Part shown: positions 1 through 64,000 of the stretch, one piece after another
How the letters are laid out: each line of letters opens with the position of its first letter
How positions within the stretch are numbered: the stretch's first letter is position 1
Virus record (IMG/VR): IMGVR_UViG_3300043446_004613
Coordinates: 62,001-126,000 of that record
Reading direction: 5' to 3' (one strand)
DNA length: 64,000 bases
The notes under the pieces: model-generated
Told to the model about the DNA's origin: nothing
Seen by the model: only the letters and a program-made list of their open reading frames with translations
The model's database searches: none
Made by a program: the position numbers and the translations under genes

Positions 1-155
1 TTGCTTCCGAGATAGTTGTACAGCGCCTGTAGCACATTATCCGGGCGATCATCACGATCCAGCGCCTGTTTGAGCGCAAGGTACTGTGGCGTCCAAATAC
101 CTGTTGGATTTGTCGGGCCGGACAAATCGCTAAAATTGGCAGCAAAAGCTTTCAT
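1..155 (-). CDS. hypothetical protein, 3' end outside the window
   Basis: Manual translation MKAFAANFSDLSGPTNPTGIWTPQYLALKQALDRDD... stays open to the window edge; TAGTTA motif 6 nt upstream. Confidence 0.5.
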   Translation of the reverse strand, partial: MKAFAANFSDLSGPTNPTGIWTPQYLALKQALDRDDRPDNVLQALYNYLGS

Positions 156-164
156 CTGGTGTAA

Positions 165-353
165 CTACCAGTTCAGCGCATCTTCGTACTTGCGCATCAA
201 CTGCTCGATATAGCCGCGTTCATCGTCAGTGTAATGCTCCTTGTCGAGGCTTTTAGCTATAAATTGCTGTTCAGATTCGGTCAACTCAAGCTCTGAGTCG
301 GAGAGCTTTATCAAAAAGTTGCCGCGAATCTGGTCGGTGTCGTAGTAGCTCAT
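165..353 (-). CDS. hypothetical protein (62 aa)
   Basis: ORF start overlaps the upstream stop; acidic helical composition. Confidence 0.6.
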   Translation of the reverse strand: MSYYDTDQIRGNFLIKLSDSELELTESEQQFIAKSLDKEHYTDDERGYIEQLMRKYEDALNW

Positions 354-868
354 TTTCGGATACTGCCGCTAATGTAGGACTTCAAGCCCGGTTTTTGGCG
401 AACGTACATCTGATCTGTCACTGGCCGCCAGACCCGCAACTTAAAGCGGTGCTCAACCCGATTCCACATATCATCAAAAGGCGGCGTGCTGGCAGGATCG
501 GTGTACTGCTTCGCCCATTCAGTCATGCGCCCGCGTGCGTAAGGTGAAACCCACATGGCGTGTGTACCCCATGATCCGGTTGGCCCGCAGCGACAAAGCA
601 CGCCGATGTACACAAGATCGTGATCGTGACAGTGCTTCAGTGGGGCTAGAAAGTTATCGGCAACAATCAGGCAGTCATCCTCGAAAACAAGAACGTCTTC
701 GTCTGGAGCTAGGCTATTGTAGATGCCGAAATGACTGCGGCGACAGCCTTCCCGGCCATCATCCATCATCACGGCAGGCCAGATTTGAGCGTTCGCACGT
801 TGCACCAGTTGCTGCACCATGTCGGAACGCTCAGTACACTTAGTATCGTGTATAACGTACGTTTTCAC
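350..868 (-). CDS. glycosyltransferase family 25-like protein
   Basis: VIH...R N-terminus, EGCRRSH and VLVFEDD motifs typical of GT25. Confidence 0.65.
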   Translation of the reverse strand: MKTYVIHDTKCTERSDMVQQLVQRANAQIWPAVMMDDGREGCRRSHFGIYNSLAPDEDVLVFEDDCLIVADNFLAPLKHCHDHDLVYIGVLCRCGPTGSWGTHAMWVSPYARGRMTEWAKQYTDPASTPPFDDMWNRVEHRFKLRVWRPVTDQMYVRQKPGLKSYISGSIRK

Positions 869-889
869 AGGGTCTTCGATGTGACGTCG

Positions 890-1204
890 TCAAGACCAGT
901 CAATAACGCACGGGCCGATGGCGTATACAGCCACTTTAGCTTTACGCTCTTGCGCGTCTGCGATGTAGGCAAACACGTCGGCGGATTTAAGCACAACACA
1001 CACCGGCTCATCACCCGGCGCAATACCTGTGTAGTCTTTGGCTATAAATCCGTTGGCTTCGCACATGCGCCAACGTGAAAGATCAGCGGCGGCGGCACTC
1101 AGTTTATTTTCAGTTTCTTTGTTCATGTTTGATAGAACAGCATCTGGTTGATTTATTTCGTGCTTGTCAATGATTGACGTCAGGTTGAGCCATGAACGCG
1201 GCAC
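890..1204 (-). CDS. hypothetical protein (start may be at 1126)
   Basis: ORF in co-directional gene run. Confidence 0.5.
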   Translation of the reverse strand: MPRSWLNLTSIIDKHEINQPDAVLSNMNKETENKLSAAAADLSRWRMCEANGFIAKDYTGIAPGDEPVCVVLKSADVFAYIADAQERKAKVAVYAIGPCVIDWS

Positions 1205-1311
1205 CCTCGGCAGTTTTCATCCAGCGATCTAACCGGCTAAAATAGACCGGCACTTTCAACGGACGCTGAGGACGCTTAACTTTACGAAAAAATTCGCGCT
1301 CTGTTAGAGGT

Positions 1312-2406
1312 TTACGCTTGCGGGACATTTTCCACCTCCGGGGCGTTGATCAAGACCGGTTCGATCCAAGTCAAACGTTTTGGTGACGCATCGTTCCAAG
1401 GCTTCGGGCCGAAGGGTTGATTACGCATGTGGCCGCGCCGCCAGTGCATGCGAGGAGATGCGTGAGCGCCGGGTGCTCCTGAACTTTCGACACGCTGCGC
1501 CTTGTAGTCCCAACCGATGCAGTTCGGCTGCCAAAGTGCTTCCTGTTCAATCGCACCTTTACGGTTGCGCTTTTCCGGGCGCTGCAAGGCTCCAAGCTTG
1601 ATGACATGAGGCCGGGCAGTCATGGCCAACAACAGCTTGATCGCAAACATCTGAACTTTTGCGTTGAACTGCTTATCTTCGGCGTCGGTCGGAAAGCCGT
1701 CACGGCATGCGTTTAGCGTATCCGGTGAAAGTTGCTCTTCAAGATACGTTGCATCTTCAAACGGAGCGCTATCCATGTCGCGGATGTTCATGTGCGTCGG
1801 AAAACTTCCGACATAGTCCATAGGAATAGCGCCGTCGTTTCCAACCACGATACTGACAATATTGATGCGCTCTGACTGGTTATCGATCTTGTTGAGCGCG
1901 TCCAGCGGGATGTCACAGGCAGGCATGTTTTTAAGGCACTGCGGATAAATGCCGATCGGACTGCGCGTAACGCTGATAAATGGCACGGCATAGCCAAAGT
2001 ACTTTACGGAGAAGTCGACCGGTAGCACGAAGGTCATGGCTGGTAATGGCCACTTAATCTGGTCAAGAACGAAGTCGTCTGGTGGTTCCGTCTGGATTAC
2101 GGCTTGAGCAAACTCACTCTGCACAAAATAAGTCGGAACGCGATACTGCATCTGCATCAGGCTATTGATCAGGCCGGTGACATGCGGAATCATGTGCAGT
2201 TCAGCCTTAAAGCCAGTGAGCAACTCGCTAAGTAAGCTGGCTGCATAGTATTTAGGATTGAGATACTTGTCGCTTGGCGGCTGGATACGTTTTGGGTAAA
2301 GCGCTTTGAATGTATTAGGCTGATCTTTGAGCAGCCCTTTAAGGACGGTATCAAGTATTGATTTTGTATTCACGTTCAAGATCATAAGTGAGCATCGTAA
2401 GGGCAA
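1312..2406 (-). CDS. conserved phage hypothetical protein with C-terminal HxRRGHxR motif
   Basis: HASPRMHWRRGHMRNQPFGP...LTWIEP motif seen in many phage proteins of unknown function. Confidence 0.7.
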   Translation of the reverse strand: MPLRCSLMILNVNTKSILDTVLKGLLKDQPNTFKALYPKRIQPPSDKYLNPKYYAASLLSELLTGFKAELHMIPHVTGLINSLMQMQYRVPTYFVQSEFAQAVIQTEPPDDFVLDQIKWPLPAMTFVLPVDFSVKYFGYAVPFISVTRSPIGIYPQCLKNMPACDIPLDALNKIDNQSERINIVSIVVGNDGAIPMDYVGSFPTHMNIRDMDSAPFEDATYLEEQLSPDTLNACRDGFPTDAEDKQFNAKVQMFAIKLLLAMTARPHVIKLGALQRPEKRNRKGAIEQEALWQPNCIGWDYKAQRVESSGAPGAHASPRMHWRRGHMRNQPFGPKPWNDASPKRLTWIEPVLINAPEVENVPQA

Positions 2407-2440
2407 ACATGTTCGCTGTCAACATCAATATTTAACATAA

Positions 2441-2875
2441 ATGAGTACCGGTAACAAGCACAGCAAAACGCGCTACGAGACAATCGTACCTCGGGAGTTC
2501 AAGGCGACTATTCCAGATCACATTCTGGATCGGCTGCCTACGGATGAGCGCTATATTGTCAGTGCTCTCAGCAAGTTAGAGAACAGCAGCGATTGGGTTG
2601 TGCAGCACCTGCTTAAAACAAACAAGGCTATCCAAGACTTGGATTCGCGTATCGACGATGTAAACACTCGGATTACGGACGGTGAAAACGAGCAAGCCGC
2701 GCTCAACGTCCGGGTGCAGAAAACCGAAGGTGTCGCGGAAAAAGTGCAGAGGCTGTGGGATTGGAAGCAGTATTTTTCTGGCAAATGGGCGGCGTTGGGA
2801 TGTATTGGACTGGTAGTCCTGACAGCACTCGTAAAAGTTGCCTGTGACGCTTTGTACAAACATTTTACCCACTAA
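2441..2875 (+). CDS. coiled-coil protein with C-terminal transmembrane helix (XhlA/holin-like topology)
   Basis: Heptad region AIQDLDSRIDDVNTRITDGE followed by WAALGCIGLVVLTALVKVAC. Confidence 0.65.
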   Translation: MSTGNKHSKTRYETIVPREFKATIPDHILDRLPTDERYIVSALSKLENSSDWVVQHLLKTNKAIQDLDSRIDDVNTRITDGENEQAALNVRVQKTEGVAEKVQRLWDWKQYFSGKWAALGCIGLVVLTALVKVACDALYKHFTH

Positions 2876-3306
2876 TGACAATCGCAGAAGGCTTAATACT
2901 AAGGTTGTTTCGACCGCCTAAGTTTCTTGTTGTCGAAGCACATGCAGGCATCAGCACGTTACTTAGTGCGCACTATGACTGCGACTTGGTGCAGGCAGGT
3001 TCGGCAGTTGAAGCAGCTGACTGTCTAGCATCCGGCGTGTATGACCTGATCATTTTGGATGCTGCGACACTTAACGGGAGCACAGCAACCCTGATCAAGA
3101 ACATTCAGACCATGTGTCCAGATACACCCACCGTAGCGTTTAATGCTGTTAATACTGCGTTCGACGAAGACGCGTTGGTTACGGTATTCAATGGGGCGAT
3201 AAAAATTGAACTGCTGGAACATCTGTTCAAGCAGTTCAAGATTAAGCTGCGCACCCGCGAGATCGCGGAGTACTGTGCAAGCATTGACCGGACGGCTGCC
3301 GCTTAG
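2875..3306 (+). CDS. single-domain response-regulator receiver (REC), atypical
   Basis: FLVVE, YDLIILD (phospho-acceptor Asp position), CPDTPTVAF; CheY-like size. Confidence 0.7.
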   Translation: MTIAEGLILRLFRPPKFLVVEAHAGISTLLSAHYDCDLVQAGSAVEAADCLASGVYDLIILDAATLNGSTATLIKNIQTMCPDTPTVAFNAVNTAFDEDALVTVFNGAIKIELLEHLFKQFKIKLRTREIAEYCASIDRTAAA

Positions 3307-3680
3307 CGTGGCGCTTGGGTAACGATCGAGTGGATTTTCTGGAGCAGCATGTCGTGCGACGGCGGCAACTGGACGTTGCGGGCTTCGTCGAGAACATGTT
3401 GCAGCAAGTTGACCGGTACTTCCTTTCCGGCCATCAGGGCTTCAATGATCTGCTTGTCTTGATCACTGTTGGCGAGGTGCGCGAGGATCAGCACCAGCAC
3501 GTCTTTCATCTGGCTCACTTCACGCGGAGAAAATTGGCCGGGAGGCTGCATGCCTTCACGCCCGCCGCCCATCACACGGGAGAGGTCATCACCACGGCGC
3601 GGCATCGGACGACGACCCGGATCACGGGGCGGCATCGACGGCATATCATCATTTTCACGAATAAGGTTTTTTGCGTTCAT
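3303..3680 (-). CDS. hypothetical protein with LIRE leader (MNAKNLIRE...)
   Basis: Start reassigned from 3956 because that extension runs through the tRNA-like gene; TATTTA motif 8 nt upstream of 3680. Confidence 0.65.
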   Translation of the reverse strand: MNAKNLIRENDDMPSMPPRDPGRRPMPRRGDDLSRVMGGGREGMQPPGQFSPREVSQMKDVLVLILAHLANSDQDKQIIEALMAGKEVPVNLLQHVLDEARNVQLPPSHDMLLQKIHSIVTQAPR

Positions 3681-3892
3681 ATCGTCCATAAATACGGTTG
3701 CCAGTCCAGACTGGCGTGGAACCACTGTCCCGGTTCTGGCGAGAGGTTCTCTCCCTCTGTCAACTCTGCTTGTTCTAAGGCGTTGAGTTTTACCAAATGG
3801 TGGCTGACTAATCTCTTCGATTAACAGCGTGCAGCCAAAGCGCTTCAACTGCACGCCTGTCCAGAATTGTACCAAACCATCAGCCGTTAAAA

Positions 3893-4006
3893 TGGTGGCT
3901 AGGGCTGGATTTGAACCAGCGTTCATACGATGCCTATGCTTTAGGGTGCCCCCCACACAGGAGACTCAGAGTGCCCTCCGGGCGTCTACCGCTGCGCCAC
4001 CTAGCC
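3893..4006 (-). ncRNA. tRNA-like RNA (114 nt) with canonical acceptor, D and T arms but a 61-nt non-canonical central region
   Basis: GGCTAGG/CCTAGCC-A-CCA acceptor stem; D arm GCG-CAGCGGTAGA-CGC; T arm GCTGG-TTCAAAT-CCAGC; no standard 5-bp/7-nt anticodon arm. Confidence 0.8.
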
Positions 4007-4014
4007 ATGACCGT

Positions 4015-4043
4015 ACTGTATACACGTTATTGCTTATCGTCAA
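4015..4043 (-). promoter_or_regulatory. sigma70-type promoter for the tRNA-like RNA
   Basis: TTGACG-17 nt-TACAGT ending 8 nt before the RNA 5' end. Confidence 0.75.
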
Positions 4044-4443
4044 CAGCAGCTTTTAACAAAGTTTCGTCAGGGCAGAGCATAACGGCGGCCTGTTGGTAAA
4101 TCTGACCTTCCAGTTCGTTACCGTCGGCAAAAAATTTACCGGCCATCTCCGAGGCTTTGATCCAAGCGTCTTTTCCGTGTTGAATTTCCAGCTGGCGACA
4201 GACCAGTGATGGTCGCCACAAGCGCTCTACCGGGCGTACGCTGCCGCAGTCGAGGAATACCTGAATACCGGTCAGGATAAACAGCGCACTGTTGGCTGCC
4301 TCTGCCGGATCAGCACCTTCACTAGCCATCAACAAGGCCAGCATGTTGGCTAATTTCTCGTTCTCGCCGCCTTCCTTTAGCGGCAGCAACTGAATCGGTT
4401 CAGGTTTTGCTTCGGGCGATGGTGTTGGTTGTGGAGTATCCAT
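4027..4443 (-). CDS. hypothetical protein (138 aa)
   Basis: ORF in operon run. Confidence 0.6.
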   Translation of the reverse strand: MDTPQPTPSPEAKPEPIQLLPLKEGGENEKLANMLALLMASEGADPAEAANSALFILTGIQVFLDCGSVRPVERLWRPSLVCRQLEIQHGKDAWIKASEMAGKFFADGNELEGQIYQQAAVMLCPDETLLKAAVDDKQ

Positions 4444-4984
4444 GTATTAAAGGTAGTATTTTGATTTTAGCGCCGACACGTTCCGCAACGGAGCGTTCTC
4501 CGGCATCAAGTGTTTCTAGCGTGTAATCGCCGCCTTTTACCCAGACGTCCGGTGCGATTTTCTCAATCACGTCAGTACAGCGCGTATCGTTAAAAGTAAG
4601 AACGTAATCAACAGGCTCCAGCGCGGCTATGAGTGCAACTCGGTCGTTCTCGTTGTTGATCGGGCGTGTCGGCCCTTTTAGTGTGCGGACGCTCTTGTCA
4701 CTGTTTACAGCAACGACCAACACAGCAGGCATGTCCGACAAAGCATCTCCGGTAGCGCGGGCACGCATCAGCAGGTTGAGGTGTCCAACGTGAAGGATGT
4801 CAAAGCAGCCGTTCGTCAAGATGACACGGCAACCTAAAGGTTTTATCCACGTGCTTGTCGAAACGATGATCTTGTCCTGCCAGTTTCTCATTTTTTGCGT
4901 AACTGCACGTTTACCTTGCCGTGACGTAGAACAGAAAATCCAAGCTGCCAGAACTTGCGGGCGGTGCGTAATCTTTCGCGCCAT
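4400..4984 (-). CDS. heptose-1-phosphate adenylyltransferase (HldE C-terminal/RfaE2-like cytidylyltransferase fold); start may be 4891
   Basis: TNGCFDILHVGH, VAVNSDKSVRTLKGPTRPIN and VKGGDY motifs. Confidence 0.88.
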   Translation of the reverse strand: MARKITHRPQVLAAWIFCSTSRQGKRAVTQKMRNWQDKIIVSTSTWIKPLGCRVILTNGCFDILHVGHLNLLMRARATGDALSDMPAVLVVAVNSDKSVRTLKGPTRPINNENDRVALIAALEPVDYVLTFNDTRCTDVIEKIAPDVWVKGGDYTLETLDAGERSVAERVGAKIKILPLIHGYSTTNTIARSKT

Positions 4985-5044
4985 GTGCTGGCTGTAAATT
5001 TCAGTTCATGTGCGTCAGCTGTGGGTGAGTGTTGTGCGGTCATA

Positions 5045-5692
5045 TCAGTAAGTGATTGGGGTATGGCGTTGGCGTAAAAAGAAATTTTGATACTCCTGTT
5101 TGGTAAAGACGCTGACTTTAAGGCCGTTGCGTACAGCGGCATCGAGAATGAACGGGAATGATAGCTGATCACGCCACGAGTAGCGGCAAATCTCAGCCCA
5201 CCATGCTTCGTTCAGGGCAGTTGTGAGCGAGTTGTGTCGCCGGATCAGTACACTGCAAAAGAAAAGGCCCTCCTTAAATCCGAGGGCCTTGTATTTCTCA
5301 AGCTGGGGTGTGACATTTTCCGGGAGATCGTAGCGCTGCGCTAGAATGTGAGCACCTTCTGTGTAGACATCTTTACGGTCAAAGTGCGCAGCTACTGCCA
5401 CGTCAGCCTCGCCGAGCAAGTCACTAATTATCGCCGAAGGTTTGCGTAACATGCGCACGTTACCATCCAGCCAGATGGAAGTGTCACAGTCTTCGTATTT
5501 GTGGGCTAATACTTTGTGGATTTTGGCATTTTTCTTCGGCTCTACGAACATGGAACACGGCGGTTTTGTCTCCCAAAAGACGGAAGGCTGCTGAGTGTAT
5601 GCGACATAGCGGGCATGATCGTCCGCAGGCTGATCGAGCAGTGTATCACGACCAGTTCCGGTGATTGCGGTTATGACTGCTATTTTCTGCAT
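5045..5692 (-). CDS. DUF616-family glycosyltransferase-like protein
   Basis: ITAITG..D, NAKIHKVLAH, SIWLDGN, RDQLSFP motifs. Confidence 0.75.
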   Translation of the reverse strand: MQKIAVITAITGTGRDTLLDQPADDHARYVAYTQQPSVFWETKPPCSMFVEPKKNAKIHKVLAHKYEDCDTSIWLDGNVRMLRKPSAIISDLLGEADVAVAAHFDRKDVYTEGAHILAQRYDLPENVTPQLEKYKALGFKEGLFFCSVLIRRHNSLTTALNEAWWAEICRYSWRDQLSFPFILDAAVRNGLKVSVFTKQEYQNFFLRQRHTPITY

Positions 5693-5707
5693 TGTGTTCT
5701 AAAAGAC

Positions 5708-6127
5708 GTGTACGAACCGAAATACAAGCTTAACCGGCGCGATAATGATCGCTGGCTTCAACTGCTGGCCCGACACTGTCTTGAAGCCAGCCCGAAGAGC
5801 AAATCTAAATACCCACCGCTCTCTGCTAAAGAGAACCGGGAATTCGAGGCCCTTAGCCGGAAGCGTTCACGCAAAATTGAGTCGCACCCGACGGTTAAGG
5901 CTGAGATACTGCATACGCGTCGCCTGAACCGTCGGCTTAACCGGCTTGTGAACAAGCTGGATCGTTTACTAACGGTAGCTGTAAGTCGATGGACGTACCC
6001 AGCTTGGAATATGTATCGAAGCTCCTCAAATTCGAGGAGGCGTACACGTCACCACATTGAGGTCGTGACGTTACCGTGGGCCGGGTTAGGTTGCTCCATG
6101 ACCCATTTCTGGCCTACGGTCATGTAA
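5708..6127 (+). CDS. basic hypothetical protein (GTG start inferred)
   Basis: Fills the gap between two minus-strand genes; GTTCTAA motif variant 5 nt upstream; tail overlaps next gene. Confidence 0.4.
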   Translation: MYEPKYKLNRRDNDRWLQLLARHCLEASPKSKSKYPPLSAKENREFEALSRKRSRKIESHPTVKAEILHTRRLNRRLNRLVNKLDRLLTVAVSRWTYPAWNMYRSSSNSRRRTRHHIEVVTLPWAGLGCSMTHFWPTVM

Positions 6128-6393
6128 ACCTTACCGTCCAGTTTGGCCATCTGGATATAAAGCCCGGTCTTAGCTTCCGTGACACTGCTCAGTGTCACGG
6201 TTTCGCTTTTTAATACGGATGCGGCAAAGCCTTCTTCACGGACAGGCTCGCCGGAACTAAGAGCGTCGAGCGCGGTTTTGTACATCTTTGCCAGCAGCGG
6301 CGCAGTGGCCGCGCTGACGATACTGTGGTTGCGGACGGTAGCTTCCAGCGGCACAACGTGCTTTGGGTCGATATAGGTATAGCGTGCGAACAT
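6049..6393 (-). CDS. hypothetical protein (114 aa)
   Basis: ORF with GTTCTTAA motif 5 nt upstream. Confidence 0.6.
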   Translation of the reverse strand: MFARYTYIDPKHVVPLEATVRNHSIVSAATAPLLAKMYKTALDALSSGEPVREEGFAASVLKSETVTLSSVTEAKTGLYIQMAKLDGKVYMTVGQKWVMEQPNPAHGNVTTSMW

Positions 6394-6413
6394 GGTATTA
6401 AGAACAGAATATC

Positions 6414-6971
6414 TTAAAAATGACGTGCTCGGACAACCGTACGCTGCTCGCCTTCGTTACACCAGAACTTACGGGTGCGCCCGTCACCGATCATTGAATC
6501 ATCCTCCCAGAGCGCGTCGCATACAGCCTTGCCGATGTTGTCCCAGTCTGGCTTTTGACGGTGAAGGCTGCCAAGCATCTCAGCTTTTTTCTTTTTGCTC
6601 CATGACTCAGGCATGGCTATGTAGGCGATAACATCCACCGCGTACACATCAGCGGTCTGTAACCCGTTCGGCGCGGCCTCGCGCAGCCGGTCGCAGTAGT
6701 CACGATAGCGCAGCACCACGTCACGTTTCATCCAGCGGTCGCGCTGGGTCATGCGCGGCTTTCCCATCGGATCACCAACGGAGGTGAATTCAGTGGTTTT
6801 TGCACCCTCTGGTTCAGGTACATCAGAACTTAGCGGCGGTGAACAGTATTTCGGTTCAACCTTAACATTTTCAGTTGCTTGTTCTTTGGATTTAATGTTT
6901 ACTCCAACCAGACTGTTTACTTTTGGATGCTTTGCTAGTTGCTTTTCTAGTTGTGCTTGTGTCCATCCCAT
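6414..6971 (-). CDS. rusA: RusA-family Holliday junction resolvase
   Basis: KPDWDNIGKAVCDAL...DDSMI catalytic motif; GKPRMTQRD N-terminal motif of phage RusA. Confidence 0.85.
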   Translation of the reverse strand: MGWTQAQLEKQLAKHPKVNSLVGVNIKSKEQATENVKVEPKYCSPPLSSDVPEPEGAKTTEFTSVGDPMGKPRMTQRDRWMKRDVVLRYRDYCDRLREAAPNGLQTADVYAVDVIAYIAMPESWSKKKKAEMLGSLHRQKPDWDNIGKAVCDALWEDDSMIGDGRTRKFWCNEGEQRTVVRARHF

Positions 6972-7002
6972 ACAGTTCTAAGAACCGTATTTATTACACA
7001 TT

Positions 7003-8247
7003 ATGCCATATACCGATCCTAATGTTCTGACGGTACTGCAAAAGTACCGTGTTGCTGATGAGCAGGGCAACCTGCGCATGTCACCTATACGCCGTAATCG
7101 GCCAAACGCGCAGCCCGTACCAGTGCTCTCCGCTGACGTTATCGACAAGCTGGTTGCTTCTGATCCTACGCCCGATAAACGCTGGCTCGACTGGATTTTC
7201 TACCAAGCGGGCGGCGGTGACACTGCTAAAAACATGGCGAAGCAGGCACTTGATTCGATCAAACAGCGTTTCATCGATGAGCGCGTTAACGGCTGGACTC
7301 AACCTGTAACTGGTCAGTATCAAAATCCTGTTCCTCGTGCGGAAGCGGTCGCCCGTTGGGAACGTGCCGAACCTAAGTTTCGCGACGTGCTTTTGGTGAG
7401 TGACGAAGACACGGTAAAGAAGCTAAGAACCTTCGGCTTTTATCGCGAATGGCCCGGCAACGCAAATGTATACGCAAACGTGGTCGATGCCATGAACGCA
7501 TACATGAAAGTTTTCAAGCTTTTGGAAAAGATGAACACCGAGCTTGTGCGCGAAGGCGGCGAGCAGCTGCCGACAACACCGGATGGAATTCCAACATTCA
7601 GTCGCATGAAGGAAATCGCGCAGAAGGTTGAGCGCTACTACGCTTCCAAGAAAGCTCGCTCGGACATCCGCGAACAGACGATCTACGACGACGATGTCAT
7701 CACTGCCTTGGCTCCGTTGACGTATGCAGCTGCCGTCAAGTACGGCTATGATCAGTGGCCGTGGGCAAGCCGCAAGGGCTTTGAAGCTGTATTGGCAGGC
7801 GATCCCGGTAACTGGCGTACTCGCGATGAGTGGAAAGCAAACACCAGTCGCGGTACGGCGATCGTTTACCTGACTTTCCATACGCCGGTACCGGCTTGGA
7901 TTGTCCGTCGCGACGGCGCATGGGATGTGAAAGACCTGACGGACTTAGCTCTGCATCTGGAACCGTCCGACGCCAAAGAAAATCCTGATACTTGGCAGGT
8001 TTATGACCAAGAAAACCAGAACACGCGCACGCTTGCTCAAATCAAGCAGATGATCCTCAGCGAGCCTACCCGCACAGACGCGGAAGAGGATGAAGTGCCG
8101 ATCAAGCGTGGTGCAAATGTATACAAGACAACCGAAGAAGCGCAGCATGTCGTTAACAGCCTTGACCGTGCGGTTAACGCTGTTCAGAAATGGCTGGCTA
8201 AGTTCGACATGAAAGCGGTCAAATCGGACGTGTTCACTCTCGATTGA
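7003..8247 (+). CDS. hypothetical protein, paralog 1 (DPTPDKRWL motif)
   Basis: 414 aa; colinear similarity to the next gene. Confidence 0.8.
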   Translation: MPYTDPNVLTVLQKYRVADEQGNLRMSPIRRNRPNAQPVPVLSADVIDKLVASDPTPDKRWLDWIFYQAGGGDTAKNMAKQALDSIKQRFIDERVNGWTQPVTGQYQNPVPRAEAVARWERAEPKFRDVLLVSDEDTVKKLRTFGFYREWPGNANVYANVVDAMNAYMKVFKLLEKMNTELVREGGEQLPTTPDGIPTFSRMKEIAQKVERYYASKKARSDIREQTIYDDDVITALAPLTYAAAVKYGYDQWPWASRKGFEAVLAGDPGNWRTRDEWKANTSRGTAIVYLTFHTPVPAWIVRRDGAWDVKDLTDLALHLEPSDAKENPDTWQVYDQENQNTRTLAQIKQMILSEPTRTDAEEDEVPIKRGANVYKTTEEAQHVVNSLDRAVNAVQKWLAKFDMKAVKSDVFTLD

Positions 8248-8248
8248 T

Positions 8249-9487
8249 ATGCCGTACGATCAGATAACCAACAGTATTCTTGAAAAGTACTGGGTGACTA
8301 ATCCAGACGGCTCACTGCGCACGGCACCGCTGCGTCCGTCTGATCCAGACAGGACACGTCATCCGTACATAAACCCTGACGTACTGGACAGATTGGTTAA
8401 AGCTGATCCTACACCCGACAAACGCTGGCTAGAATGGATTATGTTTAACGCTGGTGGCGGTAAACAAGCGCACGCTAAATCCGTATCCGATGCTGCCGGG
8501 GCTAAATCCAAGTTCATCAACACCCGCGTCGCAGGTTACACCTTAAACGGTGTGACTTATGCACCAATGTTGAGAGAGAAAGCGGAAGAACTTTGGAAAA
8601 AGAACGAAGCGACTATCATCAATCTCATTATGCACGGAGATCAACCGCTGATTGATCGCTGTCATACTTTTGGTTATTACCGCACGTGGCCGGGTAAGGA
8701 TAATCGTTATGCTCACGTTGTTGATGCTATGCAGCAGTTCATGGCTGTGTATCCGCAGCTGAAAAAGCTCAACGCGGAACTGAAAGCGCAAGGTAAAACA
8801 ACCCTTGCGGATTCACCTCGGCGCATCGAAAACCCTACGGAAATGCTGAACGTCGTTGACGAGGTAAAACGGCACATTGCTGCTAAAAAAGCGCGAACAG
8901 ATGTACGCGAGGAAACTGTTTACGACGATGACAACTTGTCGGTTATCGTGCCGCTGACTTACGCCGCAGCATTGAAGTACGGCTATTCTGGCTGGAATGT
9001 TGCCAACCCGGAGACGTTCGAGCGCGTGCTCACGGTAAAAGGAGCGGCAGGCAACTGGCAAGACCCGTGGAACACGATTACGTCTAGTCAGCAAGTGCCG
9101 TTTTTTATTCACTTCAAAGCACCTGTTCCCGGCTGGACTTCAAGCAAGCGCGGCGAGTATAAACAGTACGATTTCACCGATCTTGTGCTGCCCCTATCAG
9201 TTAACGACGCGGAAAAAGTTGAACCCAAAAGCTGGTCGGTAATAGACCAAGAAAATCGGGTAGATACGACGCTGTGGGATGTGACGAGCGCAATTACCAG
9301 CGCAGGTGCAAAGGCTCAACCTGAAGACGCTTCGCCTCTGGACATCTCTATGAACGCTTGGGGACAGACAAACCAGTCACCGGAAGAGGCTCAATCCGTG
9401 GTTGACTCTTTGAATAAGGCAGTAAAAGAAATCCAGAGATGGATCAAGGAGTTTGATCACCAAAAGATTGTGACGCCCGCTGTTTAA
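8249..9487 (+). CDS. hypothetical protein, paralog 2 (DPTPDKRWL motif)
   Basis: 412 aa; shares DPTPDKRWL, FGxYRxWPG, PLTYAAA.KYGY and DQEN with the previous gene. Confidence 0.8.
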   Translation: MPYDQITNSILEKYWVTNPDGSLRTAPLRPSDPDRTRHPYINPDVLDRLVKADPTPDKRWLEWIMFNAGGGKQAHAKSVSDAAGAKSKFINTRVAGYTLNGVTYAPMLREKAEELWKKNEATIINLIMHGDQPLIDRCHTFGYYRTWPGKDNRYAHVVDAMQQFMAVYPQLKKLNAELKAQGKTTLADSPRRIENPTEMLNVVDEVKRHIAAKKARTDVREETVYDDDNLSVIVPLTYAAALKYGYSGWNVANPETFERVLTVKGAAGNWQDPWNTITSSQQVPFFIHFKAPVPGWTSSKRGEYKQYDFTDLVLPLSVNDAEKVEPKSWSVIDQENRVDTTLWDVTSAITSAGAKAQPEDASPLDISMNAWGQTNQSPEEAQSVVDSLNKAVKEIQRWIKEFDHQKIVTPAV

Positions 9488-10191
9488 GCGTCCGGCATCG
9501 CAATCCGAACAACCCGCTGGACGATGCCGCGCATCGAATACGCCACGCTCTTGTCCCGCACGCTATTCAACTGGTCTAGCACCATGCTGGTCAAGGCGCT
9601 TCCAAAGTCAGTGTGAACGTCAGCCGGTGCGTACGCGCTCGTCAGCGGCACAAGGCAGTGATACTTCTCACGTTTGCAGTAACTGGTTGTCGGCCCCCAT
9701 TCCATGATGTCTACACCGACACTATCCATGTAGGCGATGTTGTTGGCCAACAGTGCGTTTACGACATTGATGTAGACAAGGCGGTCAACACTTCCGCCGG
9801 TATTTGGATAGCTGTCGAGCACATCCTTGTAGGTCTTGCAGGTCTTGCGTAACTCAGCATCTTCCAGCTTTCCTTTGACTGTGGCGACTTGCTCGACCGT
9901 CGGAACGTCCAACTTGTTTTTCCAGATCGCTTCGCCACGTTCGCCGGAGCGCTTCAAGATGAACAGTCCAAATTGGCGAAGGACATCCTCCTCGGCGTTT
10001 TTCACGCTATGCAGGGACGGGTACAGATTGATGACCGCGTTGCCTTTGGCGTCCAGCACCGCAGGCGATCCGATGTCATCATTGTGCCCTTGAAACTCCA
10101 GCAAGCGCCAAAGCGGCAGCAGAAGGTCTTTCAAGGCAGAGTTCAGCAAGTGGCTTTGCGCCGCCTGTACGACATGTTTGTAGTCAGCCAT
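9484..10191 (-). CDS. hypothetical protein (235 aa)
   Basis: ORF in operon run. Confidence 0.7.
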   Translation of the reverse strand: MADYKHVVQAAQSHLLNSALKDLLLPLWRLLEFQGHNDDIGSPAVLDAKGNAVINLYPSLHSVKNAEEDVLRQFGLFILKRSGERGEAIWKNKLDVPTVEQVATVKGKLEDAELRKTCKTYKDVLDSYPNTGGSVDRLVYINVVNALLANNIAYMDSVGVDIMEWGPTTSYCKREKYHCLVPLTSAYAPADVHTDFGSALTSMVLDQLNSVRDKSVAYSMRGIVQRVVRIAMPDA

Positions 10192-10194
10192 AAG

Positions 10195-11286
10195 TCAATT
10201 TATGCGGCAGTAGACGGCACCGTTATCGCAAACGGTATAATCGTGATCGTAGTGTGCAACAAAATGCGCCCAGCCGTCAGTGCGAACAGCGCTTTCTGCC
10301 GCAGCCTTAATGTCTATTTGCGCAATACGTAGAGCCTCGCGCATGGCATCTCTTCCGTAAACATCGCGCATCCAAGCCCAAGGATCGACAGTCGGTTTTT
10401 CGTTGTCGATGTAATCCTGCTTTTTGCTGTCTAATAGCGCAGCCAACTCAGGAGTCTCCGGTAACGGCTCACCGTCGGCATCATAAAACGGATCGTTCGA
10501 ATCGACGTAATTGTTGTCATACAAAAACGTAAGAAGCTCGTCGTAGTCGAGGCTGTTTACTTCGTCGTCCCAGTCTTCGTAAGGATCGCCAATGGCATTG
10601 CGCAGAGAGTCCTCGTCAATAAAGCCGCTAAGCCATTCTTGATTGAATACATCCGGCTCATGTTCAAGGTCGTTTGTCACCAGTTCCAAGGCGAATTCTT
10701 CAGCTACGTCTTCATCCTTGAACATCTTGTAGGTTTGCCCTGCAACCTCGAACTCAAAGCGTGTTGTTGAGTCTTTATCGTCCGCATCGTAATCACCAAA
10801 ATGGCGGCTTTCGATTTCGATCTCACTGGTATCAATATTTTCATTTGCAGCGAACTCTATGAGGGCAACATCAACCCAGTTGCCTGCCAGCATGCGTATG
10901 ACTTCTTCACGGGCGTCTAGGTTAGGTTCAGCTTCAAAATCAGGCTCAGGAACTGGATCAGGCTCGGGCGGAAGCGGCAGTTCTTCGGCCTCTCCAACCA
11001 ATTTTGCCATCGGTTTGATCTTGGCCTGTGGGTCGTGGAGTACTTTTTGGACTTCGTCCTTGAGGGCATTAACCGAATCATAGTCACAGCCCGGACAAAG
11101 CTTCTTGGCGTGCGCCTCGCGCATGGATGTGAACGTGCCATGAACACCGCCGCACTTAGGACAGCGTACGTACCACTTCACTTCGTGCGGCCAGTTGGAA
11201 TGATCAGCATAGACGCCGAGAGAACCACTCCAGCCCTCAGCGGATTTTCCCTCACAGATCGCTTGGATGGCAGCTTCAGGAGTCAT
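10195..11286 (-). CDS. acidic protein with N-terminal Zn ribbon
   Basis: CPKC...CPGC; very acidic C-terminal domain ending DGWAHFVAHYD. Confidence 0.75.
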   Translation of the reverse strand: MTPEAAIQAICEGKSAEGWSGSLGVYADHSNWPHEVKWYVRCPKCGGVHGTFTSMREAHAKKLCPGCDYDSVNALKDEVQKVLHDPQAKIKPMAKLVGEAEELPLPPEPDPVPEPDFEAEPNLDAREEVIRMLAGNWVDVALIEFAANENIDTSEIEIESRHFGDYDADDKDSTTRFEFEVAGQTYKMFKDEDVAEEFALELVTNDLEHEPDVFNQEWLSGFIDEDSLRNAIGDPYEDWDDEVNSLDYDELLTFLYDNNYVDSNDPFYDADGEPLPETPELAALLDSKKQDYIDNEKPTVDPWAWMRDVYGRDAMREALRIAQIDIKAAAESAVRTDGWAHFVAHYDHDYTVCDNGAVYCRIN

Positions 11287-11852
11287 GTGGCACGTGGAGC
11301 GTGACGGCGCGGATATTCCGGCTGATCGTTCATCTCCAGCGTGCCGTCAGGCAGGATAGTGTCTTTACGTGAAAAAGGTAGAAGCTCGCCGCCACTCTCA
11401 CGCGTACCGGCGTTGGTGCGGCGATTAAACCAGTACCACGTACCTTTCTGTTGAAAGATGCTCCAACCGGTGCCGTCAATGTATTTGGTGATCCGGTCAC
11501 GGGTAGTCGATGTCTGCCATCCGCCGGTATCGACGACGACTCTGCCGTCTGGATACGCAACGACCACGTCCGTATGGTGGAGATGTACGGCTAATCGATG
11601 ATACGGGCCTCCGTTGTCGTGATTGAAGAGGTAGGTGTTGTTATCGATTTTGCGTCGATAGCGCCCGTTGCTTAAAGCGAGCAGCCTGCGGTAAACGTCA
11701 TTACCTGATCCCGGTACTCGATGCTTAACACCTGCTGCTTGTATCTGCGCCAGTTCATCTGCTGCCGCGCCTAGAGCAAGAGGATCGAAGCCGGAATCAA
11801 CCGGCTGTTCCTCTTCAATGAGCAGGCGTACGATGGTATTGGCAGGGAGCAT
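11283..11852 (-). CDS. phage hypothetical protein with LLIEE leader
   Basis: Start reassigned to MLPANTIVRLLIEEE (abuts upstream stop at 11854); TGGWQTSTTRDRI motif. Confidence 0.7.
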   Translation of the reverse strand: MLPANTIVRLLIEEEQPVDSGFDPLALGAAADELAQIQAAGVKHRVPGSGNDVYRRLLALSNGRYRRKIDNNTYLFNHDNGGPYHRLAVHLHHTDVVVAYPDGRVVVDTGGWQTSTTRDRITKYIDGTGWSIFQQKGTWYWFNRRTNAGTRESGGELLPFSRKDTILPDGTLEMNDQPEYPRRHAPRAT

Positions 11853-11853
11853 G

Positions 11854-12438
11854 TCACTTTTCGTCGGTAACCATGAATTCACCGGGCGCGTAAGAGCGAT
11901 CTTGCGGCGGCTTGTCCCCTTTGAAACGCAAGCGTACACGGCCATCCGCTTCAAAGTTGCTGATCTCGCCGTTATAGGTGTTGCCTTCAACGCTCACTGA
12001 TGCCGGTTCACCTACGCGGAACGGCTTGCGCGGTTGAGCTACCGGTGACGTCGGCGCTTTCGGGGTAGTGTCCGTCTGCACCATAGGTGTCCCACCAGTC
12101 GGTGTACTTGCGCCTTCAGGCCGGGACAGCCCGTAACCGGCGAACGCTTCGCGGATTGAGGTAGGCATGACGCGTGATTCCGTGACGTCTTTCTCCGCGC
12201 AGTCACAGTCGGTCTTGCCGCAATCCTTACATTTGCAGGCAGATTCCAGTTCAAGCAGCTTGCCGCCGCCAGTGTTCAGCGTCAGCAGGCCGGTTAATTC
12301 GTCGGCGACTAACCAGCGCTTTTCCAGCGCTTCTTGGATACCGTCAGAGCCGATGAGATTTAGCAATTCGCCTGTCGTCATGACAGGGCTGGCGCGAAAA
12401 CGACGTTCGTGCAGTTTGCGTGCGATCGAGATGTTCAT
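11854..12438 (-). CDS. hypothetical protein, possible small beta-barrel C-terminal domain
   Basis: ORF with GTATTTAA 4 nt upstream; CKCKDC cluster; FRVGEPASV...YNGEI C-terminus. Confidence 0.7.
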   Translation of the reverse strand: MNISIARKLHERRFRASPVMTTGELLNLIGSDGIQEALEKRWLVADELTGLLTLNTGGGKLLELESACKCKDCGKTDCDCAEKDVTESRVMPTSIREAFAGYGLSRPEGASTPTGGTPMVQTDTTPKAPTSPVAQPRKPFRVGEPASVSVEGNTYNGEISNFEADGRVRLRFKGDKPPQDRSYAPGEFMVTDEK

Positions 12439-12451
12439 ACGTTAAATACGA

Positions 12452-13153
12452 CTATGCCATGCCCATACGGCCTGTAGGCATTTCTTCAGGTTCAGGTGTT
12501 TCAATGCCGCCCTCTTCAGGAGCAGGAGCGCCCGGCTCAGCGCCCGGAGCTTCACCTTCACCGGGTGGAGTTCCTTCCTCGCCACCGGGAGGTGGTTCAG
12601 CGCCGCCTTCAGGGCCACCTTCGGGGCCACCCGCACCGGGTGCTCCGGGCATAGCAGGAGGAGCGCCGCCACCGCCGCCACCGGGCGGTTCTTCCTGCGG
12701 GCCAAAGCTGGGAGCCATCGGAGGCCCACCCATACCGCCACCGCCACCACCGGCCATCGGTTCATTGCCGGTGTCTTCCATGCCACGGGGCAGTTGTTCT
12801 TCAGAAGCGATCAGCACTTTAAGCTGGTCGCGCAAGCTGCTGAAATACTTGTTCAGCGTCCACTGGTCGACGGCAAGGATGTCAGCGCCGGACTTCAGGA
12901 CTTCGAGCGTTTCGCGGTTGATGGAGCCGGTGATCTCATTGGCCCGCCAAATCTTTAAGAACTCGCGGACTTTATCGGCGTAGGCGTAGTTACGACCCTT
13001 CTCGACTTCATCGAGCATGTTCATCAGCTGGCGCTCGATCTTGCCCTGCCACTGCACGACGGAAGTACCGGCAAAGCCTTCCATGATGTCTGCGCGGTAC
13101 GCAGAAAAATCAAGGCACCCCATGCTTTCGTAATCGTAAAAATTGCGGTTCAT
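12452..13153 (-). CDS. protein with Gly/Pro/Glu-rich low-complexity C-terminal half
   Basis: GGGGGGMGGPP...PPGGEEGTPPGEGEAPG. Confidence 0.75.
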   Translation of the reverse strand: MNRNFYDYESMGCLDFSAYRADIMEGFAGTSVVQWQGKIERQLMNMLDEVEKGRNYAYADKVREFLKIWRANEITGSINRETLEVLKSGADILAVDQWTLNKYFSSLRDQLKVLIASEEQLPRGMEDTGNEPMAGGGGGGMGGPPMAPSFGPQEEPPGGGGGGAPPAMPGAPGAGGPEGGPEGGAEPPPGGEEGTPPGEGEAPGAEPGAPAPEEGGIETPEPEEMPTGRMGMA

Positions 13154-13515
13154 ACGCCTAAATTAAAATCTTGCTGTTTGATCGGGCCTGCGCCCGGTTT
13201 TGTTGACCACTCATCCGCGTTCCGGTCGGTGATGTAAAAACAGTCGTACATCCCGTACTTTACCGGAATCTGAAATTCGCCCGGACGCGTCTTCCACGTT
13301 TTTGTTTTACCGTTGCGGCGGACTTCGGCTTGACCCCGTGTATTCCGCTTGGTGCGGTGGTAAAAGCGCTGTGCAGTCTGCGCAGTGCGATAGTTCACAA
13401 CACCAGAGGCATCCTCTACAGCCGATGCGTCAGCATGCTGATGTACAAAGTCAACCGGATCAAAATCCGGCTCAGCTTCCAGCAGCGAATCAACGACTTG
13501 GCTTGCCTTGCTCAT
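13150..13515 (-). CDS. hypothetical protein with VVDSLLE leader
   Basis: MSKASQVVDSLLEAEP; TKTWKTRPGEFQIPVKYG motif. Confidence 0.7.
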   Translation of the reverse strand: MSKASQVVDSLLEAEPDFDPVDFVHQHADASAVEDASGVVNYRTAQTAQRFYHRTKRNTRGQAEVRRNGKTKTWKTRPGEFQIPVKYGMYDCFYITDRNADEWSTKPGAGPIKQQDFNLGV

Positions 13516-14395
13516 GCTTCTTAGCTTTATTCTTGCGGAAGCGGTTACGTAAAGGCTGACCCATCGGCGACTCTACCGCCGGGATCGCCGAGACGCCGGT
13601 CATCTCCTGTAATTCGCTTTCATCGATGTCGTCGATGTCGCGAACATACTTATGACAGTCACAGCGGTTACCGTTGCCGGAACCGTTCCAGCACGCACCT
13701 AAGCGCACACCTGTTCCTTCAGGGTCTTCGCGGTGGTCTTCCTTGGTGTGACCGCAACGGGCGCAAACATGATGCTTTTCGTCCAACATACGCTTTGCCA
13801 GAGCACGGGCAGACTCCTTAACGCCCTTGGGTTTACCTTCGGGTTTGTCGCCGTCTTTGGGCTTACCAACGCCTTTCTGGCCGTCGGAACTACCCTTGGT
13901 ATCGTATGTGACAGGGTTGAGTTCATCGTCGTGTTCCACCGGGGTGGTGGCAAACTTCTGCGCATCCTTGACGACCTTTTCCAAGGATTCGGCATCCTTC
14001 TTGTTATCCGGGGTGTCGAGGATTCCCAGTTCGATGAAACCGATCTTCAGGTCGGGCACTTCGTTGCTCATGGCCTGATCGCCACGCTGGGACATAATCC
14101 AGCCCTGCTCGGCGAGTTTGTGCATCGCTTCCGGTGTACGCAGCTTAGCCACGAGTTCGTGGTATTCCGCATCGCAGTCGCAATGAATCTCGTAGCACTC
14201 GTCGGCGTCGCCAACTTCCTTGTCGATGCCGATAGATTTGAGTGCGGCGACGAGCGGCTTTTTGCTCGCCGCCGTCTGTTCCATCTCTTCCTCAGCGGCA
14301 TCTTCAAACAGCTTCACGATGCTCTCACCCAACGCTTCGTTGGTCTGACGAACGGCTGCCGGGCCAAATAGGAATTCAAGCAGATTTTTTCGCAT
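13490..14395 (-). CDS. acidic putative head/scaffold-type protein with internal Cys/His finger
   Basis: Multiple LxE sites; CARCGH...H...C...CDC. Confidence 0.7.
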   Translation of the reverse strand: MRKNLLEFLFGPAAVRQTNEALGESIVKLFEDAAEEEMEQTAASKKPLVAALKSIGIDKEVGDADECYEIHCDCDAEYHELVAKLRTPEAMHKLAEQGWIMSQRGDQAMSNEVPDLKIGFIELGILDTPDNKKDAESLEKVVKDAQKFATTPVEHDDELNPVTYDTKGSSDGQKGVGKPKDGDKPEGKPKGVKESARALAKRMLDEKHHVCARCGHTKEDHREDPEGTGVRLGACWNGSGNGNRCDCHKYVRDIDDIDESELQEMTGVSAIPAVESPMGQPLRNRFRKNKAKKHEQGKPSR

Positions 14396-14428
14396 ATCCG
14401 ACCTAACTACGCTAGTCGCGTCAGCAAT

Positions 14429-14917
14429 CTACTTTTGTTGCTTATCACGATTATGCGCATCGACCAGCTGAGCTTGGATAATCGGTGCCAGAACGGCTGG
14501 ACTATAGCTCGGCCCTTTGACCCACTTACCATCTTCACGGCGGTGGCCGTCGATGAACTTGGAGTCGTTGCTGCGCATGACTTCATCAAATCCGGGCTTA
14601 CACTCGATGCCCATCGCGACGGCGGCACCTAAAACCACGACCTGTAAGTCGTTAACTCCGTCGTAGGCTTCCACAAGATCATGAAAATTGAGCGCCGGTT
14701 TAGCGTCGTCGGCGACAATTTCAATCTTCGGTTTTTTACCTTTACGGGTATCCAGTACCATGCGCAGGCCGAAAGCGGCGCACAGTTCAGCCAATTCCTC
14801 GGCGATCAGCTTGATGCGGAGGACACGGGTTTCATGATCAGGCATCGTTGGGCGATCGGGTGTCGCCTGACCAGCCTTGACCATCCATTCACGTACATGT
14901 TGTTGTTCGTTTTTCAT
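14429..14917 (-). CDS. MazG-like nucleoside-triphosphate pyrophosphohydrolase (PRA-PH-like)
   Basis: LRIKLIAEELAEL, EAYDGVNDL, FDEVMRSNDSK motifs. Confidence 0.8.
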   Translation of the reverse strand: MKNEQQHVREWMVKAGQATPDRPTMPDHETRVLRIKLIAEELAELCAAFGLRMVLDTRKGKKPKIEIVADDAKPALNFHDLVEAYDGVNDLQVVVLGAAVAMGIECKPGFDEVMRSNDSKFIDGHRREDGKWVKGPSYSPAVLAPIIQAQLVDAHNRDKQQK

Positions 14918-16560
14918 GAGTAAAACTTAAAAGAGTCTTTGAACCATTTCGGGAAGAACTTGCTATTTTCGTTGTACAGTCGGATAAAATCACGATCCAG
15001 AATATAAGTCGAGCCGTGATCAGTTTCGCTGCGGACAATGCGACCGCACGCCTGTAAAATAGTCATGACTGTCTGTAGCGTATACCAGTCTTTATCGATT
15101 TCCATCTTAGCTGCAACCTGCTCGTCACCGAGGTAAGGAAACGGCACTTTTGCGATGATCTGAAAACGGGCTAGATCATCATCAAAGCTGTAGCCTTCTA
15201 CGATGCTTGGACTGAGCATTACGGTCGGCAAGGTACTTTGCCGATGATGGTTGAAATCCGAGACACGCGACGCAGCTTTTTGGGAAAACAACAAACGTTT
15301 ACCGTGAGGTGTCGTCCGCATGTGCTCGTAAATTTTTTGACCTAGAGCGTAGCTGTGACAGTGGATGATTCCTTTCTCGTCCGGGTGTGCGTCAAGAATC
15401 GTGCTGCACATCGACATCAAACGGGGAAGTGTTTCATCGATGTACTTGCGCCCCATCGAACCGACGGTTGTCATGTGTACCAAACGGTTGTCTACAGGAA
15501 ATGTACTGTCTAGTTCCAACCACGCTACGCCAGCTGGATCAAGCCCCATGCTGCGGCAGAACACATCTTTCGGCCCCGGATATGCGCTCATGTAAACACG
15601 GATGGCGCTCATTGAATCAAGCAGCTGCGGTGCAAACGGTGCTGCGCTTAACGGTTTGGCGATCGATACCAAATCATCCTCAGTCTGTTTTTGCCAGAAA
15701 ATCCAGTCTTTCGGGTAACTGACCATTGTGTCTACAGCGTAAGTTATACGCCCAACATGGTTCTGTAAACGCTTGAGTTCGTCCTGCATCTTCCGGTTTT
15801 GATAGCCGCTGGCGGCTAAGTTTTCGGCTAACATGTCTAGGCGGTTCGTGCAGGTCTTCAAGTAACAATTCTTCAGCCAGTCAACAAACTGAGCCAACTT
15901 ATTCATCTTCGGTACCGGGCGGCAATCAGGTGCCCAGTTGTCTAGTGCTTCACTGTCTACAACGACTTCAACGAAACCGGTAATCTGCCGTTCAAGGGTG
16001 TGGCACTCGTCACAGATGATAATGTTGCGCGGCGGCAGTTCGTTGACGTACAGGTGCTCTGTAAACAGATACGGATAATTCGTGACGGCAACTTTCGACA
16101 TCGAGAAACGCCATTTTGCCAACTGGTACGGGCACGTTTTGTTCGCACGTTGGCTACACATTTTGCCGTTTTTATCCCCTTCTGCGCTGGCCATGCCGCC
16201 AAGCATGCAGTTACCGTAGCGCTGGCAGCCGTACTCTGAACTGCTCTTGATGGAACCAGCATCCGTTCTGAATTTTGCGATGAAGCGCGGAAAGTCCGCC
16301 TCCAGCTGATCTTGCAGCATCTTTTGCGTGACGAGGTAGTAGCCTCCGCGCTCATAGCCGTTTAGCTCAAAAGATGAACCCCAGATTGACACTGCTGTTC
16401 CAATACCTGTTTTACCGACACCGGTTGGGGCTGCAATGACGATGTCGCGGTAGCCTTGGTTGACCGCATCTTGGATAAATTCCAGTGCCTCTACCTGCGC
16501 GGGACGCGGGTTAGCCATTGGAAAGTAATCCATGATCTGGCCGCCTATTTTTTCATTCAT
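14914..16560 (-). CDS. DinG/YoaA (XPD-family) ATP-dependent helicase
   Basis: APTGVGKT Walker A, DECH, Cys cluster for Fe-S, EGYSF..D, QACGRIVR; start set at MNEK from upstream motif. Confidence 0.88.
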   Translation of the reverse strand: MNEKIGGQIMDYFPMANPRPAQVEALEFIQDAVNQGYRDIVIAAPTGVGKTGIGTAVSIWGSSFELNGYERGGYYLVTQKMLQDQLEADFPRFIAKFRTDAGSIKSSSEYGCQRYGNCMLGGMASAEGDKNGKMCSQRANKTCPYQLAKWRFSMSKVAVTNYPYLFTEHLYVNELPPRNIIICDECHTLERQITGFVEVVVDSEALDNWAPDCRPVPKMNKLAQFVDWLKNCYLKTCTNRLDMLAENLAASGYQNRKMQDELKRLQNHVGRITYAVDTMVSYPKDWIFWQKQTEDDLVSIAKPLSAAPFAPQLLDSMSAIRVYMSAYPGPKDVFCRSMGLDPAGVAWLELDSTFPVDNRLVHMTTVGSMGRKYIDETLPRLMSMCSTILDAHPDEKGIIHCHSYALGQKIYEHMRTTPHGKRLLFSQKAASRVSDFNHHRQSTLPTVMLSPSIVEGYSFDDDLARFQIIAKVPFPYLGDEQVAAKMEIDKDWYTLQTVMTILQACGRIVRSETDHGSTYILDRDFIRLYNENSKFFPKWFKDSFKFYS

Positions 16561-16623
16561 GCGTGACAAAGAACGGCGTTTTGTAAACACGTACGACGTA
16601 AATCTGCGCCGGTATGTAAGGAT

Positions 16624-17031
16624 ATGGCAGATTTCATGTATCCGAGCATAAAAGAAAAGATGCTATCAGGTCAGTTTAACTGGCTTTCTGACAGCATCGT
16701 AGCGATTCTCGTCGCTTCCGGCAAGTATACACCGTCGGTAAATCACGCCTCTTTGCTCGATTTACCAGTGACTGCGCGGGTCGCCACGTCGGATGTGCTT
16801 ACCGGTCGCACCGTTGTAAATAATGTTGTTGACGCAGACGACTACCTCTTCTCTAACGTGTCAGGCCCGCAGGTTGCAGCCGTCGTTCTCGCTGTCAACA
16901 GCGGCACAGAGGCTACCTCATGGTTGATTGCTTATCTGGATAAGGGTGTCAGCGGGCTGCCGTTTAATCCGTCAGATGGCCCGGCCCAGCTGGCTTGGGA
17001 TAACGGAGCTAATAAGATTTTTGCCCTGTAG
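16624..17031 (+). CDS. putative virion (tail/baseplate-associated) protein
   Basis: FMYP...NW..D...LIAYLD...GLP...WDNG.NKIFAL pattern seen in phage structural genes; upstream of baseplate gene. Confidence 0.6.
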   Translation: MADFMYPSIKEKMLSGQFNWLSDSIVAILVASGKYTPSVNHASLLDLPVTARVATSDVLTGRTVVNNVVDADDYLFSNVSGPQVAAVVLAVNSGTEATSWLIAYLDKGVSGLPFNPSDGPAQLAWDNGANKIFAL

Positions 17032-17038
17032 TTATTGC

Positions 17039-17290
17039 ATGTGGTACGCCATAACACTAATCGGAGCGGTGATCCTCACCGCATTGGTTGTTCGCAGCTG
17101 CTGTCGGACATCTGCTACTATTGGACTGGCCCGCTGGGTGCCCAACCGCGAGCGTAAATTCGGGCAAGCCTTGTCCTACGGAATCGTCATTGTTCGGGTT
17201 GAAGGTCAGGCTGAAGAGCGCTGGGTGTTTACGCCGCACGAGCGCGAAAACATGCTAAAACGCGCTGAAGCTAATCCCGAAGATAATTGA
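17039..17290 (+). CDS. small membrane protein
   Basis: MWYAITLIGAVILTALVV N-terminal TM helix; TAGTTA 4 nt upstream. Confidence 0.6.
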   Translation: MWYAITLIGAVILTALVVRSCCRTSATIGLARWVPNRERKFGQALSYGIVIVRVEGQAEERWVFTPHERENMLKRAEANPEDN

Positions 17291-17306
17291 TTTGGTTCTT
17301 ACCGGC

Positions 17307-17534
17307 ATGGCTATAAATTTCAAGGCTCATGCCGAAAACTTACGCACGCTGGCTGATGGAGCGTCTAGGCTCGATCGGCAGAACTGCAACAATCTGCACT
17401 TAGTGGCCGATGTTCTAAACCGCATCGATCACCTTAAACAACAGCTTACGAACTGTAATGCGGACGATGATGACGACGTCACCCGCACAGCAAAAGAGCT
17501 TATGGCCGTGCTTGGAATCCAGCCCGGTAGTTAA
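17307..17534 (+). CDS. hypothetical protein
   Basis: ORF with GTTCTTA 5 nt upstream. Confidence 0.55.
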   Translation: MAINFKAHAENLRTLADGASRLDRQNCNNLHLVADVLNRIDHLKQQLTNCNADDDDDVTRTAKELMAVLGIQPGS

Positions 17535-17537
17535 AGC

Positions 17538-19877
17538 ATGGCGAACGAGACACTTCGCTACATAAAGTACGACTACCAAAGTCAGAAGGATGCGCTGTTA
17601 CAGCGGATTCGTGACCGGTGGCCGGGGCGCTGGAACGATTTTCTTGCCAACAGTCTTGGCATCGTGATCGTTGATGTCGTTGCGTGGTCACTCGCGACGC
17701 TGGCGTTCTTGGTCAATCGCGTTGCGGGCGAGCAGTATGTGCCTACGATGACGTTGCGGGAGTCGGCGGTGCGCATTGGAGCTTTAACCGGCTACCAGCT
17801 ACGCAGCGCTTTGCCTTCTACTGTCAGCTGCGAGGCGACGATCACGACACCGCAGCCTGCATCAATTACCATCTACAAAGGCACGCTGATCCGCAGTAGC
17901 GACAGCAAATCGCTGGCGTTTGAAGTTGTCAAAGACTACACGATTGCAGCGGGCGAGTACACGCCCAAGGCGCTGGTGGTTACGTTCAGCCCCAGTATTT
18001 CCGGTCAAAACGTTCTCAACACGTTTTTGCGCGTCACGAACGGTTCTTCGGCGGTGGACGAAGTAGACACGACAATCGATCTCTCACAGTACATCGAAAT
18101 CGGCCAGACGCTGTACATGCTGAATGACACCACCGGCTACACGATCCAGAACATCGAAACGGCTCCGGGAGGCGTCAACAATAATTCCCGTATTGTGCTG
18201 GATTCCCCTTGGACGGGTGACAGCGGTGTTATCGAAGCGCAGGTATTCGAGCAGCGCATCCAACTGGTGCAGGGTCAGACGGTAATCGACCGCTTCGTAG
18301 CTCCGGCGCAGACTACCGGCTATGCAGTGCGCTTGAGCCGTACACCTGTAATCGATGACTCGGTTCAAGTCAGTGTCAACGGCGAACCGTGGCAGCAGGC
18401 ATCTTCGGTCGGTGTGCAAGACGGAACCGCCACAGTTTTCCAAGTAAAGACCTACGTAAACGGCGAAACAGCCATCCTGTTTGGCGACGGTGTATTCGGT
18501 GCAGCCGTGCCTGCGGACGCTGCGATTACCGTGACCTACCGGATTGGCGGCGGTGTTGCGGGCAATATTCCGCTGAACACCATCAACACGTCTGTTACCG
18601 GACTGGTCACCAGCCTTTCAAACCCGGTATCGGTGCAGATCACCAATCAGGTCAGCACCGGCCAAGGCGGCAAAGAAGCGGAAACTCTGGATCAGGCCCG
18701 TGTTAACATCCCATACTACACGCGCACTAATGATCGGGCAGTTACGCTAAGCGATTACCAGACAATCGCTCAACAGTACAGTGATGCGCAGCTAGGTGCG
18801 GTAGCCTATGCGCGGGCCGTTGTCCGCACGGAAAACTCCCTGCTTGAAGGTAACGTCGTCAGTGTTTACGCGTGGACTACCGGTACCGATGGCGGCCTAG
18901 TCTCGCTGAACGCGCAGCTTAAAGTCGCACTGCGCTCCTATCTGCAAACAAAAGCAGTCGGCACCGATTTCGTTCAAATCTTAGACGGTACAAGTCGCCC
19001 GGTTCCGATCAGCTTGCGGTTCAAGACTGCCAGCGGTTTCGGGATCAGTGACACCAAATCGCTCATTATTGGCACCATCGACAAGTACATCACGTCGCTT
19101 CGGCCCGGTGATCCGGTCATCTACAGTGACCTCGTTTCCCAGTTGGATGGCGTGCTCGGTGTATCCAGCTTGATCATGGCTACACCGAACACTGACCTGT
19201 ATCCGTCAAACAGCACAGAATTATTCACGGTACCGCAAGATACGTTTGTTTACGCGCTCAGTAAAACAGCCAGCGGCTCTCCGATTGCCGACGGTAGCAG
19301 CCCCTATACGGTGCAGCTACCGGTATTCCCTGTTCAGACTTGGTCATTTAACCTGCTACTTGGCGGAAAAGAGATCAGCATCCTGCCTTACATCTATCAA
19401 GGTGCTGATGGTCGCGTGTTGGTTCAACAGAGCCGTTTGATTGGCGAAGACCTGAGCACGGAAGCAGTCAGCACGGTGAACCTCTTGACCGGGCAGGCGG
19501 TGCTGTACATCAAAGGCGCTCCCGGCGATCTGGTAATGGAACTGGTCACTGCTCAAGGCTACAGCGCAGACCGCGTAGTCAACCTGTACATTGGGTACAC
19601 GGGCGATACCAGCCAGACCAAGCGCCGCGAAATTCGCGCTGCGTTGCAGGCATGGAGTCAGGGCCTGTACATCGGCGGCGTCATTTACGCAAACGAAGTC
19701 GACGGTGTTGCGGCCTCGGTGGTGAACGTCAAAGACATGGTGGCGTCCATTCCCGGAATAACAGCCGTAAGCCGGGTGGCTTTGGATACCCCGGCAAACA
19801 CGCTTGAAAGGGTCACGGCATCGGACTACGAACTGTTGCGCGTTGGCCAGATTGTGCTTAACAACCAAGTTGATTGA
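17538..19877 (+). CDS. baseplate wedge protein (T4 gp6/Baseplate-J-like)
   Basis: YDYQS..DAL...W.DF...SLG..IVDV, YRIGGGVAGN, GGKEAETL...R, RAVTLSDY. Confidence 0.88.
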   Translation: MANETLRYIKYDYQSQKDALLQRIRDRWPGRWNDFLANSLGIVIVDVVAWSLATLAFLVNRVAGEQYVPTMTLRESAVRIGALTGYQLRSALPSTVSCEATITTPQPASITIYKGTLIRSSDSKSLAFEVVKDYTIAAGEYTPKALVVTFSPSISGQNVLNTFLRVTNGSSAVDEVDTTIDLSQYIEIGQTLYMLNDTTGYTIQNIETAPGGVNNNSRIVLDSPWTGDSGVIEAQVFEQRIQLVQGQTVIDRFVAPAQTTGYAVRLSRTPVIDDSVQVSVNGEPWQQASSVGVQDGTATVFQVKTYVNGETAILFGDGVFGAAVPADAAITVTYRIGGGVAGNIPLNTINTSVTGLVTSLSNPVSVQITNQVSTGQGGKEAETLDQARVNIPYYTRTNDRAVTLSDYQTIAQQYSDAQLGAVAYARAVVRTENSLLEGNVVSVYAWTTGTDGGLVSLNAQLKVALRSYLQTKAVGTDFVQILDGTSRPVPISLRFKTASGFGISDTKSLIIGTIDKYITSLRPGDPVIYSDLVSQLDGVLGVSSLIMATPNTDLYPSNSTELFTVPQDTFVYALSKTASGSPIADGSSPYTVQLPVFPVQTWSFNLLLGGKEISILPYIYQGADGRVLVQQSRLIGEDLSTEAVSTVNLLTGQAVLYIKGAPGDLVMELVTAQGYSADRVVNLYIGYTGDTSQTKRREIRAALQAWSQGLYIGGVIYANEVDGVAASVVNVKDMVASIPGITAVSRVALDTPANTLERVTASDYELLRVGQIVLNNQVD

Positions 19878-19878
19878 T

Positions 19879-20134
19879 ATGGTTTCACCTCAGATTAAAA
19901 AGCTTGTTGAGGATGAGTCTGTAGACGCGCAAGGCTACATCGATAGCACGCCCAATCCGTACGAGGTAGAAGTGCGCGTCTGGATAAAGTTTTCCGAACC
20001 GCTTGCTAACCGCGAAGTGGTTGCTGACCGCGTTAAAAGCTGCCCTAGCCGCTGAAATTGAAAGCGGTAATGGATTATCCGGTGACGAGAATGAAGCATA
20101 CACTGAGTCATTCACCGTCCAGCTTGTCGACTGA
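19879..20134 (+). pseudogene. small protein interrupted by an apparent 1-nt insertion (A4 run at 20035-20038)
   Basis: MVSPQIKKLVEDE...VADRVK continues as AALAAEIESG...VQLVD* if one A is removed; the stop then abuts the convergent gene at 20135. Confidence 0.55.
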
Positions 20135-20941
20135 TCACGGAAGTCTTCCAAACATCAACTCTTTGGGAATAGCTGTCGGCCCCTCGATATTACGGAACGC
20201 ACTTCCCGGCAATGATCGATTCTGCGGATAGCTGTAATCTCCAATCTGCACGAATAGCTGAGGGAAAAGATCACGATCAGTGTCAACGCTCTCGCCGAAT
20301 TGGCACGCTTCGCGGTATAGGCGATGACCGTACTTATGCGCCAGATTGGTCAGCATTGCTTGTTCACAGCGGTGCTCGTGAAAGCCTTCAACCTCCGGTG
20401 CCAGCACACTCGGATCAAACGTGTTGCAGCGAATGTCGAGCACGTAATGCTGCCACTCTGCAAGAAATGGTATGTGATCCTTTGTGAACGCCATGAAACG
20501 CGCAACAGCGTGCTGCTGGTCGTAGTATTTCGGCTCATCCTGCCCCATTAAGATGTAGCAGTCGCGTTTGCACCAGCGGCGCTGCCAGCAGCCGACTGCG
20601 GAAAACAGCATGATGCGCTCCCGTTCCGCTGTGTCGTAGATTACGGATAGATCGTGGATCGGATGAGTATCTCCGTCGACAAAAAGCACAACCGCATCCG
20701 GGTTGCGGAAGAGCGCGTCCATGATAACAAACGGTTTCCAGCTGAACCAGCCGTAGCCGCGAGTTTTTGGATGTGTAAAAAGCGGGTTAGCTTTAGCCAT
20801 GAACTCGGGACACGCAGTAGAGAGCCAGTGGTCATCGTAAACAGTAACTTGCTCGGCACCGAATTTTGGTGCGTTCTGAACGGCAAGACTTGTTGGGTTA
20901 TGGTAGCGCTGGCCGCTGAAAGTAATATAAATGCGTTTCAT
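20135..20941 (-). CDS. glycosyltransferase-like protein
   Basis: RGYGWFSWKPFVI, LFVDGD (DxD), HRCEQAMLT motifs. Confidence 0.65.
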   Translation of the reverse strand: MKRIYITFSGQRYHNPTSLAVQNAPKFGAEQVTVYDDHWLSTACPEFMAKANPLFTHPKTRGYGWFSWKPFVIMDALFRNPDAVVLFVDGDTHPIHDLSVIYDTAERERIMLFSAVGCWQRRWCKRDCYILMGQDEPKYYDQQHAVARFMAFTKDHIPFLAEWQHYVLDIRCNTFDPSVLAPEVEGFHEHRCEQAMLTNLAHKYGHRLYREACQFGESVDTDRDLFPQLFVQIGDYSYPQNRSLPGSAFRNIEGPTAIPKELMFGRLP

Positions 20942-21534
20942 CGTGACATAATTACATTCTCGGCGTTTTGTCCGATGGGACGAAAACCGTACTGTTCTGC
21001 AATTTGGCGCATCTCGTTGACATGCCCGTCATGCTCCACGCAGATTACACGTGTGGCGGTAAGCTGCGTCCACGGTAAAGCGCGGAACAAGTCGATGTTA
21101 ATGCTCTCGACGTCAATGTTTATGAATTCGTGTTGTGTACCGAATGATTCAAACAGCACCCCAAGCGGCATCGTGTATACCCAGTGCTTATTGAAGCGGA
21201 TGGTTGAACCAGCTTCCCATTTATCTTTATGCGCCGCGCTGACGCTTGATACGCCGTCACCGTTGCTATCATACCACGGACAGAGTGTTCCAGCAGTCCC
21301 CGGCGTTATGGCGGCATTGACGAGGGAGATTTTCGGGTTGTCCTTATGCAGTTCAGCCAAGCGGACAAAGACGCACGGTGATGGTTCAACGCATACCCCA
21401 GACCAGCCTAATTCGACCAAACGGTAAGTGTTGCTTAAAGCCTTGCCGTCAAACGCGCCAATGTCGAGAAAGCTGCCGGTGATACCTTCCAGTGCTTTGG
21501 TGATGATCTGCTCTTCGTTATTTTGTGAGTACAT
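20938..21534 (-). CDS. FkbM-family methyltransferase
   Basis: YSQNNEE, FLDIGAFDG..SNT, GVCVEP, FINIDVE. Confidence 0.85.
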   Translation of the reverse strand: MYSQNNEEQIITKALEGITGSFLDIGAFDGKALSNTYRLVELGWSGVCVEPSPCVFVRLAELHKDNPKISLVNAAITPGTAGTLCPWYDSNGDGVSSVSAAHKDKWEAGSTIRFNKHWVYTMPLGVLFESFGTQHEFINIDVESINIDLFRALPWTQLTATRVICVEHDGHVNEMRQIAEQYGFRPIGQNAENVIMSR

Positions 21535-21569
21535 GTTAAAAAGAACTTACTTTTTATTAAATTTTTATG

Positions 21570-21598
21570 TTTACGTTTGTTGTGCTACTGTCTACACT
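21570..21598 (+). promoter_or_regulatory. sigma70-type promoter, predicted leaderless transcript
   Basis: TTTACG-17 nt-TACACT; GTG start 6 nt after the -10 box. Confidence 0.55.
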
Positions 21599-21604
21599 CC
21601 TGAC

Positions 21605-22429
21605 GTGAATATCGAAACCCTTAAAGACCTGCTGGCCGTTCCAACGCTCAGCTACAAAGAACACGCGTTAGTGAACTGGCTGGTTCACTACATCACACAC
21701 AACATTCCCGGCTGCACCGTTACAATCGATCCCTATCGTAACGTGTACGTGCGCAAAGGTACGGCTAAACAGGCACCCTGCATCGGAGCGCACATCGACA
21801 GCGTCCAGCCGCTGCGCAAAGTCAAAATCGTACAGGAAGGTACGCGTATTATCGGTTATGCCGATAAAAATCGTCAAGTTGGTATCGGCGGTGATGACAA
21901 GGCGGGCGTTTTCGTGTGCCTTAACCTGCTTGAGCGCTTCAGTGACATCAGCGTGATCTTTTTCGCTACCGAGGAGTGCGGTTGCGTCGGCGCACGTAAT
22001 GTAGACCCTGAGTTTATTGCCGGAGTGGGATACTTGATCGAATACGACTGCCCCAGCCGTAACATGTTATCGTATTCCGTTGGCGGTACCCGCCTGTTCC
22101 AGAACCGGGGTGACTTTATTCAGACAGCTTTTCCTGTCCTTATGCGCCACGGCACCCAGCTATGGCAACGGCATCCGTACACCGATGTCATGGCCATCCG
22201 CCGGTTATTTCCGATCTCGTGCCTGAATCTGTCCTGTGGCTACTACAACTGGCACGCAGATAACGAGTTTGTCAGCCTGCCTGATGTTGACTTGGCCATC
22301 GCACAGGGCGAGGAGTTGATCGCTACACTGGGAAGTAAGGCATACCCTTGCCCGATCGACTTAGCGTTTGATACGGATGCGCCATTGACGCCGATTACAA
22401 GTCTGCACGTGCCAGACCCGCTATCGTAG
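21605..22429 (+). CDS. M28/M20-type zinc peptidase-like protein
   Basis: HIDSV, GGDDKAG, TEECG, EYD, WHADNE metal-ligand motifs; GTG start inferred. Confidence 0.8.
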   Translation: MNIETLKDLLAVPTLSYKEHALVNWLVHYITHNIPGCTVTIDPYRNVYVRKGTAKQAPCIGAHIDSVQPLRKVKIVQEGTRIIGYADKNRQVGIGGDDKAGVFVCLNLLERFSDISVIFFATEECGCVGARNVDPEFIAGVGYLIEYDCPSRNMLSYSVGGTRLFQNRGDFIQTAFPVLMRHGTQLWQRHPYTDVMAIRRLFPISCLNLSCGYYNWHADNEFVSLPDVDLAIAQGEELIATLGSKAYPCPIDLAFDTDAPLTPITSLHVPDPLS

Positions 22430-22441
22430 TTAAGGCTGCAC

Positions 22442-23290
22442 ATGTTTGAAGCTGCGTGGGTCATAAATAAATTCTGCAACATGGAGTGCTCGTACTGCAA
22501 CGCGCACAACGTGACGAAGCAACAGCAGATACCAGTCGACAGAATACTACGCTTTTTCAACAGTAAAGGGCGCAAGTGGCACATCAATATTGCGGGCGGT
22601 GAACCGTTTCTGTACCCGAAATTCAATGACCTATTGCACCGGCTTTGTGAAAACCACGAAGTCAGTATCATCACTAATCTGGATACGCCGCCCGTTCTTG
22701 ACTTCATTCAGACGCCACCTAAAAGCGTTCGGTACGTGATGGCCTCCCTGCATCTAGGCCAAAATCGGCGTCTGTCTGTGGATGAGTTTTGCGCCCGGAT
22801 AAAAGCTCTCAACCAAAAAGGTATTCACACGTTTGCGACGCAGGTCATCACACCAGAGGTATTCGATGCGTTTGACGGTGTGCTGAACGAATTCATATCC
22901 AAACACGGACTGGTGGTAGCCCCCAAGTGTCTGCGGGGTCTGCACGCTGGCAGTGTATATCCGGCAGCGTACACAACAGAACAAAGAGAAAAATTCTTGG
23001 AGTGGAGCCTGCTTGCGCAGCAAAGCCATAACGGGCAGCTGCACGATATGTCTGTTGATCGGGCATTTATCCACGGACGCGCTCCGTTTTTAGGCAAGCA
23101 CTGTCGGGCAGGTACGGACTTCATCCGCATACATGCAAGCGGCAAGATCACACGCTGCGGCGACAGTAACACTGTGATCGGAAACCTTTTGACGGGTGAG
23201 CTTCACCTAAAGGCGGAGCCTGCGCTGTGCGATATAAAAGACGCCTGTCCGTATTTTTGTTACCGGCACTCTTTACTGACAGCGCCGTAG
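22442..23290 (+). CDS. radical SAM protein with C-terminal Cys-rich (SPASM/twitch-like) domain
   Basis: CNMECSYC, GGEPF, C-terminal CRAG...RC...CD...C...C. Confidence 0.85.
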   Translation: MFEAAWVINKFCNMECSYCNAHNVTKQQQIPVDRILRFFNSKGRKWHINIAGGEPFLYPKFNDLLHRLCENHEVSIITNLDTPPVLDFIQTPPKSVRYVMASLHLGQNRRLSVDEFCARIKALNQKGIHTFATQVITPEVFDAFDGVLNEFISKHGLVVAPKCLRGLHAGSVYPAAYTTEQREKFLEWSLLAQQSHNGQLHDMSVDRAFIHGRAPFLGKHCRAGTDFIRIHASGKITRCGDSNTVIGNLLTGELHLKAEPALCDIKDACPYFCYRHSLLTAP

Positions 23291-23297
23291 TTAACAC

Positions 23298-24014
23298 GTG
23301 GATAACGATAATCCAGAAGCGTTTTTGGCGCACTTGCCGCCGACGAAAGAACTGCACGTACAAGAATTGCGACGCAACATGTTCAATTACGTGCAGGATT
23401 TCTTTTACGATAACGAGGAAGAAAGCGACGACGTTCGGATGTACACAGAAGACGGTGCTTACGTGAGGCAGGTTCCAAACAGCTACAACGGACGTGACAT
23501 CTACGTAGCTGTTCGCGACGATCATCCAAATCCCGAGCGCCGTCGGTCTGAAGTTGTGCTTACTGATCTTCAACACCGTACGATTACAACGTATAGACAC
23601 CACATCAGTTTTGCAGAAGCAGCTATGTCGGCGATAGCCCTTGCAGCGAAGCTGGAGAACGGCCAAGCTGAAATTGTAGGCCGAAACCGTTTAATCGTTC
23701 ACGAATCTATGATCACTGAAAGTAAACACAAAGCAGACTGCACCTGTGGTTTCTGTAAAAACAAAGGGAGCTTCGGCAAAAAAGAAAAGGCCGAAGCCAA
23801 GCCTGAGATGACCGCAGAAAGCGTTGTAGACACGCTTCTTGAAAACGATTACGCGCAGCGCATGAAAATCGGCGCGGACGTTGAAAGCGAACACACCAGT
23901 GATCCAAAAAAGAAGCGTAAAATTGCACGCGAGCACATGCGCGAGAATCCAAAGTACTATCCCAAGACGCCTAAGCCGAAGGGCGCTAAAGAAGCGTTGC
24001 GCTGGACAAAATAG
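23298..24014 (+). CDS. modular hypothetical protein with DUF5661-like C-terminal domain
   Basis: GADVESEHTSD...KIAREHMRENPKYY; internal CTCGFC; internal VVDTLLE. Confidence 0.7.
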   Translation: MDNDNPEAFLAHLPPTKELHVQELRRNMFNYVQDFFYDNEEESDDVRMYTEDGAYVRQVPNSYNGRDIYVAVRDDHPNPERRRSEVVLTDLQHRTITTYRHHISFAEAAMSAIALAAKLENGQAEIVGRNRLIVHESMITESKHKADCTCGFCKNKGSFGKKEKAEAKPEMTAESVVDTLLENDYAQRMKIGADVESEHTSDPKKKRKIAREHMRENPKYYPKTPKPKGAKEALRWTK

Positions 24015-24097
24015 TTAAGCACTTGGTCTGCCGTCAGCGTGTTAGTGCTGGCTGCTTCGACAGGTGCGAATACCAGCACGCGCTACTGACCGGTTGC

Positions 24098-24495
24098 TTA
24101 GACGGCTCTGATCGGGTGTTCCACAGGCCAGCGCTTTTCTAGTTCAATCAGGCGCTCTTTTAGACTGTACGGGCTGATTAACTCCTCAACACCTGTACCG
24201 TTTGTAGCGTGCTGATAGTAGTAGCGCAGCGAAGCAAGGTAGCAATGTCCGGGCGTACGTGCATATTTTGCACCTAAGCATACGGAAATCAACAAAGGGC
24301 AGCGTCCGTTTTGACCTCCTCTGTAGATCGTTTTTCCCAATCATCGTTTACATCATCGTACGCGTATCCCAGCGTTTTCAAGAGCATGCCGACATCAGGC
24401 AACTCATCAACATAGCGTGCCGGGTCATCGTCCATGCTGGAATCTTACAGCAGGCGAGCTACCGCACAGGCTGCACATGTCGCGGCGATACTCAT
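24098..24495 (-). pseudogene. interrupted LLE-leader family gene (in-frame TAA plus frame break)
   Basis: MSIAATCAACAVARLL-TAA-DSSMDDDPARYVDELPD; stop at 24445-24447; second break near 24290-24340. Confidence 0.5.
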
Positions 24496-24977
24496 TGAGG
24501 CGTCGGCGGTAGAGGTTTGTCAAACCAGACACGTGAACCATCGTTCAGTTCAACACCTAGCATGTGATCGCGGTATTTTCCGTGCAGGTCAGTAAAGCTG
24601 TAGCGCACTTCTTTTTCTTTTAGCGGGCCGCCGCAGTATTGACATTTTTCGCCAGTTTGTGGCTTTAACGCGTTGCATTGTGAATCGGCACAGACATGTA
24701 CCGTGTGTGTTTGCTTGTAATTGTCAGTACTGCCGATCTGCGCCCCGTAAATTCGGTGACTGACATCAGGCTTATCCACACCGATCCGCGCCAGCGCTCG
24801 TTCGTATCCGATGGATCGGCCCAGTTCAAGAAATAGCTCGTGCGCCTGCCGTTTCTTTTGCAGTAACTCATCGTAGGTTTGACCCGCTTTATCCCAGTGC
24901 TGTACGCGATTATACGCCTTCACGTGCTGGTTGAGGTCATTCTCCAGCAATCTGTCTACTATGTGTTTTGCAGTCAT
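24492..24977 (-). CDS. Zn-ribbon protein with IVDRLLE leader
   Basis: MTAKHIVDRLLEND; CADSQC...CQYC. Confidence 0.7.
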   Translation of the reverse strand: MTAKHIVDRLLENDLNQHVKAYNRVQHWDKAGQTYDELLQKKRQAHELFLELGRSIGYERALARIGVDKPDVSHRIYGAQIGSTDNYKQTHTVHVCADSQCNALKPQTGEKCQYCGGPLKEKEVRYSFTDLHGKYRDHMLGVELNDGSRVWFDKPLPPTPQ

Positions 24978-24980
24978 ATT

Positions 24981-25145
24981 CTAATTACCGTAGTATTCAA
25001 TCTCAAGCAGTTGGGCGACGAGCGAAGCGTCAGCTTGCCTGTCTTGGCGCGTGCGCCGGTCTGCCCACTTATGCTTGTGTGGTTTGCACATGGCGCAGCT
25101 ACAGCCCGGCTTGTTGGATAACTTTCGTTTAAGACGATTGTTCAT
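24981..25145 (-). CDS. small basic Cys/His protein (54 aa; not in ORF track)
   Basis: MNNRLKRKLSNKPGCSCAMCKPHKHKWADRRTRQDRQADASLVAQLLEIEYYGN; ATGA overlap with upstream gene. Confidence 0.65.
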   Translation of the reverse strand: MNNRLKRKLSNKPGCSCAMCKPHKHKWADRRTRQDRQADASLVAQLLEIEYYGN

Positions 25146-25552
25146 AGCGGCTCAATGGTTACCACGCCTTCCAGAGTGAAAATGTTCACGTGGATATGGT
25201 CGGCAGTAGCTAAAGTCGTATTACTGTATACAGGTTTAATTCCGTCGGCAACGGAGATTGTTATGTGTGGGTAGTCGTTTTCGCTTTCGACGCCGACAAG
25301 GGCCGCCTGCGCTTTACCGTCATCAGCGTAAGCTACGACAGGTATGTGTACGATTTCACCTTCAAGGTCACGGTATTTGGACAGAGTCGCTTCATCCGGG
25401 TCATAGGCCATCGTGACGTGATGCGCTATTACACGTTCCAGCGTCGGCGGGATGCGTCGCAAAAGCTCGGCACGGCTGGCCGGTGTCAGCACGGCACCGA
25501 CAAAGAGTCCGGTGCTTTCGAGCATCTGCTTTACAACATTCTGCGCGTTCAT
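25142..25552 (-). CDS. 2H phosphoesterase-family protein
   Basis: Two HxT motifs (AHHVTM, PHITIS). Confidence 0.72.
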   Translation of the reverse strand: MNAQNVVKQMLESTGLFVGAVLTPASRAELLRRIPPTLERVIAHHVTMAYDPDEATLSKYRDLEGEIVHIPVVAYADDGKAQAALVGVESENDYPHITISVADGIKPVYSNTTLATADHIHVNIFTLEGVVTIEPL

Positions 25553-25556
25553 GTCG

Positions 25557-25570
25557 TAACTACGTAGTTA
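25557..25570. promoter_or_regulatory. palindromic bidirectional motif TAACTACGTAGTTA between divergent genes
   Basis: Perfect 14-bp palindrome made of two back-to-back TAGTTA motifs; recurs at 41661. Confidence 0.7.
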
Positions 25571-26701
25571 ATGGATATGAGCGAAGAAAACTTAGACAGC
25601 TTTGATGTTGTTGTACCGGAAATTCCATTACCGGTAGCAGCAGAAACCGCAGACATTAAAGATGAATTCGAGGGCGGTTTCAAATTCGCTTTTATTGGCA
25701 GCGGCCAAGGCGGCGGGCGACTGGCACATACTTTCTGGAAGCTCGGCTACCGTCGCGTTTGCGCCGTCAACACCGCGTCGCAGGACTTGGCAACCTTGCC
25801 GTTGCCGGAGGCCAACAAGCTGTGTCTCGGCGATGCAGGCGGCGCAGGCAAGAATCCAGCGGTGGCCAAAGCCACGTTCAAAGAGCGCAAAGAGGACGTT
25901 CTCGATTTCATGCGTCGCTCATTCGGCCCCGGACTCGATCGCGTATTTGTCTGCGTTGGTGCGGGCGGAGGAACTGGCGCGGGTACGGCAGTGCAGCTTG
26001 TAGACACAGCCGTCGAACTTCAGAAATCGCTCAAGTGCAAGAGCGACAAGGTCGGCGTCATCGTAGCGCTGCCCAAGCTGGCCGAAGGCAAGAAGGTAGC
26101 CGCTAATGCGTACAACACGCTGAACGATCTTCTGTTCCTTGTTGAAAAGGAGGTCGTATCACCGTTGATTGTGGTTGATAACGAGAAGATTGGAACACTC
26201 TATCCGAATCTCGCTGTTGATCCATTTTGGGATACATCGAATACGAGCGTGTGCTCCCTGTTCCATCTGTTCAATACGATCTGCGTCAAAAACAGCAGCT
26301 ACACCAGTTTCGATCGCGCTGACTTGCTGACGGTACTCGACAGCGGCTTAATCACTTTTGGAGCCAATCCGGTTACTTCGTACAGCAGTGAAACGGACAT
26401 CAGCTATGCTGTTCGTAACAATCTGCGTAAGAACATTCTTACCGGCGGCATTGACCTCGCTACCGGGGACATTGCAGCCGCTGTGGTTATCGGCGGTGCC
26501 GAGATCATGAACTCAATGCCGCAGGCATATATCGAGCACGCGTTTGACCAGCTGAACCGCATGCTCAAAGCAGGCAGCACTGTTCATCGCGGCATCTACA
26601 AGGGCAACAAGAATAACCTAGTCGTGTATACGATGGTAGGCGGTTTGGCGAAGCCGAAAGAGAAACTGGCTGATCTCAAGCGTGTTGGCGACCTGATTTA
26701 G
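25571..26701 (+). CDS. tubulin/FtsZ-family GTPase (phage PhuZ/TubZ-like candidate)
   Basis: GSGQGGG, AVNT, GAGGGTGAG signature loop, VDNE, SFDRAD T7-like loop; no FtsZ C-terminal tail. Confidence 0.9.
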   Translation: MDMSEENLDSFDVVVPEIPLPVAAETADIKDEFEGGFKFAFIGSGQGGGRLAHTFWKLGYRRVCAVNTASQDLATLPLPEANKLCLGDAGGAGKNPAVAKATFKERKEDVLDFMRRSFGPGLDRVFVCVGAGGGTGAGTAVQLVDTAVELQKSLKCKSDKVGVIVALPKLAEGKKVAANAYNTLNDLLFLVEKEVVSPLIVVDNEKIGTLYPNLAVDPFWDTSNTSVCSLFHLFNTICVKNSSYTSFDRADLLTVLDSGLITFGANPVTSYSSETDISYAVRNNLRKNILTGGIDLATGDIAAAVVIGGAEIMNSMPQAYIEHAFDQLNRMLKAGSTVHRGIYKGNKNNLVVYTMVGGLAKPKEKLADLKRVGDLI

Positions 26702-26712
26702 TTCTTGAGGGA

Positions 26713-27471
26713 ATGATCAGAGTCATCACTGCTGCTGACGACGTGTTTAAGCACGCCGTCATGCTTACGGTTAATGCGTCTGCCCGCGCAGGCTATACCA
26801 CTGAGGTTTATGATCTCGGTGGTTTAGGTTTTGGAAAGCCGTATCCGCGACCGGAGCAGTACAAAAACCATCGCCGATCTCATCTGTTCGGCCCATGCAA
26901 GCTGATTGATCAAAACGTTCGAGGTGTCGCGCCTTGGAAACCTGCATTGATCCGGGATGTACTGCTTACCTGTAAACCGGAAGATTACGTAGTTTGGCTT
27001 GATGCCGACGCTTGGATCATAAGGCCACTGAACGCTATCCAGACCGACGACTACGACATCGGCGTTACTGTCCGAAACGCGAACGAAACAGATCACGGGC
27101 ACGGCTTAATAAATGCCGGTGTCTTGTTTTTAAGACCAACACAAGCAGCCTTAAATTTCATTGACCGCTGGATACAGGAAATACCGCTCTCGACGGTACA
27201 GTCCGATCAGTTCACGCTAAATGATCTTCTGGAACGGGAAAACGTATTCAGATCGCGTGATGCTGTGTCTGTCGGGTATAACACGCGTTTTAAGTTTTTT
27301 CGTGCCGAACAGTTCAATTTCTACTACGCTCCAAAACCCCTGCTGCCTACGACCGCTATAGTACATTTCAAGCGTGATACACGTAAAAAGCACGCTGATT
27401 TTGAGCAGTGGATCGCTACAACTGCACCAGCATATCTCACTGCTGGCCTATCTGTTGATCGCGTGGCGTGA
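26713..27471 (+). CDS. nucleotide-diphospho-sugar glycosyltransferase (GT-A fold)
   Basis: WKPALI, VWLDAD, INAGVLF, SDQ..LN, IVHFK. Confidence 0.75.
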   Translation: MIRVITAADDVFKHAVMLTVNASARAGYTTEVYDLGGLGFGKPYPRPEQYKNHRRSHLFGPCKLIDQNVRGVAPWKPALIRDVLLTCKPEDYVVWLDADAWIIRPLNAIQTDDYDIGVTVRNANETDHGHGLINAGVLFLRPTQAALNFIDRWIQEIPLSTVQSDQFTLNDLLERENVFRSRDAVSVGYNTRFKFFRAEQFNFYYAPKPLLPTTAIVHFKRDTRKKHADFEQWIATTAPAYLTAGLSVDRVA

Positions 27472-27667
27472 CCTTAGCGCCGGGCGGATATGAGCCGACA
27501 TAGACAGGCGCACCGCTTTGCGCATAGCCGCTGCGCAGCATTGAACTGCCAAGCTTTATACCCAGCTGCGCCCAAGCATCTTCGGGATTAGAGGCCGTGA
27601 CGCCGATAACTTGTCGCTTTTCCTGATTTGTAAACGTGTAGCTGTAGTAGCGAATAAGGGCACTCAT
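27437..27667 (-). CDS. hypothetical protein (76 aa)
   Basis: ORF with CGTAGTTAA 5 nt upstream. Confidence 0.55.
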   Translation of the reverse strand: MSALIRYYSYTFTNQEKRQVIGVTASNPEDAWAQLGIKLGSSMLRSGYAQSGAPVYVGSYPPGAKVTPRDQQIGQQ

Positions 27668-27701
27668 TGCTTTAACTACGGCTCGGCGTTGTATTTAGTG
27701 C

Positions 27702-28157
27702 GTGGATTACAGAAACACATTTGCATACAAGCTGTTGCAGAAGTTCGAGTCAATGCGTGAGCGTGTTGCGCATTACGTGGCTGTTATTGATGAGTGCCCT
27801 ATCCCAGCGTTCATAACATCGCGAGACGGAAAGGAACTGTATTACGTAAATGCCGCGTACCGCGAGCTTTTTGGCAAGGATGAAGCGCAGCTTCAGGAAG
27901 ATGAGTGGATGAAATTGATCCACCCAGATGACCGCGCTAAGGCGGCCACTGTCTGGCAGGAATATATTAAAAATCCAGTGAATAATGTCCCGATGATCCA
28001 CACGCTGCGGTACATTACACGCAATGGTGTGTTGCCAGCATCTACGAAAGTTACCGCTATTCCGGGTAACGGCATCGTAGGATACATCGTGTGCGCAACA
28101 GGATGTTCAGCGTCTAGTATTCGCGATCTTCAGCCGGTTTCGACTCCGTCGATATAG
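27702..28157 (+). CDS. stand-alone PAS-domain protein
   Basis: CPIPAFIT..DG...YVNAAY.ELFG, WMKLIHPDDR PAS signature. Confidence 0.8.
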   Translation: MDYRNTFAYKLLQKFESMRERVAHYVAVIDECPIPAFITSRDGKELYYVNAAYRELFGKDEAQLQEDEWMKLIHPDDRAKAATVWQEYIKNPVNNVPMIHTLRYITRNGVLPASTKVTAIPGNGIVGYIVCATGCSASSIRDLQPVSTPSI

Positions 28158-30108
28158 TGCGTCCCATCATCTGCGCAAACTGCGTTTCGGTAAGCTTAGG
28201 CACACCGTACTTTAGCGCGGCAGCCAGTTTATTCACACCGGGGTCAGTGCCAACGACAAGGTAGTCAGTTTTGCTGGTCACGCTGCTCTTCCAAACACCG
28301 CCTGCATTGCGGATAATGTCCGGTAGGTCATCGCGACCGCCGCACAAAAGACCTCCGGTAACACAGAACGATTTACCTTCCAGCGGCCCGCTGGCGCGTT
28401 TTTCACCGCTTAGCTTGATGAGTTGGTCAAGGCTGTCGATCTCTTCAACGTTGTTCAGGACGTACTCCGTCAAGTTTTGCATCACGACTGGCCCTACAAT
28501 CTCAACCAGTGCTTTGGTGTCATCATCAGTCGCAAACATCTCAGGCAGGCTCGCCCAACGATCGGCTATTTCCATGCTTAGGGCTTGACCTAGGCCGTCA
28601 ATGCCGAGTGCGTGGAGTTTGCGCCAAAACGGTTTACCAGCTACTGCGGCCCGCCCCGCCAGAAACCGTTTTTTGGCCGCTGCCTTTAGGAAGGTAGGGT
28701 CAATCGTAAACACGTCCGATATTGAACGTACCCCGTTTTCGACCAAGGTCTGGACAAGCACGTCGCCGCAACCATCAATGTCCAGCGCCTGCTTGCTACA
28801 GGCATGCTGGATACGTCCGACAATCTGATCTTTGCACTCTGGGTTTAAGCAAAACGTGTCCACAAACCCTTCCGGTCGTTGCAGTACGGACTGGCAGCAC
28901 GGACACGTGGATGGAAGTTTGTAGACACCCTTAGCGTTTTTATTGGTAAGCCCGACAATTTTCGGGATGATTTCAGCCGACTTTTCAACCAACACATCAT
29001 CACCGACATTGATGCCTAAACGGTCAATCTCGTCTTGGTTGCAGATCGAAGCCCGAGCTACCGTAGTTCCGCTCAAACCAACTGGGTGAAGGTTAGCCAC
29101 TGGAGTCAGCTTGCCTGTGCGTCCGACTTGAACCGTAATGCTTTCAAGTCGTGTCGTTTTACGTTCCGGCGGAAACTTGTAGGCACAGGCCCATTTGGGA
29201 TACTTTGTGCCGACACCCAGCTTCAGCTGTTCGCGCAAGTCATTGATCTTGAAAACCAGTCCGTCGGTAGGCAGATCAAGGAATTGACGGGCCGCGTCAG
29301 CCTCGGCAATACGCTTCGCAAGCTGTTCAGCAGTTTCAACCTTAAAGCAGTCTGCCACCGTATTGCACGATTGCGTTACCGGAAGCCAGTAGACACTTTG
29401 GAAGCCTAAAAACTCTAGGTAGTCTGTCAGGCCGCTTTGGCTGGGTGCGACGGCGTCTCCACGCGTCATACCGTAAGCCACAAAGCAAAGGTTGCGTTCG
29501 GCAACCTGTCGTGGATCGCGCAGTTTAAGTGTGCCTGCGGCAGCGTTACGTGGATTAGCCAGCAGCGGTTTACCCTCCTTTTCCAGTTTCGTGTTTAACT
29601 GGTTAAAGGTGCTGTAGCGCATGTAGACCTCACCTTTGACTTTGCAGTCAACAGGCGCTGAGAGCTTGAGTGGTATAGTCGGTATTGTACGCGCATTTGC
29701 GGTTACATCGTCGCCTTCCATGCCGTCACCGCGAGTGATCGCTTGCGTCAGCACGCCCTTCACGTAGATCAGCTTTAAGGACAACCCGTCAATCTTAGGC
29801 TCCATCGTTACCTCGGTCGGCCCGAGATATTTGAGCACTTCCTCGGCAGTGAACGTATTCTCAAGCGACAGCATCTTTTCATCGGTATGCGGAACCTTGT
29901 TAAAAGAGGTACACTTGGCACCGACACGCTGCGTAGGGCTGGCAGGATCAGCATACTGAGGGAATTCACGTTCCAGATCGGCAAGCTCATTGTACAGCTT
30001 ATCGAACTCGGCATCAGTGATTGGGCTGCAATTCAAGACGTAGTACTGGTAAGAGTAACGGGTGACGTCAGCCCGGAGCTTGGAAATACGATCAGATGTT
30101 TCGGACAT
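28114..30108 (-). CDS. ligA: NAD-dependent DNA ligase
   Basis: EPKIDGLS active site, RNAAAGTL, DGLVFK, QVGRTG, Zn finger, C-terminal BRCT. Confidence 0.97.
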   Translation of the reverse strand: MSETSDRISKLRADVTRYSYQYYVLNCSPITDAEFDKLYNELADLEREFPQYADPASPTQRVGAKCTSFNKVPHTDEKMLSLENTFTAEEVLKYLGPTEVTMEPKIDGLSLKLIYVKGVLTQAITRGDGMEGDDVTANARTIPTIPLKLSAPVDCKVKGEVYMRYSTFNQLNTKLEKEGKPLLANPRNAAAGTLKLRDPRQVAERNLCFVAYGMTRGDAVAPSQSGLTDYLEFLGFQSVYWLPVTQSCNTVADCFKVETAEQLAKRIAEADAARQFLDLPTDGLVFKINDLREQLKLGVGTKYPKWACAYKFPPERKTTRLESITVQVGRTGKLTPVANLHPVGLSGTTVARASICNQDEIDRLGINVGDDVLVEKSAEIIPKIVGLTNKNAKGVYKLPSTCPCCQSVLQRPEGFVDTFCLNPECKDQIVGRIQHACSKQALDIDGCGDVLVQTLVENGVRSISDVFTIDPTFLKAAAKKRFLAGRAAVAGKPFWRKLHALGIDGLGQALSMEIADRWASLPEMFATDDDTKALVEIVGPVVMQNLTEYVLNNVEEIDSLDQLIKLSGEKRASGPLEGKSFCVTGGLLCGGRDDLPDIIRNAGGVWKSSVTSKTDYLVVGTDPGVNKLAAALKYGVPKLTETQFAQMMGRTISTESKPAEDREY

Positions 30109-30136
30109 AATCTGTTCTTTATGTTAGGTGATTCAG

Positions 30137-30165
30137 AGTGTAGACAGTTACGCATTACGAATCAA
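30137..30165 (-). promoter_or_regulatory. sigma70-type promoter for ligA
   Basis: TTGATT-17 nt-TACACT. Confidence 0.5.
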
Positions 30166-30184
30166 CATTTTATTTTAATTATTT

Positions 30185-30475
30185 ATGGTCATCGATGAAC
30201 AGACAGCAAAGACAGCCCAGAGCGTGCTCATGTACGTAGGGCTGGTGGCGTTGCTTAGTGCGGTAGGTTGGCCGCTATTTCGTCTTGTGCGCTGGGCACG
30301 TAAATTTTGGAAGGCGCGTCGACGCTTTAGCGCGGTTGGATGCTACTGTGCGCACTGTGCCGCTCCAAACACAGGTGATCCACAAAAAGCAATAGCCGTG
30401 GATGACCACGGCTATTTTGTCTACCAATGCCGCTACTGCGAGCAGCTGACACTACTTCCGCTGCCGAATAAGTGA
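30185..30475 (+). CDS. small membrane-anchored Zn-ribbon protein
   Basis: TM helix VLMYVGLVALLSAVGWPLF; CAHC...CRYC. Confidence 0.65.
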   Translation: MVIDEQTAKTAQSVLMYVGLVALLSAVGWPLFRLVRWARKFWKARRRFSAVGCYCAHCAAPNTGDPQKAIAVDDHGYFVYQCRYCEQLTLLPLPNK

Positions 30476-31762
30476 TGCGGCTAAGCTCTCTTCCTGACGG
30501 CCTTCTTCCTCGGCGCGGATTTCGTTAACGATGTTCTGGATGTACTGACGTCCGCGAGGTGTCTCCTGTAGGATGTCCTGCATCAACTGGTTGAATTCAC
30601 CTGTTGGGCGCGTGACCAGATGGCGGTAAATCTTGCCCATCAAATCGGCACCTCCAGCGTTATTTACGAGATGGTTCAGATGACGCCAGACGCCCGGCCC
30701 TTTCATGATGTCCCACTGTTCATTCGCAAGCGTGTCGCCCTTGGAATAGGCATACTTGCGCACTTCTTCCGGGTCATCCTCGTTGAAGGACAGGAACTCG
30801 TACAAGCCTTTGGCCAGTTCTTGGATCAGCACTGGGAATACCAGAGCAGAAGCACGAATTGTGTACGTGCCATCATCTTCCGGTGTCACTTCTTCCATGC
30901 CGCCACCGCCCGCGCCAGAACCCATCATCTGGTTGAGGGTATCTTCCGGCATCATCCAGTACATCAACTCAGCGATAGACATGAGCTTACCGTAGGTTTG
31001 TAGGATGTTCGGGTCGATTGCCCGTAGCTGGTCGGCGATCTGGTGGTAGGCGTAATTCTTGTTGATGGCCGCGCCTTGGATGAGCATGTTGATGAAGCGG
31101 CGTTTATTAGCTTCTTCGTCGTATTCGCCGCGAATCTGAGGCACGTCTAAACCGAGTTCGGCGCGTTCCTCTTCTGTCTCCTCACCCGGTTCAACCTGCA
31201 TCTGCTGGCCCTGCTCTTCCTCATCTTCGGCTTCCTCAGCTGCACCTTGGATACGCTGCTGCATTTTGCGCATCATCGCTTGCGGATCAAGCAACCGAGC
31301 TTCAATTTTCAGATCACCGGATTCAACAGCTTCGCGGGCATCGCGGAATTCAGGCAAGCTGAGCACCACTTCAACCGCTGCCTGTTCCAGTTCTTGGCGG
31401 TGCGCGGCCTCGGCGCGGGTAGCCTGCTGCATCGCCTGCATCATGAGCATACCCAGCTGCTGCGGCTGCATGCGGCGTGGGTCTTGCCCAGTGTACTGCT
31501 GCACCTTGCGCACGATCTCAGGATACACGTTGGACGTCACCAATTCGCTGTAAGACTGGGTCGGATCAGGCCGATTTGGGTCATCGCGGTATGGCGCACC
31601 TTGGCGGCGTGCTGGCTTGTTCTGCGGAAAGGCAGGATTACCAGCATACGGATGCTGGCCGGTCTGGATTTTGCGCTTTTTCTGTGGATCGATCCAGTCA
31701 GGCACGTCGCCCAGATCGAGTGCCATTTCCGTCAGGATGCGCTTGGATAGTGGAGTACTCAT
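30452..31762 (-). CDS. conserved large-phage protein, putative head/core component
   Basis: KRRFINMLIQG and FPVLIQELAKG motifs; MSTPLSKRILTE leader; start set at ATGA-type overlap. Confidence 0.7.
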   Translation of the reverse strand: MSTPLSKRILTEMALDLGDVPDWIDPQKKRKIQTGQHPYAGNPAFPQNKPARRQGAPYRDDPNRPDPTQSYSELVTSNVYPEIVRKVQQYTGQDPRRMQPQQLGMLMMQAMQQATRAEAAHRQELEQAAVEVVLSLPEFRDAREAVESGDLKIEARLLDPQAMMRKMQQRIQGAAEEAEDEEEQGQQMQVEPGEETEEERAELGLDVPQIRGEYDEEANKRRFINMLIQGAAINKNYAYHQIADQLRAIDPNILQTYGKLMSIAELMYWMMPEDTLNQMMGSGAGGGGMEEVTPEDDGTYTIRASALVFPVLIQELAKGLYEFLSFNEDDPEEVRKYAYSKGDTLANEQWDIMKGPGVWRHLNHLVNNAGGADLMGKIYRHLVTRPTGEFNQLMQDILQETPRGRQYIQNIVNEIRAEEEGRQEESLAASLIRQRK

Positions 31763-31983
31763 GCGCCTTTGATGAGTTGCTTGGCCTTGCTCTCCCAACA
31801 AGCTTTTGGCTTAGGCATCGGCCCCGGTTCAGTGCCGTGACGGCGACGACGGAACGGATTGGGATGTTTGCTAGGAGCCGGGCGACCCGGTTTGGTGTCG
31901 GGCTTGACGTCAGGTTTGACATCAGGCTTGGTCGGAGCTTCAGTCGGGCCAGCGGCCCGTTCAAATAGTTGACGCGCTTTCAT
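31759..31983 (-). CDS. small Pro/Lys-rich protein (KPDV repeats)
   Basis: MKARQLFE leader; PTKPDVKPDVKPDTKP. Confidence 0.65.
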   Translation of the reverse strand: MKARQLFERAAGPTEAPTKPDVKPDVKPDTKPGRPAPSKHPNPFRRRRHGTEPGPMPKPKACWESKAKQLIKGA

Positions 31984-32002
31984 GCTATCCTTAAATACGT
32001 GG

Positions 32003-35000
32003 TCACTTGTCGATAATGAGCAACTTGTCCCAGTCGATGTCCTTCTTAGGAATCTTTTTCATGTTCAAGTAGTTCAAACCGACTTCACAGTCACCGCTAA
32101 ACGGAACCAGCATCCAAGACGTATCGAAGTTATTTCCGAACACATGCTTAAAAACGTCAGGAAAGTTGTTCAATACATCGGTTACGATTTCGTGGACGAT
32201 TGGAAGTTCTTCGCGGACGGCGTCGATGACCAGCGAGTCATGCACCGTTGAAACCAGAATAGATTCCAAGTTCATCTGGCGCATAAGGTCTTCGATGACA
32301 CACAGAGCCGTCAACATCATATCCGAAGCTGTTGACTGAATGAGGTGGTTACATCCAGCCCGTAAAGCTTTAGCCTGTGCTTCCTTATCCTCGCCAAGAA
32401 CTTCCTCAAACACACGCACACGGCCAAAAACGGAACAGGCAACGTGGTTGTCCATGATGAAGCGCTTGTACTCCATCAGCAGCGTCTTCAGTGAAGGGTA
32501 GGAGTCGAAAAATAGCTCGATGATATGCTGACATTCTTCAGGGCTGCGGAAAATGCCTTTCATCGCCAGCACGTTTTGTAGACCAAACGCACCGCCACCG
32601 TAGCCGGTCAAAAAGTTTACGGTCTTGCCGATGGAGCGCTTTTCATCCAGTTCCTTCGCCTCTTTGCTGTTACCCTTCTCCTGCAACGACTTCATGTAGT
32701 CCTTACTGAAGTGCTCGTAAGGTACGTCGAATATGCGACTGGTCGTAAGCGAGTGCAGATCGATGTCATCAAAATACGCTTTTACCATCGTCGGATCACC
32801 GCAGGCGGCAGCCATGAGGCGTAGTTCGATCTGCGACAAGTCCCCTTGATACATGCAGCCGCGCTTACCGAAACGGGATACGAACATGGATTTAACAGCG
32901 CCGTCGCGGGGTAGCTGTTGCAAGTTCGGGTCTTTGCACGACAGACGACCTCCGCGAGTCCCGGTTAGCAAAAAGCTGGCGTGGATACAGCTGTCAAAGC
33001 ACAGATGCGCATCTGCTGTGCGCTGCTTCTTATCCAAACCTTCGCTGAAATAGTTTTGCAGTGGCCGAACGTAGGTGCTGTAGAGCTTGAACTCTTTCCG
33101 GTAATTCATCAGTGGGCGGAGTTGCTCGTGCTCTGAGCATAGATTGTTAAGTGTGAACTTGTCTACAGCTGCGACCTCGCGCAGCTGCTCCTGCACAGCG
33201 GCGTTCAGTGCAGCCTCGTCATGGTTTAACTCCGGGCGCATTGATGCGATTGTCGCGGTTAGACTCGCGGTTGCCTCGTCAATATTTTCGCCGAGCAGCT
33301 TTCGACCCTGCTTGGTAAAGCGCTTTACAGGTAGTTTTAGGACATTGAATATCAAGTCTTTAAGCTGACTCTTGTTTTCAAGGTCTAGCTCAAAGCCTTT
33401 CTCTGTCGCCGCTTTCTCCTTGATCCACGATGCGATACGCGGGTCAACATTGGCCATGCTTGTGCGCAGTTCCTTGATGCGCTTAGGCATAGTGTCTTCC
33501 ATCATGTGCAGCGTAGCTTTATCAATGTATAGACCGCGAGCCATCATCTTCATCAAAACACTCGCAGCGGGAGACATGATCTTTTCGTAGACCCATTCGC
33601 GATTATGTGGGGCATACCAGCGAAACTTTCCGGGACGCTTTGGATCAGCTAACGGAATCTCGTAAAGGCGACTCGTTGCCAGCTTTTCAGCAATCTTCTC
33701 TCGGGCTTGATAGCACACTTCAACGTCACCCATTACGTAAGGGATCAAGTGCGTCTCGGTTTTATCAACCGGACAGTTTAGGTAGTGGCCACCTTTACCT
33801 TCTGCCGGGTGCATGCTTTCACGGTGGAGGTCGATTAGAAGCGTCATGTCTTCTTCATAACCGGCAAGGTCAGGTACCCACTCGTAAGCAAGCACCTCTA
33901 GGCCAAGGCTGCCACGGCGCTGCTGGATGGCAAACGCCATGTGCCACGTGTCGTACTTGCAGGCGTTCGCGAGCTTTACCAACCAGCTGTCGCGCTTGCG
34001 GTTGTACTGCGGATCATCCCAACCGACCAGCTTCGTTTTCCAGAAGGTGGCGTAGGTGTAAAGCATGTCGAAGGTCAAGTTATGGCCAATTAGTGTTGAC
34101 TGCGTCAGCACCTTCCAGACATCCAACTTCAGCACGTGCAGATAAGGTCGCAGCGGGCTTTCGCGCCACTCAGGGAAATCCTGCGTAGGGCCGAAATCCC
34201 ACGGAAATCCTATAGAGCGCGGCTTATTTGTAAACGGGTCTGTCCAGCGCAACATGATGCTGACAATCGCCGCATCTTTAGCCCACGGACGCACACCTGT
34301 AGTTTCCGTATCGTAGCATATAGCGAGCTTCTTACCGTTCGCCTTCAAAGCTTCGATCTGCTCGAGTAGTTCACCCAATACAGCGCTGACTTCTGCCGGG
34401 TCTTCTGTCCAGTGATACCACTTGCGTGTGTACTTTGGAGCCGGTACGCCCTGCTTTGCCATCTTCAGCGCGGCCACGATTTGCTTTTCCCAGCGAGCAC
34501 GTACACTGCGATTTTGGCGTGCGTTGATGATGCGCGGCGACTGGATAGGCACCATAGGTATGCGCCAGTCCGGTATTGGGCCGAAAAGTGGATGACCGAT
34601 GGCGTCAACATTATTAGGCAATTTGTACGATAGAGCGTACTTCGGATTTGTCAGCCAATCATCCGGCCAACCGCGAAAAGTCAGGAGGCGACCTGACCAT
34701 TCTTCGGCATTTGATTTGTGTGATAGCATGCCGAGTGCGACCGTACCGACAGGCATTATCAGCGCAGGCGGGTAGCGCATTAAGTCATCAATCGCATGAT
34801 AGCGGCACCAATTAGCACGCGGCTTCAGATCGACCATCTTTTTAAGCCAATTCGAGCAGCGCGTCATGGTAACCCAACGTACGTCGTCCAAGGTAACGCC
34901 TGTTGTAGCTTGGTGTTTACGGATTATCTGGCGAAGCACTGCCGGGCTGCCATCACCGGCAATACCGAGCGCTCCCGCCATATCGTCAGGATGGGTAACA

Positions 35001-35380
35001 CCGTCAAAAATAATCGTAATCAGTGGCTTTTTGCTGCCGCCGAAAGGCATGAAAGGGGTACGGCACTCGTGGTTGAAAAGGTCGCACTGCTTACAAAGCG
35101 GTGATTCGGCGCTGGGTACAGGTGCCTTTGGCAGCATCGGCGGATTTTGATCGTACGGCGTAATCCACTCGATCTTCTCTTTCTTCTTTCCGGTGGGAGG
35201 TGTTATCGATTTCTCTTCGCCGTAGTAGTAGATGAGCATGTCCTTGTCCATCTTGGGCAGGATCTTCAACTGAGACTGTGTTACCAGCGTCCCATCCGAT
35301 AAACGGAATAAGCGCTTTTTACTCGGTTTGCGAGGCGCAAGCGTCTCTTCTGCTTTTTGCTGTTCTGTTTCGTCTGACAT
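32003..35380 (-). CDS. polA: family A DNA polymerase with N-terminal UDG family 4-like domain and 3'-5' exonuclease
   Basis: Motifs A DLSQIELR, B RSIGKTVNF..GYG, C VHDS; ExoI YDTETTG, ExoII GHNLTFD; N-terminal CKQC...RC...C. Confidence 0.95.
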   Translation of the reverse strand: MSDETEQQKAEETLAPRKPSKKRLFRLSDGTLVTQSQLKILPKMDKDMLIYYYGEEKSITPPTGKKKEKIEWITPYDQNPPMLPKAPVPSAESPLCKQCDLFNHECRTPFMPFGGSKKPLITIIFDGVTHPDDMAGALGIAGDGSPAVLRQIIRKHQATTGVTLDDVRWVTMTRCSNWLKKMVDLKPRANWCRYHAIDDLMRYPPALIMPVGTVALGMLSHKSNAEEWSGRLLTFRGWPDDWLTNPKYALSYKLPNNVDAIGHPLFGPIPDWRIPMVPIQSPRIINARQNRSVRARWEKQIVAALKMAKQGVPAPKYTRKWYHWTEDPAEVSAVLGELLEQIEALKANGKKLAICYDTETTGVRPWAKDAAIVSIMLRWTDPFTNKPRSIGFPWDFGPTQDFPEWRESPLRPYLHVLKLDVWKVLTQSTLIGHNLTFDMLYTYATFWKTKLVGWDDPQYNRKRDSWLVKLANACKYDTWHMAFAIQQRRGSLGLEVLAYEWVPDLAGYEEDMTLLIDLHRESMHPAEGKGGHYLNCPVDKTETHLIPYVMGDVEVCYQAREKIAEKLATSRLYEIPLADPKRPGKFRWYAPHNREWVYEKIMSPAASVLMKMMARGLYIDKATLHMMEDTMPKRIKELRTSMANVDPRIASWIKEKAATEKGFELDLENKSQLKDLIFNVLKLPVKRFTKQGRKLLGENIDEATASLTATIASMRPELNHDEAALNAAVQEQLREVAAVDKFTLNNLCSEHEQLRPLMNYRKEFKLYSTYVRPLQNYFSEGLDKKQRTADAHLCFDSCIHASFLLTGTRGGRLSCKDPNLQQLPRDGAVKSMFVSRFGKRGCMYQGDLSQIELRLMAAACGDPTMVKAYFDDIDLHSLTTSRIFDVPYEHFSKDYMKSLQEKGNSKEAKELDEKRSIGKTVNFLTGYGGGAFGLQNVLAMKGIFRSPEECQHIIELFFDSYPSLKTLLMEYKRFIMDNHVACSVFGRVRVFEEVLGEDKEAQAKALRAGCNHLIQSTASDMMLTALCVIEDLMRQMNLESILVSTVHDSLVIDAVREELPIVHEIVTDVLNNFPDVFKHVFGNNFDTSWMLVPFSGDCEVGLNYLNMKKIPKKDIDWDKLLIIDK

Positions 35381-35410
35381 CGAATCAAAAGAACGGTGTT
35401 CTTAAAAAAT

Positions 35411-36481
35411 ATGGAACGTGAATCACAAAGTATACCGCTACCATGCTTCGGCATGGAGCATAATAGCAGCGATCCGCAGTGTTTAAGCTGTAAGCATGAA
35501 GCCGATTGCCGCATATTCATGGGTGCTCGCGCAGATAAAGTGACGCTGGATCAGGTAAAGTTCGACTTGATCTCAGACAAGTACCCAAAAGAAATATTTA
35601 ATGTTGACGACCCTGACAAGGTGCGACTGCAAACACTATACTGTAATTGTTACGCTACGGTATTTGACGGAGTAGTCCCCGATAAAAACGACAATGCTGA
35701 GCGCTTTAGTGCAAAGATATTAGCCAACGCCAACGCTGCTGATTGTTCACTTCGCATGTTCATGCTGTCAAACATGATAGCTCACGAGACACACGAAAAA
35801 CAGGTTATCAAGCATACGGAGAAACTGCGAGCGTCACGCTTTACGGCACGTTCGCTCACAAGCGCGTACGCCATAAAACGGGCGCAGATGTATCAACAGA
35901 TGTGCCGTGACCGCTTTGGCGTATTCAGTGTTAAAAGCTTGGCGGCATTGTCGGATGATAAGGAAACCATGACCGACACTGAACAGCTGATGCTGCAAAA
36001 TGAAGTCATGGCCGGTACGTGGATGGTGCGCCACAAGATATTTAACAGCGGCCCGAGCGAAAGACTGATGTTTGACACCCTTGAATTCCAACTGAGCCAT
36101 GAATGGTTGGCACTGGAATCATCTTACACGCGCTACGTGCTCACGCCGATGCGCCTCGGCGAGCTTAAAAGCACCAAGGTACAGGAGTATCGGCGCAAAG
36201 AAGTACTCGACCTTATCGGTTTTTTGAAGCGTAACCCGAGCAAAGGCCGCTGGTATTGGACGACGCGTCAGGCTATCATGGCAAAAGCTGTGACGCAGGT
36301 GCTCGCAAAATTTAATCTGCAACCGTGCGATTTCATGTATAGTCGCGAACCTGTCACAGACGTGATGAGTTTTTGGCGCACGCTGGGCCTGACAGTCCGG
36401 CACTACCACTGCCTGTTGTACCTGAACGGCGAAAACAATTTATTTACGCCGCGTCACCTTCGCTGGGAACACCGTTCTTAA
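35411..36481 (+). CDS. hypothetical protein with N-terminal Cys cluster, replication-associated
   Basis: PCFG...DPQCLSCKHEADC; directly upstream of helicase. Confidence 0.7.
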   Translation: MERESQSIPLPCFGMEHNSSDPQCLSCKHEADCRIFMGARADKVTLDQVKFDLISDKYPKEIFNVDDPDKVRLQTLYCNCYATVFDGVVPDKNDNAERFSAKILANANAADCSLRMFMLSNMIAHETHEKQVIKHTEKLRASRFTARSLTSAYAIKRAQMYQQMCRDRFGVFSVKSLAALSDDKETMTDTEQLMLQNEVMAGTWMVRHKIFNSGPSERLMFDTLEFQLSHEWLALESSYTRYVLTPMRLGELKSTKVQEYRRKEVLDLIGFLKRNPSKGRWYWTTRQAIMAKAVTQVLAKFNLQPCDFMYSREPVTDVMSFWRTLGLTVRHYHCLLYLNGENNLFTPRHLRWEHRS

Positions 36482-36488
36482 CACCGCT

Positions 36489-37928
36489 ATGTCACGCTGG
36501 GAAACCTACAACTTCACGAACGACTTTCAGGACATGATCCTCGCGTGCCTTATCCGGCACCCGGAAGAATTTTATGCGTTCGGCGAAATCATCAAACCGG
36601 AATTCTTCACCGGATCAATAGCCACCGAAGCGGTATTCAATCTGATGCAGTATCGGACTGAGTACGGCAAGGTGCCTAACTTTACGGTACTGGCCAACTA
36701 CGCCTTTCACCGCTCGGCCACCGTTAACATCGATCACGCCAAGGAACTTTTCGACTACATCGAGAAACTGGCCAGCATTGAAACATCGGAGCGCAAGTAC
36801 ATCGTCAACTCGACGGTAAAATTTGCGAAGGAGCGGGCTATCTATGACGCGATCCGCAAGATTCACGCAGCCCAGACAGAAGGTAAACCGTTGGATGTCG
36901 TCAAAGTCATGTCCGATGCGCAGGCCGTCGGCGAGAACATGAACGATTACGGCCTGTCGCTGGCCCACGACACCGACAAGATCATCGATACGGTCACCCA
37001 GAAGAGCTACGGCGTCATGACGGGCTACGCGGAATTCGACAAGCTCTGGAAAACCGGCTGGGCACCCGGCTGGCTGATCGTACCGCTGGCTCCGCCTAAG
37101 CGCTACAAGACCACGTTTTCGATCAATCTGGCGCTTAATATCGTCACCAATCAGGACGCGGATGTGCTGTATTACGCCTGCGAAATCTCGCAGGAACTGG
37201 CAGGCATGCGTGCGCTTTGTAATGTCACGGGATGGAGTACCGATGCTTTCTACGAAAGCCCGGAAAAGGGCAAGCTTACGGCCAAGAAAGCTGTTGATGG
37301 AAAACTCTGGGGTAACATCGTCTTCAAAAGCTATCCGTCCAAAAGTGCATCGATCAGTCAGATCAAAGCCCATGCCAAGCACCTGATTGAAACACACTCG
37401 TTGAACGTCAGAGCGATCATCATCGACTACGCAGAAACGGTTAAGGCAGACAAGGTCGATAAAGACATGCCTGACTGGCGTCAGCAAGCTGACATCTACA
37501 CGCAGGCGCGTGCGATGGGGTCTGAACTTGGATGCTGCGTCATCATGCCGGATCGCTGCAATAAAGACACGGTGGGCCGTGATGTGCCGAGCATGAAGTC
37601 GTTCCAAGGTGCGTTTGAGAAAGCCGGTATTGTCGACATCGCTATCGGTCTGTGCGCCAGCGACAGCGAACTGAAGCAAAACCGGATGCGCTATTTTGTG
37701 TTCCTCAACCGTCACGGAGAAGCCTTGAAGCACTACGAGGGCAGCATCGATCCTGAACGTATGCAGATGTCCGTCGGGAGCGAGATCGAGTACAATCCAG
37801 ACGAAGAAGAAAACCAAAGCCGTGGCGGTGGTAGCGGCCATTCCCGCAGCGGTTTACCTAAAAAGCGCACAAGCGCAGCGTCTCGGCAAGCGGCACACGA
37901 AGCGGCGATGACTCAAGCAGACGGATAA
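36489..37928 (+). CDS. DnaB/gp41-like replicative helicase
   Basis: RecA-like SF4 layout: APPKRYKT (variant Walker A), YYACE, IIIDY Walker B, VFLNRHG. Confidence 0.85.
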   Translation: MSRWETYNFTNDFQDMILACLIRHPEEFYAFGEIIKPEFFTGSIATEAVFNLMQYRTEYGKVPNFTVLANYAFHRSATVNIDHAKELFDYIEKLASIETSERKYIVNSTVKFAKERAIYDAIRKIHAAQTEGKPLDVVKVMSDAQAVGENMNDYGLSLAHDTDKIIDTVTQKSYGVMTGYAEFDKLWKTGWAPGWLIVPLAPPKRYKTTFSINLALNIVTNQDADVLYYACEISQELAGMRALCNVTGWSTDAFYESPEKGKLTAKKAVDGKLWGNIVFKSYPSKSASISQIKAHAKHLIETHSLNVRAIIIDYAETVKADKVDKDMPDWRQQADIYTQARAMGSELGCCVIMPDRCNKDTVGRDVPSMKSFQGAFEKAGIVDIAIGLCASDSELKQNRMRYFVFLNRHGEALKHYEGSIDPERMQMSVGSEIEYNPDEEENQSRGGGSGHSRSGLPKKRTSAASRQAAHEAAMTQADG

Positions 37929-37934
37929 TTTTAA

Positions 37935-37963
37935 TTGACTGTATACATTTGTGTGCGTACAGT
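37935..37963 (+). promoter_or_regulatory. sigma70-type promoter for the tRNA/ncRNA/tmRNA cluster
   Basis: TTGACT-17 nt-TACAGT ending 5 nt before the tRNA. Confidence 0.8.
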
Positions 37964-37968
37964 CTGTT

Positions 37969-38045
37969 CGCGGGGTGGAGCAGCCCGGTAGCTCGTCTGG
38001 CTCATAACCAGAAGGTCGTTGGTTCAAATCCAACCTCCGCAACCA
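37969..38045 (+). tRNA. tRNA-fMet (CAT), initiator type
   Basis: Full cloverleaf, C1:A72 mismatch, anticodon loop CTCATAA, encoded CCA. Confidence 0.95.
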
Positions 38046-38054
38046 ATTTCGGTA

Positions 38055-38216
38055 GCTTGCCGTGAGCAAGTGAATGTCGCAGCACGAGCGGCTAGGTACA
38101 GTGCGGGTTGAGAGATTCCCGGCGTCGTGCAGTGTCTCTCTGGTGGAGGGCCAGTGATGGCCCCCGGCGAGCAGCCTAGCGTGACTGCCGCAGTCTTTAC
38201 CGGCTGCAACTGCTCG
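38055..38216 (+). ncRNA. candidate structured ncRNA of unknown class
   Basis: Nested helices, GNRA hairpin and a 6-bp loop-loop pseudoknot; followed by a U-rich tract. Confidence 0.6.
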
Positions 38217-38234
38217 CTTTTTGATTTTTGATTT

Positions 38235-38652
38235 GGGCGCGTACTGGTTTCGACTTTGATCGTAGCGGTGACGCCGACATGCCGAGGATGATGGTTGGCC
38301 TCGTAAAACAAACCGTCAAAAGTTAAATGCTGAAGAAGCTGAACTGAACAGCCTCCTCGCGGAAGCCGAAAGCATTTTCAACAATGCTGACGAAGTTCTC
38401 GCGAACGCTGAAGCTGTGGCGGCCTAACGGCCACCACCCGTTTACCGATCGATGCCTGCTGAATCGAGTAAACGCCATTAGCAGGACAGTGTGGATGCCG
38501 AGCAACGTCGGCGTTGGCCCGTGCCAGCCTATGGCGCAACCGGCAGGGTTTTCAGTTGTCGCTCTGATCCTGCCGCACAAAAGCGAAGAAGCATGTGAAT
38601 GGTGCAGTGTTACGGACATAGGACAGGGGTTCAACTCCCCTCGCGTCCACCA
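38235..38652 (+). ncRNA. ssrA: transfer-messenger RNA (tmRNA)
   Basis: 5' GGGCGCGTACTGGTTTCGAC; 3' GGGGTTCAACTCCCCTCGCGTCCACCA; G3-U wobble; pk1 CGAGG/CCTCGTAAA; tag ORF 38329-38427 ending AVAA*. Confidence 0.95.
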
Positions 38653-38656
38653 CTTT

Positions 38657-38761
38657 ATGAAAGAATTCTTGATCATGTTCGGTGTTGGCTTTGGTGTAGT
38701 CTTGCTTGGGTTTTTGATTGGAAGGCTCTTGGCTAACGTCCTTTTCCCAGAGTCAGACTAA
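38657..38761 (+). CDS. small membrane peptide (34 aa)
   Basis: MKEFLIMFGVGFGVVLLGFLIGRLLANVLFPESD. Confidence 0.55.
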   Translation: MKEFLIMFGVGFGVVLLGFLIGRLLANVLFPESD

Positions 38762-38801
38762 TTTTACACGACCGTCAAAGACGACGTAGAGCGCGATCCA
38801 T

Positions 38802-38915
38802 TTGATATTAACCGATCCAGCGAATCCGATTAGTCCGCTTAATCCAGCGAATCCAGCTAATCCAAGCAACCTTCTCAATCCAGCAAATCCAGCTAGTCCG
38901 CTGTGGCCGCGCTGA
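38802..38915 (+). repeat. 9-nt degenerate tandem repeat encoding (N/S/D)P(A/L/I) peptide
   Basis: aatccagcg/aatccagct/aatccaagc/aatccagca units; translates DPANPISPLNPANPANPSNLLNPANPASPLWPR*. Confidence 0.65.
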
Positions 38916-38922
38916 TGTAGTT

Positions 38923-39201
38923 ATGGGCATGGATTACGACCCGCTTGAAGTACAGAAAAATATCGACCACGCGAATAATCTGCGAGCGCGGATTAAGCAG
39001 TCGTTATCAAAGTCACCTGCACACACGGTTGTAAACCGGCTGTTGGACGAGCCTCTTCCGAAACATGGAGCACGCGGCACTCAGCGCAAAAAAGCCGCCA
39101 GCGCTCGATCGGCCCGCATGAGCACCAACCGTAACCTGCGTGCGCGGAGCTTTGGTCGCAACGACAACTACAGCGTCCGCGATCGCGGCTGGCCAACGTG
39201 A
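38923..39201 (+). CDS. basic hypothetical protein with internal VVNRLLDE
   Basis: ORF with TAGTTA motif at its start. Confidence 0.6.
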   Translation: MGMDYDPLEVQKNIDHANNLRARIKQSLSKSPAHTVVNRLLDEPLPKHGARGTQRKKAASARSARMSTNRNLRARSFGRNDNYSVRDRGWPT

Positions 39202-39962
39202 AACAGGCTGTTGTATTTGTTTGCCACCGTTGGTGCGCGTCTACGCGCTCAGAATTTGAGCGCATGCAGCGCGAGATCGGAAACCGCGCCGACTGCTACC
39301 TGCTTTTTCAGTCAGATACTCCAGTCGACTATCCCGTTTTTCGCGTAACGTCTGCCGATCTTATTGACCTTGGTTACCGTAATCTGACACTGCCGCTACA
39401 GGCAGGTTTTAAGCAGCTGCCTGTTTTCGTCTTCCACCGCAAGCAATCTTATGACTACTACTGGTTCGTCGAGTATGACGTACGTTTTACCGGTAATTGG
39501 GAATTATTGTTGACGAGCTTTGAGACTAATCCGGTCGACTTTCTAGCAGCGCACGTGCGCACAGACGTGCAAGAACCTGAATGGTGCTGGTGGCCTAGCC
39601 TGCAACACCCTACACAAGTACACCGGAATAAACTCAGGTGTCTTGCGGTCGTGTTTAGAATCAGCCGTGCTGCGATGGGCTGCCTTGATGATGCCTACGT
39701 CTCTGGTTGGATCGGTCACCCCGAGGTGCTGTGGCCTACAATCCTGTATCATGCTGGGTATACGATCGAAGATTTTGGCGGTGAAGGTGCATTTACACCT
39801 GCCGGTCGCGTGGCACGCTGGTACTGCGATAGCTCTCCGAACAGTAAAGGTCAGCTATACGACGGCACTTTACGCTTCCGAAACCCTATGCGTGTTGCCG
39901 GTACTTTGACGGATAAGCTCTACCATCCAGTTAAAACGGCTGATCATCAGGAACAGGTTTAG
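39198..39962 (+). CDS. DUF3405-like glycosyltransferase-related protein
   Basis: YDYYWFVEYDVRFTGNW, GHPEVLWPT. Confidence 0.6.
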   Translation: MKQAVVFVCHRWCASTRSEFERMQREIGNRADCYLLFQSDTPVDYPVFRVTSADLIDLGYRNLTLPLQAGFKQLPVFVFHRKQSYDYYWFVEYDVRFTGNWELLLTSFETNPVDFLAAHVRTDVQEPEWCWWPSLQHPTQVHRNKLRCLAVVFRISRAAMGCLDDAYVSGWIGHPEVLWPTILYHAGYTIEDFGGEGAFTPAGRVARWYCDSSPNSKGQLYDGTLRFRNPMRVAGTLTDKLYHPVKTADHQEQV

Positions 39963-40473
39963 CGTCGTATTCGCTTTCGTCCGCATCTCCACGCTCCGTG
40001 CGCGGTGTGTTGTCGGCACCTTGAGCACTATTCTCTGCGTGGGTTAAAACCCGGATATTCCAGATGTGGTAGCCTTCATTCCAGTCTTTACGGTCGATTG
40101 TAAGGTCATCTGGTTGATTGCCGCGCTTGGCTAAATAACCCGTATCTGTGCAGAATTTAATGAATTGTTCAAGGGTTAGTGTAAAAGGCAGATTCCGTTT
40201 ACGAGCGCTGTGCCTGAGCATATTCAGCACGTACGTCGCAGGATGTCGCTCTTTAAGACGGCGAGAACGACACTTCCAGCAATGCTCCAGCATATAGCCG
40301 TTAGAGTTAACGGCTCGCGCATTACGGCACCACTTAGACGCGCACTTGTCCTCTTTGCTTCGCGCTTTGGGTGCCTGCTTCCACTTTTTACGGTTACGTC
40401 GGCGCACGCAGGTTAAGAACGGATTAAGTATTTTTTGATTACGGTTGAAAAAGCGTTTACAAATAAGTTGCAC
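39931..40473 (-). CDS. HNH-like phage protein
   Basis: LTLEQF...LTIDRKD..EGY...NIRVLT..ENS pattern; N-terminal Cys pairs. Confidence 0.55.
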   Translation of the reverse strand: MQLICKRFFNRNQKILNPFLTCVRRRNRKKWKQAPKARSKEDKCASKWCRNARAVNSNGYMLEHCWKCRSRRLKERHPATYVLNMLRHSARKRNLPFTLTLEQFIKFCTDTGYLAKRGNQPDDLTIDRKDWNEGYHIWNIRVLTHAENSAQGADNTPRTERGDADESEYDAKPVPDDQPF

Positions 40474-40496
40474 GGCTGTTGCATACAGTGTATCGT
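40468..40496 (+). promoter_or_regulatory. sigma70-type promoter, predicted leaderless transcript
   Basis: TTGCAC-17 nt-TATCGT; ATG 7 nt after the -10 box. Confidence 0.5.
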
Positions 40497-40503
40497 CCTG
40501 CGT

Positions 40504-40692
40504 ATGGACGCTGCTGTAAACAACCAGCCGTGCAACTGCGAACTATGCCAGCCAAACTGGCATTTAGGTCGCGACGGTGAGTTTGAGCGTGCCCCGGAGA
40601 CGGTCGAAAAGAATTCGACCGCGTTTACCCCGGAGCACTTGCTTGCTCATTTTCGTCGGATCGAAGCAGAGTTTGAGTTTGTCATTGGCTGA
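40504..40692 (+). CDS. small hypothetical protein
   Basis: MDAAVNNQPCNCELC... Confidence 0.5.
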   Translation: MDAAVNNQPCNCELCQPNWHLGRDGEFERAPETVEKNSTAFTPEHLLAHFRRIEAEFEFVIG

Positions 40693-41599
40693 CCGGAGGC
40701 TTGCAAAAGCCTGTAAAAGCCTGTGGAAGCGCAGGCTTAGCAGGACGCGTCACCGCCGTTTTCTTCGACAGAATCACACCCGCCTTCTCAAGTGAAGCTG
40801 CGTTTGAATAGTAGATCAGCAGCGTGCAGAGTTCATTCTCGCGCTCGAACATAGTCTCGCTCACCTCGCTTTTAACTGATGTGCCCCAGCCGGTACCAAG
40901 GCTGAAATCCGGCACGCTGACGCTGTTGCACATAATACGGCCTTCGCTTTTGTTCGGGGTCATGCGCATTACATTTCCAGAATAGAGCGTAGAGTCACCT
41001 GCTACACTTGAGTCGGCAGGTGTATTGAAAGTCGTATACGTGGGCTGGCACGTATAGTCCACCATCCAGATCGGCGTGCCGGGCCATGCTGGTTTAGCGG
41101 GCCATGTCGGTGGCGGAGGATAGTGCCAGTGGTGATGGTGCTCCTCCACGATGGTCTGCTGCTGCTGCTTTTTGAAAGCTTCCAGTATCTTATTCGCTTT
41201 GGGTTTTTCGCTGATAAACTTCACACCGATTACGCCACAATTATGCACGTCACCTGAAGCTGATTTGGCATAAGCTTTCTCCTTATTTTCAAAGACGAAG
41301 CGGCTGGCCTCCTTCAAACTGGTGCGCCAGCCGTCCACTTCCACGGTACTGTACGCCGGGACAACGTAGCCACGAGCTTCCGGCGCACAGGGCTGGCCAT
41401 CGACGACGTTTACACCATCGATGCTGACAACCGCCAAGACGCGCTGGGCGCTGTTGTTGGTCAGCTTTACCGTGTAGGGTTGACCCTGACGCCCTTCAAC
41501 GAAGGTCAGGCCGTTCAGGCCGTATTCAGGAATGTTTACTGTGCCGGTGCCTTTGGAACGAGGCACGGCTACGGATACTTCAAACAGGTCATGTTTCAT
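40682..41599 (-). CDS. conserved hypothetical protein (NNSAQRVLAVVSIDG family)
   Basis: EGRQGQPY, VVSIDGVNV, DGWRTS, GVIGV motifs; start set at MKHD after AAAGGT. Confidence 0.7.
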   Translation of the reverse strand: MKHDLFEVSVAVPRSKGTGTVNIPEYGLNGLTFVEGRQGQPYTVKLTNNSAQRVLAVVSIDGVNVVDGQPCAPEARGYVVPAYSTVEVDGWRTSLKEASRFVFENKEKAYAKSASGDVHNCGVIGVKFISEKPKANKILEAFKKQQQQTIVEEHHHHWHYPPPPTWPAKPAWPGTPIWMVDYTCQPTYTTFNTPADSSVAGDSTLYSGNVMRMTPNKSEGRIMCNSVSVPDFSLGTGWGTSVKSEVSETMFERENELCTLLIYYSNAASLEKAGVILSKKTAVTRPAKPALPQAFTGFCKPPVSQ

Positions 41600-41660
41600 T
41601 TTACCTTTCTGCCGCATACGCGGACTTTTGTTTACAGCTGGCGTGTTTGCCGGTTGTATA

Positions 41661-41676
41661 TTAACTACGTAGTTAA
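41661..41676. promoter_or_regulatory. palindromic bidirectional motif TTAACTACGTAGTTAA
   Basis: Perfect 16-bp palindrome between divergent genes; core identical to 25557-25570. Confidence 0.7.
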
Positions 41677-41684
41677 GAACAGAA

Positions 41685-42224
41685 ATGACCGCACCGAAAG
41701 GAACAAATCTTAAAGCTGTTGCGATCGCCGCCAAACTGCTTGAAAACGAAGACCTGTCGTTTACGAACCAGTACCGTGGAGGCGATGGCACAGGTGGTCT
41801 TATTCTCTGGGGTGGCTCGCCATCTGACCCTGATGGTGATCCAGAAGGTACCATTCTTATCGAGTGGGGCGTTGAGATCGAAGCACGTAGCTGGGGCATA
41901 AAGGACATCGTGCCGTTCATCAAGCGCATCGTGCTGGATGGATACTGGAACATCTATCAGGAAACAGGCCCGGATGTTGAGAGCGAAGAGCGCTTTCATT
42001 ACGAATACCCGGAGACACCGGAAGCAAAGCCTACGGTTAAAGCAACAGCAGGCTCTGTAGACGTCGATACAGCTAATCCCGAGGATGTTGAACGCTTGGC
42101 ACAGCCACCAAAATGGAAGCTGGAATATGGTATCGACCGCTATCGCGACAACGATAACCGTACCACGTTCATTCCAAAAGCGGATGTTAATCTGACCACC
42201 CGAACGATTGAAATCACGTTCTAA
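41685..42224 (+). CDS. acidic hypothetical protein with AAKLLE leader
   Basis: AVAIAAKLLENED. Confidence 0.7.
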   Translation: MTAPKGTNLKAVAIAAKLLENEDLSFTNQYRGGDGTGGLILWGGSPSDPDGDPEGTILIEWGVEIEARSWGIKDIVPFIKRIVLDGYWNIYQETGPDVESEERFHYEYPETPEAKPTVKATAGSVDVDTANPEDVERLAQPPKWKLEYGIDRYRDNDNRTTFIPKADVNLTTRTIEITF

Positions 42225-42229
42225 GCAGC

Positions 42230-42910
42230 ATGGCAAACTACCGGCTGACCACCCGAACGTTTTCAAGGCAGTGGCGGCGCAGCAAACTCTACTCTGATAA
42301 AGAGATCAGATGGCTTGCGCGTAAACGCAACTTGACCCTTAAAGACGAGCGCACCGCTATCCAAGTTCTTGACCGTAACGCTAAGGTAGTCGCAGCCTTT
42401 CAGCAGGTTGATGAAGCTGAAGCTCCACACATGCGAAAAAAATCAAACCTGTACGCCGCACTAAAGCTTGGACTTTGGCTGCTTTGCGCGTTGCCTGCTG
42501 CGGCCCAAACGTACGAGGAAAAGGTGATTGCTGCTGTACTAATGGGTGAAGCTTGGGGCGAAGGTACGAACGGTATGACCGCTGTCGCAGAAGTAATTCA
42601 TCAGCGGTCTGTTGATAAGCAAAAGACGCTCCTCCAAATCGTCACGACTCATAGCGGACACATCCACGCGTTTTCATGCTTGAACGGAACATCGCCCAGT
42701 CAGCTTATCAGCAAGTTCAAAGACGAACCTGACTTTCAAAAAGCGCTAGAGATTGCCAAAACAGCATGCCGTACGCCGGATCAGTTGCCGGGCACGACGA
42801 AGCATGCTAATCATTTTACACGTACAGACGAAACACCGTGGTGGGCAAAAAACAAAAAGGCAGTCGCCGTAGTCGGAAATCACTCGTTTTACCGCATGGA
42901 GCGGTACTAG
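42230..42910 (+). CDS. SleB/Hydrolase_2-family cell wall hydrolase with N-terminal extension
   Basis: GEAWGEG..GM.AVAEVI..R, FSC, HF...PWW, VGNHSFY. Confidence 0.85.
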   Translation: MANYRLTTRTFSRQWRRSKLYSDKEIRWLARKRNLTLKDERTAIQVLDRNAKVVAAFQQVDEAEAPHMRKKSNLYAALKLGLWLLCALPAAAQTYEEKVIAAVLMGEAWGEGTNGMTAVAEVIHQRSVDKQKTLLQIVTTHSGHIHAFSCLNGTSPSQLISKFKDEPDFQKALEIAKTACRTPDQLPGTTKHANHFTRTDETPWWAKNKKAVAVVGNHSFYRMERY

Positions 42911-43179
42911 CGCTTGGATTCATTGACGGCTCGAGCGAACCGGGAGCACACATCTCACCGGAAACGGCGGAGCTTTGCGGCTTTAAGCACGGAGATTACG
43001 TGCAGATCGAAAGCGATGAGTCGTGTACTTCAATCACGCGCTCTCTCTGCACTCACGGCCATTTTGGTATGCAACCGAACTACATCTATCTGGATGACGA
43101 CAGTCTCGACTACTTGCAGAGTGAGACAAGGAAACCGGTAAAGGTTTGCCTTTCAAGCGTCACCTTTGATGTACCTTGA
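42838..43179 (+). CDS. hypothetical protein, start unclear
   Basis: HISPETAELCGFKHGDYVQI resembles a double-psi barrel segment; overlaps the SleB 3' end. Confidence 0.4.
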   Translation: MVGKKQKGSRRSRKSLVLPHGAVLALGFIDGSSEPGAHISPETAELCGFKHGDYVQIESDESCTSITRSLCTHGHFGMQPNYIYLDDDSLDYLQSETRKPVKVCLSSVTFDVP

Positions 43180-43292
43180 CTCAGGTAAACTGTATACACT
43201 TGAGCAACTAAATAACTTGTTTGCGCCGTGACTTTACTGACAACGGGCCAAGTAATTAAATTGAACAAAAATTAAAAATAACGTGTTTGATG

Positions 43293-43323
43293 GAACGGCA
43301 ACCTTCGGGTTGCCGTTCTTTTT
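43293..43323 (+). terminator. Rho-independent terminator
   Basis: GAACGGCAACC-TTCG-GGTTGCCGTTC-TTTTT. Confidence 0.85.
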
Positions 43324-43328
43324 AGCGT

Positions 43329-43628
43329 ATGGCACAAGACAAAAACGAAAACGAATACAAAGAGCATCCGATGCGCATATCGGTGGCTGAAATCAATCCC
43401 GACGCGTTATTTATGGACGGTCACGATGATGCAATCATCGGCGTCGCTTCACGCTGCGGCATGAATGACGTCGCTTGCTATGACTACGACAAAGTGATAG
43501 CAAAGCACATCGAAGAAGGAATGTCCGAAGAAGAAGCGATTGAGCACTTCAGCTACAATCAGATCGGCGGTTGGGTTGGAGATAATACGCCGGTATTTGT
43601 CCGTCTGCTCCCGCCCGCTTCCGAATAA
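43329..43628 (+). CDS. conserved phage hypothetical protein
   Basis: DGHDDAIIG...YD..K...GMSEEEA.E.F.YN..G.W.G..TP pattern. Confidence 0.75.
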   Translation: MAQDKNENEYKEHPMRISVAEINPDALFMDGHDDAIIGVASRCGMNDVACYDYDKVIAKHIEEGMSEEEAIEHFSYNQIGGWVGDNTPVFVRLLPPASE

Positions 43629-43669
43629 AATGTCAGCGTAAAAATTACAAAAACCTGTTCTTAGTACAC

Positions 43670-44764
43670 ATGAGCAATACTCAACAAATGACTAATGTCG
43701 TTGGATACTACAACGGAAACAAGTGGCCTATTCAGCTTGTAATATCCAAGCTGAACCTCACCCTGACACTGGAACCGGGTAAGTACGTTCTTGATCGACA
43801 GGGACGTAAGATCAACGATCCCTACTTCGAGGTGTTTGCGAACAACAAGCAGCTTCACCGCGAAACGTCCACTACATCAGTGCCGGTAATCGCCATTCCG
43901 GTAGTTGCGGCAACAACAACAACACCTTCACCGTCTACAAATCCAGTGCGCTCGATTGATAAGTTTGAGCGCGATACCAAAGGTGTGCGTCGCCCGGTAT
44001 TGACTCAAGCGCAACCGGTTGAAATGCCAAAACCTTCCATTCCGGTGGTTGCTTCCAACAGTCAAGCCATCCATGCGCTTTCGATGGATGAAGCACGCCG
44101 TCTTGGTTTCGTCAGGAAGGTACGCGAAGTGCCGGAAGATTACGGCGTCACGGACACGAACGGTTTACCGCCGTCACGTATCCCCGAGATGAAGTACTCG
44201 ATTGATCCGACCATCAACAAAGCGCAGCCGCCGTTGCCCAAGGAGATGCTCAACCTGCCGAAAGATGATCCAAGCAATCCGCAGCGTTCGCAGCTTGTCG
44301 CCGGACTCACCCAGAGTAACCGGATGCCCGCCCCTGACGCGTCGACCAGTCCATTTGCCAACACGACGGTAGCAGACGCACCTGCCGAAAGTCCGCTTGT
44401 CGCCGGAACGCCGATTACCGAAGCGCAGGAATCGCTGCCCGAAGAAAGCCAACCCGTCCTCGATGAAGGTGCCGTGGAAAGCGACCCGGTGGTTGAAGCC
44501 GCCGAGACGATCCTGCCGATGCCGAATCTGGACGACGACGACGACGACGACGAAGAACCTGCACCTGCACCTCAGCCCGCAGCGGCAGCCCCAAAACCGG
44601 CTCCGGCAGCCCCCAAGGCACCGACCAGCGCTGGCAAGTACATCTGCGTCGGATGCGGTAAACCGTTCGGCATGCTCAATCAGTTGAAGCGCCACGCCGA
44701 GAAGGAACATCCCGACCGTTTGAACGCCATCTTGTCACCGTACCGGCAACAGACACTACCTTGA
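43670..44764 (+). CDS. Pro-rich/acidic protein with C-terminal C2H2 zinc finger
   Basis: YICVGCGKPFGMLNQLKRHAEKEH; (GAC)7 poly-Asp tract. Confidence 0.75.
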   Translation: MSNTQQMTNVVGYYNGNKWPIQLVISKLNLTLTLEPGKYVLDRQGRKINDPYFEVFANNKQLHRETSTTSVPVIAIPVVAATTTTPSPSTNPVRSIDKFERDTKGVRRPVLTQAQPVEMPKPSIPVVASNSQAIHALSMDEARRLGFVRKVREVPEDYGVTDTNGLPPSRIPEMKYSIDPTINKAQPPLPKEMLNLPKDDPSNPQRSQLVAGLTQSNRMPAPDASTSPFANTTVADAPAESPLVAGTPITEAQESLPEESQPVLDEGAVESDPVVEAAETILPMPNLDDDDDDDEEPAPAPQPAAAAPKPAPAAPKAPTSAGKYICVGCGKPFGMLNQLKRHAEKEHPDRLNAILSPYRQQTLP

Positions 44765-44775
44765 GTAGTTAAGGC

Positions 44776-45546
44776 ATGGTATCAGGCCCGAGCAGTAACG
44801 GCAGTCAGCCGGTCAGCACGAGTGCGCAGAGTCCCGATCTGCTCCCGCTGACCGGCTACTCTATTGATCAACTGAAGAACTACATCATGCGCCAGCTTGG
44901 CGCTCCGACGTGGAACGTTGAGTTGACCAATCAACAGATCATTGATTGCATCCAAGATGCGCTCGGCCTGTATTCTCAGTGGGTGCCGAACATAAAAGTC
45001 GGCAATCTCTTGCTGACACGCGGCCAGTTCAAATACCTCGTAAACGAAAACGTAGGGCTGGGCGTCGCTCGGGTTGACTTTGTCGAACCTAACCCAGTAC
45101 CCACGGAAATCTTCTATGGTAACCTGATCAATCCTGCGCCGCTCTTTCGTACCGGCTTGGACGAGTACGATGTGTTTCTGCGCTGGCGTAAGACGTGGCA
45201 GCGTGTCACGTCAATCAAGCCAGACTGGTTTTATGACGAGATGGAGCACGCGCTTTACATCCATAACCCGATTGAGCGTTATCAGGCTGGCATATTCTGC
45301 TACTGGCCACACGAGAAGACCGAAAAGCTGAATTACACAGGTGCTGACTGGGTCAAGCGCTTTGCACTGGCCCGCTCCAAGTTGTTGCTTGCAGAGACGT
45401 GGATGAAATTTTCCGGCGCTATTCCCGGCCCCGGTCAAAACATCCAACTGGATCAGCAACGGCGTGAGTCTGCGCAGAGCGAAATCGATAAGCTGATGGA
45501 ACAGCTAAAGGGCATGCAATTAAGCACGCCAATCATGGTCGATTAG
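44776..45546 (+). CDS. neck/head-completion protein (T4 gp13-like)
   Basis: LKNYIMRQLGAP..NVEL...QI.DCI.DAL..Y; WVKRFALA..K; KFSG.IPG. Confidence 0.75.
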   Translation: MVSGPSSNGSQPVSTSAQSPDLLPLTGYSIDQLKNYIMRQLGAPTWNVELTNQQIIDCIQDALGLYSQWVPNIKVGNLLLTRGQFKYLVNENVGLGVARVDFVEPNPVPTEIFYGNLINPAPLFRTGLDEYDVFLRWRKTWQRVTSIKPDWFYDEMEHALYIHNPIERYQAGIFCYWPHEKTEKLNYTGADWVKRFALARSKLLLAETWMKFSGAIPGPGQNIQLDQQRRESAQSEIDKLMEQLKGMQLSTPIMVD

Positions 45547-46321
45547 TTGAAAAATGTGCCCGGACAGTTTTGCGGATGTTATTTGCCAGCGTACTGGCTC
45601 TTTTGTCATCATTTTTCGGTGTAGCCTCAATGAAACCTTTTATCTGCTTGAACGATGCGCTAGGCACGTGCGCGGCGCACAGTGTGCCTAGACCCATCGT
45701 TCGATCGCAGTTATCGAGTGTCAGCATCACAGGTGTTCCTACTGCCACACACGGTAAGGCGACGTGAAGCCGAGAGGTTATTACGCAGCGTGCGGCAGCG
45801 TAACGGCGTAAACGTTTCAATGCCTGCCATTCGCGGCGACCAACAGGTGCGTTAGGATCGACTTCGACGTCGGCGTAGACTAGCGGCAGACCGGCACAGG
45901 GCGGAATGTCCACCGCCAGCACTTCTTCAGTTTTAGGCACATCAGGTCGATTTAAGGTCAGTGTCACGCAGCCAGCAAAGTAAGCTTCGATACCGCAGGC
46001 TTCAAAAATGGCAGCGGTTGATGTATCACGCGTATACACCGGTTTTCCGTAGCTATTCCAGTAATCACGGTGTTTATCGACAAGCTCACGTTTAGCGATG
46101 TGCACGCCGACAAACAGCGGATTATAGTTGGGATGCGGCGGCCAGTCCCATGCGTTGTGCTTGTACCATCCTGCAACAACGACGTTTGTGCCGGGTGGCA
46201 CGCAGTATCCGAGGTGCTCGCGATCGACTTCCAAGTCGACGCCGGGCATCATGTTGCGCACGGCAAGTGCCTGCATATCGTCGCCGTTGTTCGTAGTTGA
46301 GCAAACAATTAACGCGTTCAT
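45533..46321 (-). CDS. polysaccharide pyruvyl transferase-family protein
   Basis: NNGDDMQ, RD..T, FAGCVTLTL, ITSRLHVALPC.A.GTP. Confidence 0.8.
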   Translation of the reverse strand: MNALIVCSTTNNGDDMQALAVRNMMPGVDLEVDREHLGYCVPPGTNVVVAGWYKHNAWDWPPHPNYNPLFVGVHIAKRELVDKHRDYWNSYGKPVYTRDTSTAAIFEACGIEAYFAGCVTLTLNRPDVPKTEEVLAVDIPPCAGLPLVYADVEVDPNAPVGRREWQALKRLRRYAAARCVITSRLHVALPCVAVGTPVMLTLDNCDRTMGLGTLCAAHVPSASFKQIKGFIEATPKNDDKRASTLANNIRKTVRAHFSTNRP

Positions 46322-46336
46322 GCTAGAAAGAACAAT

Positions 46337-46915
46337 ATGTCTAAAGTCATTTGTGTTGGTAATCCTAAAACAGCAACAACAAGTTTACAGCGGGCTATGG
46401 AATTGCTTGGTTACTCTGTAATGGGTTGGAATGACTACGCTGTGCAGTCTTGGATTTCTGGGCAAGATGAGTTGTGCCTGAGCTTGGCAAAACCATACGG
46501 ATTTTTGAAGGATTGGCCTTGGCGCACGTACTACAGAGTGTTTGATAAAGCATATCCCGGCAGTAAGTTTATCCTTACTACGCGAAATGTAGACGCTTGG
46601 GTTGACAGCTTGATTCGCCATCTAGCCTACCATAAATCGACACCTTGGGCAGAACAAGCTCGTATCAAAGGTTATGGCTTTGACCCCCGTAAGCACGTCA
46701 ACGACAAAGCGTTTCTCATCGACTACTACGAGGCAAAAAACGCCGAAATAAGAAACTACTTTATCTCCAGACCTGATGACCTTCTGGAGCATGACTTTAC
46801 GATTGATCCAACATGGGAAGCGCTATGCGGTTTTCTCAAGAAACCGGTTCCATTAAAAGCGTTTCCAAAATTAAACGTAAATCCGCTTAAAAGTGAAAAT
46901 GTTCAACGTACTTAG
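46337..46915 (+). CDS. sulfotransferase-family protein 1
   Basis: VICVGNPKTATTSL (5'-PSB loop), DWPW, KFILTTR..DAW..S, WEALCGFL. Confidence 0.82.
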   Translation: MSKVICVGNPKTATTSLQRAMELLGYSVMGWNDYAVQSWISGQDELCLSLAKPYGFLKDWPWRTYYRVFDKAYPGSKFILTTRNVDAWVDSLIRHLAYHKSTPWAEQARIKGYGFDPRKHVNDKAFLIDYYEAKNAEIRNYFISRPDDLLEHDFTIDPTWEALCGFLKKPVPLKAFPKLNVNPLKSENVQRT

Positions 46916-46918
46916 TAC

Positions 46919-47518
46919 ATGAGCAAGATAATCTGTGTCGGCAACTCTAAAACGGTATCGTCGTCAATACTGACGGCGGCTAACATACTAGGTTACAGCA
47001 CCATCGGCTGGAACGAGCACTACGTTAAAGCGTGGAATTCCGGCGATGAATCCTCTTGCCTATTAACGGCGCAGGCGTATGACTTTTTATACAGTTGGCC
47101 GTGGCGCTGCCTTTACCAGCAGCTGGATGCAGCCCATCCCGGCAGCAAGTTCATCCTGTCTACAATGAATAGCGACACATGGGCCGATCAGTTTGTGCGT
47201 CATATCGCCTACAATCGACCCCTGTCGTGGATTACGGAAGCTCGCATCAAAGCGTACGGTTTTGATCCAGAGATGTACTTGGATGACAAGCCTTACCTTA
47301 TCCAAAACATCTACGAGGCCAAAAACGCAGAGGTTCAAGCGTACTTCGCAAGTCGCCCGGACGATTTGCTTACCGTTGACTTCAACACTGATCCTACGTG
47401 GGATGCCCTTTGCACCTTTTTGGGTAAGCCGATACCGGATGTACCATTTCCGGTCATTCCAGCAGCAAGTAGCCCCGTCATTCTTGGGTACGGAGCGACA
47501 GGCACTAATGTTCCGTGA
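46919..47518 (+). CDS. sulfotransferase-family protein 2 (tandem paralog)
   Basis: IICVGNSKTVSSS, WPW, KFILST, WDALCTFL. Confidence 0.78.
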   Translation: MSKIICVGNSKTVSSSILTAANILGYSTIGWNEHYVKAWNSGDESSCLLTAQAYDFLYSWPWRCLYQQLDAAHPGSKFILSTMNSDTWADQFVRHIAYNRPLSWITEARIKAYGFDPEMYLDDKPYLIQNIYEAKNAEVQAYFASRPDDLLTVDFNTDPTWDALCTFLGKPIPDVPFPVIPAASSPVILGYGATGTNVP

Positions 47519-48867
47519 ACCGCATTGTAGACAAGCTGCTTGAAATGGACATTCCAGACGATCCTCTGGAGTTAATCCATCAAACGCACAATCCGTCCGA
47601 TGAAGCGCAAAGCATCTTGCGCGATGAGCTTGTCGACATGGGCTGGCGGCATATCCGACTCACTCTCTCTGATGAAGGCTGGTTGCTTCACGCCGGTATG
47701 ATTGATCCGCAGCACCGCGCAGAGTGGGAAAATAGCGGTGCTCGTGTAGCACCGGCTCCCCAAGAAACGCCGCTGCTACGCCCGCGCATAATGCGGACGT
47801 TCAAGGCTGCGGCTCGTCGCGCTGGCATGGACGTAAGTAGCGCGAAGCTGACGTCAATAAGACCTGCGTATGACTCGCACGATCTGTACTACGCATGGGA
47901 AGACTTTGAAGATGATCCCGGTGATTGGGAGATCGAAATTGAACTCCAGTGGTCACCAAAAGACAAGTTTTGGAGCAAAGCCAGCGCAGCACTCGGCTAC
48001 GAGACTAAACCCTACCAGCAGGCAGGAAAGCTCGCAAAAACCGGTTCAGCAAAACCATCTCCACTTACCCCTGAACAGCTAGATGCTGCGGATGACGCTA
48101 CGCGCTCACGGCTCTTAAAAGCTGAACGTGCCGCTCAAGGTTCGGAAGAACGTGCGGATAAAGCCTTGCAGCGTTGGCGTCAGGCCGGAGCCGACCGGGC
48201 TGAACTGTCGAAATACCTTGAGCAGACAGACGAAAGCATAAAAGGCATGGTCGCTGCCGGATTACTCGGTGCCTCCACTTTAGCCGGAACGGCAGCAAAG
48301 CACACTCAGCGCCCGGCACGCATGCCGCATAGCCAGATTGTTCAAACCGCAAAGCGTATGGATACACAGTCACCAGAATCGATCATCATGGGTTATGAAA
48401 ACAGCAAAGATAACCCAAAAGGCGGCTACGATAAGCGAACTGGACGTTGGTATCCACATCGCAGCATTGAAGGCGGTTCAGACACGATTGCCTACGGGCA
48501 CAAGATTCAAGCCGGTGAAGACTATAGCAACGGTTTGTCTGACGCAGAGGCTACGGCACTTTTGCGGCAAGACATCGCAAAGCGGGAACGCGACATCCAG
48601 CGCAATATTCCGGCGTACGCCAGCTTGCCGCAGTACGTTAAAAATGCGGTGATTAGCGCGTGGTACCGTGGTGATCTCGGCCCACGGGCGACTCCGCGCA
48701 CACTCCGTTTGATAAACGCAGGCCAGTGGGAGCAGGCAGCCCGCGAATATCTCAATCATAATGATTTCCGTAATGGCCCGAATGGCGTCAAAAACCGTAT
48801 GCAGAATAACGCAAACGCTTTTGCCCGCTATGCTCAAGAAAAAGGCACAACATACGCAAGTCACTGA
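47515..48867 (+). CDS. multidomain protein with C-terminal GH24 (phage lysozyme-like) domain
   Basis: YEN...GGY...WYPH.S.EGG.DTIAYGHK...LL.QD; IVDKLLE leader. Confidence 0.8.
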   Translation: MNRIVDKLLEMDIPDDPLELIHQTHNPSDEAQSILRDELVDMGWRHIRLTLSDEGWLLHAGMIDPQHRAEWENSGARVAPAPQETPLLRPRIMRTFKAAARRAGMDVSSAKLTSIRPAYDSHDLYYAWEDFEDDPGDWEIEIELQWSPKDKFWSKASAALGYETKPYQQAGKLAKTGSAKPSPLTPEQLDAADDATRSRLLKAERAAQGSEERADKALQRWRQAGADRAELSKYLEQTDESIKGMVAAGLLGASTLAGTAAKHTQRPARMPHSQIVQTAKRMDTQSPESIIMGYENSKDNPKGGYDKRTGRWYPHRSIEGGSDTIAYGHKIQAGEDYSNGLSDAEATALLRQDIAKRERDIQRNIPAYASLPQYVKNAVISAWYRGDLGPRATPRTLRLINAGQWEQAAREYLNHNDFRNGPNGVKNRMQNNANAFARYAQEKGTTYASH

Positions 48868-48910
48868 TAATAAGGCGCATGCGTAGAAGTAAAATAATTA
48901 AATAATAGTG

Positions 48911-48938
48911 TTGACGCTTGGCTTATCGTGTATACACT
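48911..48938 (+). promoter_or_regulatory. sigma70-type early promoter, predicted leaderless transcript
   Basis: TTGACG-16 nt-TACACT with AT-rich UP region; ATG 6 nt after the -10 box. Confidence 0.65.
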
Positions 48939-48944
48939 GGAGCC

Positions 48945-50312
48945 ATGAAATATACGATATTCGAGCACAACTTCAGTGTCCTCACCAAGAAGCTGACGAA
49001 CCTCAATCAGAAGCTCACACGTATTGGCGCAAGCCCAGTGGCTTTTTCCGTTACAGGCCAGCACGATGTTCCGGCAAACGACAACCCGACCAAGCTGCTG
49101 CGCACGTTCGATATTGAAGTCAGCTGCGCCAATCCTAGCCACAACGGTTGGAAGTTTATCGCGACAATCGTTCATACGGACGAAGGCAACATCGTTCGCG
49201 CTGTTCCGGGCTTTGAAGTATCTGCTGAACACCGCGACCGCCCAACGTGGTGTGATCACTGCAAAACTAACCGTCAGCGCCACGACACGTATATTGTCCG
49301 GCATGATGACGGTCGCACCATGCAGGTCGGTTCATCCTGCCTCGGCGAATTCATCGGCTCAGCCAATCCAAACACCCTGTGCAAAGCTGCCGAACACATG
49401 CTCAACGCGTTCGACGTATGCGACGCTGCACAGAGCCGCAACTGGCTCGGCGGTGAAGGCGCGGGTGTTTACCGGATCGACCTCGACACATTCCTCGCTA
49501 ATGTCGCTGCTACCGTGCTGGCGCAAGGACAGTATGTTACGCGCAAGAGCGCCTATGAACAACATACCACAGCAACCAGCGACATCGCCCGCAACAGCCG
49601 CTACGAGGTTACACCTGAAGCGATTAAGCTTGCGACCGATGCCCGGAACTGGGTTTTGAACACGTATAGCCCTGCAATTACCGATGTTGATGGCCTCAGC
49701 GACGGTGCGATCATCGACATGATCACCGATAGTTTCAAGTCCAGTAATCGCCAGCTGTCCGACTTTGAGCACAATCTGCTCGCAGCTGCTCGCGCTGAAG
49801 CGATTGAACCCCGCCTTTGCGGTATTGCGGCATACATCGTAGAAGCCTATCGTCGTGCGCAGCCTAAGACCAAGCCGACACAGCTGGACGCTGTGGGTCT
49901 GGAACGTATTTTCCAGATGTTTGATAAGGCAAAGTCCAACAAGCTGGCACACCCCGGTATTCGCCTTGTGGACGACGCCGGACAACATTTGAAGCTATCA
50001 CTTGCGGCAGATTCATCGAAGAACGCGGGATACGTTTACGTAAAGGGCACCGAGTACTTTGGCAAAATCTCTCCGAAAGGTGAGTTCTTCCCGGTCAAAG
50101 CGTGCCCTAGCACTGTCCACGGCCAGCTGGCCGCGTTCGCTGCTGATCCTGAAACGATTGCAGCCAAGTACGGTAAGATGACCGGATGCTGCTGCTTTTG
50201 CAGCCGTAAGCTGGATGATGCGCGTTCAACTGAAGTCGGTTACGGCCCGGTCTGCGCTAAAAAATTCGGACTGAACTGGGGTAAGCAGCTTGAAGAAGTT
50301 TTAGCCGCGTAA
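48945..50312 (+). CDS. phage protein with C-terminal DUF6011-like Zn domain
   Basis: CDHC...R, VGSSCL, CCFCSRKL.D.RS..VGYGPVCAK. Confidence 0.75.
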   Translation: MKYTIFEHNFSVLTKKLTNLNQKLTRIGASPVAFSVTGQHDVPANDNPTKLLRTFDIEVSCANPSHNGWKFIATIVHTDEGNIVRAVPGFEVSAEHRDRPTWCDHCKTNRQRHDTYIVRHDDGRTMQVGSSCLGEFIGSANPNTLCKAAEHMLNAFDVCDAAQSRNWLGGEGAGVYRIDLDTFLANVAATVLAQGQYVTRKSAYEQHTTATSDIARNSRYEVTPEAIKLATDARNWVLNTYSPAITDVDGLSDGAIIDMITDSFKSSNRQLSDFEHNLLAAARAEAIEPRLCGIAAYIVEAYRRAQPKTKPTQLDAVGLERIFQMFDKAKSNKLAHPGIRLVDDAGQHLKLSLAADSSKNAGYVYVKGTEYFGKISPKGEFFPVKACPSTVHGQLAAFAADPETIAAKYGKMTGCCCFCSRKLDDARSTEVGYGPVCAKKFGLNWGKQLEEVLAA

Positions 50313-50336
50313 GCGGTTTAGTGGGACAGGGGAACC

Positions 50337-50367
50337 AAAAGGCGATCTCTTAGGAGGTCGCCTTTTT
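50337..50367. terminator. bidirectional Rho-independent terminator
   Basis: AAAA-GGCGATCTC-TTAG-GAGGTCGCC-TTTTT between convergent genes. Confidence 0.85.
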
Positions 50368-50704
50368 ATTTTACAAGTCGGCGCAAGATGTTTGCAGGAC
50401 GCCCGGTATTCGCGACAAGCTCTACAGCGCTGTCATCCCAAATCTCAACGCAATCGAAGTCCTTCGCATTAGTCACCTCAAGATCAGGAAGCCCTTGAGC
50501 ACGCAACCAGTCTTTTACGTAGGGGATGTTCGCAGGAACAGCAGCCCGAGCCGTAAAAATCTTCACAGTCTTCCCGTCGGCCAGCCAATCGCGTACACGA
50601 TCAAGCATCTCTGGTATAGCCGGGCCAATGTGCTGCGGCCCTTTCCACCCAGAGTAGTGAGCAAGTGTGCCGTCAAGATCGACACCTATCCAACGTTTAT
50701 CCAT
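50366..50704 (-). CDS. HAD-superfamily phosphatase-like protein
   Basis: GVDLDGTLA motif I, IFTAR, IWDD. Confidence 0.75.
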   Translation of the reverse strand: MDKRWIGVDLDGTLAHYSGWKGPQHIGPAIPEMLDRVRDWLADGKTVKIFTARAAVPANIPYVKDWLRAQGLPDLEVTNAKDFDCVEIWDDSAVELVANTGRPANILRRLVK

Positions 50705-50712
50705 GTTGTTAA

Positions 50713-50865
50713 CTACATGCGCGGGCGCACCCTCTTAAAAGGATAGCCCTCTATGCTTGTGCTGGTTTTGCCGCAAGGGCACGTGAAACGGAATTTCTTC
50801 GCGTCCCAGAGCAACGTCGGAGAACCGCAGCAAGCTGTCGGTTGTTTTAGCTCTTTTGGCTTCAC
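50713..50865 (-). CDS. small Cys-rich protein (50 aa; not in ORF track)
   Basis: MKPKELKQPTACCGSPTLLWDAKKFRFTCPCGKTS...; GTGA overlap with HU stop. Confidence 0.55.
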   Translation of the reverse strand: MKPKELKQPTACCGSPTLLWDAKKFRFTCPCGKTSTSIEGYPFKRVRPRM

Positions 50866-51158
50866 TCAGGATTAAGCTGATTGTTGAGTTCTTTGCCAGC
50901 ACGGAAACGAACAGCCTTACGCGCAGGGATGCTGACGTTGCCCTTTTCAGGGTGCTTTGGGTTACGTCCTACTTTCGCTTTTCGATCGACGACGTCAAAC
51001 ATTCCAAAGCCGCGAAATTCAACGTTGTTACCGCTGGCTAGGGCATCAGTAAGCACGGATAGAGTGACGTCAACAATGCCACGGGCGCGGTCTACCGGCA
51101 TACCGAGGCGCAAGTTGAGTTCTATAGCTAGGTCGTTACGTGTAAAGTTTTGGCTCAT
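50862..51158 (-). CDS. HU/IHF-family DNA-binding protein
   Basis: VEFRGFGMF...RKAKVGRNP...IPARKAVRFRAGKEL. Confidence 0.93.
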   Translation of the reverse strand: MSQNFTRNDLAIELNLRLGMPVDRARGIVDVTLSVLTDALASGNNVEFRGFGMFDVVDRKAKVGRNPKHPEKGNVSIPARKAVRFRAGKELNNQLNPE

Positions 51159-51484
51159 TTTTTACGTCCTTCCCAGAATCCGAGTACGATGCGTGCGGCG
51201 GATTCAGGCATTAAGTTGATGTCGGCTTGCACGTCCAAGATGAAAACCAGCCCGCGATAAACGAGCACGATAATCCAGCACTGCGTCAGGAAAACGGCGG
51301 CAAGCGCCAAGCCAATCAGCTGGATTCCGGTAGGTGATCCAACCAGTTTCCAGACCAAAGCACTGATCCAGATTAGGAGAACAACGCCCAGACAGACAAA
51401 GTCGTGCGGCGCAAAAAGTCCAAGTTTGCGCTGTGCTTGAAAGCGCGACATCTGCTTCTCGGGAGCAATGACAGGTTCAGCCAT
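51155..51484 (-). CDS. two-TM membrane protein
   Basis: Two hydrophobic helices; start set at MAEP. Confidence 0.7.
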   Translation of the reverse strand: MAEPVIAPEKQMSRFQAQRKLGLFAPHDFVCLGVVLLIWISALVWKLVGSPTGIQLIGLALAAVFLTQCWIIVLVYRGLVFILDVQADINLMPESAARIVLGFWEGRKK

Positions 51485-51485
51485 A

Positions 51486-53003
51486 TTATTCAAAGGTTTC
51501 TTTGCTGTGCTGTTCAATCAATGCGATAAGCTCAGCCAGCGGAGTATTATCGCGGGGATACCACGTCTTTTGTTTACCCGTCAGCTTCTTTTTAAGCTCA
51601 TCGCTGGGTTCGCAAAAACGAAGTTTCATCGGAGCTTCACTGTCGAGACAGAACAGAAAACAACGTTTACGCTCCGCCCCTACGTAGTGATACCAAAACT
51701 GACGACCTTGGCGTTCAGCACGGTTAAATGTCTCATCGAGGTGACTGATGATTTCTGCCTCATCGTTGCTGGTAATCCGCTGACTGGGTTCGTTGGTAGG
51801 CCGGGGCAGGTAGGCAGGCGTGCGCTGCTGGCGGGCACCCAGCAGCTTAGGGCTGATTGCCATCTTTGATAGCCCAAGATTTGCGGCTTCGACAGAGCAG
51901 GAGTGACGCAAGTCACAGGTGTTGCATTGGCGAGCGTTCTTGGAGTACAGGATGCCATAGCAGGCGAGTTTTCCGTTTCCGATCGAACGCGGAACCTTGG
52001 CGTTAACCTCAGTCAACATCTCGGCAACTTGTGGCGACACCTTGTCAAATTGATCACGGGCCGCCATCGTGAGCATGCGGCGTACGACCATACCGTCAAG
52101 GTCAGTTGGAATCTGTAGTCCGAAGACAAGTTTAAGCTGTGCGATGATTGCGTTTTGACGGGCTTCGCCGTCGTGTTGTTCTTGAGTTACCATACGATGC
52201 GCTAGAGTTTTGTTACGTATTGATAGAACAGCTTCTGAAAATAGTTCGGTCGAAATTCCGACAGCTTCCGCCATGTGCGTGAATTTTATTTTTACCGTCA
52301 CCTTTCCCTTGTTGCCTTTGCGCATCGCGTCCAATTCGGCATAGCAGCGTGCGTGCGCACTAGGGCTAATTAGTTCGTGAAAAACAAGCTTCTCTACAGG
52401 CGTAAGTTGGAAAGCAAACTCAGCCGCTGTTTGGCTAAATCCCCAATCAATGTCGTTTTCGTCGCATCCACTGTCTACGTCGTGCATGTCCGGCACTTGC
52501 AGTCCCAAATCAGGGTCGTCAAGTGATAGGTCAACGTTCTTGTGATACTCTGGCGTTTCCTCGCTGTCATGCGCAGCTTTAGGCGCGTCTAGTTTTTGCT
52601 GTTGACGCGGCGGCGGTTTTTGACCAGTGCGCTTTTCCGTAAAGCGGTATTTCTGAACACGGCTTTTGGTGTTGTTGTTTACACTTGTCTTGAAAAAGGC
52701 AAAAAACGAGTGACGAGTCGGACACTTATCGCCGCCCATGATGCCCTTGCTGATAAGTTTGCTGAGCACAAGGTTGCCTTCACCCATCAGTTCGTCAAAC
52801 TGAAGGTGCGGCGTAGTCTCGTCGCGGTATTGGTTAGCCACAGTGGCGATGACACGCTGTAGATCAGGCATCATCTCTTCCAACACCGGAGGTCTAAGCT
52901 TCGGGTCTTTGAAGATTAGGAATAAACGTTGACGCTTTGGGCGCAGTGCGCCAAGGATGTCACTCGTTAGCCGAATCTTCGTTGAAAATGCTGTGCTCGC
53001 CAT
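51486..53003 (-). CDS. sigma-factor-like protein with C-terminal Zn-binding extension
   Basis: Region 2-like LQRVIATVANQY...FDELMGEGNLVL...FFAFFK; HTH-like MAEAVGIS; CYG...CNTC...C. Confidence 0.55.
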   Translation of the reverse strand: MASTAFSTKIRLTSDILGALRPKRQRLFLIFKDPKLRPPVLEEMMPDLQRVIATVANQYRDETTPHLQFDELMGEGNLVLSKLISKGIMGGDKCPTRHSFFAFFKTSVNNNTKSRVQKYRFTEKRTGQKPPPRQQQKLDAPKAAHDSEETPEYHKNVDLSLDDPDLGLQVPDMHDVDSGCDENDIDWGFSQTAAEFAFQLTPVEKLVFHELISPSAHARCYAELDAMRKGNKGKVTVKIKFTHMAEAVGISTELFSEAVLSIRNKTLAHRMVTQEQHDGEARQNAIIAQLKLVFGLQIPTDLDGMVVRRMLTMAARDQFDKVSPQVAEMLTEVNAKVPRSIGNGKLACYGILYSKNARQCNTCDLRHSCSVEAANLGLSKMAISPKLLGARQQRTPAYLPRPTNEPSQRITSNDEAEIISHLDETFNRAERQGRQFWYHYVGAERKRCFLFCLDSEAPMKLRFCEPSDELKKKLTGKQKTWYPRDNTPLAELIALIEQHSKETFE

Positions 53004-53970
53004 AACGCCGTGGGTCGATAGTCTCGATCATCTCGTTGTACGTTTCTTGTGCTGAACGTACAGTTTTCTTGTGTTTGCGGGCGACCTCTGCGATCGAATC
53101 AGGGTCTAAATCTGTCTTGTCGATGTCACGCATCAACAAGTAATCAGAATGGATTTTTGACAGCTGTTGGATGGTAGGAAACTTCATCCGTTTGCCTCCG
53201 AACAGCACGCACAGCTTTTTAGCAACTTCAAACCCGAACTCATCTACAATATCGGGCAGATACGTGTAGCTTTGAGAAGCCAGCACAAGATCGTATTCTG
53301 TAAACGGGACGTAAGTTTGTTTATAGAAGGCTTGGCGCAAATTCACGATTGACCAGTCGTAAAAGAATTTGGATAAGTCGAAACTGATACCGTAGGCATA
53401 AGCTGCGCTGCGAATTGCGTCCTGCTTATCGTGCTCGTCGTCTATGATACACTGGATCAAGAAGCGGATAGCGCCAATCTCCTGTGGATCGCCCCATCGA
53501 CAGTTTAGCTCTCTAAGCTTGTTGTGCGTTTCCTGTACGGCATCGTGCTTGTCGACTTCGTGATCATCAACGCCGTAAAACTTTTCAAGGTTATCGCTGG
53601 TGACGTGGAATCGACGCCGGTACTGATTTACTTTCTGTAGTTCAGAACGAAAAGCGTTTTTAGCGCATTTGCTAAACCAAGAAAACAACTTGCCCTTTTT
53701 AGGCTGCCACGCTGCCAGCCACTTGATGACTTTTTCCTGTGCAGCGCTGACCAGTTGTGGAAGATCGACCGTGTAATGAAAATCTTCAAACTGCGCTAAA
53801 CGCTCAAACATCGCCGAGGAGCCGACGACAATGTTTTCAAGCACGAGCATCGCATCTTTGTGGCGACCAGCCGCGTTCAGCTGCTTCCACTGGATAGCCA
53901 GCGGCGTCAGTTGACTTGCCGGAAATATATGCTCTCCGTCAGCGGGTGTTGCTGGATTCTTCTTTGGCAT
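52960..53970 (-). CDS. sigma region 2-like domain fused to Mor-like activator domain
   Basis: WQPKKGKLFSWFSKCAKNAF; LPDIVDEFGFEVAKKLCVLFGG.RMKFP; C-terminal HTH. Confidence 0.6.
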   Translation of the reverse strand: MPKKNPATPADGEHIFPASQLTPLAIQWKQLNAAGRHKDAMLVLENIVVGSSAMFERLAQFEDFHYTVDLPQLVSAAQEKVIKWLAAWQPKKGKLFSWFSKCAKNAFRSELQKVNQYRRRFHVTSDNLEKFYGVDDHEVDKHDAVQETHNKLRELNCRWGDPQEIGAIRFLIQCIIDDEHDKQDAIRSAAYAYGISFDLSKFFYDWSIVNLRQAFYKQTYVPFTEYDLVLASQSYTYLPDIVDEFGFEVAKKLCVLFGGKRMKFPTIQQLSKIHSDYLLMRDIDKTDLDPDSIAEVARKHKKTVRSAQETYNEMIETIDPRRYGEHSIFNEDSANE

Positions 53971-54661
53971 CGGCGGGTAAAACGGTGTACTGGTGAACTT
54001 TGTTGATCAGTTTTTCCGTATCGGCGCAAACATCGTCAGCTTCCTTGTCGCCGTTTGTAACGTGAGGTTGCATAAGCTGCATGACGCCTTCAAGAAGGCT
54101 CAGTGCGGCAACGCCGACCAGATATGGAAAATGCGGACGAATGAACTTTGGCGCATCTCCAGCGTTGTCCGTCTTTTTACCAGACTTTTGGTCGCTGTCA
54201 ACCGCAGGTGCTGGTTTGGCTTTTGCAGCCTTGGCTTTCGGGGCACTGGTGGGTTTAAGCTCTTCCGCTTTAACCGGTTCAGCCTTCGGTTCTTCCGCGT
54301 TGGTTTCTGCCGGTACGTCAAGCTTAGCTGCGGGCTTAGCTTTGGGTTTTGGCGCTCTGCTGCGCGGTGCGGGCTTTTGCGTTGGAACCTTCTGCGTGAT
54401 TTTGATCGCAGGGTTGCTGCTCAAAAAGCGGTGCGCGTGACTTAACAAGTCCAATTTGGACATTGATGCCACGTCGCCACCATTGTCATGGATATTATCG
54501 ACGACGGCTACAACTTCGGCGGGAAAATCAACAAACGACTGATCAGGCTTGCCGATGGCCACCGTATTTGTGCTGAGTTTGCGCTTGAGCGCGTGGTCGT
54601 TCGACAAAATAGTGTGTACGCGTTGGTAGCGAACAAATGAGGTACGTTTAGTTTCAGGCAT
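53939..54661 (-). CDS. Ala/Pro/Lys-rich hypothetical protein
   Basis: Low-complexity central linker; start set at MPET. Confidence 0.65.
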   Translation of the reverse strand: MPETKRTSFVRYQRVHTILSNDHALKRKLSTNTVAIGKPDQSFVDFPAEVVAVVDNIHDNGGDVASMSKLDLLSHAHRFLSSNPAIKITQKVPTQKPAPRSRAPKPKAKPAAKLDVPAETNAEEPKAEPVKAEELKPTSAPKAKAAKAKPAPAVDSDQKSGKKTDNAGDAPKFIRPHFPYLVGVAALSLLEGVMQLMQPHVTNGDKEADDVCADTEKLINKVHQYTVLPADAKEESSNTR

Positions 54662-54692
54662 AAAGCGCAACTTGTTATTATGTTGTAAACAG

Positions 54693-54737
54693 TGGGAGAT
54701 CAAAAGTAAACATAAATCGTTATATTTTGATCTCCCA
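54693..54737. repeat. 13-bp perfect inverted repeat with 19-nt spacer (terminator or operator)
   Basis: TGGGAGATCAAAA...TTTTGATCTCCCA, intergenic. Confidence 0.7.
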
Positions 54738-54744
54738 TTTTGAT

Positions 54745-55554
54745 TTAATCTTCAGGTTCAGGGTCGCCTACGAGCACTGGTTTGTTACGGCGTGGCACAG
54801 GGCGAGCGAGAACACGTGGCTTTTCTTCCTCATCCTCATCCTCATCCGCGTTTGGCGCAGCATCTTCAGCTTCCTCACCTTTCGCCTTGGGTTGAGCTTT
54901 GGCCGCGTTTACGACACGACGAGACAAATAGTTCTCATCGGAGTCTTCTGCGCTTTTACTCTTCCCTTTGGGACGTGAAGGTGCTTCGTCCTGTTCAGGT
55001 GCTTCTTCCGCAGCAGGCGTTTCGTCCTGTGCAGCGGATTTACCTGCTTGGATGGCTTTTCCGGCTTGCACTGCTCCGGCGACGGCAGTCAACAGGGTGT
55101 GGCGTAGACCAGCCGCTTCAAAAAACCCCGACACACGCGGACTGTAAGGCCCAAAGCGCTTGATGACACAAGCCATGTCTTGAAAGTCCCACGGGCGCGT
55201 TTTTAACTTAACTCCGTCGTCCTTTACGACAACCTCGATCCGGGAAAGGTAACGGAACATCTCCGCGTTACGTGTTCTATCGTCGGACTTTTTCCAGAAG
55301 TGGTTGTCGACAACAAGGACGTAATTCGGACGCGACTCGACCAGAAGTCGGAACTCTTCTGGCATTTTCTTTAGCTTGAGTACTTCGCCTTTTGGTTCGA
55401 TTTCCTCTTGGTTCTCGTCCATACGGACGCATAGAACTGGTTCGATTACGACGTTATTCTCGATCAGCGGCGCAAACATCAGGTCGCTGTTCAGACACTT
55501 TTGGAACATGTCTGACAGTTCCTTTTCTTGCACGTATTCAATATGTGTTGGCAT
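54745..55554 (-). CDS. phage metallopeptidase-like domain (apparently degenerate) with acidic tail
   Basis: YVLVVD..FW...D..R.A...LSRI...DFQD...VIKRFG pattern without HExxH. Confidence 0.55.
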   Translation of the reverse strand: MPTHIEYVQEKELSDMFQKCLNSDLMFAPLIENNVVIEPVLCVRMDENQEEIEPKGEVLKLKKMPEEFRLLVESRPNYVLVVDNHFWKKSDDRTRNAEMFRYLSRIEVVVKDDGVKLKTRPWDFQDMACVIKRFGPYSPRVSGFFEAAGLRHTLLTAVAGAVQAGKAIQAGKSAAQDETPAAEEAPEQDEAPSRPKGKSKSAEDSDENYLSRRVVNAAKAQPKAKGEEAEDAAPNADEDEDEEEKPRVLARPVPRRNKPVLVGDPEPED

Positions 55555-55557
55555 AGT

Positions 55558-56931
55558 TTATTCCTCGGTAGCTTCTTGCGACACGCCGAGCGGATCGGAC
55601 ATGTCTTCGTCAACTTCGACACCTTCATCAAGACCTTCGGTACTCATACAGTATTCGATGGCCTTGGCCCAAAGCAGGTCGATGTCTGCTTTGTGTTTAT
55701 CATAGAACTTAGGCCACTCTGACCGGAACTTAAAACCGGGGTCTTTGCGGCTTCCTGTGCGGCGGTTTGCAGGCAATTCGTCATCGTCTTCCAGTGACGT
55801 TTCAACTGACGCAGCGTCAAAAGTTGTCGGGACGATGCCATTCTTTTTGAACTTCAGGATGTAGCCAGTGTGCTTGGTTTCAGCCTCAACTTCAACGAAG
55901 CCAAGGTAAACCAGCGTTTCCAGCATACTGAAGATGTTATTGAGTCCGCCGTTCTTTTTATCAAAGAGCAGCACCATACGGCCATCGCGCAGCGGCGGTT
56001 TGATCCGGTTTTTCTTTGTATGGAATCCAACCAGCAAGCCCGCACTGAACTGAGCGTCCGGCACAAGCTTATATTTCTGGCCGTACGCATACATGAACAC
56101 GCGATGTGACGAATAAAAGCGGAGCGCCATACCGCCTACTGACGTGTAATCGTCAGGACTGATCGTGTAGCTGCCTTTTTGTCCCGGCGCGGAGCCGGGG
56201 TTGAATTTCGTACGTACCTGATTGGTGAACAAGATGGCGGCTTGACAGCGGTTAACTTTGCGCACCAGACGGCACAGAGCACGACTGATCTGCTTGGGCT
56301 GGCGCGGGAAATCTTCCGTTCCCCACTTGGCCTCAAGCTCTTGGCGTGTCGACGTAGAGGCAATGGTATCGACTACGATGAACATGAAGCGCATGATGCC
56401 ATCCTTTTCCTGTTGCGCCAGACGGTCATTCTGATACGACAACGCACCGTCGATTGCCTTAAACACGTCGTCAGTGGTATCAAATCGCCCACCGACAACG
56501 TCGAGTGCTTCGCCATCGACGACAAGCTTCATGTCGTCGTCGAGCGAACCTTCGTTATCAATGTACACAGTTACAACTTTACACTTATCAGGATCAAGGG
56601 GCTTGAGTGTTACATTGCCGTGTTCGTCGCGAACAATCTCGGCAACGTGCTTCTTCATCGCACGGCCCGCACAGCGGATGGCCATCGCGGTTTTACCGCA
56701 ACTTTCCAGTCCGTACAGTTCAACCATGCGACCGATTGGAATACCGCCTGCGATGTCGTCAAACGACTCGATGCCGGTGGTCAGCACGTACTTGACCTCG
56801 CTTAACACGAGGTCTTTAGTACGGCTGATTTCCCAGCTGGCAGCGTTTTCACCTTTAGGTGCAATGGACTTGAGCTTGGCAATCAAACCCTCGTTCTCAT
56901 CGACCTCTACAGTTTTACGTTTAGCTGCCAT
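55558..56931 (-). CDS. recA: RecA/UvsX-family recombinase
   Basis: GGIPIGRMVELYGLESCGKT, IVVDTIA, LFTNQVR, GGMALRFYSS, KKNRI.PP. Confidence 0.9.
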   Translation of the reverse strand: MAAKRKTVEVDENEGLIAKLKSIAPKGENAASWEISRTKDLVLSEVKYVLTTGIESFDDIAGGIPIGRMVELYGLESCGKTAMAIRCAGRAMKKHVAEIVRDEHGNVTLKPLDPDKCKVVTVYIDNEGSLDDDMKLVVDGEALDVVGGRFDTTDDVFKAIDGALSYQNDRLAQQEKDGIMRFMFIVVDTIASTSTRQELEAKWGTEDFPRQPKQISRALCRLVRKVNRCQAAILFTNQVRTKFNPGSAPGQKGSYTISPDDYTSVGGMALRFYSSHRVFMYAYGQKYKLVPDAQFSAGLLVGFHTKKNRIKPPLRDGRMVLLFDKKNGGLNNIFSMLETLVYLGFVEVEAETKHTGYILKFKKNGIVPTTFDAASVETSLEDDDELPANRRTGSRKDPGFKFRSEWPKFYDKHKADIDLLWAKAIEYCMSTEGLDEGVEVDEDMSDPLGVSQEATEE

Positions 56932-56936
56932 AAGTT

Positions 56937-58343
56937 TTAAGCGTCAGCGGGCATGGTGGTTAAACGGGCGCGAAGACGATTGGCTGATTCTGTGCCAGCA
57001 CCTTTACCGCGAGCCACTGGCGTTGGAACGTCGTCATCTTCTTCCGGTTCAGCATCTACCGGCGCAGCTGTCCGCTTCGGCGCGGGCGGCACTGGATCGG
57101 TGTCATCTTCAGGCAGGTTGTCTTCTTCTTCAGATTCCGCCTGCGGAGTTCCGGTTGCTTCGCTCTTAGCAGGGGTAGCTGCGGCGGAGCGCTTGGACGT
57201 CTGACCGAAGTTGCGAACCGGTGACTTTGCAGGTGGTTCGCTTTCTTCCGCAGGCTCGTTGGAAGCGTCATCATCGACGGGTTCTGAGCGACGGATAGGC
57301 TTGGGCTGGGCTTTGGGCGGCGTGCGCTGTGGGCCAAGATCACCGTCGTCATCATCGTCGACAGCTTCATGTGCCGGATTAGCGCGAGCAGGGCGGCGCG
57401 GAGCTTCAACTTCATGCTCAACCGGGGCGCTACGACGAGCACGCGGAGCTTCGTCTTGCTCGTCAGCTTCCGGTGCTGCACGGCGGCCTGCCGGACGAGC
57501 CGGTGCGTCATCAACGTCATCTTCAACCGCAGGACGTGCAGAGCGAGCCGGACGACGGAACGCTGCTTCGTCATCATCGCCGTCATCGGCGTAACCACCA
57601 CGAACAGCACCGCGACGCGGAACGTCGCCACCGCCGCGATGTGCGCTTTCCTGAAGCTTGTCAGCAAACTGCTGCATCTGTTCGGCGGTTGGAATTGTCA
57701 CTTTCGGCGGCTTGCACGCGGCCATGATCTTCTTGATGTGCTCGTTATACTTCGGATCATCCAGAGTGAAGATCGGAGCACTGTCTTGTTTATCAAGGCG
57801 CATACCCTTACCGCCCTTGCTGACGACAAAGTCATTGCCCTGCTCAAAGTCCAAAATGCTGTCCATACACTTGCGACCACCCGCCATGTAGAACGCTTTC
57901 AGTTCTTCAAACGTTGAGCGATAGTGCCAGAACTCGTAAGGGTTAAGCACTTCCGACAAAGGCTGCTGCACGCCGTCTTTGTCGAAAACCAAACAGTAGG
58001 TAAGGAACTGCGGCGTCGACATGGCTTTGTAGCCAATCTTGCTGATCGCTTCGTCGCGGTCGGCGTTCAGTTCATCGCAGACCGTGCAGACAGGGCACTC
58101 GCAGTCCGGGTCGCCGCCGAAGTCCATCGCCGTATTGCGCGGGCAGGTGATCGGAAGCTTGTTGTTCCAGTGGCGGGCGATACGGGCGAACCAGAGTCCA
58201 TCCGGCCCGAGTTTGGCGGGCAGGAAGCGGATCGTCCAGCTTTGACCGCGTTCCAGTTTGACGCGGCGGTTGCCGCGTGATTGAGATTGCAAGAAGGCGT
58301 CTTCGCCCTGCATGCGTTTGAGGATTTTAGGATCGATGCTCAT
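56937..58343 (-). CDS. gp32-like single-stranded DNA-binding protein with long low-complexity tail
   Basis: IRFLPA, Zn-type H...CPR...CPVC, DFEQGNDF; next to RecA. Confidence 0.75.
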   Translation of the reverse strand: MSIDPKILKRMQGEDAFLQSQSRGNRRVKLERGQSWTIRFLPAKLGPDGLWFARIARHWNNKLPITCPRNTAMDFGGDPDCECPVCTVCDELNADRDEAISKIGYKAMSTPQFLTYCLVFDKDGVQQPLSEVLNPYEFWHYRSTFEELKAFYMAGGRKCMDSILDFEQGNDFVVSKGGKGMRLDKQDSAPIFTLDDPKYNEHIKKIMAACKPPKVTIPTAEQMQQFADKLQESAHRGGGDVPRRGAVRGGYADDGDDDEAAFRRPARSARPAVEDDVDDAPARPAGRRAAPEADEQDEAPRARRSAPVEHEVEAPRRPARANPAHEAVDDDDDGDLGPQRTPPKAQPKPIRRSEPVDDDASNEPAEESEPPAKSPVRNFGQTSKRSAAATPAKSEATGTPQAESEEEDNLPEDDTDPVPPAPKRTAAPVDAEPEEDDDVPTPVARGKGAGTESANRLRARLTTMPADA

Positions 58344-58369
58344 AATACTTTTTCTGGTCTTGTTTTTGT

Positions 58370-58840
58370 TTATTCAACTACATTTCTACGTTTGTCCGGT
58401 TCATGCTCCATGCGACGAGTCGCTTCAATAGAACGGAGAAGTTCCATTTTCGCTTCGATGGCCTTGATCGTGGCCGTTATCCAGTCGTAGTCTTTCTCAG
58501 CGCGAGCGTAAGCTTCCGACGCTGCCTTAACCTCTGGAGCAAGAGTAACTGCGCGTTCAAGCGCGGCTTCGGTCATCTTTTCGCCGAAGCCTTGACTCAT
58601 GAAGCCGCCGTTTTTAAGGTCGAAGTATGCCTTCGCTTCGGCTTCCTTGAGTTTATATTTATTGTTGATGACGCGTTCGTTGGCTTTACCTTTTTGGTAG
58701 CCAAACCATCCGATGTAGGACGGCAGCATGCCAGCCGCCTCGCCGATGTCTTCAAACGAAGCCTTCAACACGGCATCGATGTCGGCAGTCTGGCCGTCGA
58801 TGGTGAAGGACTTCAAAACCGGTATGGACTGTTTTCTCAT
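58370..58840 (-). CDS. UvsY-like recombination mediator (candidate)
   Basis: Helical protein with KMTEAALERAV...; clustered with RecA and SSB. Confidence 0.5.
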   Translation of the reverse strand: MRKQSIPVLKSFTIDGQTADIDAVLKASFEDIGEAAGMLPSYIGWFGYQKGKANERVINNKYKLKEAEAKAYFDLKNGGFMSQGFGEKMTEAALERAVTLAPEVKAASEAYARAEKDYDWITATIKAIEAKMELLRSIEATRRMEHEPDKRRNVVE

Positions 58841-60069
58841 GGTGTTGCCGGGTGAAAAGCATCCAACTGCTTTTGCGCTAATTCCATCAAGTCTACCTTC
58901 TTTAGAACGTCGTCAGGTGCAACTGCGGAGGTAACTTCGCAAGAATGTTGCCGGATACCTTGAGGGCACTTGTTTACAGGGAACTCGCCAAACGCAAAGC
59001 ACGGAGAGAATTGACAGGCATCCTGCTTCCAGACAGCTAAGTCCATGTAGTTTTTATCGTAACCGATGCGTGCGCCGGGAGCGTGTGTACCCCAGATGCT
59101 AACCGCAGGCGTGTTCAAAGCCTGCGCCATGTACAGCGGAGCGCTATCCAAACAGACTAATCCGGCTGAACGGGAGATCAGCGCCATGAGCACGCGGATC
59201 GACGTGCTGTCGATTGCGTTGATGACTCCGCCACCCAGCTGGGCTATACGTTGATTGAATTCGCCTGCGCTCATATCCATATCCGGCAGACGCAAAGAAC
59301 TGTTTCCTACAACCACAACCGGACGGCGTGTAGACATTTCTTTAATAATTTCCAACCACGTGCCGTAGTTCATGCTACGCAGGGTCGCGTTGCTGAAAGG
59401 TGCAACGACGTAGTAGCCAACATGCCGCAAGTCGACTTTACGCTGCTCCCAGACGTAACGGTAGAGTCGATCAAGGTTTTGATAGTCTTCAGAAATCAAG
59501 GTTGCCGTAGGGCGCTTCCACTTAGGATCAATACTTGCCGGATCAAAACCAAGCTGCTTAAACAGTGCATCATACACGTTCAGCTGGTCACCCTCACAGT
59601 CCTGCTCGGTGACCGTATTGATGAGCCAGTGGTAGTTGTACATGCGGAGATGGTCATACTCCAGCGGGCCGCATTTGACGCACTTGTTGCTGATGAGCGG
59701 GCTATGCGTCAACACTAATCCCCGATCTGCGAACGCCATGACGTCGATTTCAACGTCACCGCCCGATACGTGGTTGATGAAACCCAGCGGCCCGGTAAGG
59801 AACAACAGGTCACCTATGCCGCGCTCACGGCAACGCTCCACCAAAATCTTAGCGCCGGTCACGTTTTTACCAGCGGTAAGCCGGTTATAGAGCGAAGCCC
59901 CATCCAGTTCGGATACGGTATCAATGAAGTCCTTGATCGGTTCAATGCGGTTTGCGTTTACAACGTAGCGGCGGTTTGGATTGAACAGCCACGTTTCGTC
60001 AGCGGTCTGGTTAAACATCACCGGTTCCTTGACGGTTACTATCAGCCATTGCGTATTGATCGGAATCAT
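58837..60069 (-). CDS. GT9 (heptosyltransferase-like) glycosyltransferase
   Basis: RGIGDLLF; LDSAPLYMAQALNTPAVSIWG. Confidence 0.8.
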   Translation of the reverse strand: MIPINTQWLIVTVKEPVMFNQTADETWLFNPNRRYVVNANRIEPIKDFIDTVSELDGASLYNRLTAGKNVTGAKILVERCRERGIGDLLFLTGPLGFINHVSGGDVEIDVMAFADRGLVLTHSPLISNKCVKCGPLEYDHLRMYNYHWLINTVTEQDCEGDQLNVYDALFKQLGFDPASIDPKWKRPTATLISEDYQNLDRLYRYVWEQRKVDLRHVGYYVVAPFSNATLRSMNYGTWLEIIKEMSTRRPVVVVGNSSLRLPDMDMSAGEFNQRIAQLGGGVINAIDSTSIRVLMALISRSAGLVCLDSAPLYMAQALNTPAVSIWGTHAPGARIGYDKNYMDLAVWKQDACQFSPCFAFGEFPVNKCPQGIRQHSCEVTSAVAPDDVLKKVDLMELAQKQLDAFHPATP

Positions 60070-60090
60070 GCGTTGTAAAAGAACAGGGTT

Positions 60091-61626
60091 TTAATTTTTT
60101 GTCGTACCAAGATACGGACGTACAGATGCAGGCATTTCTGCCAGTTCATTTTCCTTCCAAGCACGCACTTTTGGCCAAACTTGCCATTTTGTAAACATGT
60201 GTGCGTTCTGCATGCCCGGTTTTATGTTAGGCAGCTTATCCTTGATCCAGCCTTCAAAGTCATAGTCTGGATCGTCATAGTGGCCGCCACGACGGTGTTT
60301 TTTGACGGTTTCTTCCATATTACGGCGTGTACCGGTGAAATGGTAAATCATTGGGCGGAAGACAACTGTGGGGGGTGTAAAAGGGCTGCGACAAGCCTTA
60401 AAACGCATGCCCGACCCGATATAAACGACCGCCGTATCGGTTGCACCGTCAACAGGAAATCCCGGTAAACCGATGACAGGGATCATGCGCACGCTGACGC
60501 TTTGACGACCTTGTTCGACGTAAGCTTTGATTACTTTAAGCGTACCACGCATCCAAAGTTCATCGCCATCGACAATAAGGATATGCTCATAACCCAGCGA
60601 ACGAATCCAATCCAAGCTGGCATTACGCAGGCGGGTTTCTACGTCGATACGGCTGCTTCCCTCCGTAGTGTAGGAGTCAACATTATATTTTGAATAATGC
60701 ACTGTCTGACCGGCGTCTTTGAGCGCTTTGACAGCTTTTTGCACATCATCAACATTCTCTTGTTCAACCGGTTCACCTGACCAGTACTTATCGGGCTGGC
60801 AGAAACAGAAATCGTTAACACCCTCTTCAACAAGGCGTTGGCAAACGTCAAGCAGGCACAGGTCATCCTTTGTAACCTGCAAGTAGGCGACATACTTATC
60901 GTTTTTGTTATTTTTTGTTGACGCCTCTGATTTGACTGCTTTAGGGCCATCATCCAGAGGGAAACCGGCTGCACGGCGAAAGTTAAACAGCATCTCGCCT
61001 GTATTCCAACGTTCTTGCGACGCATGGATGAGATCGTGGCCATCGCGTGGGCGCTTGCCGCAGTCCGGGTGTAGGTGCTCAAACAATAGATGATTAGCGT
61101 CGATAACCACGCCGTCGCGAACAGCTACCTCGCCAAATTCCGTATCGTTGAACATGGACGGATATTTCGGGTAAAATAGATAACCGAAACGCTCATAGCG
61201 TTTACGCGTCAGGATTGAGAGTACAAAGATATTGTGGACGTAGCCGTCTTCGACTTTGACCACGTACTCCCCATCAATCCAATTAACAGGCTTGAGCGAA
61301 AGAAGTAACTCATCCCAGTTGTTTGGCGGCACAAAATCGTCGGCTACTGCAATGAGTACTTTACCTGTAGACACTTCGGCGGAAGCGTTCCAACCTGCGA
61401 CACAGGTTTTAGGGCCGTTGTTTACAGCTATTTTGACATTCAAGTTTTCTTCTGCCAGAGCCTTGGCTACGTCAAGGCAGGCACTATTTCCAGCATCGAT
61501 GCCCAAGCACCATTCGATAGTTTCAGGGTTTTTGGCACGGGTATTCCATAAATTAACGACACGGGCCATGATTTGAGGCCGGACACTGGTGAAGCACAGA
61601 GAAAATATAGGTGTAGATTTATTCAT
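60091..61626 (-). CDS. glycosyltransferase with two GT2-like domains
   Basis: VADDF and IVDGDE DxD motifs; HLHP; YHF. Confidence 0.75.
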   Translation of the reverse strand: MNKSTPIFSLCFTSVRPQIMARVVNLWNTRAKNPETIEWCLGIDAGNSACLDVAKALAEENLNVKIAVNNGPKTCVAGWNASAEVSTGKVLIAVADDFVPPNNWDELLLSLKPVNWIDGEYVVKVEDGYVHNIFVLSILTRKRYERFGYLFYPKYPSMFNDTEFGEVAVRDGVVIDANHLLFEHLHPDCGKRPRDGHDLIHASQERWNTGEMLFNFRRAAGFPLDDGPKAVKSEASTKNNKNDKYVAYLQVTKDDLCLLDVCQRLVEEGVNDFCFCQPDKYWSGEPVEQENVDDVQKAVKALKDAGQTVHYSKYNVDSYTTEGSSRIDVETRLRNASLDWIRSLGYEHILIVDGDELWMRGTLKVIKAYVEQGRQSVSVRMIPVIGLPGFPVDGATDTAVVYIGSGMRFKACRSPFTPPTVVFRPMIYHFTGTRRNMEETVKKHRRGGHYDDPDYDFEGWIKDKLPNIKPGMQNAHMFTKWQVWPKVRAWKENELAEMPASVRPYLGTTKN

Positions 61627-61652
61627 AGTCTGTTCTGTAGAACAGAAAACTT

Positions 61653-61925
61653 ATGGACGCCAAACTGGATAGTGAACTTAAAATGACCCGGATACGCGGC
61701 GCGGCTTTGACTTTGCGCGTTCAGCCGGTAATGGTCATGTCTGAGATGCTGAGTGAGTACATTCAGCTTTGCGATGCTCAGCAACGTCAGATCGCTGACT
61801 TATGCGCCATAATTGCCAAATATGAAGCTAATCAAACAAATGATCCAGCAGTACCAAGCCAAGCACAACCGCCTGCCGCTGCAAGTCCTTGTACACCCGG
61901 TAGCACTGACAGCCCTCGCACTTAA
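61653..61925 (+). CDS. small coiled-coil hypothetical protein
   Basis: ORF; 3' third overlaps the next gene. Confidence 0.5.
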   Translation: MDAKLDSELKMTRIRGAALTLRVQPVMVMSEMLSEYIQLCDAQQRQIADLCAIIAKYEANQTNDPAVPSQAQPPAAASPCTPGSTDSPRT

Positions 61926-62055
61926 AAAGTCTGCCCTGCCGATGTGTGATGGCGTACCAATCGTGTGTCGTGAGGTTACAGTGGCACCTGCTGTAGACAG
62001 TCTTCGCCTTGGTATAACCGTAATCGACGGAGCCATCCGTACTTTTGACATCTAA
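61822..62055 (+). CDS. hypothetical protein
   Basis: MKLIKQMIQQYQAKHNRLP... Confidence 0.55.
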   Translation: MKLIKQMIQQYQAKHNRLPLQVLVHPVALTALALKKSALPMCDGVPIVCREVTVAPAVDSLRLGITVIDGAIRTFDI

Positions 62056-62980
62056 TTTTATGCGTAGCCTAATTGCAATCAAAACCTATCGCCGACTCCA
62101 CGCCCTCAAAGCTATGATGTCGGGCATCGAACAACACTGTCCGCAGTATCACTGCATTATCAGCGAAGACTGCGGTCAGCGTGATGGAACGACAGATTTC
62201 ATTACTAAAGGCCGTGTCGGCACAGCTGTGCCGGAACTGCTGTCGACAAAGCATGTCGTTGAAAGCGGCGACGCTAACTTCATTAACGCAGATGTATACA
62301 CTGGAGACGTAAATCTGGGTGTTACAGGCAACAACAACCGTTTGCTCAAGCTGTTCATGGATGGCGAGTGGGATCACCTGCTGCTGTGCGATGACGATTT
62401 GCTCGTGACGGGTGATTTCGTTGAAGCATACGCGAACGCCCATGCAGACCTTGGTGTGGACATGTTTTGCTTCTGCGACTTCACTGAAGCATCTCCAGCC
62501 ATATCCGGTGCCCCGGAAACGTATAAATGGACTACTTATCCGATGCGCGGTTATCAAGTAAAGTTTCTACCCCGCTTCACCGGCATCATGATGTCGGTAA
62601 CACGCAGCCTCATTGAAAAGATAGGCTACATGGATGCCGAGTTCGGCAAGTTTGGAGAAGAACACTGCGACTGGACAATTCGTGCGCGTATGGCAGGCGG
62701 CATACGTCTGAACAACACGGATATGAATTGTTTGGACATCGCCCATAACCGCCTGACCCATCAAAACGTACAGACCAGTATGTCAGGTTCAGCGCGTAAG
62801 CACGCTGATCAAGAAGCCCACGTCGCTATGCAGCGGGCTGCCTATGAATACCGTTTGCGTCACTATTACCGGCCCTTCCGTCTTACCTATCCAGTGATGG
62901 CGGCAGGCCATTCCGGTGTCGGCGTGCCCTGCCGCCAGCTGGATCAGATCGGCTATAGACTCGTGAACGCCCCTGCGTAG
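62045..62980 (+). CDS. GT2-family glycosyltransferase
   Basis: IISED, LGVTGNNN, LLCDDD, IGYMD..FG.FG.EH.DW..R. Confidence 0.8.
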   Translation: MTSNFMRSLIAIKTYRRLHALKAMMSGIEQHCPQYHCIISEDCGQRDGTTDFITKGRVGTAVPELLSTKHVVESGDANFINADVYTGDVNLGVTGNNNRLLKLFMDGEWDHLLLCDDDLLVTGDFVEAYANAHADLGVDMFCFCDFTEASPAISGAPETYKWTTYPMRGYQVKFLPRFTGIMMSVTRSLIEKIGYMDAEFGKFGEEHCDWTIRARMAGGIRLNNTDMNCLDIAHNRLTHQNVQTSMSGSARKHADQEAHVAMQRAAYEYRLRHYYRPFRLTYPVMAAGHSGVGVPCRQLDQIGYRLVNAPA

Positions 62981-62987
62981 TTAGGCT

Positions 62988-63635
62988 GTGACTAAGAATC
63001 CGCATCTGAAGAAATTACTCGGCGAATCGGAACACGACGAGGTTCACCGCTACGCCGATGCTATGCAGCAAACGCCGCAGAACGGACGCGAAGCATACCC
63101 AGATCAGCCTGAGCTTGCCTCTGCGTTTGATCGGCTGCATTTGCAGGATAAGTCGTTGGACGAACTGCGCGACATGGTTGCCAATCAAGCGCTAAACGGC
63201 TTTGAGCTTGAGGTCGTAAACAACGAGATCGAGTTTTTGAGCGGACTCTCTGAAAATCTCGAAGATCAGCAGAATATGCCCGCACGTCCAAAAGACGAGA
63301 CGCAGGACGACACGCCGATCAAGCCGAAAAGTAACAAGGCGGCCAGCTTCGGAAACGTCAACGTGGAACTGGCTCCGAGCGTGCGGGAATTGATCGGTCT
63401 TTGGAAGCGCGGCGAGCACATGGCAGTTGCCGCCCGCTTGATGTTCACGCCAGCGAGCTATGTCGATTTCATTGCGTTATCTTTTACCATTGGTCAAGCT
63501 GGTGCAATGGAATTGGCTGGTTTACTGGATGAACTTTCAGATACCGAAAATATGCGACCGCCGTCCACCCCGCCAGAGTACAAAGAATTGCTTCAAAAAG
63601 TCGCAGGAGCAAACGCAGAGGAAAACGTTATATGA
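62988..63635 (+). CDS. acidic hypothetical protein with KKLLGE leader
   Basis: GTG start 4 nt after TAGTTA; MTKNPHLKKLLGESE. Confidence 0.7.
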   Translation: MTKNPHLKKLLGESEHDEVHRYADAMQQTPQNGREAYPDQPELASAFDRLHLQDKSLDELRDMVANQALNGFELEVVNNEIEFLSGLSENLEDQQNMPARPKDETQDDTPIKPKSNKAASFGNVNVELAPSVRELIGLWKRGEHMAVAARLMFTPASYVDFIALSFTIGQAGAMELAGLLDELSDTENMRPPSTPPEYKELLQKVAGANAEENVI

Positions 63636-64000
63636 GCAGCAACCCCCTTTTAGCCCGCGCCCTTGGTGAATCAACCGGCGATGTCGTGCCGGTTCTCGCC
63701 AATGTACCGCGCAGCACGCAACGCAGTCGTCTTGAGCGCCTGCGCCAGCGCCGTGATCCAGAAGGTATTGAATCCAAAAATGAAAGCCATCGGCGCGACA
63801 TCTCGCGCCTGATCGGTGAATCTGAAACCGATGAGCAGCAAAAGCGCAGCGATAGCGTTATCCCGGACGAAGCAGAGGAGATTGATAAGAGCGCCTACAC
63901 TGTAGGCAAGCCGATTGATCCGCCCAAGAAAGTCGTGCAGGAACCGTCGCATCCAACAGCTGATAAGGAGAAGTACATTACTCCGGCATCTGCTTTGACT
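63632..64000 (+). CDS. hypothetical protein, partial (RALGE leader)
   Basis: Manual translation MSSNPLLARALGEST...ISRLIGESE... open to the window end; ATGA overlap. Confidence 0.65.
   Translation, partial: MSSNPLLARALGESTGDVVPVLANVPRSTQRSRLERLRQRRDPEGIESKNESHRRDISRLIGESETDEQQKRSDSVIPDEAEEIDKSAYTVGKPIDPPKKVVQEPSHPTADKEKYITPASALT

What the first reader, a model, noticed from the sequence alone, without database searches (positions are those of the whole stretch)
3303..63700. Recurrent N-terminal '...IVxxLLE' leader: candidate capsid-targeting and prohead-protease cleavage signal
Seen in unrelated proteins within about 8-25 residues of the N-terminus: MNAKNLIRE (3680), MTPEAAIQAICE (11286), MLPANTIVRLLIE (11852), MSKASQVVDSLLE (13515), MVSPQIKKLVE (19879), MTAKHIVDRLLE (24977), MNAQNVVKQMLE (25552), MSTPLSKRILTE (31762), MKARQLFE (31983), AIAAKLLE (41685), MNRIVDKLLE (47515), NPHLKKLLGE (62988), NPLLARALGE (63632). 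Most of these genes also carry the GTANTTA motif. Knowledge: T4 internal proteins carry a 10-residue capsid-targeting leader ending in Glu that gp21 removes, and phiKZ-type proteases also cut after Glu. Inference: this is a distinct amphipathic-helix leader marking head cargo.
Basis: partly seen in the sequence, partly recalled or inferred. Interest (0 to 1): 0.78.

Follow-up and report, generated by a model that had tools for sequence, protein, structure and literature searches.

The report
T4-style capsid-targeting leader peptide
About a dozen unrelated proteins of this uncultivated freshwater jumbo phage start with the same short helix ending in Leu-Leu-Glu, which matches the cutting preference of the T4-type head protease encoded just past the window, so it probably tags proteins for loading into the capsid, although no virion data exist to prove it.

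Summary
Six of them (genes starting at 11852, 13515, 24977, 25552, 41685, 47515) plus an internal copy at 23808 share a real motif, M-x(2-9)-[IVL]-[VA]-x-x-[LM]-[LI]-E followed by acidic residues. Exact IV..LLE occurs 4 times against 0.04 expected. At least eight more copies lie in flanking DNA of the same 211-kb contig.

The carriers are not paralogs. Their domains include a GH24 lysozyme, a 2H phosphoesterase, DUF5661 and a Kyano_Gp96-like domain. In three protein families, close homologs keep the leader with a nearly invariant LLE, while distant homologs lack it and begin at the domain.

A Peptidase_S77 (T4 gp21) homolog and a gp23-type capsid protein lie 1.5 kb past the window end. T4 gp21 cuts after L/I-x-E. 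The capsid protein has an invariant ...AAIMLE|N near the position of T4's maturation cut.

All leader genes sit in units headed by GTANTTA, the motif that also heads structural genes. Replication genes use a different motif.

Seven of the 13 examples do not stand out from background under the core-motif model; some have partial support from homologs. This is a new variant of the T4 capsid-targeting-sequence system.

The parts
24942..24977 (-). Leader MTAKHIVDRLLE of the 161-aa gene 24492-24977. The cargo has a zinc ribbon and unknown function.
   Evidence: PSSM p~0.001. Most homologs keep M-x-x-A-x-x-[IL]V-x-x-[ML]L-E, with MLGE and MLDE variants. AF2 predicts a helix at residues 3-10 with pLDDT 63, then a break at L-E-N-D. 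GTAATTA lies 4 nt upstream.
25517..25552 (-). Leader MNAQNVVKQMLE of the 136-aa gene 25142-25552. The cargo is a 2H phosphoesterase.
   Evidence: The 21 homologs at 52-65% identity all keep L-L-E (one N-terminally truncated). Seven distant homologs lack the leader. AF2 predicts a helix at residues 3-12 with pLDDT about 62, against >93 for the body. The fold matches CNPase, LigT and a phage phosphodiesterase. GTAGTTA lies 4 nt upstream.
13477..13515 (-). Leader MSKASQVVDSLLE of the 121-aa gene 13150-13515.
   Evidence: PSSM p~0.001. Residues 5-26 are 41% identical to residues 2-23 of the lysozyme protein, with no other similarity. The gene lies in the unit headed by GTAGTTA at 14410.
11814..11852 (-). 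Leader MLPANTIVRLLIE of the 189-aa gene 11283-11852. The cargo has a Kyano_Gp96-like / phrog_554 domain.
   Evidence: 35 of 149 cluster representatives carry the leader, with the acidic residue at median position 13, L at -2 in 34 of 35, and E in 31 of 35. Among sequences where the domain motif was matched (36 leaderless, 9 leader-bearing), it starts at about residue 19 in leaderless homologs and about 73 in leader-bearing ones.
47515..47544 (+). Leader (GTG)NRIVDKLLE of the 450-aa gene 47515-48867. The cargo has a C-terminal GH24 lysozyme domain.
   Evidence: Pfam Phage_lysozyme, E=6e-11, residues 321-428. PSSM p~0.001. A distant homolog in L006 starts MSIIKLKDLLHE.
41685..41744 (+). Longer leader MTAPKGTNLKAVAIAAKLLE of the 179-aa gene 41685-42224.
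   Evidence: PSSM p~0.001. GTAGTTA lies 9 nt upstream, within a palindromic bidirectional copy.
23808..23843 (+). Internal leader copy MTAESVVDTLLE at residues 171-182 of gene 23298-24014, directly in front of its DUF5661 domain.
   Evidence: Standalone DUF5661 homologs carry the leader at their true N-terminus (MSRAAEIVAALLD..., MNNAAALVAVLLD...).
62988..63026 (+). L-G-E variant (GTG)TKNPHLKKLLGE of the 215-aa gene 62988-63635, the first gene of the unit that leads to the protease and capsid genes.
   Evidence: [LI]GES occurs 4 times against 0.73 expected. GTAGTTA lies 4 nt upstream. Its position matches that of T4 genes 67/68 upstream of gene 21.
63632..63670 (+). L-G-E variant MSSNPLLARALGE of a 255-aa gene that runs past the window end. 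A second copy, ISRLIGES, lies at 63800-63823.
   Evidence: Orthologs keep the N-terminal xxR[VL]LGE[SD] (L020 MRNTMMSRLLGEDD; L048 VRRVLGES and LLRVLGED).
31960..31983 (-). Possible short leader MKARQLFE of a 74-aa basic, Pro/Lys-rich protein (31759-31983).
   Evidence: It fits L-x-E only. P0070, a homolog of the 11852 family, starts MVRARQLFEDD in place of the usual leader. GTATTTA lies 8 nt upstream. It is not significant under the core model.
3654..3680 (-). Possible short leader MNAKNLIRE, followed by acidic and Pro-rich residues. The gene start is uncertain.
   Evidence: GTATTTA lies 8 nt upstream of ATG 3680. Database gene calls instead start this ORF further upstream, giving 190 or 207 aa. 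Not significant under the core model.
11251..11286 (-). Weak candidate MTPEAAIQAICE (gene 10195-11286, 363 aa, very acidic).
   Evidence: It meets only I-x-E and is not among the top PSSM scores. It lies in the GTATTTA-headed unit that also contains 11852.
19879..19911 (+). Weak candidate MVSPQIKKLVE (58-aa ORF directly after the baseplate wedge gene).
   Evidence: PSSM p=0.07. It lies in the baseplate operon.
31727..31762 (-). Weak candidate MSTPLSKRILTE (gene 30452-31762, 436 aa).
   Evidence: PSSM p=0.17. It lies in the unit headed by GTATTTA at 31998.

Best explanation
The motif is a portable leader of 10-20 residues with the form M-x(2-9)-[IVL]-[VA]-x-x-[LM]-[LI]-E. It forms a short amphipathic helix and is usually followed by an acidic, often proline-rich linker. 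It works like the capsid-targeting sequence (CTS) of phage T4.

Proposed mechanism:
1. Leader-bearing genes are expressed together with the structural genes.
2. The helix docks the protein onto the scaffolding core of the assembling prohead. Here that core is a gp21-like protease fused to a long scaffold-like tail.
3. Once the gp23-type shell closes, the S77 serine protease cuts after the Glu of L-L-E (or of L-G-E or L-D-E in variants). The same chemistry trims the major capsid protein at ...AAIMLE|N.
4. The freed cargo stays in the head with the DNA and is delivered to the host at infection. Cargo includes a GH24 lysozyme-domain protein, a 2H phosphoesterase, DUF5661 and several proteins of unknown function.

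Shown here: the motif, its enrichment, its modularity and conservation, the protease and capsid genes, and the shared upstream motif. Inferred by analogy with T4: docking, cleavage, packaging and ejection.
For: Enrichment.

The signal acts at the protein level. Ile, Leu and Glu codons vary freely among leaders.

The carriers are not paralogs. Only the first 13-22 residues are alike, and their domains are unrelated.

Modularity and purifying selection are seen in three families:
- 2H enzyme: the 21 close homologs all keep L-L-E, and 7 distant homologs start at the domain.
- 161-aa protein: the leader is kept, with MLE, MLGE and MLDE variants that all preserve L-x-E or a hydrophobic residue-L-E.
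- Kyano_Gp96-like family: 35 of 149 representatives have the leader, with L at -2 in 34 of 35 and E in 31 of 35. The 4 Asp cases have a Glu within 2 residues.

Protease: a Pfam Peptidase_S77 gene lies at window-equivalent 65484-67178. It aligns to T4 gp21 (5JBL, E=2e-8), with the His of E-H-P and the Ser of V-S-S-R-G aligned to T4's N-H-P and V-S-S-R-G. The N-terminal Q-Y-L-I-E|G matches T4's Q-L-L-I-E|T.

Specificity: T4 gp21 cuts after L/I-x-E. The T4 CTS is 10 residues long, and Asp at its last position blocks processing but not targeting (PMC9026906). T-even internal proteins share only the CTS (PMC3012670).

Capsid protein: L72-E73-N74 is invariant in 9 homologs down to 28% identity. A profile match to T4 gp23 places it within about 5 residues of T4's E65|A66. 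The distant T4-like phage L006 has SILLE|N at the same place.

Location: five leader genes lie directly downstream of the capsid gene and one lies directly upstream of the protease gene. More lie further along the contig, and relatives have their own different leader genes at these sites.

Regulation: all 13 listed genes lie in GTANTTA-headed units, against 33 of 75 genes overall (hypergeometric P=4.5e-6; 6 of 6 for the core set, P=0.0055). The baseplate wedge, the Ad2 adaptor and the protease-capsid unit share that motif. PolA, primase-like, DnaB, helicase, RusA and the UvsX unit use GTTCTWW instead.

Structure: AF2 places a low-confidence helix at residues 3-12 and 3-10, followed by a short break, in front of confident bodies. 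Hydrophobic moments are 0.28-0.81 (most 0.45 or above), against a random median of 0.27. The T4 CTS scores 0.44.
Against: - No proteomic or N-terminal sequence data exist for this phage or its clade, so cleavage and packaging are unobserved.
- The Glu is not universal. Orthologs of the 171-aa gene read ...CLLDAEGEY in 5 of 8 cases, and standalone DUF5661 proteins end the helix in L-L-D.
- Copies of the motif occur at C-termini, where cleavage would remove almost nothing (...SVVSHLLEER*...QVVKQLLG*), and inside fusion proteins.
- GTANTTA also precedes a radical SAM gene and a HAD-like gene, and its role as a late promoter is itself inferred.
- The cargo proteins found so far are mostly acidic or neutral, unlike T4's basic internal proteins.
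Confidence: 0.68

Rival explanations
1. The helix is a docking or cargo-loading peptide for the capsid interior, comparable to encapsulin cargo-loading peptides. It works at any position in a protein, and proteolytic removal is not a necessary part of its function.
For: Motif copies lie at C-termini (L007 15808-16197, L010 15904-16281) and at internal positions. Some orthologs have Asp instead of Glu. In T4, Asp at the last CTS position still allows targeting without processing (PMC9026906).
Against: Glu is kept in 31 of 35, and in all 21 close homologs, in two independent families, and the Asp cases have a Glu within 2 residues. The MLE, MLGE and MLDE variants all preserve an L-x-E-type site. 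The motif matches the invariant LE|N of the capsid protein.
Confidence: 0.15
2. The helix binds a common partner unrelated to the capsid, for example a phage assembly chaperone, a membrane, or a replication or transcription hub. Its resemblance to a gp21 site is then coincidental.
For: Most cargo has no known virion role. The window's leader genes are scattered among replication genes. One cargo is an enzyme (2H phosphoesterase) of a kind that usually acts in the cytoplasm.
Against: No replication enzyme carries the motif at its N-terminus. Leader genes share the upstream motif of structural genes rather than that of replication genes. Six flank the protease and capsid genes. The helix is too short and too charged to span a membrane.
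Confidence: 0.1
3. The pattern is chance, amino-acid composition, or an mRNA-level constraint on the first codons of short-leader transcripts.
For: A-rich second and third codons (M-N/T/S-A-K) are common at starts in this genome. The loose L/I-x-E rule is only weakly enriched. The Val at position -5 is GTA in 8 of 12 leaders although GTA is the rarest Val codon.
Against: Exact IV..LLE occurs 4 times against 0.037 expected, with P about 1e-7. Other codons vary synonymously. The motif is conserved at the amino-acid level across hundreds of diverged homologs and also occurs at internal and C-terminal sites.
Confidence: 0.03

Closest known systems
Capsid targeting sequence (CTS) of phage T4 internal proteins IPI, IPII, IPIII and Alt, removed by prohead protease gp21 (MEROPS S77)
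   Same: Both are short N-terminal peptides of 10-20 residues shared by otherwise unrelated proteins. Both end in hydrophobic-x-Glu. Both phages have a gp21-family protease and a gp23-family shell. Both show a conserved leader on variable cargo. T4 IPII and IPIII read MKTYQEFIAE|A in NC_000866. The concept is described in PMC9026906, PMC5694885 and PMC3012670.
   Different: There is no sequence similarity to MKTYQEFIAE. The consensus is different and tighter ([IV]-V-x-x-L-L-E). An acidic, proline-rich linker usually follows. There are many more carriers: at least 15 N-terminal copies in about 40% of the genome. Cargo includes enzymes rather than small basic proteins. Copies also occur internally and at C-termini. 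The protease is fused to a roughly 350-residue scaffold-like tail.
N-terminal propeptides of T4 prohead shell and core proteins (gp24 MAKINELLRE|S, gp22 MLKEQLIAE|A, gp67 MEGLIE|A, gp68, gp21 MNEPQLLIE|T)
   Same: They have the same architecture, M + a few residues + hydrophobic pair + x + E, read from NC_000866. The genes at 62988 and 63632 sit upstream of the protease gene as T4 genes 67 and 68 do.
   Different: The two upstream genes use an L-G-E-S variant and show no detectable homology to gp67 or gp68. Nothing was found here resembling a gp24-type vertex protein.
Propeptides of phiKZ / SPN3US-type giant phage head proteins, cut by S80 proteases at S/A/G-x-E
   Same: Cleavage follows Glu. 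Many head and ejection proteins are processed. The proteases are distant relatives of gp21 (PMC9026906, PMC5694885).
   Different: Those propeptides are mostly longer than 100 residues, and the P3 residue is small rather than Leu or Ile. The protease here is S77-like, not S80.
Encapsulin cargo-loading peptides
   Same: Both are short portable peptides that load unrelated enzymes into an HK97-fold shell. This rests on general knowledge and was not tested here.
   Different: Encapsulin peptides are usually C-terminal, are not removed by a protease, and bind the shell rather than a scaffold.

Membership tests
T4-type capsid targeting sequence / gp21-processed propeptide | Short peptide (about 10-20 residues) at the extreme N-terminus | tested here: met
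   The Glu lies at residue 10-22 in the N-terminal copies, with median position 13 in 35 homologs. Exceptions: 2 internal and 2 C-terminal copies.
T4-type capsid targeting sequence / gp21-processed propeptide | Ends in the gp21 cleavage motif L/I-x-E | tested here: met
   L-L-E, L-I-E, M-L-E or L-G-E is present in every strong copy. L at -2 occurs in 34 of 35 and E in 31 of 35. The motif definition comes from PMC9026906.
T4-type capsid targeting sequence / gp21-processed propeptide | The same genome encodes a gp21-family (S77) prohead protease with its catalytic residues | tested here: met
   Pfam Peptidase_S77. phmmer to 5JBL gives E=2e-8. His and Ser align with T4 gp21 from NC_000866. That these are the catalytic residues rests on prior knowledge of gp21.
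T4-type capsid targeting sequence / gp21-processed propeptide | Shared by proteins that are otherwise unrelated (conserved leader, variable cargo) | tested here: met
   All-against-all blastp finds only N-terminal similarity. The domains are unrelated. Relatives carry different leader genes at the same sites.
T4-type capsid targeting sequence / gp21-processed propeptide | Sequence homology to the T4 CTS MKTYQEFIAE | tested here: not met
   The T4 IPII and IPIII leaders read from NC_000866 share only the general pattern with this motif, not its sequence.
T4-type capsid targeting sequence / gp21-processed propeptide | Late expression together with head genes | tested here: inconclusive
   All leader genes lie in units headed by GTANTTA, as do the baseplate wedge, the Ad2 adaptor and the protease-capsid unit. 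Replication genes use GTTCTWW. No RNA data were available; only DNA runs hold this sequence.
T4-type capsid targeting sequence / gp21-processed propeptide | The protein is found inside the capsid and the leader is removed in mature virions | not testable with these tools
   The phage is an uncultivated metagenomic contig (IMGVR_UViG_3300043446_004613). No proteome is available.
T4-type capsid targeting sequence / gp21-processed propeptide | The leader is sufficient to package a foreign protein | not testable with these tools
   This requires a leader-reporter fusion in a cultured relative.

The most novel reading that the evidence does not exclude
A single tag of about 12 residues (hydrophobic-V-x-x-L-L-E plus an acidic/Pro linker) defines the whole packaged and injected proteome of a widespread, uncultivated clade of T4-headed jumbo phages. 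There would be dozens of cargo proteins per genome, including enzymes such as a lysozyme and a 2H phosphoesterase that could act on the host at the moment of injection. The tag would work at N-terminal, internal or C-terminal positions, and would also serve as the recombination handle by which cargo cassettes are swapped between phages.
Probability: 0.3. Interest if true: 0.75.

Novelty: new variant of a known kind. Interest (0 to 1): 0.6.

Why it matters
If the tag marks head cargo, the injected protein set of an uncultivated jumbo-phage clade can be read from sequence alone. That set is hard to obtain without a cultured host. In T4 such cargo includes anti-restriction proteins.

The tag points to candidate first-strike proteins: a lysozyme-domain protein, a 2H phosphoesterase, DUF5661, and many proteins of unknown function. 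These can be tested for counter-defence roles.

The finding also extends the T4 CTS principle far outside the T-even phages, with a much sharper consensus. It suggests a second natural tag for loading foreign proteins into large capsids.

Tried and rejected
- Megablast of 8 kb against 50,697 phage records found nothing. tblastn with the PolA found only hits below 27% identity, so no cultured relative with a virion proteome is available.
- phmmer of the capsid protein against PDB sequences found nothing. A 9-sequence profile was needed.
- Pfam, PHROGs and NCBIfam gave no function for most cargo.
- The ESM Atlas search and Foldseek were uninformative for the 161-aa protein.
- A strict PSSM scan of the relatives' capsid-gene flanks gave only 8 hits against 3 in reversed sequences. 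That threshold was too harsh to be useful.
- A regex scan showed that most relatives have only 0-3 leader genes next to the capsid gene. The rich cluster seen here is therefore specific to this genome.
- A search for RNA sequencing runs found only DNA runs from a freshwater metagenome, so transcript timing and start sites could not be checked.
- One exact-protein look-up failed.
- I did not walk the remaining roughly 120 kb of the contig, so the genome-wide count of leaders, the portal and any vertex protein remain unseen.
- The paralogy explanation was rejected. A DNA-level motif was also rejected, apart from the unexplained GTA codon bias.

Full report
**What the window is.** The window is part of a 211,113-bp viral contig, IMGVR_UViG_3300043446_004613, at about positions 62001-126000. 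The source is a freshwater metagenome. No cultured phage is close: megablast found nothing, and the family A DNA polymerase is under 27% identical to any phage record. The window is gene-dense with many strand switches. It holds replication genes: PolA at 32003-35380, NAD ligase at 28114-30108, DnaB at 36489-37928, a helicase at 14914-16560 and a UvsX-like recombinase at 55558-56931. It also holds a baseplate wedge gene (17538-19877) and a head-tail adaptor gene (44776-45546).

**Checking the observation.** All 13 peptides are at the stated places. I separated a strict motif from the loose pattern.
- The strict form [ILVMA][ILVMFA]xx[ILVM][ILVM]E ends within the first 25 residues in 6 of 75 window proteins, against 0.63 expected.
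- I then joined the window to flanking DNA of the same or a near-identical genome, giving 87 kb. There, exact IV..LLE occurs 4 times against 0.037 expected, always within the first 50 codons of the ORF. [IV][IV]..LLE occurs 8 times against 0.15 expected.
- Two of the four IV..LLE hits in that count lie outside the window (IVKRLLE, IVESLLE); a third out-of-window copy, IVNRLLE, was seen.
- A leave-one-out PSSM puts 10 of 107 N-termini above the 99th percentile of an internal-window null. 11852 (p=0.018) and 25552 (p=0.025) fall just below.
- The other seven examples (3680, 11286, 19879, 31762, 31983, 62988, 63632) do not stand out with this model.
- The loose L/I-x-E rule that unites all 13 is only mildly enriched at N-termini (25 against 15 expected).

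**What the motif is not.**
- It is not paralogy. All-against-all blastp finds only the first 13-22 residues in common. The downstream domains are unrelated: GH24 lysozyme (47515-48867), a 2H phosphoesterase (25142-25552), DUF5661 (behind the internal copy in 23298-24014), a Kyano_Gp96-like/phrog_554 domain (11283-11852), and several with no match.
- It is not a DNA-level signal. Ile, Leu and Glu codons differ freely among leaders.
- One oddity remains. The Val at position -5 is GTA in 8 of 12 leaders, although GTA is the rarest Val codon. I leave this unexplained.

**Conservation and modularity.** Three independent families give the same picture.
- 2H enzyme: the 21 homologs at 52-65% identity all keep L-L-E (M-x-A-x-x-[IVL]-[VI]-x-x-L-L-E-[DE]; one is truncated before the leader), with the x positions varying. 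Seven more distant homologs lack the leader and begin at the first strand of the domain. The two H-x-T catalytic motifs are invariant.
- 161-aa protein: homologs keep the leader. Three homologs carry an extra domain of about 70 residues in front of the leader.
- Kyano_Gp96-like family: 35 of 149 cluster representatives (each under 50% identical to the others) have the leader.
  - The acidic residue sits at median position 13. L occupies -2 in 34 of 35, L/I occupies -1 in 31 of 35, and I/L occupies -6 in 33 of 35. E is present in 31 of 35.
  - The four Asp cases have a Glu within two residues.
  - An acidic, proline-rich linker follows.
  - Among sequences where the domain motif was matched (36 leaderless, 9 leader-bearing), it starts near residue 19 in leaderless homologs and near residue 73 in leader-bearing ones.
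- One homolog in that family starts MVRARQLFEDD. This gives some support to the window's MKARQLFE at 31983 as a short variant.
- Standalone DUF5661 proteins carry the leader at their true N-terminus. The internal copy at 23808 therefore looks like a gene fusion or an internal start.

**Structure.** AF2 models built from these alignments show the leader as a short helix: residues 3-12 in the 2H enzyme and residues 3-10 in the 161-aa protein. Its confidence is low (pLDDT about 62-63), and a 3-4 residue break separates it from a confidently folded body (pLDDT above 86-93). The 2H model matches CNPase, LigT and a phage phosphodiesterase. Hydrophobic moments of the leaders are 0.28-0.81 (most 0.45 or above), against a random median of 0.27. 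The T4 CTS scores 0.44 and the T4 gp24 propeptide scores 0.59.

**The decisive context lies just outside the window.** A look-up of the last complete gene returned 9.6 kb more of the genome.
- About 1.5 kb past the window end lies a 564-aa protein with Pfam Peptidase_S77, the family of T4 prohead protease gp21. Next to it lies a 487-aa Pfam Gp23 major capsid protein.
- The protease aligns to T4 gp21 (5JBL, E=2e-8). Against the T4 record NC_000866, the His of T4 N-H-P aligns with E-H-P, the Ser of V-S-S-R-G is identical, and the N-terminus MRQYLIE|G matches T4 MNEPQLLIE|T.
- According to PMC9026906, gp21 cuts after Glu in L/I-x-E. The same paper reports that the CTS of the internal proteins is 10 residues long, and that Asp at its last position blocks processing but not targeting.
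- PMC5694885 and PMC3012670 state that T4 internal proteins reach the scaffold core through this CTS, and that T-even internal proteins share nothing else.

**The capsid protein carries the same site.** In nine homologs down to 28% identity, L72, E73 and N74 are invariant (...PLAAIMLE|N). A profile of these sequences matches T4 gp23 at E=1e-22, with profile position 97 aligned to gp23 residue 95. This puts E73 within about five residues of T4's E65|A66 cut. A second invariant Glu (FGRLDE84|V) is a less well placed alternative. L006 is a 40% GC T4-like phage with the gene order portal - small leader-like genes - protease - scaffold - capsid gene. Its capsid protein has SILLE|N at the same place, and its lysozyme homolog starts MSIIKLKDLLHE.

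**Where the leader genes lie.**
- Around the protease and capsid genes there are further leader genes: MKADVIAFKLLE (171 aa, directly upstream of the protease), then MLSAAFIVNRLLE, MLSAAFIVKRLLE, MSESGPRKASRIVESLLE and MPQSKAHSVVSHLLE directly downstream of the capsid gene.
- Further along the contig there are MILAHAIVDVLLE and MKKPNALVQLLE. To the left of the window there is MNANILVDLLLE.
- Relatives have different leader genes at these positions. L042, for example, has three in tandem: MTDAQRIVNHLLE, MTNAQRIVNALLE and MTDAQRIIRALLE. Four of the five genes next to this genome's capsid gene have no ortholog in the relatives' flanks. This is the 'conserved leader, variable cargo' pattern known from T-even internal-protein loci.
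- The two genes at 62988 and 63632 head the unit that runs into the protease gene, as genes 67 and 68 do in T4. They carry an L-G-E-S variant: [LI]GES occurs 4 times against 0.73 expected. Orthologs conserve it as xxR[VL]LGE[SD].

**Regulation.** GTANTTA lies 0-9 nt upstream of start codons. A second motif, GTTCTWW, occupies the same position at other genes.
- Overall, 33 of 75 genes lie in such units. The 13-of-13 result has P=4.5e-6, and 6 of 6 for the core set has P=0.0055.
- Units headed by GTTCTWW include PolA, the primase-like gene, DnaB, the helicase, RusA and the UvsX/SSB-like unit.
- This fits early/middle and late classes, with the leader genes in the late class. It remains an inference without RNA data.
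Only 6 of 13 have it directly upstream.

**What does not fit neatly.**
- Orthologs of the 171-aa gene read ...CLLDAEGEY in 5 of 8 cases, and DUF5661 homologs end in L-L-D.
- Two proteins carry the motif at the C-terminus...SLAESVVSHLLEER* and ...RATQVVKQLLG*. In the second, the stop codon lies inside the next gene's GTAGTTA.
- A 275-aa protein has the motif mid-chain (NVESLANTLLEDEVDAEN).
- These cases suggest that the helix may be the targeting element in its own right, with cleavage an optional second step. Alternatively, some copies may be remnants of recombination between leader cassettes.

**Verdict.** The core observation is real. Its best explanation is a T4-style capsid-targeting and maturation-cleavage leader in a distant, uncultivated jumbo phage with a T4-type head. 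The leader has its own consensus, a linker, many carriers, and enzymes among its cargo. Membership in the T4 CTS class is met for position, length, cleavage motif, cognate protease and variable cargo. It is not met for sequence homology, and it could not be tested for actual packaging and processing. I rate it a new variant of a known kind, with confidence about 0.68 in the mechanism and interest 0.6.

Noticed in passing
window 38235-38652 (+) and 37969-38045 (+): The phage encodes a full-length tmRNA (Rfam RF00023, 127.5 bits; ARAGORN tag peptide AEEAELNSLLAEAESIFNNADEVLANAEAVAA) next to a tRNA-Met.
   Followed up: partly
window-wide, e.g. 25550-25570 and 41655-41675: Two motif classes sit 0-9 nt upstream of start codons, and there is no clear Shine-Dalgarno sequence. 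GTANTTA precedes structural and leader genes, sometimes as a palindromic bidirectional TAACTACGTAGTTA. GTTCTWW precedes replication genes. These look like class-specific promoters that give near-leaderless mRNAs.
   Followed up: partly
leader codons, e.g. window 24957-24959, 47527-47529, 23826-23828: The Val at position -5 of the leader is GTA in 8 of 12 leaders, although GTA is the rarest Val codon (20%). The other leader codons vary. This is unexplained.
   Followed up: partly
L007 15808-16197 (-) and L010 15904-16281 (+): Leader-like helices occur at C-termini (...SLAESVVSHLLEER* and ...RATQVVKQLLG*). The stop codon of the second lies inside the next gene's GTAGTTA motif.
   Followed up: no
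L002 8495-10714; L003 8084-10594: Relatives have 739-836 aa stop-to-stop ORFs that string HAD-like nucleotidase modules and the GH24 lysozyme together. The modules are joined by ...ELEEDWRS(L/M)AAAGL(I/L)G... segments, which makes them look like polyproteins.
   Followed up: no
window 1312-2385 (-): This 357-aa protein has a precomputed Pfam hit to AcrVA2-like (PF26125), a candidate anti-CRISPR family.
   Followed up: no
window 7003-8247 / 8249-9487 and 46337-46915 / 46919-47518: Two pairs of tandem paralogs (39% and 55% identity) of unknown function. The first gene of the first pair and the second gene of the second pair have a GTANTTA motif directly upstream.
   Followed up: no
window-equivalent 65484-67178 (L010 12497-14191): The S77 protease domain (about 200 aa) is fused to a charged, helical tail of about 350 aa. 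It appears to be a protease-scaffold fusion, whereas T4 has separate genes 21 and 22.
   Followed up: partly
L006 10540-11373 (-): In the distant T4-like phage L006, a DNA/RNA non-specific endonuclease (Pfam Endonuclease_NS, E=4e-47) with a hydrophobic N-terminus lies directly downstream of the capsid gene.
   Followed up: no

What the first reader, a model, noticed from the sequence alone, without database searches (positions are those of the whole stretch)
3893..4043. Expressed tRNA-like RNA lacking a canonical anticodon arm
Seen: perfect 7-bp acceptor stem, A73 and encoded CCA, a Leu-type D arm (GCG-CAGCGGTAGA-CGC) and a perfect T arm. Between them lie 61 nt instead of the usual 22-40, able to form several short hairpins (GGAG/CTCC, GTG/CAC, CCTA-AAGCA-TAGG) with a duplicated GGGCACYCT element. 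It has its own TTGACG-17-TACAGT promoter, the same -10 box as the tRNA-fMet promoter. Knowledge: bacterial LeuRS recognises A73 and the tRNA elbow rather than the anticodon. Inference: a chargeable non-decoding tRNA mimic, for example a decoy for anticodon nucleases, T-box or RelA sensors, or an aminoacyl donor, or a tRNA with a novel small intron.
Basis: partly seen in the sequence, partly recalled or inferred. Interest (0 to 1): 0.8.

Follow-up and report, generated by a model that had tools for sequence, protein, structure and literature searches.

The report
Tandem anticodon-less tRNA mimics in phage
A freshwater jumbo phage carries, behind a promoter of its own, two adjacent small RNA genes that keep the amino-acid-accepting end of a tRNA but have stable hairpins where the anticodon should be, so they cannot read codons and their role is unknown.

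Summary
On the minus strand, 3893-4006 encodes a 114-nt RNA with a perfect 7-bp acceptor stem, A73, an encoded CCA, a D arm, a canonical T arm and the tRNA core bases (U8, A14, G15-C48, G18G19). The 61 nt between the D and T arms contain no anticodon arm. The Rfam tRNA model scores it 35.1 bits (cut-off 29) only by skipping 56 nt, and ARAGORN does not call it.

- **Second element.** A cloverleaf RNA at 3798-3885 follows 7 nt downstream. It has the same acceptor top (GGCU/AGCC), A73 and CCA.
- **Promoter.** TTGAC-N18-TACAGT occurs exactly twice in the window, before this pair and before the phage tRNA-fMet.
- **Intron reading.** It is not supported, because no single excision restores a canonical anticodon arm.
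- **Internal hairpins.** Two GGCA-loop hairpins differ only by two compensatory base-pair changes.
- **Relatives.** Related phages have nothing at this gene junction, or a normal amber-suppressor tRNA(CUA).
- **Wider context.** More than 100 other phage contigs carry oversized Leu-type tRNA-like genes.

Expression, charging and function are untested, because no RNA run was listed. My best reading is a pair of non-decoding tRNA mimics, possibly decoys. A disrupted tRNA gene remains a serious rival.

The parts
4015..4043 (-). Promoter-like site: TTGACG (4043-4038), a 17-nt spacer, then TACAGT (4020-4015). The -10 box ends 8 nt before the mature 5' end of element 1.
   Evidence: Found by the consensus scan. 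The pattern TTGAC-N18-TACAGT has only two exact matches in 64 kb, this one and 37935-37963 upstream of tRNA-fMet (my arithmetic puts the chance expectation for exact matches at about 0.03). Relative L379 has TTGCTT-17-TACAGT before its tRNA(CUA).
3893..4006 (-). Element 1, a 114-nt tRNA-like RNA. It comprises the acceptor 5' strand (4006-4000), U8 G9, the D arm (3997-3982), a 61-nt middle (3981-3921), the T arm (3920-3904), the acceptor 3' strand (3903-3897), A73 (3896) and CCA (3895-3893).
   Evidence: Rfam tRNA scores 35.1 bits with a 56-nt skipped insert. ARAGORN makes no call.
3967..3980 (-). Hairpin h1, CGGAG-GGCA-CUCUG. It starts one base after the D stem, which is the anticodon-stem position, but has a 4-nt loop.
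   Evidence: Present in the MFE and centroid structures. The structure with h1+h2 is 6.5 kcal/mol more stable than an anticodon-arm-like alternative with a 10-nt loop.
3933..3961 (-). Hairpin h2, whose inner part is UGGGG-GGCA-CCCUA (3955-3942), extended by an outer 7-bp helix. Twelve unpaired bases (3932-3921) follow before the T stem.
   Evidence: h1 and inner h2 differ at 4 of 14 positions. These are two base pairs, both changed in a compensatory way (C-G to U-A, A-U to G-C). The loop and the closing G-C pair are identical.
3798..3885 (-). Element 2, an 88-nt cloverleaf RNA. It has acceptor GGCUGAU/GUCAGCC, a 6-bp arm with a 7-nt loop, a 14-bp hairpin with a GCGC tetraloop in the anticodon-arm position, a 5-bp arm with a 5-nt loop (no T-loop consensus), A73 (3801) and CCA (3800-3798). 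A 7-nt spacer (3886-3892) separates it from element 1.
   Evidence: MFE -35.9 kcal/mol, z=-3.59, with 0 of 200 shuffles folding as well. A custom scan for acceptor + adjacent hairpin + NCCA gave 4 hits in the window against 0.55 in shuffles, and two of the four are this tandem pair. No Rfam family matches it.
3303..3692 (-). Downstream gene of 129 aa with an Arg/Pro-rich N-terminus and no Pfam family. No terminator is seen between the RNAs and this gene. It serves as the anchor for synteny with related phages.
   Evidence: Homologues are P0003-P0010.
4027..4443 (-). Upstream gene of 138 aa with unknown function. Its last codons overlap the promoter.
   Evidence: It is 44% identical to the ORF at the same position in L384.

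Best explanation
The locus is a small independent transcription unit, made of a promoter plus two RNA genes, inserted between two conserved phage genes. It makes two stable, non-decoding tRNA mimics.

**Shown**
- Both RNAs have a 7-bp acceptor stem with the same first four pairs, plus A73 and an encoded CCA.
- Element 1 also keeps the D/T 'elbow' nucleotides.
- Neither has an anticodon loop. Stable hairpins occupy that position.

**Inferred**
- Host sigma-70 RNA polymerase transcribes them.
- RNase P cuts at each G1.
- The 3' ends are trimmed to CCA, as for the host's and the phage's own tRNAs.

**Speculative**
- The mature RNAs occupy a protein that recognises the tRNA body or acceptor end rather than the anticodon. 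My preferred candidate is a tRNA-cleaving defence nuclease, with a synthetase or another tRNA-binding enzyme as alternatives. The RNAs would then act as a decoy, sponge or competitor.
- The paired GGCA-loop hairpins of element 1 would be an added binding surface.
For: - **tRNA-likeness of element 1:**
- **Core tertiary bases kept while the anticodon arm is lost:** seen in the sequence.
- **Second cloverleaf:** it shares the same acceptor end and lies 7 nt downstream.
- **Shared promoter type:** found exactly twice in 64 kb, both times before tRNA-type genes.
- **Selection on structure:** h1 and h2 differ only by two compensatory pair changes. My estimate that 4 neutral differences would do this is about 0.002.
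- **T arm:** it differs from that of the phage tRNA-fMet by one compensatory pair.
- **Payload-like insertion:** relatives L383 and L384 have only 25-34 nt at this junction, L385 has a promoter plus a small zinc-ribbon ORF, and L380 has a tRNA(CUA). The junction therefore collects self-contained small genes, which argues that the RNAs themselves are the payload.
- **Stability between samples:** the pair is identical in a second sample whose upstream ORF carries a deletion of roughly 30 nt.
- **Precedents:** defence nucleases cleave class-II tRNA-Tyr in the variable arm, and extra phage tRNA copies rescue infection (PMC13096335; PMC11555353 listed). LeuRS charges tRNA-Leu lacking the anticodon and variable arms (PMC9976931).
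- **Wider class:** a large set of phage Leu-type tRNA-like genes without a canonical anticodon arm exists.
Against: - There is no transcript evidence.
- No homologue of either element was found in IMG/VR, one metagenome scan, GTDB genomes or eight related loci, so there is no covariation across species.
- The overall fold of element 1 is not unusually stable (z=-1.16).
- G15-C48 departs from the A15-U48 pair required by E. coli LeuRS.
- Element 2 lacks the D-loop GG and the T-loop consensus, so it cannot form a standard tRNA elbow.
- No tRNA-related enzyme was found nearby. The only hint is a sub-threshold 2H/CPD hit at 25142-25552.
- The binding partner is pure inference.
Confidence: 0.4

Rival explanations
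1. Disrupted tRNA gene or genes. Element 1 would be the remnant of a normal phage tRNA, perhaps the clade's Gln/amber-suppressor type or a copy of a tRNA-fMet-like gene. Its anticodon arm would have been wrecked by a short internal duplication or insertion. Element 2 would be a further degenerate copy or a chance hairpin cluster. Both might still be transcribed but do nothing.
For: - The pair is found only in this phage population.
- Relative L380 has a normal 76-nt tRNA(CUA) 25 nt upstream of the same downstream gene.
- Element 1 reads GGAGG-gca-CUCUGAG-u-CUCC where L380 reads GGAGG-CUCUAGC-CCUCU.
- Both GGGCACYCU repeats resemble the stem-plus-loop GCGCA-CUCUAAA of the L378 tRNA at 10 of 13 positions.
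- There is a direct repeat with a 25-nt period inside the insert.
Against: - All three retained arms are perfectly paired, and every core tertiary base is intact.
- The two repeat copies differ only by compensatory changes.
- The promoter is intact.
- Element 2 has 32 base pairs and z=-3.59.
- By my estimate, the 13-nt resemblances are not significant once all offsets are counted.
Confidence: 0.3
2. Precursor of a real decoding tRNA. Part of the 61-nt middle would be removed, as a small intron or by two cuts, and the ends joined. This would resemble the oversized 'intron-containing' tRNAs reported in Lak megaphages and seen here in locus L040.
For: - Oversized phage tRNAs with inserts of about 60 nt in the anticodon loop do exist. 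They keep an anticodon stem and a plausible loop end, as in L040 5616-6041.
- The Lak phage paper reports such tRNAs (10.1101/356790).
- Removing only 'GCA' from element 1 would leave a 5-bp stem with the 7-nt loop CUCUGAG (anticodon CUG).
Against: - No single excision gives a perfect canonical arm.
- The CUG reading needs a 3-nt excision, two bases at position 26 and a 39-nt variable region.
- It is 6.5 kcal/mol less stable than the two-hairpin fold.
- ARAGORN intron calls across the class give scattered anticodons and intron positions.
- No splicing endonuclease or RNA ligase was found in the window.
Confidence: 0.07
3. Cis-acting processing signals. The two tRNA-like folds would serve only as RNase P/RNase E cutting sites that define and stabilise the 5' end of the downstream mRNA (3303-3692). 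Plant mitochondrial t-elements, and bacterial operons that mix tRNA and mRNA, work this way.
For: - No terminator lies between element 2 and the downstream ORF.
- The elements and the ORF are on the same strand.
- t-elements are an established precedent (PMC1920247, listed).
Against: - Relatives express the same gene with a 25-34-nt gap and no such element.
- A processing signal needs only an acceptor/T minihelix, not the conserved D-arm and elbow bases, the CCA or the paired GGCA hairpins.
- The cassette brings its own promoter.
Confidence: 0.1

Closest known systems
Phage T4 stable RNAs species 1 and 2 (rnaC, rnaD)
   Same: They are two adjacent small stable RNA genes at the end of a phage tRNA cluster (AF158101 70908-71171). 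They have a tRNA-like 3' domain, including a T arm in rnaC, and non-tRNA remainders. To my knowledge they have no assigned function.
   Different: I saw no sequence resemblance by eye. T4 rnaC gets only 17.5 bits against tRNA-Sec and nothing against tRNA. They are longer (119 and 139 nt). Element 1 here keeps a full D arm and elbow and scores above the tRNA gathering cut-off.
Oversized 'intron-containing' tRNAs of Lak megaphages and other huge phages (Devoto et al., 10.1101/356790)
   Same: They are phage tRNA genes too long for bacterial tRNA finders, with an unexplained insert in the anticodon region. Similar genes were seen here in L040, L087, L034 and L009.
   Different: Those genes keep an anticodon stem and a readable anticodon after removal of the insert. 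Element 1 does not.
Phage Leu-type tRNA-like genes with a hypervariable middle (class seen here in IMG/VR, loci L002-L117)
   Same: They have a 7-bp acceptor, a GGUAGACGC-type D arm, a canonical T arm and 45-75 nt between the arms. ARAGORN does not call them as tRNA (108 of 118). They are co-directional with neighbouring genes and sometimes lie in tRNA clusters.
   Different: - **Levitt pair and 3' end:** the class has A15-U48 (U48 in 89/98), A73 in 73/89, and mostly no encoded CCA (4/89).
- **Common layout:** a short single-stranded linker, then one long hairpin ending 2 nt before the T stem.
- **Element 1:** it has G15-C48, an encoded CCA, a hairpin in the anticodon-stem position and 12 free bases before the T stem.

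Homology is not shown.
Minimal tRNA-Leu substrates of E. coli LeuRS (laboratory constructs lacking anticodon and variable arms)
   Same: They show that a tRNA body without an anticodon arm can be aminoacylated. The determinants are A73, G18G19, A20a and the elbow (PMC9976931). Element 1 has A73, G18G19 and the GGUAGA D-loop.
   Different: The constructs keep A15-U48, which is listed as essential. Element 1 has G15-C48. Nothing is known about the host LeuRS.
Phage tRNAs that counter tRNA-cleaving defence systems (T5/T6 tRNA-Tyr against retron-Eco7 and Septu)
   Same: They are phage-encoded tRNA-shaped RNAs whose benefit is to withstand, or dilute the effect of, nucleases that cut the host tRNA body, here the variable arm of a class-II tRNA (PMC13096335).
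   Different: Those are functional decoding tRNAs that replace the lost host tRNA. The RNAs here cannot decode, so only a pure decoy or inhibitor role would be possible, and this is untested.
tmRNA tRNA-like domain
   Same: It has an acceptor stem, T arm and CCA with no anticodon. The same phage encodes a tmRNA at 38235-38652.
   Different: tmRNA has a G3.U70 alanine identity pair, no D stem, pseudoknots and a tag reading frame. Element 1 has C3-G70 and a D stem, and neither element has a tag frame. The only Rfam signal is 12.9 bits (E=1.9) for permuted tmRNA.

Membership tests
tRNA (Rfam RF00005 / canonical cloverleaf) | 7-bp acceptor stem, discriminator base and a 3' CCA (encoded or added) | tested here: met
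   GGCUAGG/CCUAGCC, A73 and an encoded CCA.
tRNA (Rfam RF00005 / canonical cloverleaf) | D arm and T arm carrying the conserved elbow bases (U8, A14, R15-Y48, G18G19, U54U55C56, G53-C61) | tested here: met
   All are present in element 1. None of the loop consensus bases is present in element 2.
tRNA (Rfam RF00005 / canonical cloverleaf) | Anticodon arm: a 5-bp stem with a 7-nt loop containing U33 and a purine at 37 | tested here: not met
   Rfam skips 56 nt at this place. ARAGORN makes no call. The MFE structure has a 5-bp stem with a 4-nt loop.
tRNA (Rfam RF00005 / canonical cloverleaf) | Covariance-model score at or above the gathering cut-off | tested here: met
   35.1 bits against 29, seen only with permissive filters and missed in gathering mode.
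Bacterial tRNA-Leu identity set (E. coli type) | A73 discriminator | tested here: met
   A at 3896. Determinants are taken from PMC9976931.
Bacterial tRNA-Leu identity set (E. coli type) | A15-U48 Levitt pair | tested here: not met
   Element 1 has G15 and C48. The IMG/VR Leu-like class has A15 and U48.
Bacterial tRNA-Leu identity set (E. coli type) | G18G19 and A20a in the D loop | tested here: met
   The D loop reads AGCGGUAGA.
Bacterial tRNA-Leu identity set (E. coli type) | Actual leucylation by LeuRS | not testable with these tools
   This needs an aminoacylation assay.
Intron-containing tRNA | Removal of one contiguous segment leaves a canonical anticodon arm and variable region | tested here: not met
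   Enumerating all excisions gave 0 perfect and 2 poor solutions. ARAGORN intron mode produces a forced tRNA-Pro(GGG) with a mismatched stem.
Intron-containing tRNA | A spliced RNA form exists | not testable with these tools
   No RNA run was listed for this DNA.
tmRNA (one-piece or permuted) | G3.U70, a tag reading frame and pseudoknots, with a model score above the cut-off | tested here: not met
   C3-G70 in element 1. tmRNA_permuted scores 12.9 bits against 47.
Any other curated RNA family (Rfam 15, including Y-RNA-like and ribozymes) | Match to a covariance model | tested here: not met
   Only tRNA passes. The two other hits in 3700-4200 are noise (E 1.9 and 5.8).
   Element 1 matches the search pattern itself (L001).
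   Element 1 has a different layout and a different Levitt pair.

The most novel reading that the evidence does not exclude
Phages widely encode anticodon-less tRNA mimics that keep the acceptor end and elbow. These would be matured by the tRNA pathway, some would be chargeable by LeuRS, and they would work in trans as decoys or inhibitors of tRNA-body-recognising host factors such as defence tRNases, or as amino-acid carriers outside the ribosome. The window's tandem pair would be one divergent lineage of this strategy, with the duplicated GGCA hairpins as the specific bait.
Probability: 0.25. Interest if true: 0.8.

Novelty: new variant of a known kind. Interest (0 to 1): 0.6.

Why it matters
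Phage tRNAs are currently explained by codon supply and, more recently, by replacement of tRNAs destroyed by defence nucleases. An RNA that keeps everything needed to be handled as a tRNA (processing, CCA, perhaps charging) but cannot decode does not fit either explanation. It points to tRNA mimicry as a function in its own right.

Standard tRNA finders and Rfam's fast filters miss these genes. The pattern scans here returned more than 100 phage contigs with comparable oversized Leu-type genes. The class may therefore be common, and I found no paper that describes it. The 334-bp cassette is small enough to test directly in a laboratory host.

Tried and rejected
**Searches for homologues of element 1**
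- Two specific gapped patterns in IMG/VR returned only the source contig.
- A 17-mer D-arm pattern in metagenome contigs returned 120 hits, all coding-sequence coincidences.
- The T-arm + acceptor 21-mer found nothing in 185,579 species genomes.
- A 15-mer D-arm pattern in IMG/VR again returned coding coincidences. The one exception is L423, where the same D arm belongs to a rearranged tRNA fragment in a tRNA cluster.

**Searches through neighbouring genes**
- The 138-aa neighbour has no homologue apart from a fragment of itself.
- Relatives of the glycosyltransferase neighbour are not syntenic and carry no tRNA.

**Expression and population data**
- No RNA runs were listed.
- DNA contigs from the two holding runs show no variants.
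- The second-sample contig L386 is identical across both RNAs.

**Interpretations tested and dropped**
- Intron reading: rejected.
- TAG recoding in this phage: rejected. TAG ends 14 of 50 long ORFs, and in-frame gene pairs are no more frequent for TAG than for TGA or TAA.
- The GGGCACYCU motif is not repeated elsewhere in the window.
- No conserved protein neighbour accompanies the IMG/VR class.

**RNA-repair genes**
- None were found. The only signal is a sub-threshold CPD hit at 25142-25552.

**Literature**
- Six searches found no paper describing this class. The nearest are the Lak phage introns and the defence-evasion tRNA papers.

Full report
**Setting.** The window is part of a 211-kb viral contig, IMGVR_UViG_3300043446_004613, from a freshwater metagenome.
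- Gene content is that of a large tailed phage: baseplate wedge, family-A DNA polymerase, NAD-dependent ligase, DnaB-type helicase, RecA-like protein, a tubulin/TubZ-like protein, lysozyme, many glycosyl- and sulfotransferases.
- It has no DNA-level relative among deposited phage genomes, judged by a blastn search with 2 kb around the locus.
- The standard tools find two RNA genes in the window: tRNA-fMet at 37969-38045 and a tmRNA at 38235-38652.

**Checking the observation.** On the minus strand, 3893-4006 reads as a tRNA in every part except the anticodon arm.
- The acceptor stem is perfect (GGCUAGG/CCUAGCC), followed by A73 and an encoded CCA.
- The D arm is GCG-CAGCGGUAGA-CGC, and the T arm is GCUGG-UUCAAAU-CCAGC.
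- The positions that build the tRNA elbow are all present: U8, A14, G15 with C48, G18G19, and G53-C61.
- The Rfam tRNA model scores 35.1 bits against a gathering score of 29. It does so by treating 56 nt as an insertion in place of the anticodon arm.
- The match appears only with permissive filters, not in the default gathering scan. ARAGORN does not call it.
- The promoter-like site TTGACG-17-TACAGT is present.
- The exact pattern TTGAC-N18-TACAGT occurs only twice in 64 kb. The other copy lies 5 nt upstream of tRNA-fMet.

The word 'expressed' rests only on this promoter inference, because no RNA run holding the sequence was listed.

**The 61-nt middle.**
- The minimum-free-energy and centroid folds place a 5-bp hairpin with a GGCA tetraloop (h1, 3980-3967) exactly where the anticodon stem should start.
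- A second hairpin (h2, 3961-3933) has an inner part with the same shape and loop. Twelve unpaired bases follow.
- h1 (CGGAG-GGCA-CUCUG) and inner h2 (UGGGG-GGCA-CCCUA) differ at four positions. These form two base pairs, both changed in a compensatory way. I estimate the chance of that pattern under neutral divergence at about 0.002.
- An alternative fold with a 5-bp stem GGAGG/UCUCC and a 10-nt loop containing CUCUGAG is 6.5 kcal/mol less stable.
- Enumerating every single excision from the middle gave no perfect canonical anticodon arm.
- ARAGORN's intron mode gives a forced, mismatched solution. Across comparable genes it gives scattered anticodons and intron positions.

The small-intron reading is therefore not supported.

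**A second element.** Seven bases after the CCA of element 1, 3798-3885 folds into a clean cloverleaf.
- It has a 7-bp acceptor GGCUGAU/GUCAGCC, a 6-bp arm, a 14-bp hairpin with a GCGC tetraloop in the anticodon-arm position, and a 5-bp arm with a 5-nt loop next to the acceptor strand. A73 and CCA follow.
- The fold has z=-3.59, and none of 200 shuffles folds as well.
- Its first four acceptor pairs, discriminator and CCA are identical to those of element 1.
- A simple scan for acceptor + adjacent hairpin + NCCA finds 4 hits in the window against 0.55 in shuffles, and two of the four are this adjacent pair. A chance hit directly downstream on the same strand is therefore very unlikely.
- Element 2 lacks the D-loop and T-loop consensus and matches no Rfam family.
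- No terminator follows it, so transcription probably runs on into the 129-aa gene at 3303-3692.

**Evolutionary context.**
- The downstream gene has homologues at 42-63% identity. Eight of their contigs were read.
- L383 and L384 share the order cytidylyltransferase, ORF138 homologue (44% identity), downstream gene, then a response-regulator-like gene. They have only 25-34 nt where the window has 334 nt.
- L385 has a promoter and a small zinc-ribbon ORF at that junction.
- L380 has a normal 76-nt tRNA with anticodon CUA 25 nt upstream of the gene. L378 and L379 carry a similar tRNA(CUA) about 1 kb away, and in L379 it sits behind TTGCTT-17-TACAGT.
- None of these loci holds a tRNA-like element of the window's kind.
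- The pair is therefore a lineage-specific insertion at a junction that collects self-contained small genes.
- A contig from a second sample (L386) is identical over both RNAs, while the upstream ORF carries a deletion of roughly 30 nt.
- Element 1 may descend from the phage's own tRNA stock. Its T arm differs from that of tRNA-fMet by one compensatory pair. Its GGAGG...CUCUGAG...CUCC segment resembles the anticodon arm of the L380 suppressor. These resemblances are suggestive only.
- TAG is an ordinary stop codon in this window.

**A wider class.**
ARAGORN calls none of 108 of the 118 extracted matches as tRNA.
- These genes keep A73 (73/89), U8-G9, A14-A15 and U48 (89/98). They have 43 different acceptor stems and a median length of 108 nt.
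- The commonest layout is a short linker followed by one long hairpin that ends 2 nt before the T stem.
- They have no common protein neighbour, and they occur both inside and outside tRNA clusters.
- Some phages, such as L040, carry three or four oversized tRNAs in a row. Their inserts share a motif and they keep an anticodon stem. These resemble the 'enigmatic introns' of Lak megaphages.
- Element 1 matches the search pattern but differs from the class in its Levitt pair, its encoded CCA and its insert layout. I treat it as analogous, not as a proven member.

**Mechanism.** What the sequence shows is two RNAs built to enter the tRNA maturation pathway that cannot decode.
- I infer sigma-70 transcription, RNase P cleavage at each G1, and 3' trimming to CCA.
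- The review literature confirms that E. coli LeuRS needs A73 and the elbow but not the anticodon or variable arm. It also lists A15-U48 as essential. Charging of element 1 is therefore possible but uncertain, and charging of element 2 is unlikely.
- Defence nucleases that cut the body of class-II tRNAs, and rescue of infection by extra phage tRNA copies, are documented. This makes a decoy or competitor role the most concrete hypothesis.

I put the 'functional non-decoding mimic' reading at about 0.4, a disrupted tRNA gene at 0.3, a cis-acting processing signal at 0.1 and a spliced pre-tRNA at 0.07. The remainder is unassigned.

**Verdict.** This is a real and unusual feature whose function is unresolved. 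The closest precedents are the T4 species 1 and 2 RNAs and the oversized tRNAs of huge phages. I found no paper describing anticodon-less, acceptor-complete tRNA mimics in phages.

Noticed in passing
window 3798-3885 (minus strand): A second, 88-nt cloverleaf RNA lies directly downstream of the flagged element. It has the same acceptor top (GGCU/AGCC), A73 and CCA, and a 14-bp hairpin instead of an anticodon arm. No tRNA or Rfam tool calls it.
   Followed up: yes
window 38235-38652 (plus strand); also L036: The phage tmRNA encodes an unusually long 32-aa tag ending in AVAA. An unrelated phage contig (L036) has a tmRNA with a 24-aa tag 489 nt upstream of its Leu-type tRNA-like gene.
   Followed up: no
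L380 2903-2978 (+), L378 2056-2130 (-), L379 1927-2001 (-): Relatives of this phage each carry a normal-size tRNA with the amber anticodon CUA near the syntenic locus. In the window itself, TAG is used as an ordinary stop codon.
   Followed up: partly
L002-L117 (IMG/VR), e.g. L010, L013, L033, L091: More than 100 phage contigs carry oversized (91-123 nt) Leu-type tRNA-like genes. They have A73, A15-U48, a hypervariable middle and usually no canonical anticodon arm. I found no description of this class in the searched literature.
   Followed up: partly
L040 5511-6143 (also L100, L112, L116, L087): A tRNA-fMet is followed by three or four oversized tRNA genes. Their inserts of about 56-62 nt in the anticodon-loop region share a motif: a hairpin NNUCA-UGUUNG-UGRNN followed by CAGCAA. 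One looks like tRNA-Gly(CCC) with U73. They may be a family of short tRNA introns with an unknown splicing route.
   Followed up: partly
L012 6532-6637, L019 2283-2390 (minus strand), L286 7566-7673 (minus strand): This is a subfamily of the Leu-type class with a conserved insert core (GAGUACUG ... UACUCAAARCAG). A 7-8-bp helix in it is completely different in sequence in the three variants yet always complementary, in a pseudoknot-like arrangement.
   Followed up: no
L290, L367, L369, L276, L332, L324 (bacterial genome contigs): These are bacterial class-II tRNAs with a Leu-type body (A73, a GGUAGACGC D arm, very long variable arms) but non-Leu anticodons: UGG, GCG, GCC and CGC. They could misincorporate leucine, if LeuRS, which ignores the anticodon, charges them.
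   Followed up: no
L423, minus-strand positions about 3004-3140: In a phage tRNA cluster, a tRNA 3' half (anticodon loop CUUAAAA, T arm, CAGCCCC-A-CCA) is followed by a matching 5' half. The 5' half begins GGGGCUG and has a D arm identical to that of element 1. It looks like a permuted or rearranged tRNA gene.
   Followed up: no
window 25142-25552 (minus strand) and 25223-25251: A 136-aa ORF has a sub-threshold match to the cyclic-phosphodiesterase domain of fungal tRNA ligase (21.5 bits against a cut-off of 23). A one-mismatch copy of the TACAGT promoter pattern lies inside it.
   Followed up: no
L386 about 2129-2135 = window about 4248-4282: A second-sample contig of the same phage has a deletion of roughly 30 nt that breaks the 138-aa ORF upstream of the RNA pair. 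The RNAs and all other compared sequence are identical.
   Followed up: partly

What the first reader, a model, noticed from the sequence alone, without database searches (positions are those of the whole stretch)
6393..60084. Second upstream motif GTTCTT(A/T) 5-8 nt before replication and enzyme genes
Seen before starts at 6393, 6971 (RusA), 16560 (DinG), 17307, 21534 (FkbM), 26713 (GT), 35380 (PolA), 35411, 36489 (helicase), 43329, 43670, 46321 and 60069 (GT9), with variants at 5708 and 61626/61653. It aligns with the first motif as GT-W-N-TT-W but marks a different gene set. Inference: a middle-phase promoter class read by a second phage sigma-like factor.
Basis: partly seen in the sequence, partly recalled or inferred. 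Interest (0 to 1): 0.7.

Follow-up and report, generated by a model that had tools for sequence, protein, structure and literature searches.

The report
Phage promoter motif abutting start codons
GTTCTT(A/T) sits 5-8 bases before the start codons of the DNA-replication and sugar-transfer genes of an uncultured 211-kb freshwater phage, and is most likely the core of a promoter class that starts messenger RNAs at or next to the start codon; what reads it is unknown.

Summary
In the window, 13 of 26 GTTCTTW copies lie 5-8 nt before an ATG/GTG that opens an ORF; unrelated permutations of the same letters give 0-3. Genome-wide, 33 genes carry GTTCT[TA]. The core extends to about 14 bp, roughly A-n-A-W-n-C-Y-GTTCTT-W.

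It is a separate class from GTANTTA: no intermediate words occur at gene starts. Its annotated genes are replication or recombination genes, while GTANTTA genes are virion genes (Fisher p=0.005). All 19 orthologue pairs that carry a strict motif in both genomes keep their class.

The phage barely uses Shine-Dalgarno sites. It also has about 13 canonical sigma70-type promoters whose -10 box lies about 6 nt before the ATG. This implies leaderless mRNAs and puts both motifs where a -10 box would sit.

Best reading: GTTCTTW is the core of a -35-less promoter for replication-phase ("middle") leaderless genes.

No transcript 5' ends were available, so this is inferred. The "second sigma-like factor" is not supported. 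Only one sigma70-family gene was found (window 52963-53970), and which class it reads is open.

The parts
6399..6405 (-). Class B core GTTCTTA, 5 nt before ATG 6393 (114-aa ORF, no family match)
   Evidence: no PHROG or Pfam match
6979..6985 (-). Class B core GTTCTTA (part of the palindrome GTTCTTAGAAC), 7 nt before ATG 6971, RusA-like resolvase
   Evidence: kept in relative G001
16568..16574 (-). Class B core GTTCTTT, 7 nt before ATG 16560, DinG-type DNA helicase
   Evidence: kept in G001
17295..17301 (+). Class B core GTTCTTA, 5 nt before ATG 17307 (75-aa ORF)
21540..21546 (-). Class B core GTTCTTT, 5 nt before ATG 21534, FkbM-like methyltransferase (21.3 bits against a cut-off of 22.7)
26701..26707 (+). 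Class B variant GTTCTTG. Its G is the last base of the upstream tubulin gene's TAG stop. It lies 5 nt before ATG 26713, a nucleotide-diphospho-sugar transferase
35388..35394 (-). Class B core GTTCTTT, 7 nt before ATG 35380, family A DNA polymerase. One arm of AAGAAC-ACC-GTTCTT in a 30-nt divergent gap
   Evidence: the palindrome is identical in G001 while its flanks differ
35398..35404 (+). Class B core GTTCTTA, 6 nt before ATG 35411 (356-aa ORF, unknown). The other arm of the same divergent pair
36474..36480 (+). Class B core GTTCTTA, 8 nt before ATG 36489, DnaB-like helicase
   Evidence: kept in G001 and G004
40414..40420 (-).
42218..42224 (+). Class B variant GTTCTAA, 5 nt before ATG 42230, cell-wall hydrolase (Hydrolase_2)
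43315..43321 (+). Class B core GTTCTTT, 7 nt before ATG 43329 (99 aa). GTTC is also the 3' arm of a terminator-like hairpin (11-bp stem GAACGGCAACC, loop TTCG) followed by a T run
43657..43663 (+). Class B core GTTCTTA, 6 nt before ATG 43670 (364 aa, unknown)
46327..46333 (-). Class B core GTTCTTT, 5 nt before ATG 46321, polysaccharide pyruvyl transferase-like. The divergent gap is only 15 nt
60078..60084 (-). Class B core GTTCTTT, 8 nt before ATG 60069, GT9-like. It heads a co-directional run that includes the SSB and UvsX-like genes
1132..1138 (-). Class B variant GTTCTAT, 5 nt before ATG 1126 (78-aa ORF)
52963..53970 (-). The only detectable phage sigma70-family factor (336 aa). It is a candidate reader of class A, class B or both
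   Evidence: PHROG 234 and 836; profile hits on sigma region 2 in PDB; AF2 model with pLDDT 87.8; the top 50 Foldseek PDB hits are all sigma factors; no paralogue
48911..48938 (+). Example of the third (early, host-type) promoter class: TTGACG-N16-TACACT, then 6 nt, then ATG 48945
37935..37963 (+). Early-type promoter TTGACT-N17-TACAGT. The tRNA-Met 5' end (37969) lies 6 nt after the -10 box
17524..17530 (+). Example of class A (GTAGTTA), 4 nt before ATG 17538, baseplate wedge protein. Included for contrast

Best explanation
GTTCTT(A/T) is the invariant core of a roughly 14-bp, -35-less promoter element with the consensus A-n-A-W-n-C-Y-G-T-T-C-T-T-W. It lies where a -10 box would lie, 6-8 nt upstream of the start codon. 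Transcription would therefore begin at, or within a few nucleotides of, the A/G of the start codon and give leaderless mRNAs.

It is one of three promoter classes in this jumbo myophage:
1. About 13 host-type promoters (AT-rich UP-like stretch, TTGACK, N17, TAYAnT, about 6 nt, ATG) before small unknown genes and an anti-CRISPR-like gene. These are presumably early.
2. GTTCTTW before replication, recombination and transferase genes. These are presumably middle.
3. GTA(G)TTA before virion genes. These are presumably late.

Shown: position, conservation, class separation, gene content, near-absence of Shine-Dalgarno sites, and presence of one phage sigma.

Inferred: that the motif acts in transcription, the position of the transcription start, and the timing.

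It could be the single phage sigma, host RNA polymerase with an unrecognised early phage protein, or a factor with no detectable sigma similarity.
For: 1. Position. 13 of 26 window copies and 23 of 65 genomic GTTCTTW copies are start-adjacent, against about 0.4 expected per word. GTTCTT-to-start spacing is 6-8 nt in 24 of the 30 start-adjacent copies.

2. Canonical -35/-10 promoters in the same genome put their -10 box 5-8 nt (median 6) before the ATG in 13 clean cases. One puts it 6 nt before the tRNA 5' end. So the place the motif occupies is the -10 place of a leaderless unit.

3. An SD-like 4-mer occurs in 1 of 76 motif genes and 20 of 197 other genes, against a background of 5.6%. Downstream genes in operons have neither an SD nor a motif, so translation here does not need the motif.

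4. The base before the start codon is a pyrimidine in 65 of 76 motif genes (p=2e-10). This is the usual Y(-1)R(+1) context of a transcription start.

5. Divergent gene pairs are separated by only 15-32 nt, filled by two back-to-back motifs. Nothing else in those gaps is conserved.

6. There are two discrete classes with no intermediate words and different architecture.
- Class B genes: RusA, DinG-type helicase, PolA, DnaB, endonuclease VII, SbcC, SbcD.
- Class A genes: baseplate wedge, gp13-like adaptor, portal, tail fibre, tail chaperone.
- Fisher p=0.005.

7. Conservation. 12 of 12 orthologues in relative G001 (about 70% nt identity) keep their class while the flanks diverge. 7 of 7 informative orthologues in G004 and G005 do too. 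GTTCT[TA] followed by ATG recurs in most of 27 related IMG/VR loci with GC of 47-68%.

8. Two terminator-like hairpins end right at the motif. The following gene therefore needs a promoter within about 20 nt.

9. A sigma70-family gene is present. No phage RNA polymerase gene was found.
Against: - No transcript 5' ends or kinetics exist. The only RNA run holds assembled contigs of about 85%-identical relatives.
- The position also fits an SD-like translation signal. 20 of 32 class B genes follow a co-directional gene, with a median gap of 20 nt, as ribosome sites do.
- GTTCTT lacks the A(-11) that sigma70-type -10 recognition relies on.
- First genes after a strand switch carry a recognised motif only slightly more often than internal genes (43% against 32%). 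My gene calls are crude, which weakens this test.
- The major capsid gene has neither motif.
- 4 class B and 11 class A genes start with GTG. In E. coli such leaderless mRNAs translate poorly (my own knowledge). The host is unknown.
Confidence: 0.6

Rival explanations
1. The motif acts on the mRNA as a substitute ribosome-binding or translational-control signal. It would replace the missing Shine-Dalgarno sequence or bind a phage translational activator or repressor, with the two words defining two translational regulons.
For: The distance to the start codon (5-9 nt) is that of an SD. There are almost no canonical SD sites. Many motif genes sit 6-20 nt behind a co-directional gene.
Against: Two non-overlapping words cannot pair with one rRNA tail. 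197 genes have neither an SD nor a motif, so translation does not depend on the motif. Canonical -10 boxes occupy the same place. In 15-32-nt divergent gaps the mRNA would have to start inside the opposite gene. No phage bS21 gene was found.
Confidence: 0.15
2. It is a promoter class, but it is not read by a second sigma. The single phage sigma (window 52963-53970) reads both GTTCTTW and GTANTTA, and a co-factor or competition sets the timing. This is how phiEco32 gp36 reads both middle and late single-element promoters.
For: Only one sigma-family gene is detectable. Both words share G1, T2, T5, T6 and (A7) and occupy nearly the same place. The sigma gene lies behind an early-type promoter and inside a class B-headed run, so it could be made early. 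In 3 of about 20 relatives it has its own GTTCT[TA], which is compatible with self-amplification. The phiEco32 precedent is from PMC8948821.
Against: The two classes have different tolerance patterns, and only class B has an upstream extension. That fits two recognition modes better than one. The genome is 93% complete, and early proteins have no recognisable folds, so a second factor could be hidden.
Confidence: 0.3
3. GTTCT is a half-site of an operator for a dimeric phage DNA-binding protein (a repressor or activator) that overlaps promoters not recognised here.
For: Palindromes occur: GTTCTTAGAAC (6971), AAGAAC-ACC-GTTCTT (35380/35411) and GTTCT-GT-AGAAC (61626/61653), with similar ones in relatives. 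Three small helix-turn-helix proteins are encoded.
Against: Most class B sites are not palindromic. The clearest palindromes (35380/35411, 61626/61653, the L070 pair and 6971/7003) lie between divergent genes and are explained by two overlapping oriented sites. Orientation and distance to the start codon are strict.
Confidence: 0.08
4. It is an RNA-processing site where polycistronic transcripts are cut to release mRNAs with very short leaders.
For: Motifs occur inside tightly packed co-directional arrays.
Against: Motifs also occur in short divergent gaps and directly after terminator-like hairpins. A cleavage-site model does not by itself account for two function-specific classes.
Confidence: 0.04

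Closest known systems
The -10 motif adjacent to ORFs giving leaderless mRNA in Deinococcus-Thermus (PMC12340547), and Thermus phage phiYS40 middle/late promoters (Sevostyanova 2007, cited there; its content is from my own knowledge)
   Same: A short promoter element lies a few bp upstream of the start codon, there is no SD, and -35 dependence is weak or absent. This phage's own TTGACK/TAYAnT promoters follow exactly this geometry.
   Different: The class B word GTTCTT is not a TANNNT box. There are three discrete words split by gene function. The host is unknown, and no transcription starts have been mapped.
T4 late promoters (TATAAATA at -10, read by the sigma-like gp55 with gp33 and the clamp; my own knowledge)
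   Same: A single short element at -10 with no -35 box is placed before many individual genes, even inside co-directional arrays. The phage has T4-like modules (gp13-like, gp6-like, gp23-like, UvsX, gp32-like SSB, endonuclease VII) and a sigma with a weak match to the gp55 PHROG.
   Different: The closest analogue of T4 late promoters is class A, not class B. The sequences differ. T4 late mRNAs have leaders with SD sites. The sigma here is 336 aa with region 4-like helices, unlike gp55.
phiEco32 / phage 7-11: a phage sigma (gp36 / gp47) directing middle and late promoters (PMC8948821)
   Same: A phage-encoded sigma70-family protein redirects host core polymerase. In phiEco32 the promoters are single-element and come in temporal classes.
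   Different: Those are small podoviruses with unrelated motifs (7-11: GTAAtg-N16-aCTA) and no start-codon adjacency reported in the abstract read. There is no detectable homology beyond the sigma fold.
Bacillus phage SPO1 sigma cascade (gp28 middle, gp33/34 late; my own knowledge)
   Same: It follows early, middle and late logic with class-specific promoter words.
   Different: SPO1 promoters are bipartite (-35 and -10) with leaders. Two or three sigma genes are present there, and only one here.
Jumbo phages with mapped transcription starts: phiKZ (PMC8244752) and AR9 (PMC5312081)
   Same: They are jumbo phages with class-specific short promoter motifs.
   Different: Those phages use their own multisubunit polymerases. 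phiKZ showed no leaderless transcript and AR9 has 26-491-nt leaders. This phage has no polymerase gene and start-adjacent motifs.

Membership tests
Promoter for leaderless mRNA (-10 element adjacent to the ORF) | A conserved element at a fixed short distance (about 5-9 nt) upstream of the start codon | tested here: met
Promoter for leaderless mRNA (-10 element adjacent to the ORF) | The primary transcript 5' end lies at, or within a few nt of, the start codon | not testable with these tools
   No RNA reads of this phage exist, only contigs of relatives. Indirect support: Y(-1)R(+1) in 65 of 76 genes.
Promoter for leaderless mRNA (-10 element adjacent to the ORF) | No Shine-Dalgarno sequence between the element and the start | tested here: met
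   1 of 76 motif genes has an SD-like 4-mer, against a background of 5.6%
Housekeeping sigma70-type -10 box (TANNNT) | T(-12) A(-11) ... T(-7) consensus | tested here: not met
   The class B core is GTTCTT with invariant T at the second place. The genome's separate early class does meet the consensus.
T4-type late promoter | A single 8-bp TATAAATA element with no other conserved position | tested here: not met
   The word is different, and class B has conserved positions at -2, -5 and -7 from the core. Class A matches the 'single short element' architecture but not the sequence.
T4-type late promoter | A gp55-type sigma is encoded | tested here: inconclusive
   PHROG 234 'late sigma transcription factor' matches at E=0.003 over residues 60-154. 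The protein is a longer sigma with region 4-like helices.
Phage-sigma-dependent single-element promoter (phiEco32 type) | A phage-encoded sigma70-family protein | tested here: met
Phage-sigma-dependent single-element promoter (phiEco32 type) | No conserved -35 element | tested here: met
   Information is at most 0.33 bit at every position upstream of the roughly 14-bp element (-7 from the core); the largest values are an A-rich patch at -17 to -14
Phage-sigma-dependent single-element promoter (phiEco32 type) | The sigma holoenzyme initiates from the motif | not testable with these tools
   Needs in vitro transcription
Shine-Dalgarno-type ribosome-binding site | Complementarity to the conserved 16S rRNA 3' tail (CCUCC) | tested here: not met
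   GTTCTT and GTAGTTA contain no GGAG/GAGG/AGGA, and these 4-mers are not clearly enriched upstream of starts. The host rRNA is unknown.
T4 middle promoter (MotA box) | An activator box near -30 plus a sigma70 -10 box | tested here: not met
   No conserved box lies 20-30 nt upstream, and the core is not TANNNT

The most novel reading that the evidence does not exclude
A widespread lineage of uncultured 200-240-kb phages (GC 47-68%) expresses much of its genome as leaderless mRNAs. It uses three temporally ordered, start-codon-abutting promoter classes on host RNA polymerase. The replication-phase class (AnAWnCY-GTTCTTW) would be read by a specificity factor with no recognisable sigma similarity, or by one intein-prone phage sigma that switches between two unrelated -10-like words.
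Probability: 0.25. Interest if true: 0.75.

Novelty: new variant of a known kind. Interest (0 to 1): 0.55.

Why it matters
If transcription starts confirm it, this lineage would give a compact promoter code readable from sequence alone: three words, each fixing both the transcription start and the translation start. That would allow temporal classes to be assigned to hundreds of unknown genes in uncultured jumbo phages.

It would also be a jumbo phage using host RNA polymerase with largely leaderless expression. This contrasts with phiKZ (no leaderless transcripts) and AR9 (26-491-nt leaders).

Finally, it points to an unidentified reader of a -10-position word that lacks the canonical A(-11).

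Tried and rejected
- **GenBank phages:** no nucleotide match. The best PolA and capsid matches are 24-30% identical, so no annotated relative could be used.
- **RNA evidence:** DNA runs only for this phage. One soil metatranscriptome holds contigs of about 85%-identical relatives of the capsid gene. It gives no 5' ends or direction.
- **Second sigma or polymerase:**
  - Sigma70_r2 has no hit.
  - TIGR02937 gives only weak hits.
  - phmmer and a 41-sequence profile against all ORFs find no paralogue.
  - No T7-type polymerase was found, although that control rang nowhere.
  - No DFDGD catalytic motif exists in six frames.
  - Three small N-terminal HTH proteins hit sigma region 4 models but do not look like sigmas.
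- **Early proteins:** 9 of the 10 scanned have no Pfam family (the tenth has only a sub-threshold peptidase hit), and the gene upstream of the sigma has no usable Atlas hit.
- **Sigma gene as a class B gene:** only 3 of about 20 relatives have GTTCT[TA] before it, so its temporal class cannot be inferred.
- **Motif enrichment at first genes after strand switches:** weak (43% against 32%) and confounded by my crude ORF calls.
- **Other checks:** no phage bS21. A literature search for the motif words returned only primers.
- **One degenerate motif GTWNTTW:** rejected, because no intermediate words occur at starts.

Full report
**What the window is.** The window is bases 62001-126000 of a 211,113-bp IMG/VR virus contig. 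It comes from a freshwater metagenome and is estimated 93% complete. It is a T4-like-module myophage with:
- a gp23-type capsid protein, a gp13-like adaptor and a gp6-like baseplate wedge;
- UvsX, a gp32-like SSB, endonuclease VII and SbcCD;
- a family A DNA polymerase, DnaB, an NAD-dependent ligase and a TubZ-like tubulin;
- a tRNA-Met and a tmRNA.

Nothing in GenBank phages is close.

**Check of the observation.** Every listed site exists.
- GTTCTTW is only mildly over-represented overall: 26 copies against 16.2 +/- 4.0 in shuffles.
- 13 of the 26 copies lie 5-8 nt before an ATG/GTG that opens an ORF of at least 50 aa.
- The 29 other permutations of the same letters give at most 6, and that one is the shifted word TGTTCT. 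The rest give 0-3.
- Genome-wide, GTTCTTA is start-adjacent in 14 of 32 copies and GTTCTTT in 9 of 33, with about 0.4 expected. The 'first motif' GTAGTTA is start-adjacent in 30 of 47.
- With a crude ORF set I count 32 class B genes (GTTCT[TA]), or 33 with the FkbM-like gene that my ORF selection skipped. There are 44 class A genes (GTANTTA).
The 'variant' at 5708 is not at a start codon.

**Anatomy.** Aligned on the core, class B carries information upstream:
- C at -2 in 23 of 32 sites;
- A at -5 in 23 of 32;
- A at -7 in 18 of 32;
- a pyrimidine at -1 in 25 of 32 (T 15, C 10);
- an A-rich patch at -14 to -17.

The element is therefore about 14 bp, A-n-A-W-n-C-Y-GTTCTT-W. Class A has no information outside its 7-mer.

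A table of all GTNNT[TA][AT] words at starts is strictly bimodal. GTA-N-TTA and GTTC-T-W-W are used. GTTGTTA (0 of 19), GTTTTTA (0 of 45), GTGCTTA (0 of 29) and similar words are never start-adjacent. So the two motifs are separate classes, and the alignment as GT-W-N-TT-W is superficial.

**Gene sets.** Class B precedes:
- RusA, a DinG-type helicase, PolA, DnaB, endonuclease VII, SbcC and SbcD;
- GroES-like, cell-wall hydrolase and several transferase genes.

Class A precedes baseplate wedge, head-tail adaptor, portal, tail fibre and tail chaperone genes. It also precedes tubulin and a radical SAM gene. Comparing DNA metabolism with virion structure gives Fisher p=0.005. SSB and UvsX have no motif of their own. 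They lie in the co-directional run headed by the class B site at 60069.

**Conservation.**
- A 56.8-kb relative (G001) is syntenic, with about 68-72% nt identity. It keeps the same class at 12 of 12 orthologous starts while the flanks and spacers diverge. For example, the PolA/35411 palindrome AAGAAC-ACC-GTTCTT is identical and its flanks are not.
- In two complete, distant relatives (G004 and G005) the strict words survive at 7 orthologues, all in the same class.
- The words [CG]TAGTTA, GTTCTT/GTTCTA and start-adjacent TATAAT-like boxes are among the most enriched start-proximal 7-mers.
- GTTCT[TA] followed by ATG recurs across most of the 27 related IMG/VR loci, with GC of 47-68%.

**Why a promoter rather than a ribosome site.**
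1. The phage hardly uses Shine-Dalgarno sites. They occur in 1 of 76 motif genes and 20 of 197 others, against a background of 5.6%. Sixty-three of 136 motif-less co-directional genes overlap their upstream neighbour. Translation here therefore does not depend on an upstream word.
2. The genome has a third, canonical class: AT-rich TAAAATWTARTG, then TTGACK, N17, TAYAnT. In 13 clean cases it is followed after 5-8 nt (median 6) by an ATG that opens an ORF. Once it is followed by the tRNA 5' end. For such promoters the start point is predictable, and it falls on the start codon. That gives leaderless mRNAs. Class A and B words occupy the same place as these -10 boxes.
3. The base before the start codon is a pyrimidine in 65 of 76 motif genes.
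4. Divergent genes are 15-32 nt apart, with only the two back-to-back words between them.
5. Two discrete, function-specific words cannot both pair with one rRNA tail.
6. Two terminator-like hairpins end at a class B core.

None of this is a transcript 5' end, and I could not obtain one.

**What reads it.**
- No phage RNA polymerase gene was found.
- One sigma70-family protein is encoded at window 52963-53970(-):
  - weak PHROG matches to 'late sigma transcription factor' and a region 4-like HTH;
  - a 41-homologue profile whose best PDB hits are sigma region 2;
  - an AF2 model with pLDDT 87.8 whose top 50 Foldseek PDB hits are all sigma factors.
- It has no paralogue in the genome.
- It lies behind an early-type promoter that has a 20-nt leader, and within a class B-headed run.
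- In 3 of about 20 relatives it has its own GTTCT[TA].

So it may be made early or in the middle phase, and it could read class B, class A or both. The last option is the phiEco32 gp36 precedent (PMC8948821).

**Comparison with known systems.**
- The geometry matches the '-10 region adjacent to ORFs' mode of Deinococcus-Thermus (PMC12340547). It also matches Thermus phage phiYS40, which I cite from my own knowledge.
- The logic matches the T4, SPO1 and phiEco32 temporal promoter classes.
- It differs from mapped jumbo phages. phiKZ has no leaderless transcript (PMC8244752) and AR9 has 26-491-nt leaders (PMC5312081).
- The word itself lacks the A(-11) of sigma70-type -10 boxes.

I rate it a new variant of a known kind.

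**Limits.** Gene calls are my own greedy longest-ORF set, so some starts are wrong. The host is unknown. All functional statements about timing and transcription starts are inference.

Noticed in passing
window 2394-2422(-), 21570-21598(+), 37935-37963(+), 48911-48938(+), 54682-54710(-); about 13 clean sites genome-wide: There is a third, canonical promoter class: an AT-rich UP-like TAAAATWTARTG, then TTGACK, N17, TAYAnT. Its -10 box lies 5-8 nt (median 6) before an ATG, which implies leaderless early genes. The site at 54710 is a weaker match with a 20-nt leader.
   Followed up: yes
window 52963-53970(-): This is a divergent sigma70-family factor of 336 aa. Many homologues in relatives are 490-770 aa because an intein, with or without a LAGLIDADG endonuclease, is inserted at about residue 100 in sigma region 2, next to the invariant Cys102.
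   Followed up: partly
window 1315-2385(-): The first gene behind the early-type promoter at 2422 resembles the AcrVA2-like anti-CRISPR family in the ESM Atlas (feature score 0.98; TM 0.56-0.71 to AcrVA2-like clusters). It has no Pfam hit.
   Followed up: partly
window 37969-38045(+) and 38235-38652(+): A tRNA-Met and a full-length tmRNA (Rfam 127 bits) sit behind one early-type promoter. The tRNA starts CGCGGGG and ends ...CCGCAACCA. That is a C1xA72 mismatch like bacterial initiator tRNA (my reading). An initiator-like tRNA would be relevant to leaderless translation.
   Followed up: partly
whole genome G000: Shine-Dalgarno use is nearly absent: 21 of 273 genes have an SD-like 4-mer, against a background of 5.6%. 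Start/stop overlaps are very frequent (63 of 136 motif-less co-directional genes). The host is unidentified.
   Followed up: partly
window 25577-26698(+): A TubZ/PhuZ-like tubulin gene carries a class A (virion-type) motif. No phiKZ-type RNA polymerase gene was found in the genome.
   Followed up: no
window 20941-21534(-), 22442-23287(+), 26713-27468(+), 45536-46321(-), 46337-46912(+), 58840-60069(-), 60094-61626(-): There are many sugar or small-group transferase genes: FkbM-like methyltransferase, radical SAM, nucleotide-sugar transferase, pyruvyl transferase, sulfotransferase, GT9 and another glycosyltransferase. Most sit behind class B motifs. They may modify DNA or the cell surface.
   Followed up: no
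G000:C1:129216-130679 (outside the window; L031:1225-2688): The gp23-type major capsid gene has neither a class A nor a class B motif. It has a C/A-rich 37-nt spacer and is followed by the strongest terminator-like hairpin in the genome (stem of 11 bp ending at 130724), then an early-type promoter.
   Followed up: partly
L031 (capsid region), run X3: A soil metatranscriptome holds RNA contigs about 85% identical to the capsid gene. Relatives of this phage lineage are therefore transcriptionally active in soil.
   Followed up: partly
G000:C1:29067-29537(+), 203921-204472(+), 205712-206167(-): Three small proteins have an N-terminal HTH that hits sigma region 4 models. The first has a GTTCTAA motif before its start; another ends in a zinc-ribbon-like CxxC motif. 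They are possible transcription regulators.
   Followed up: partly
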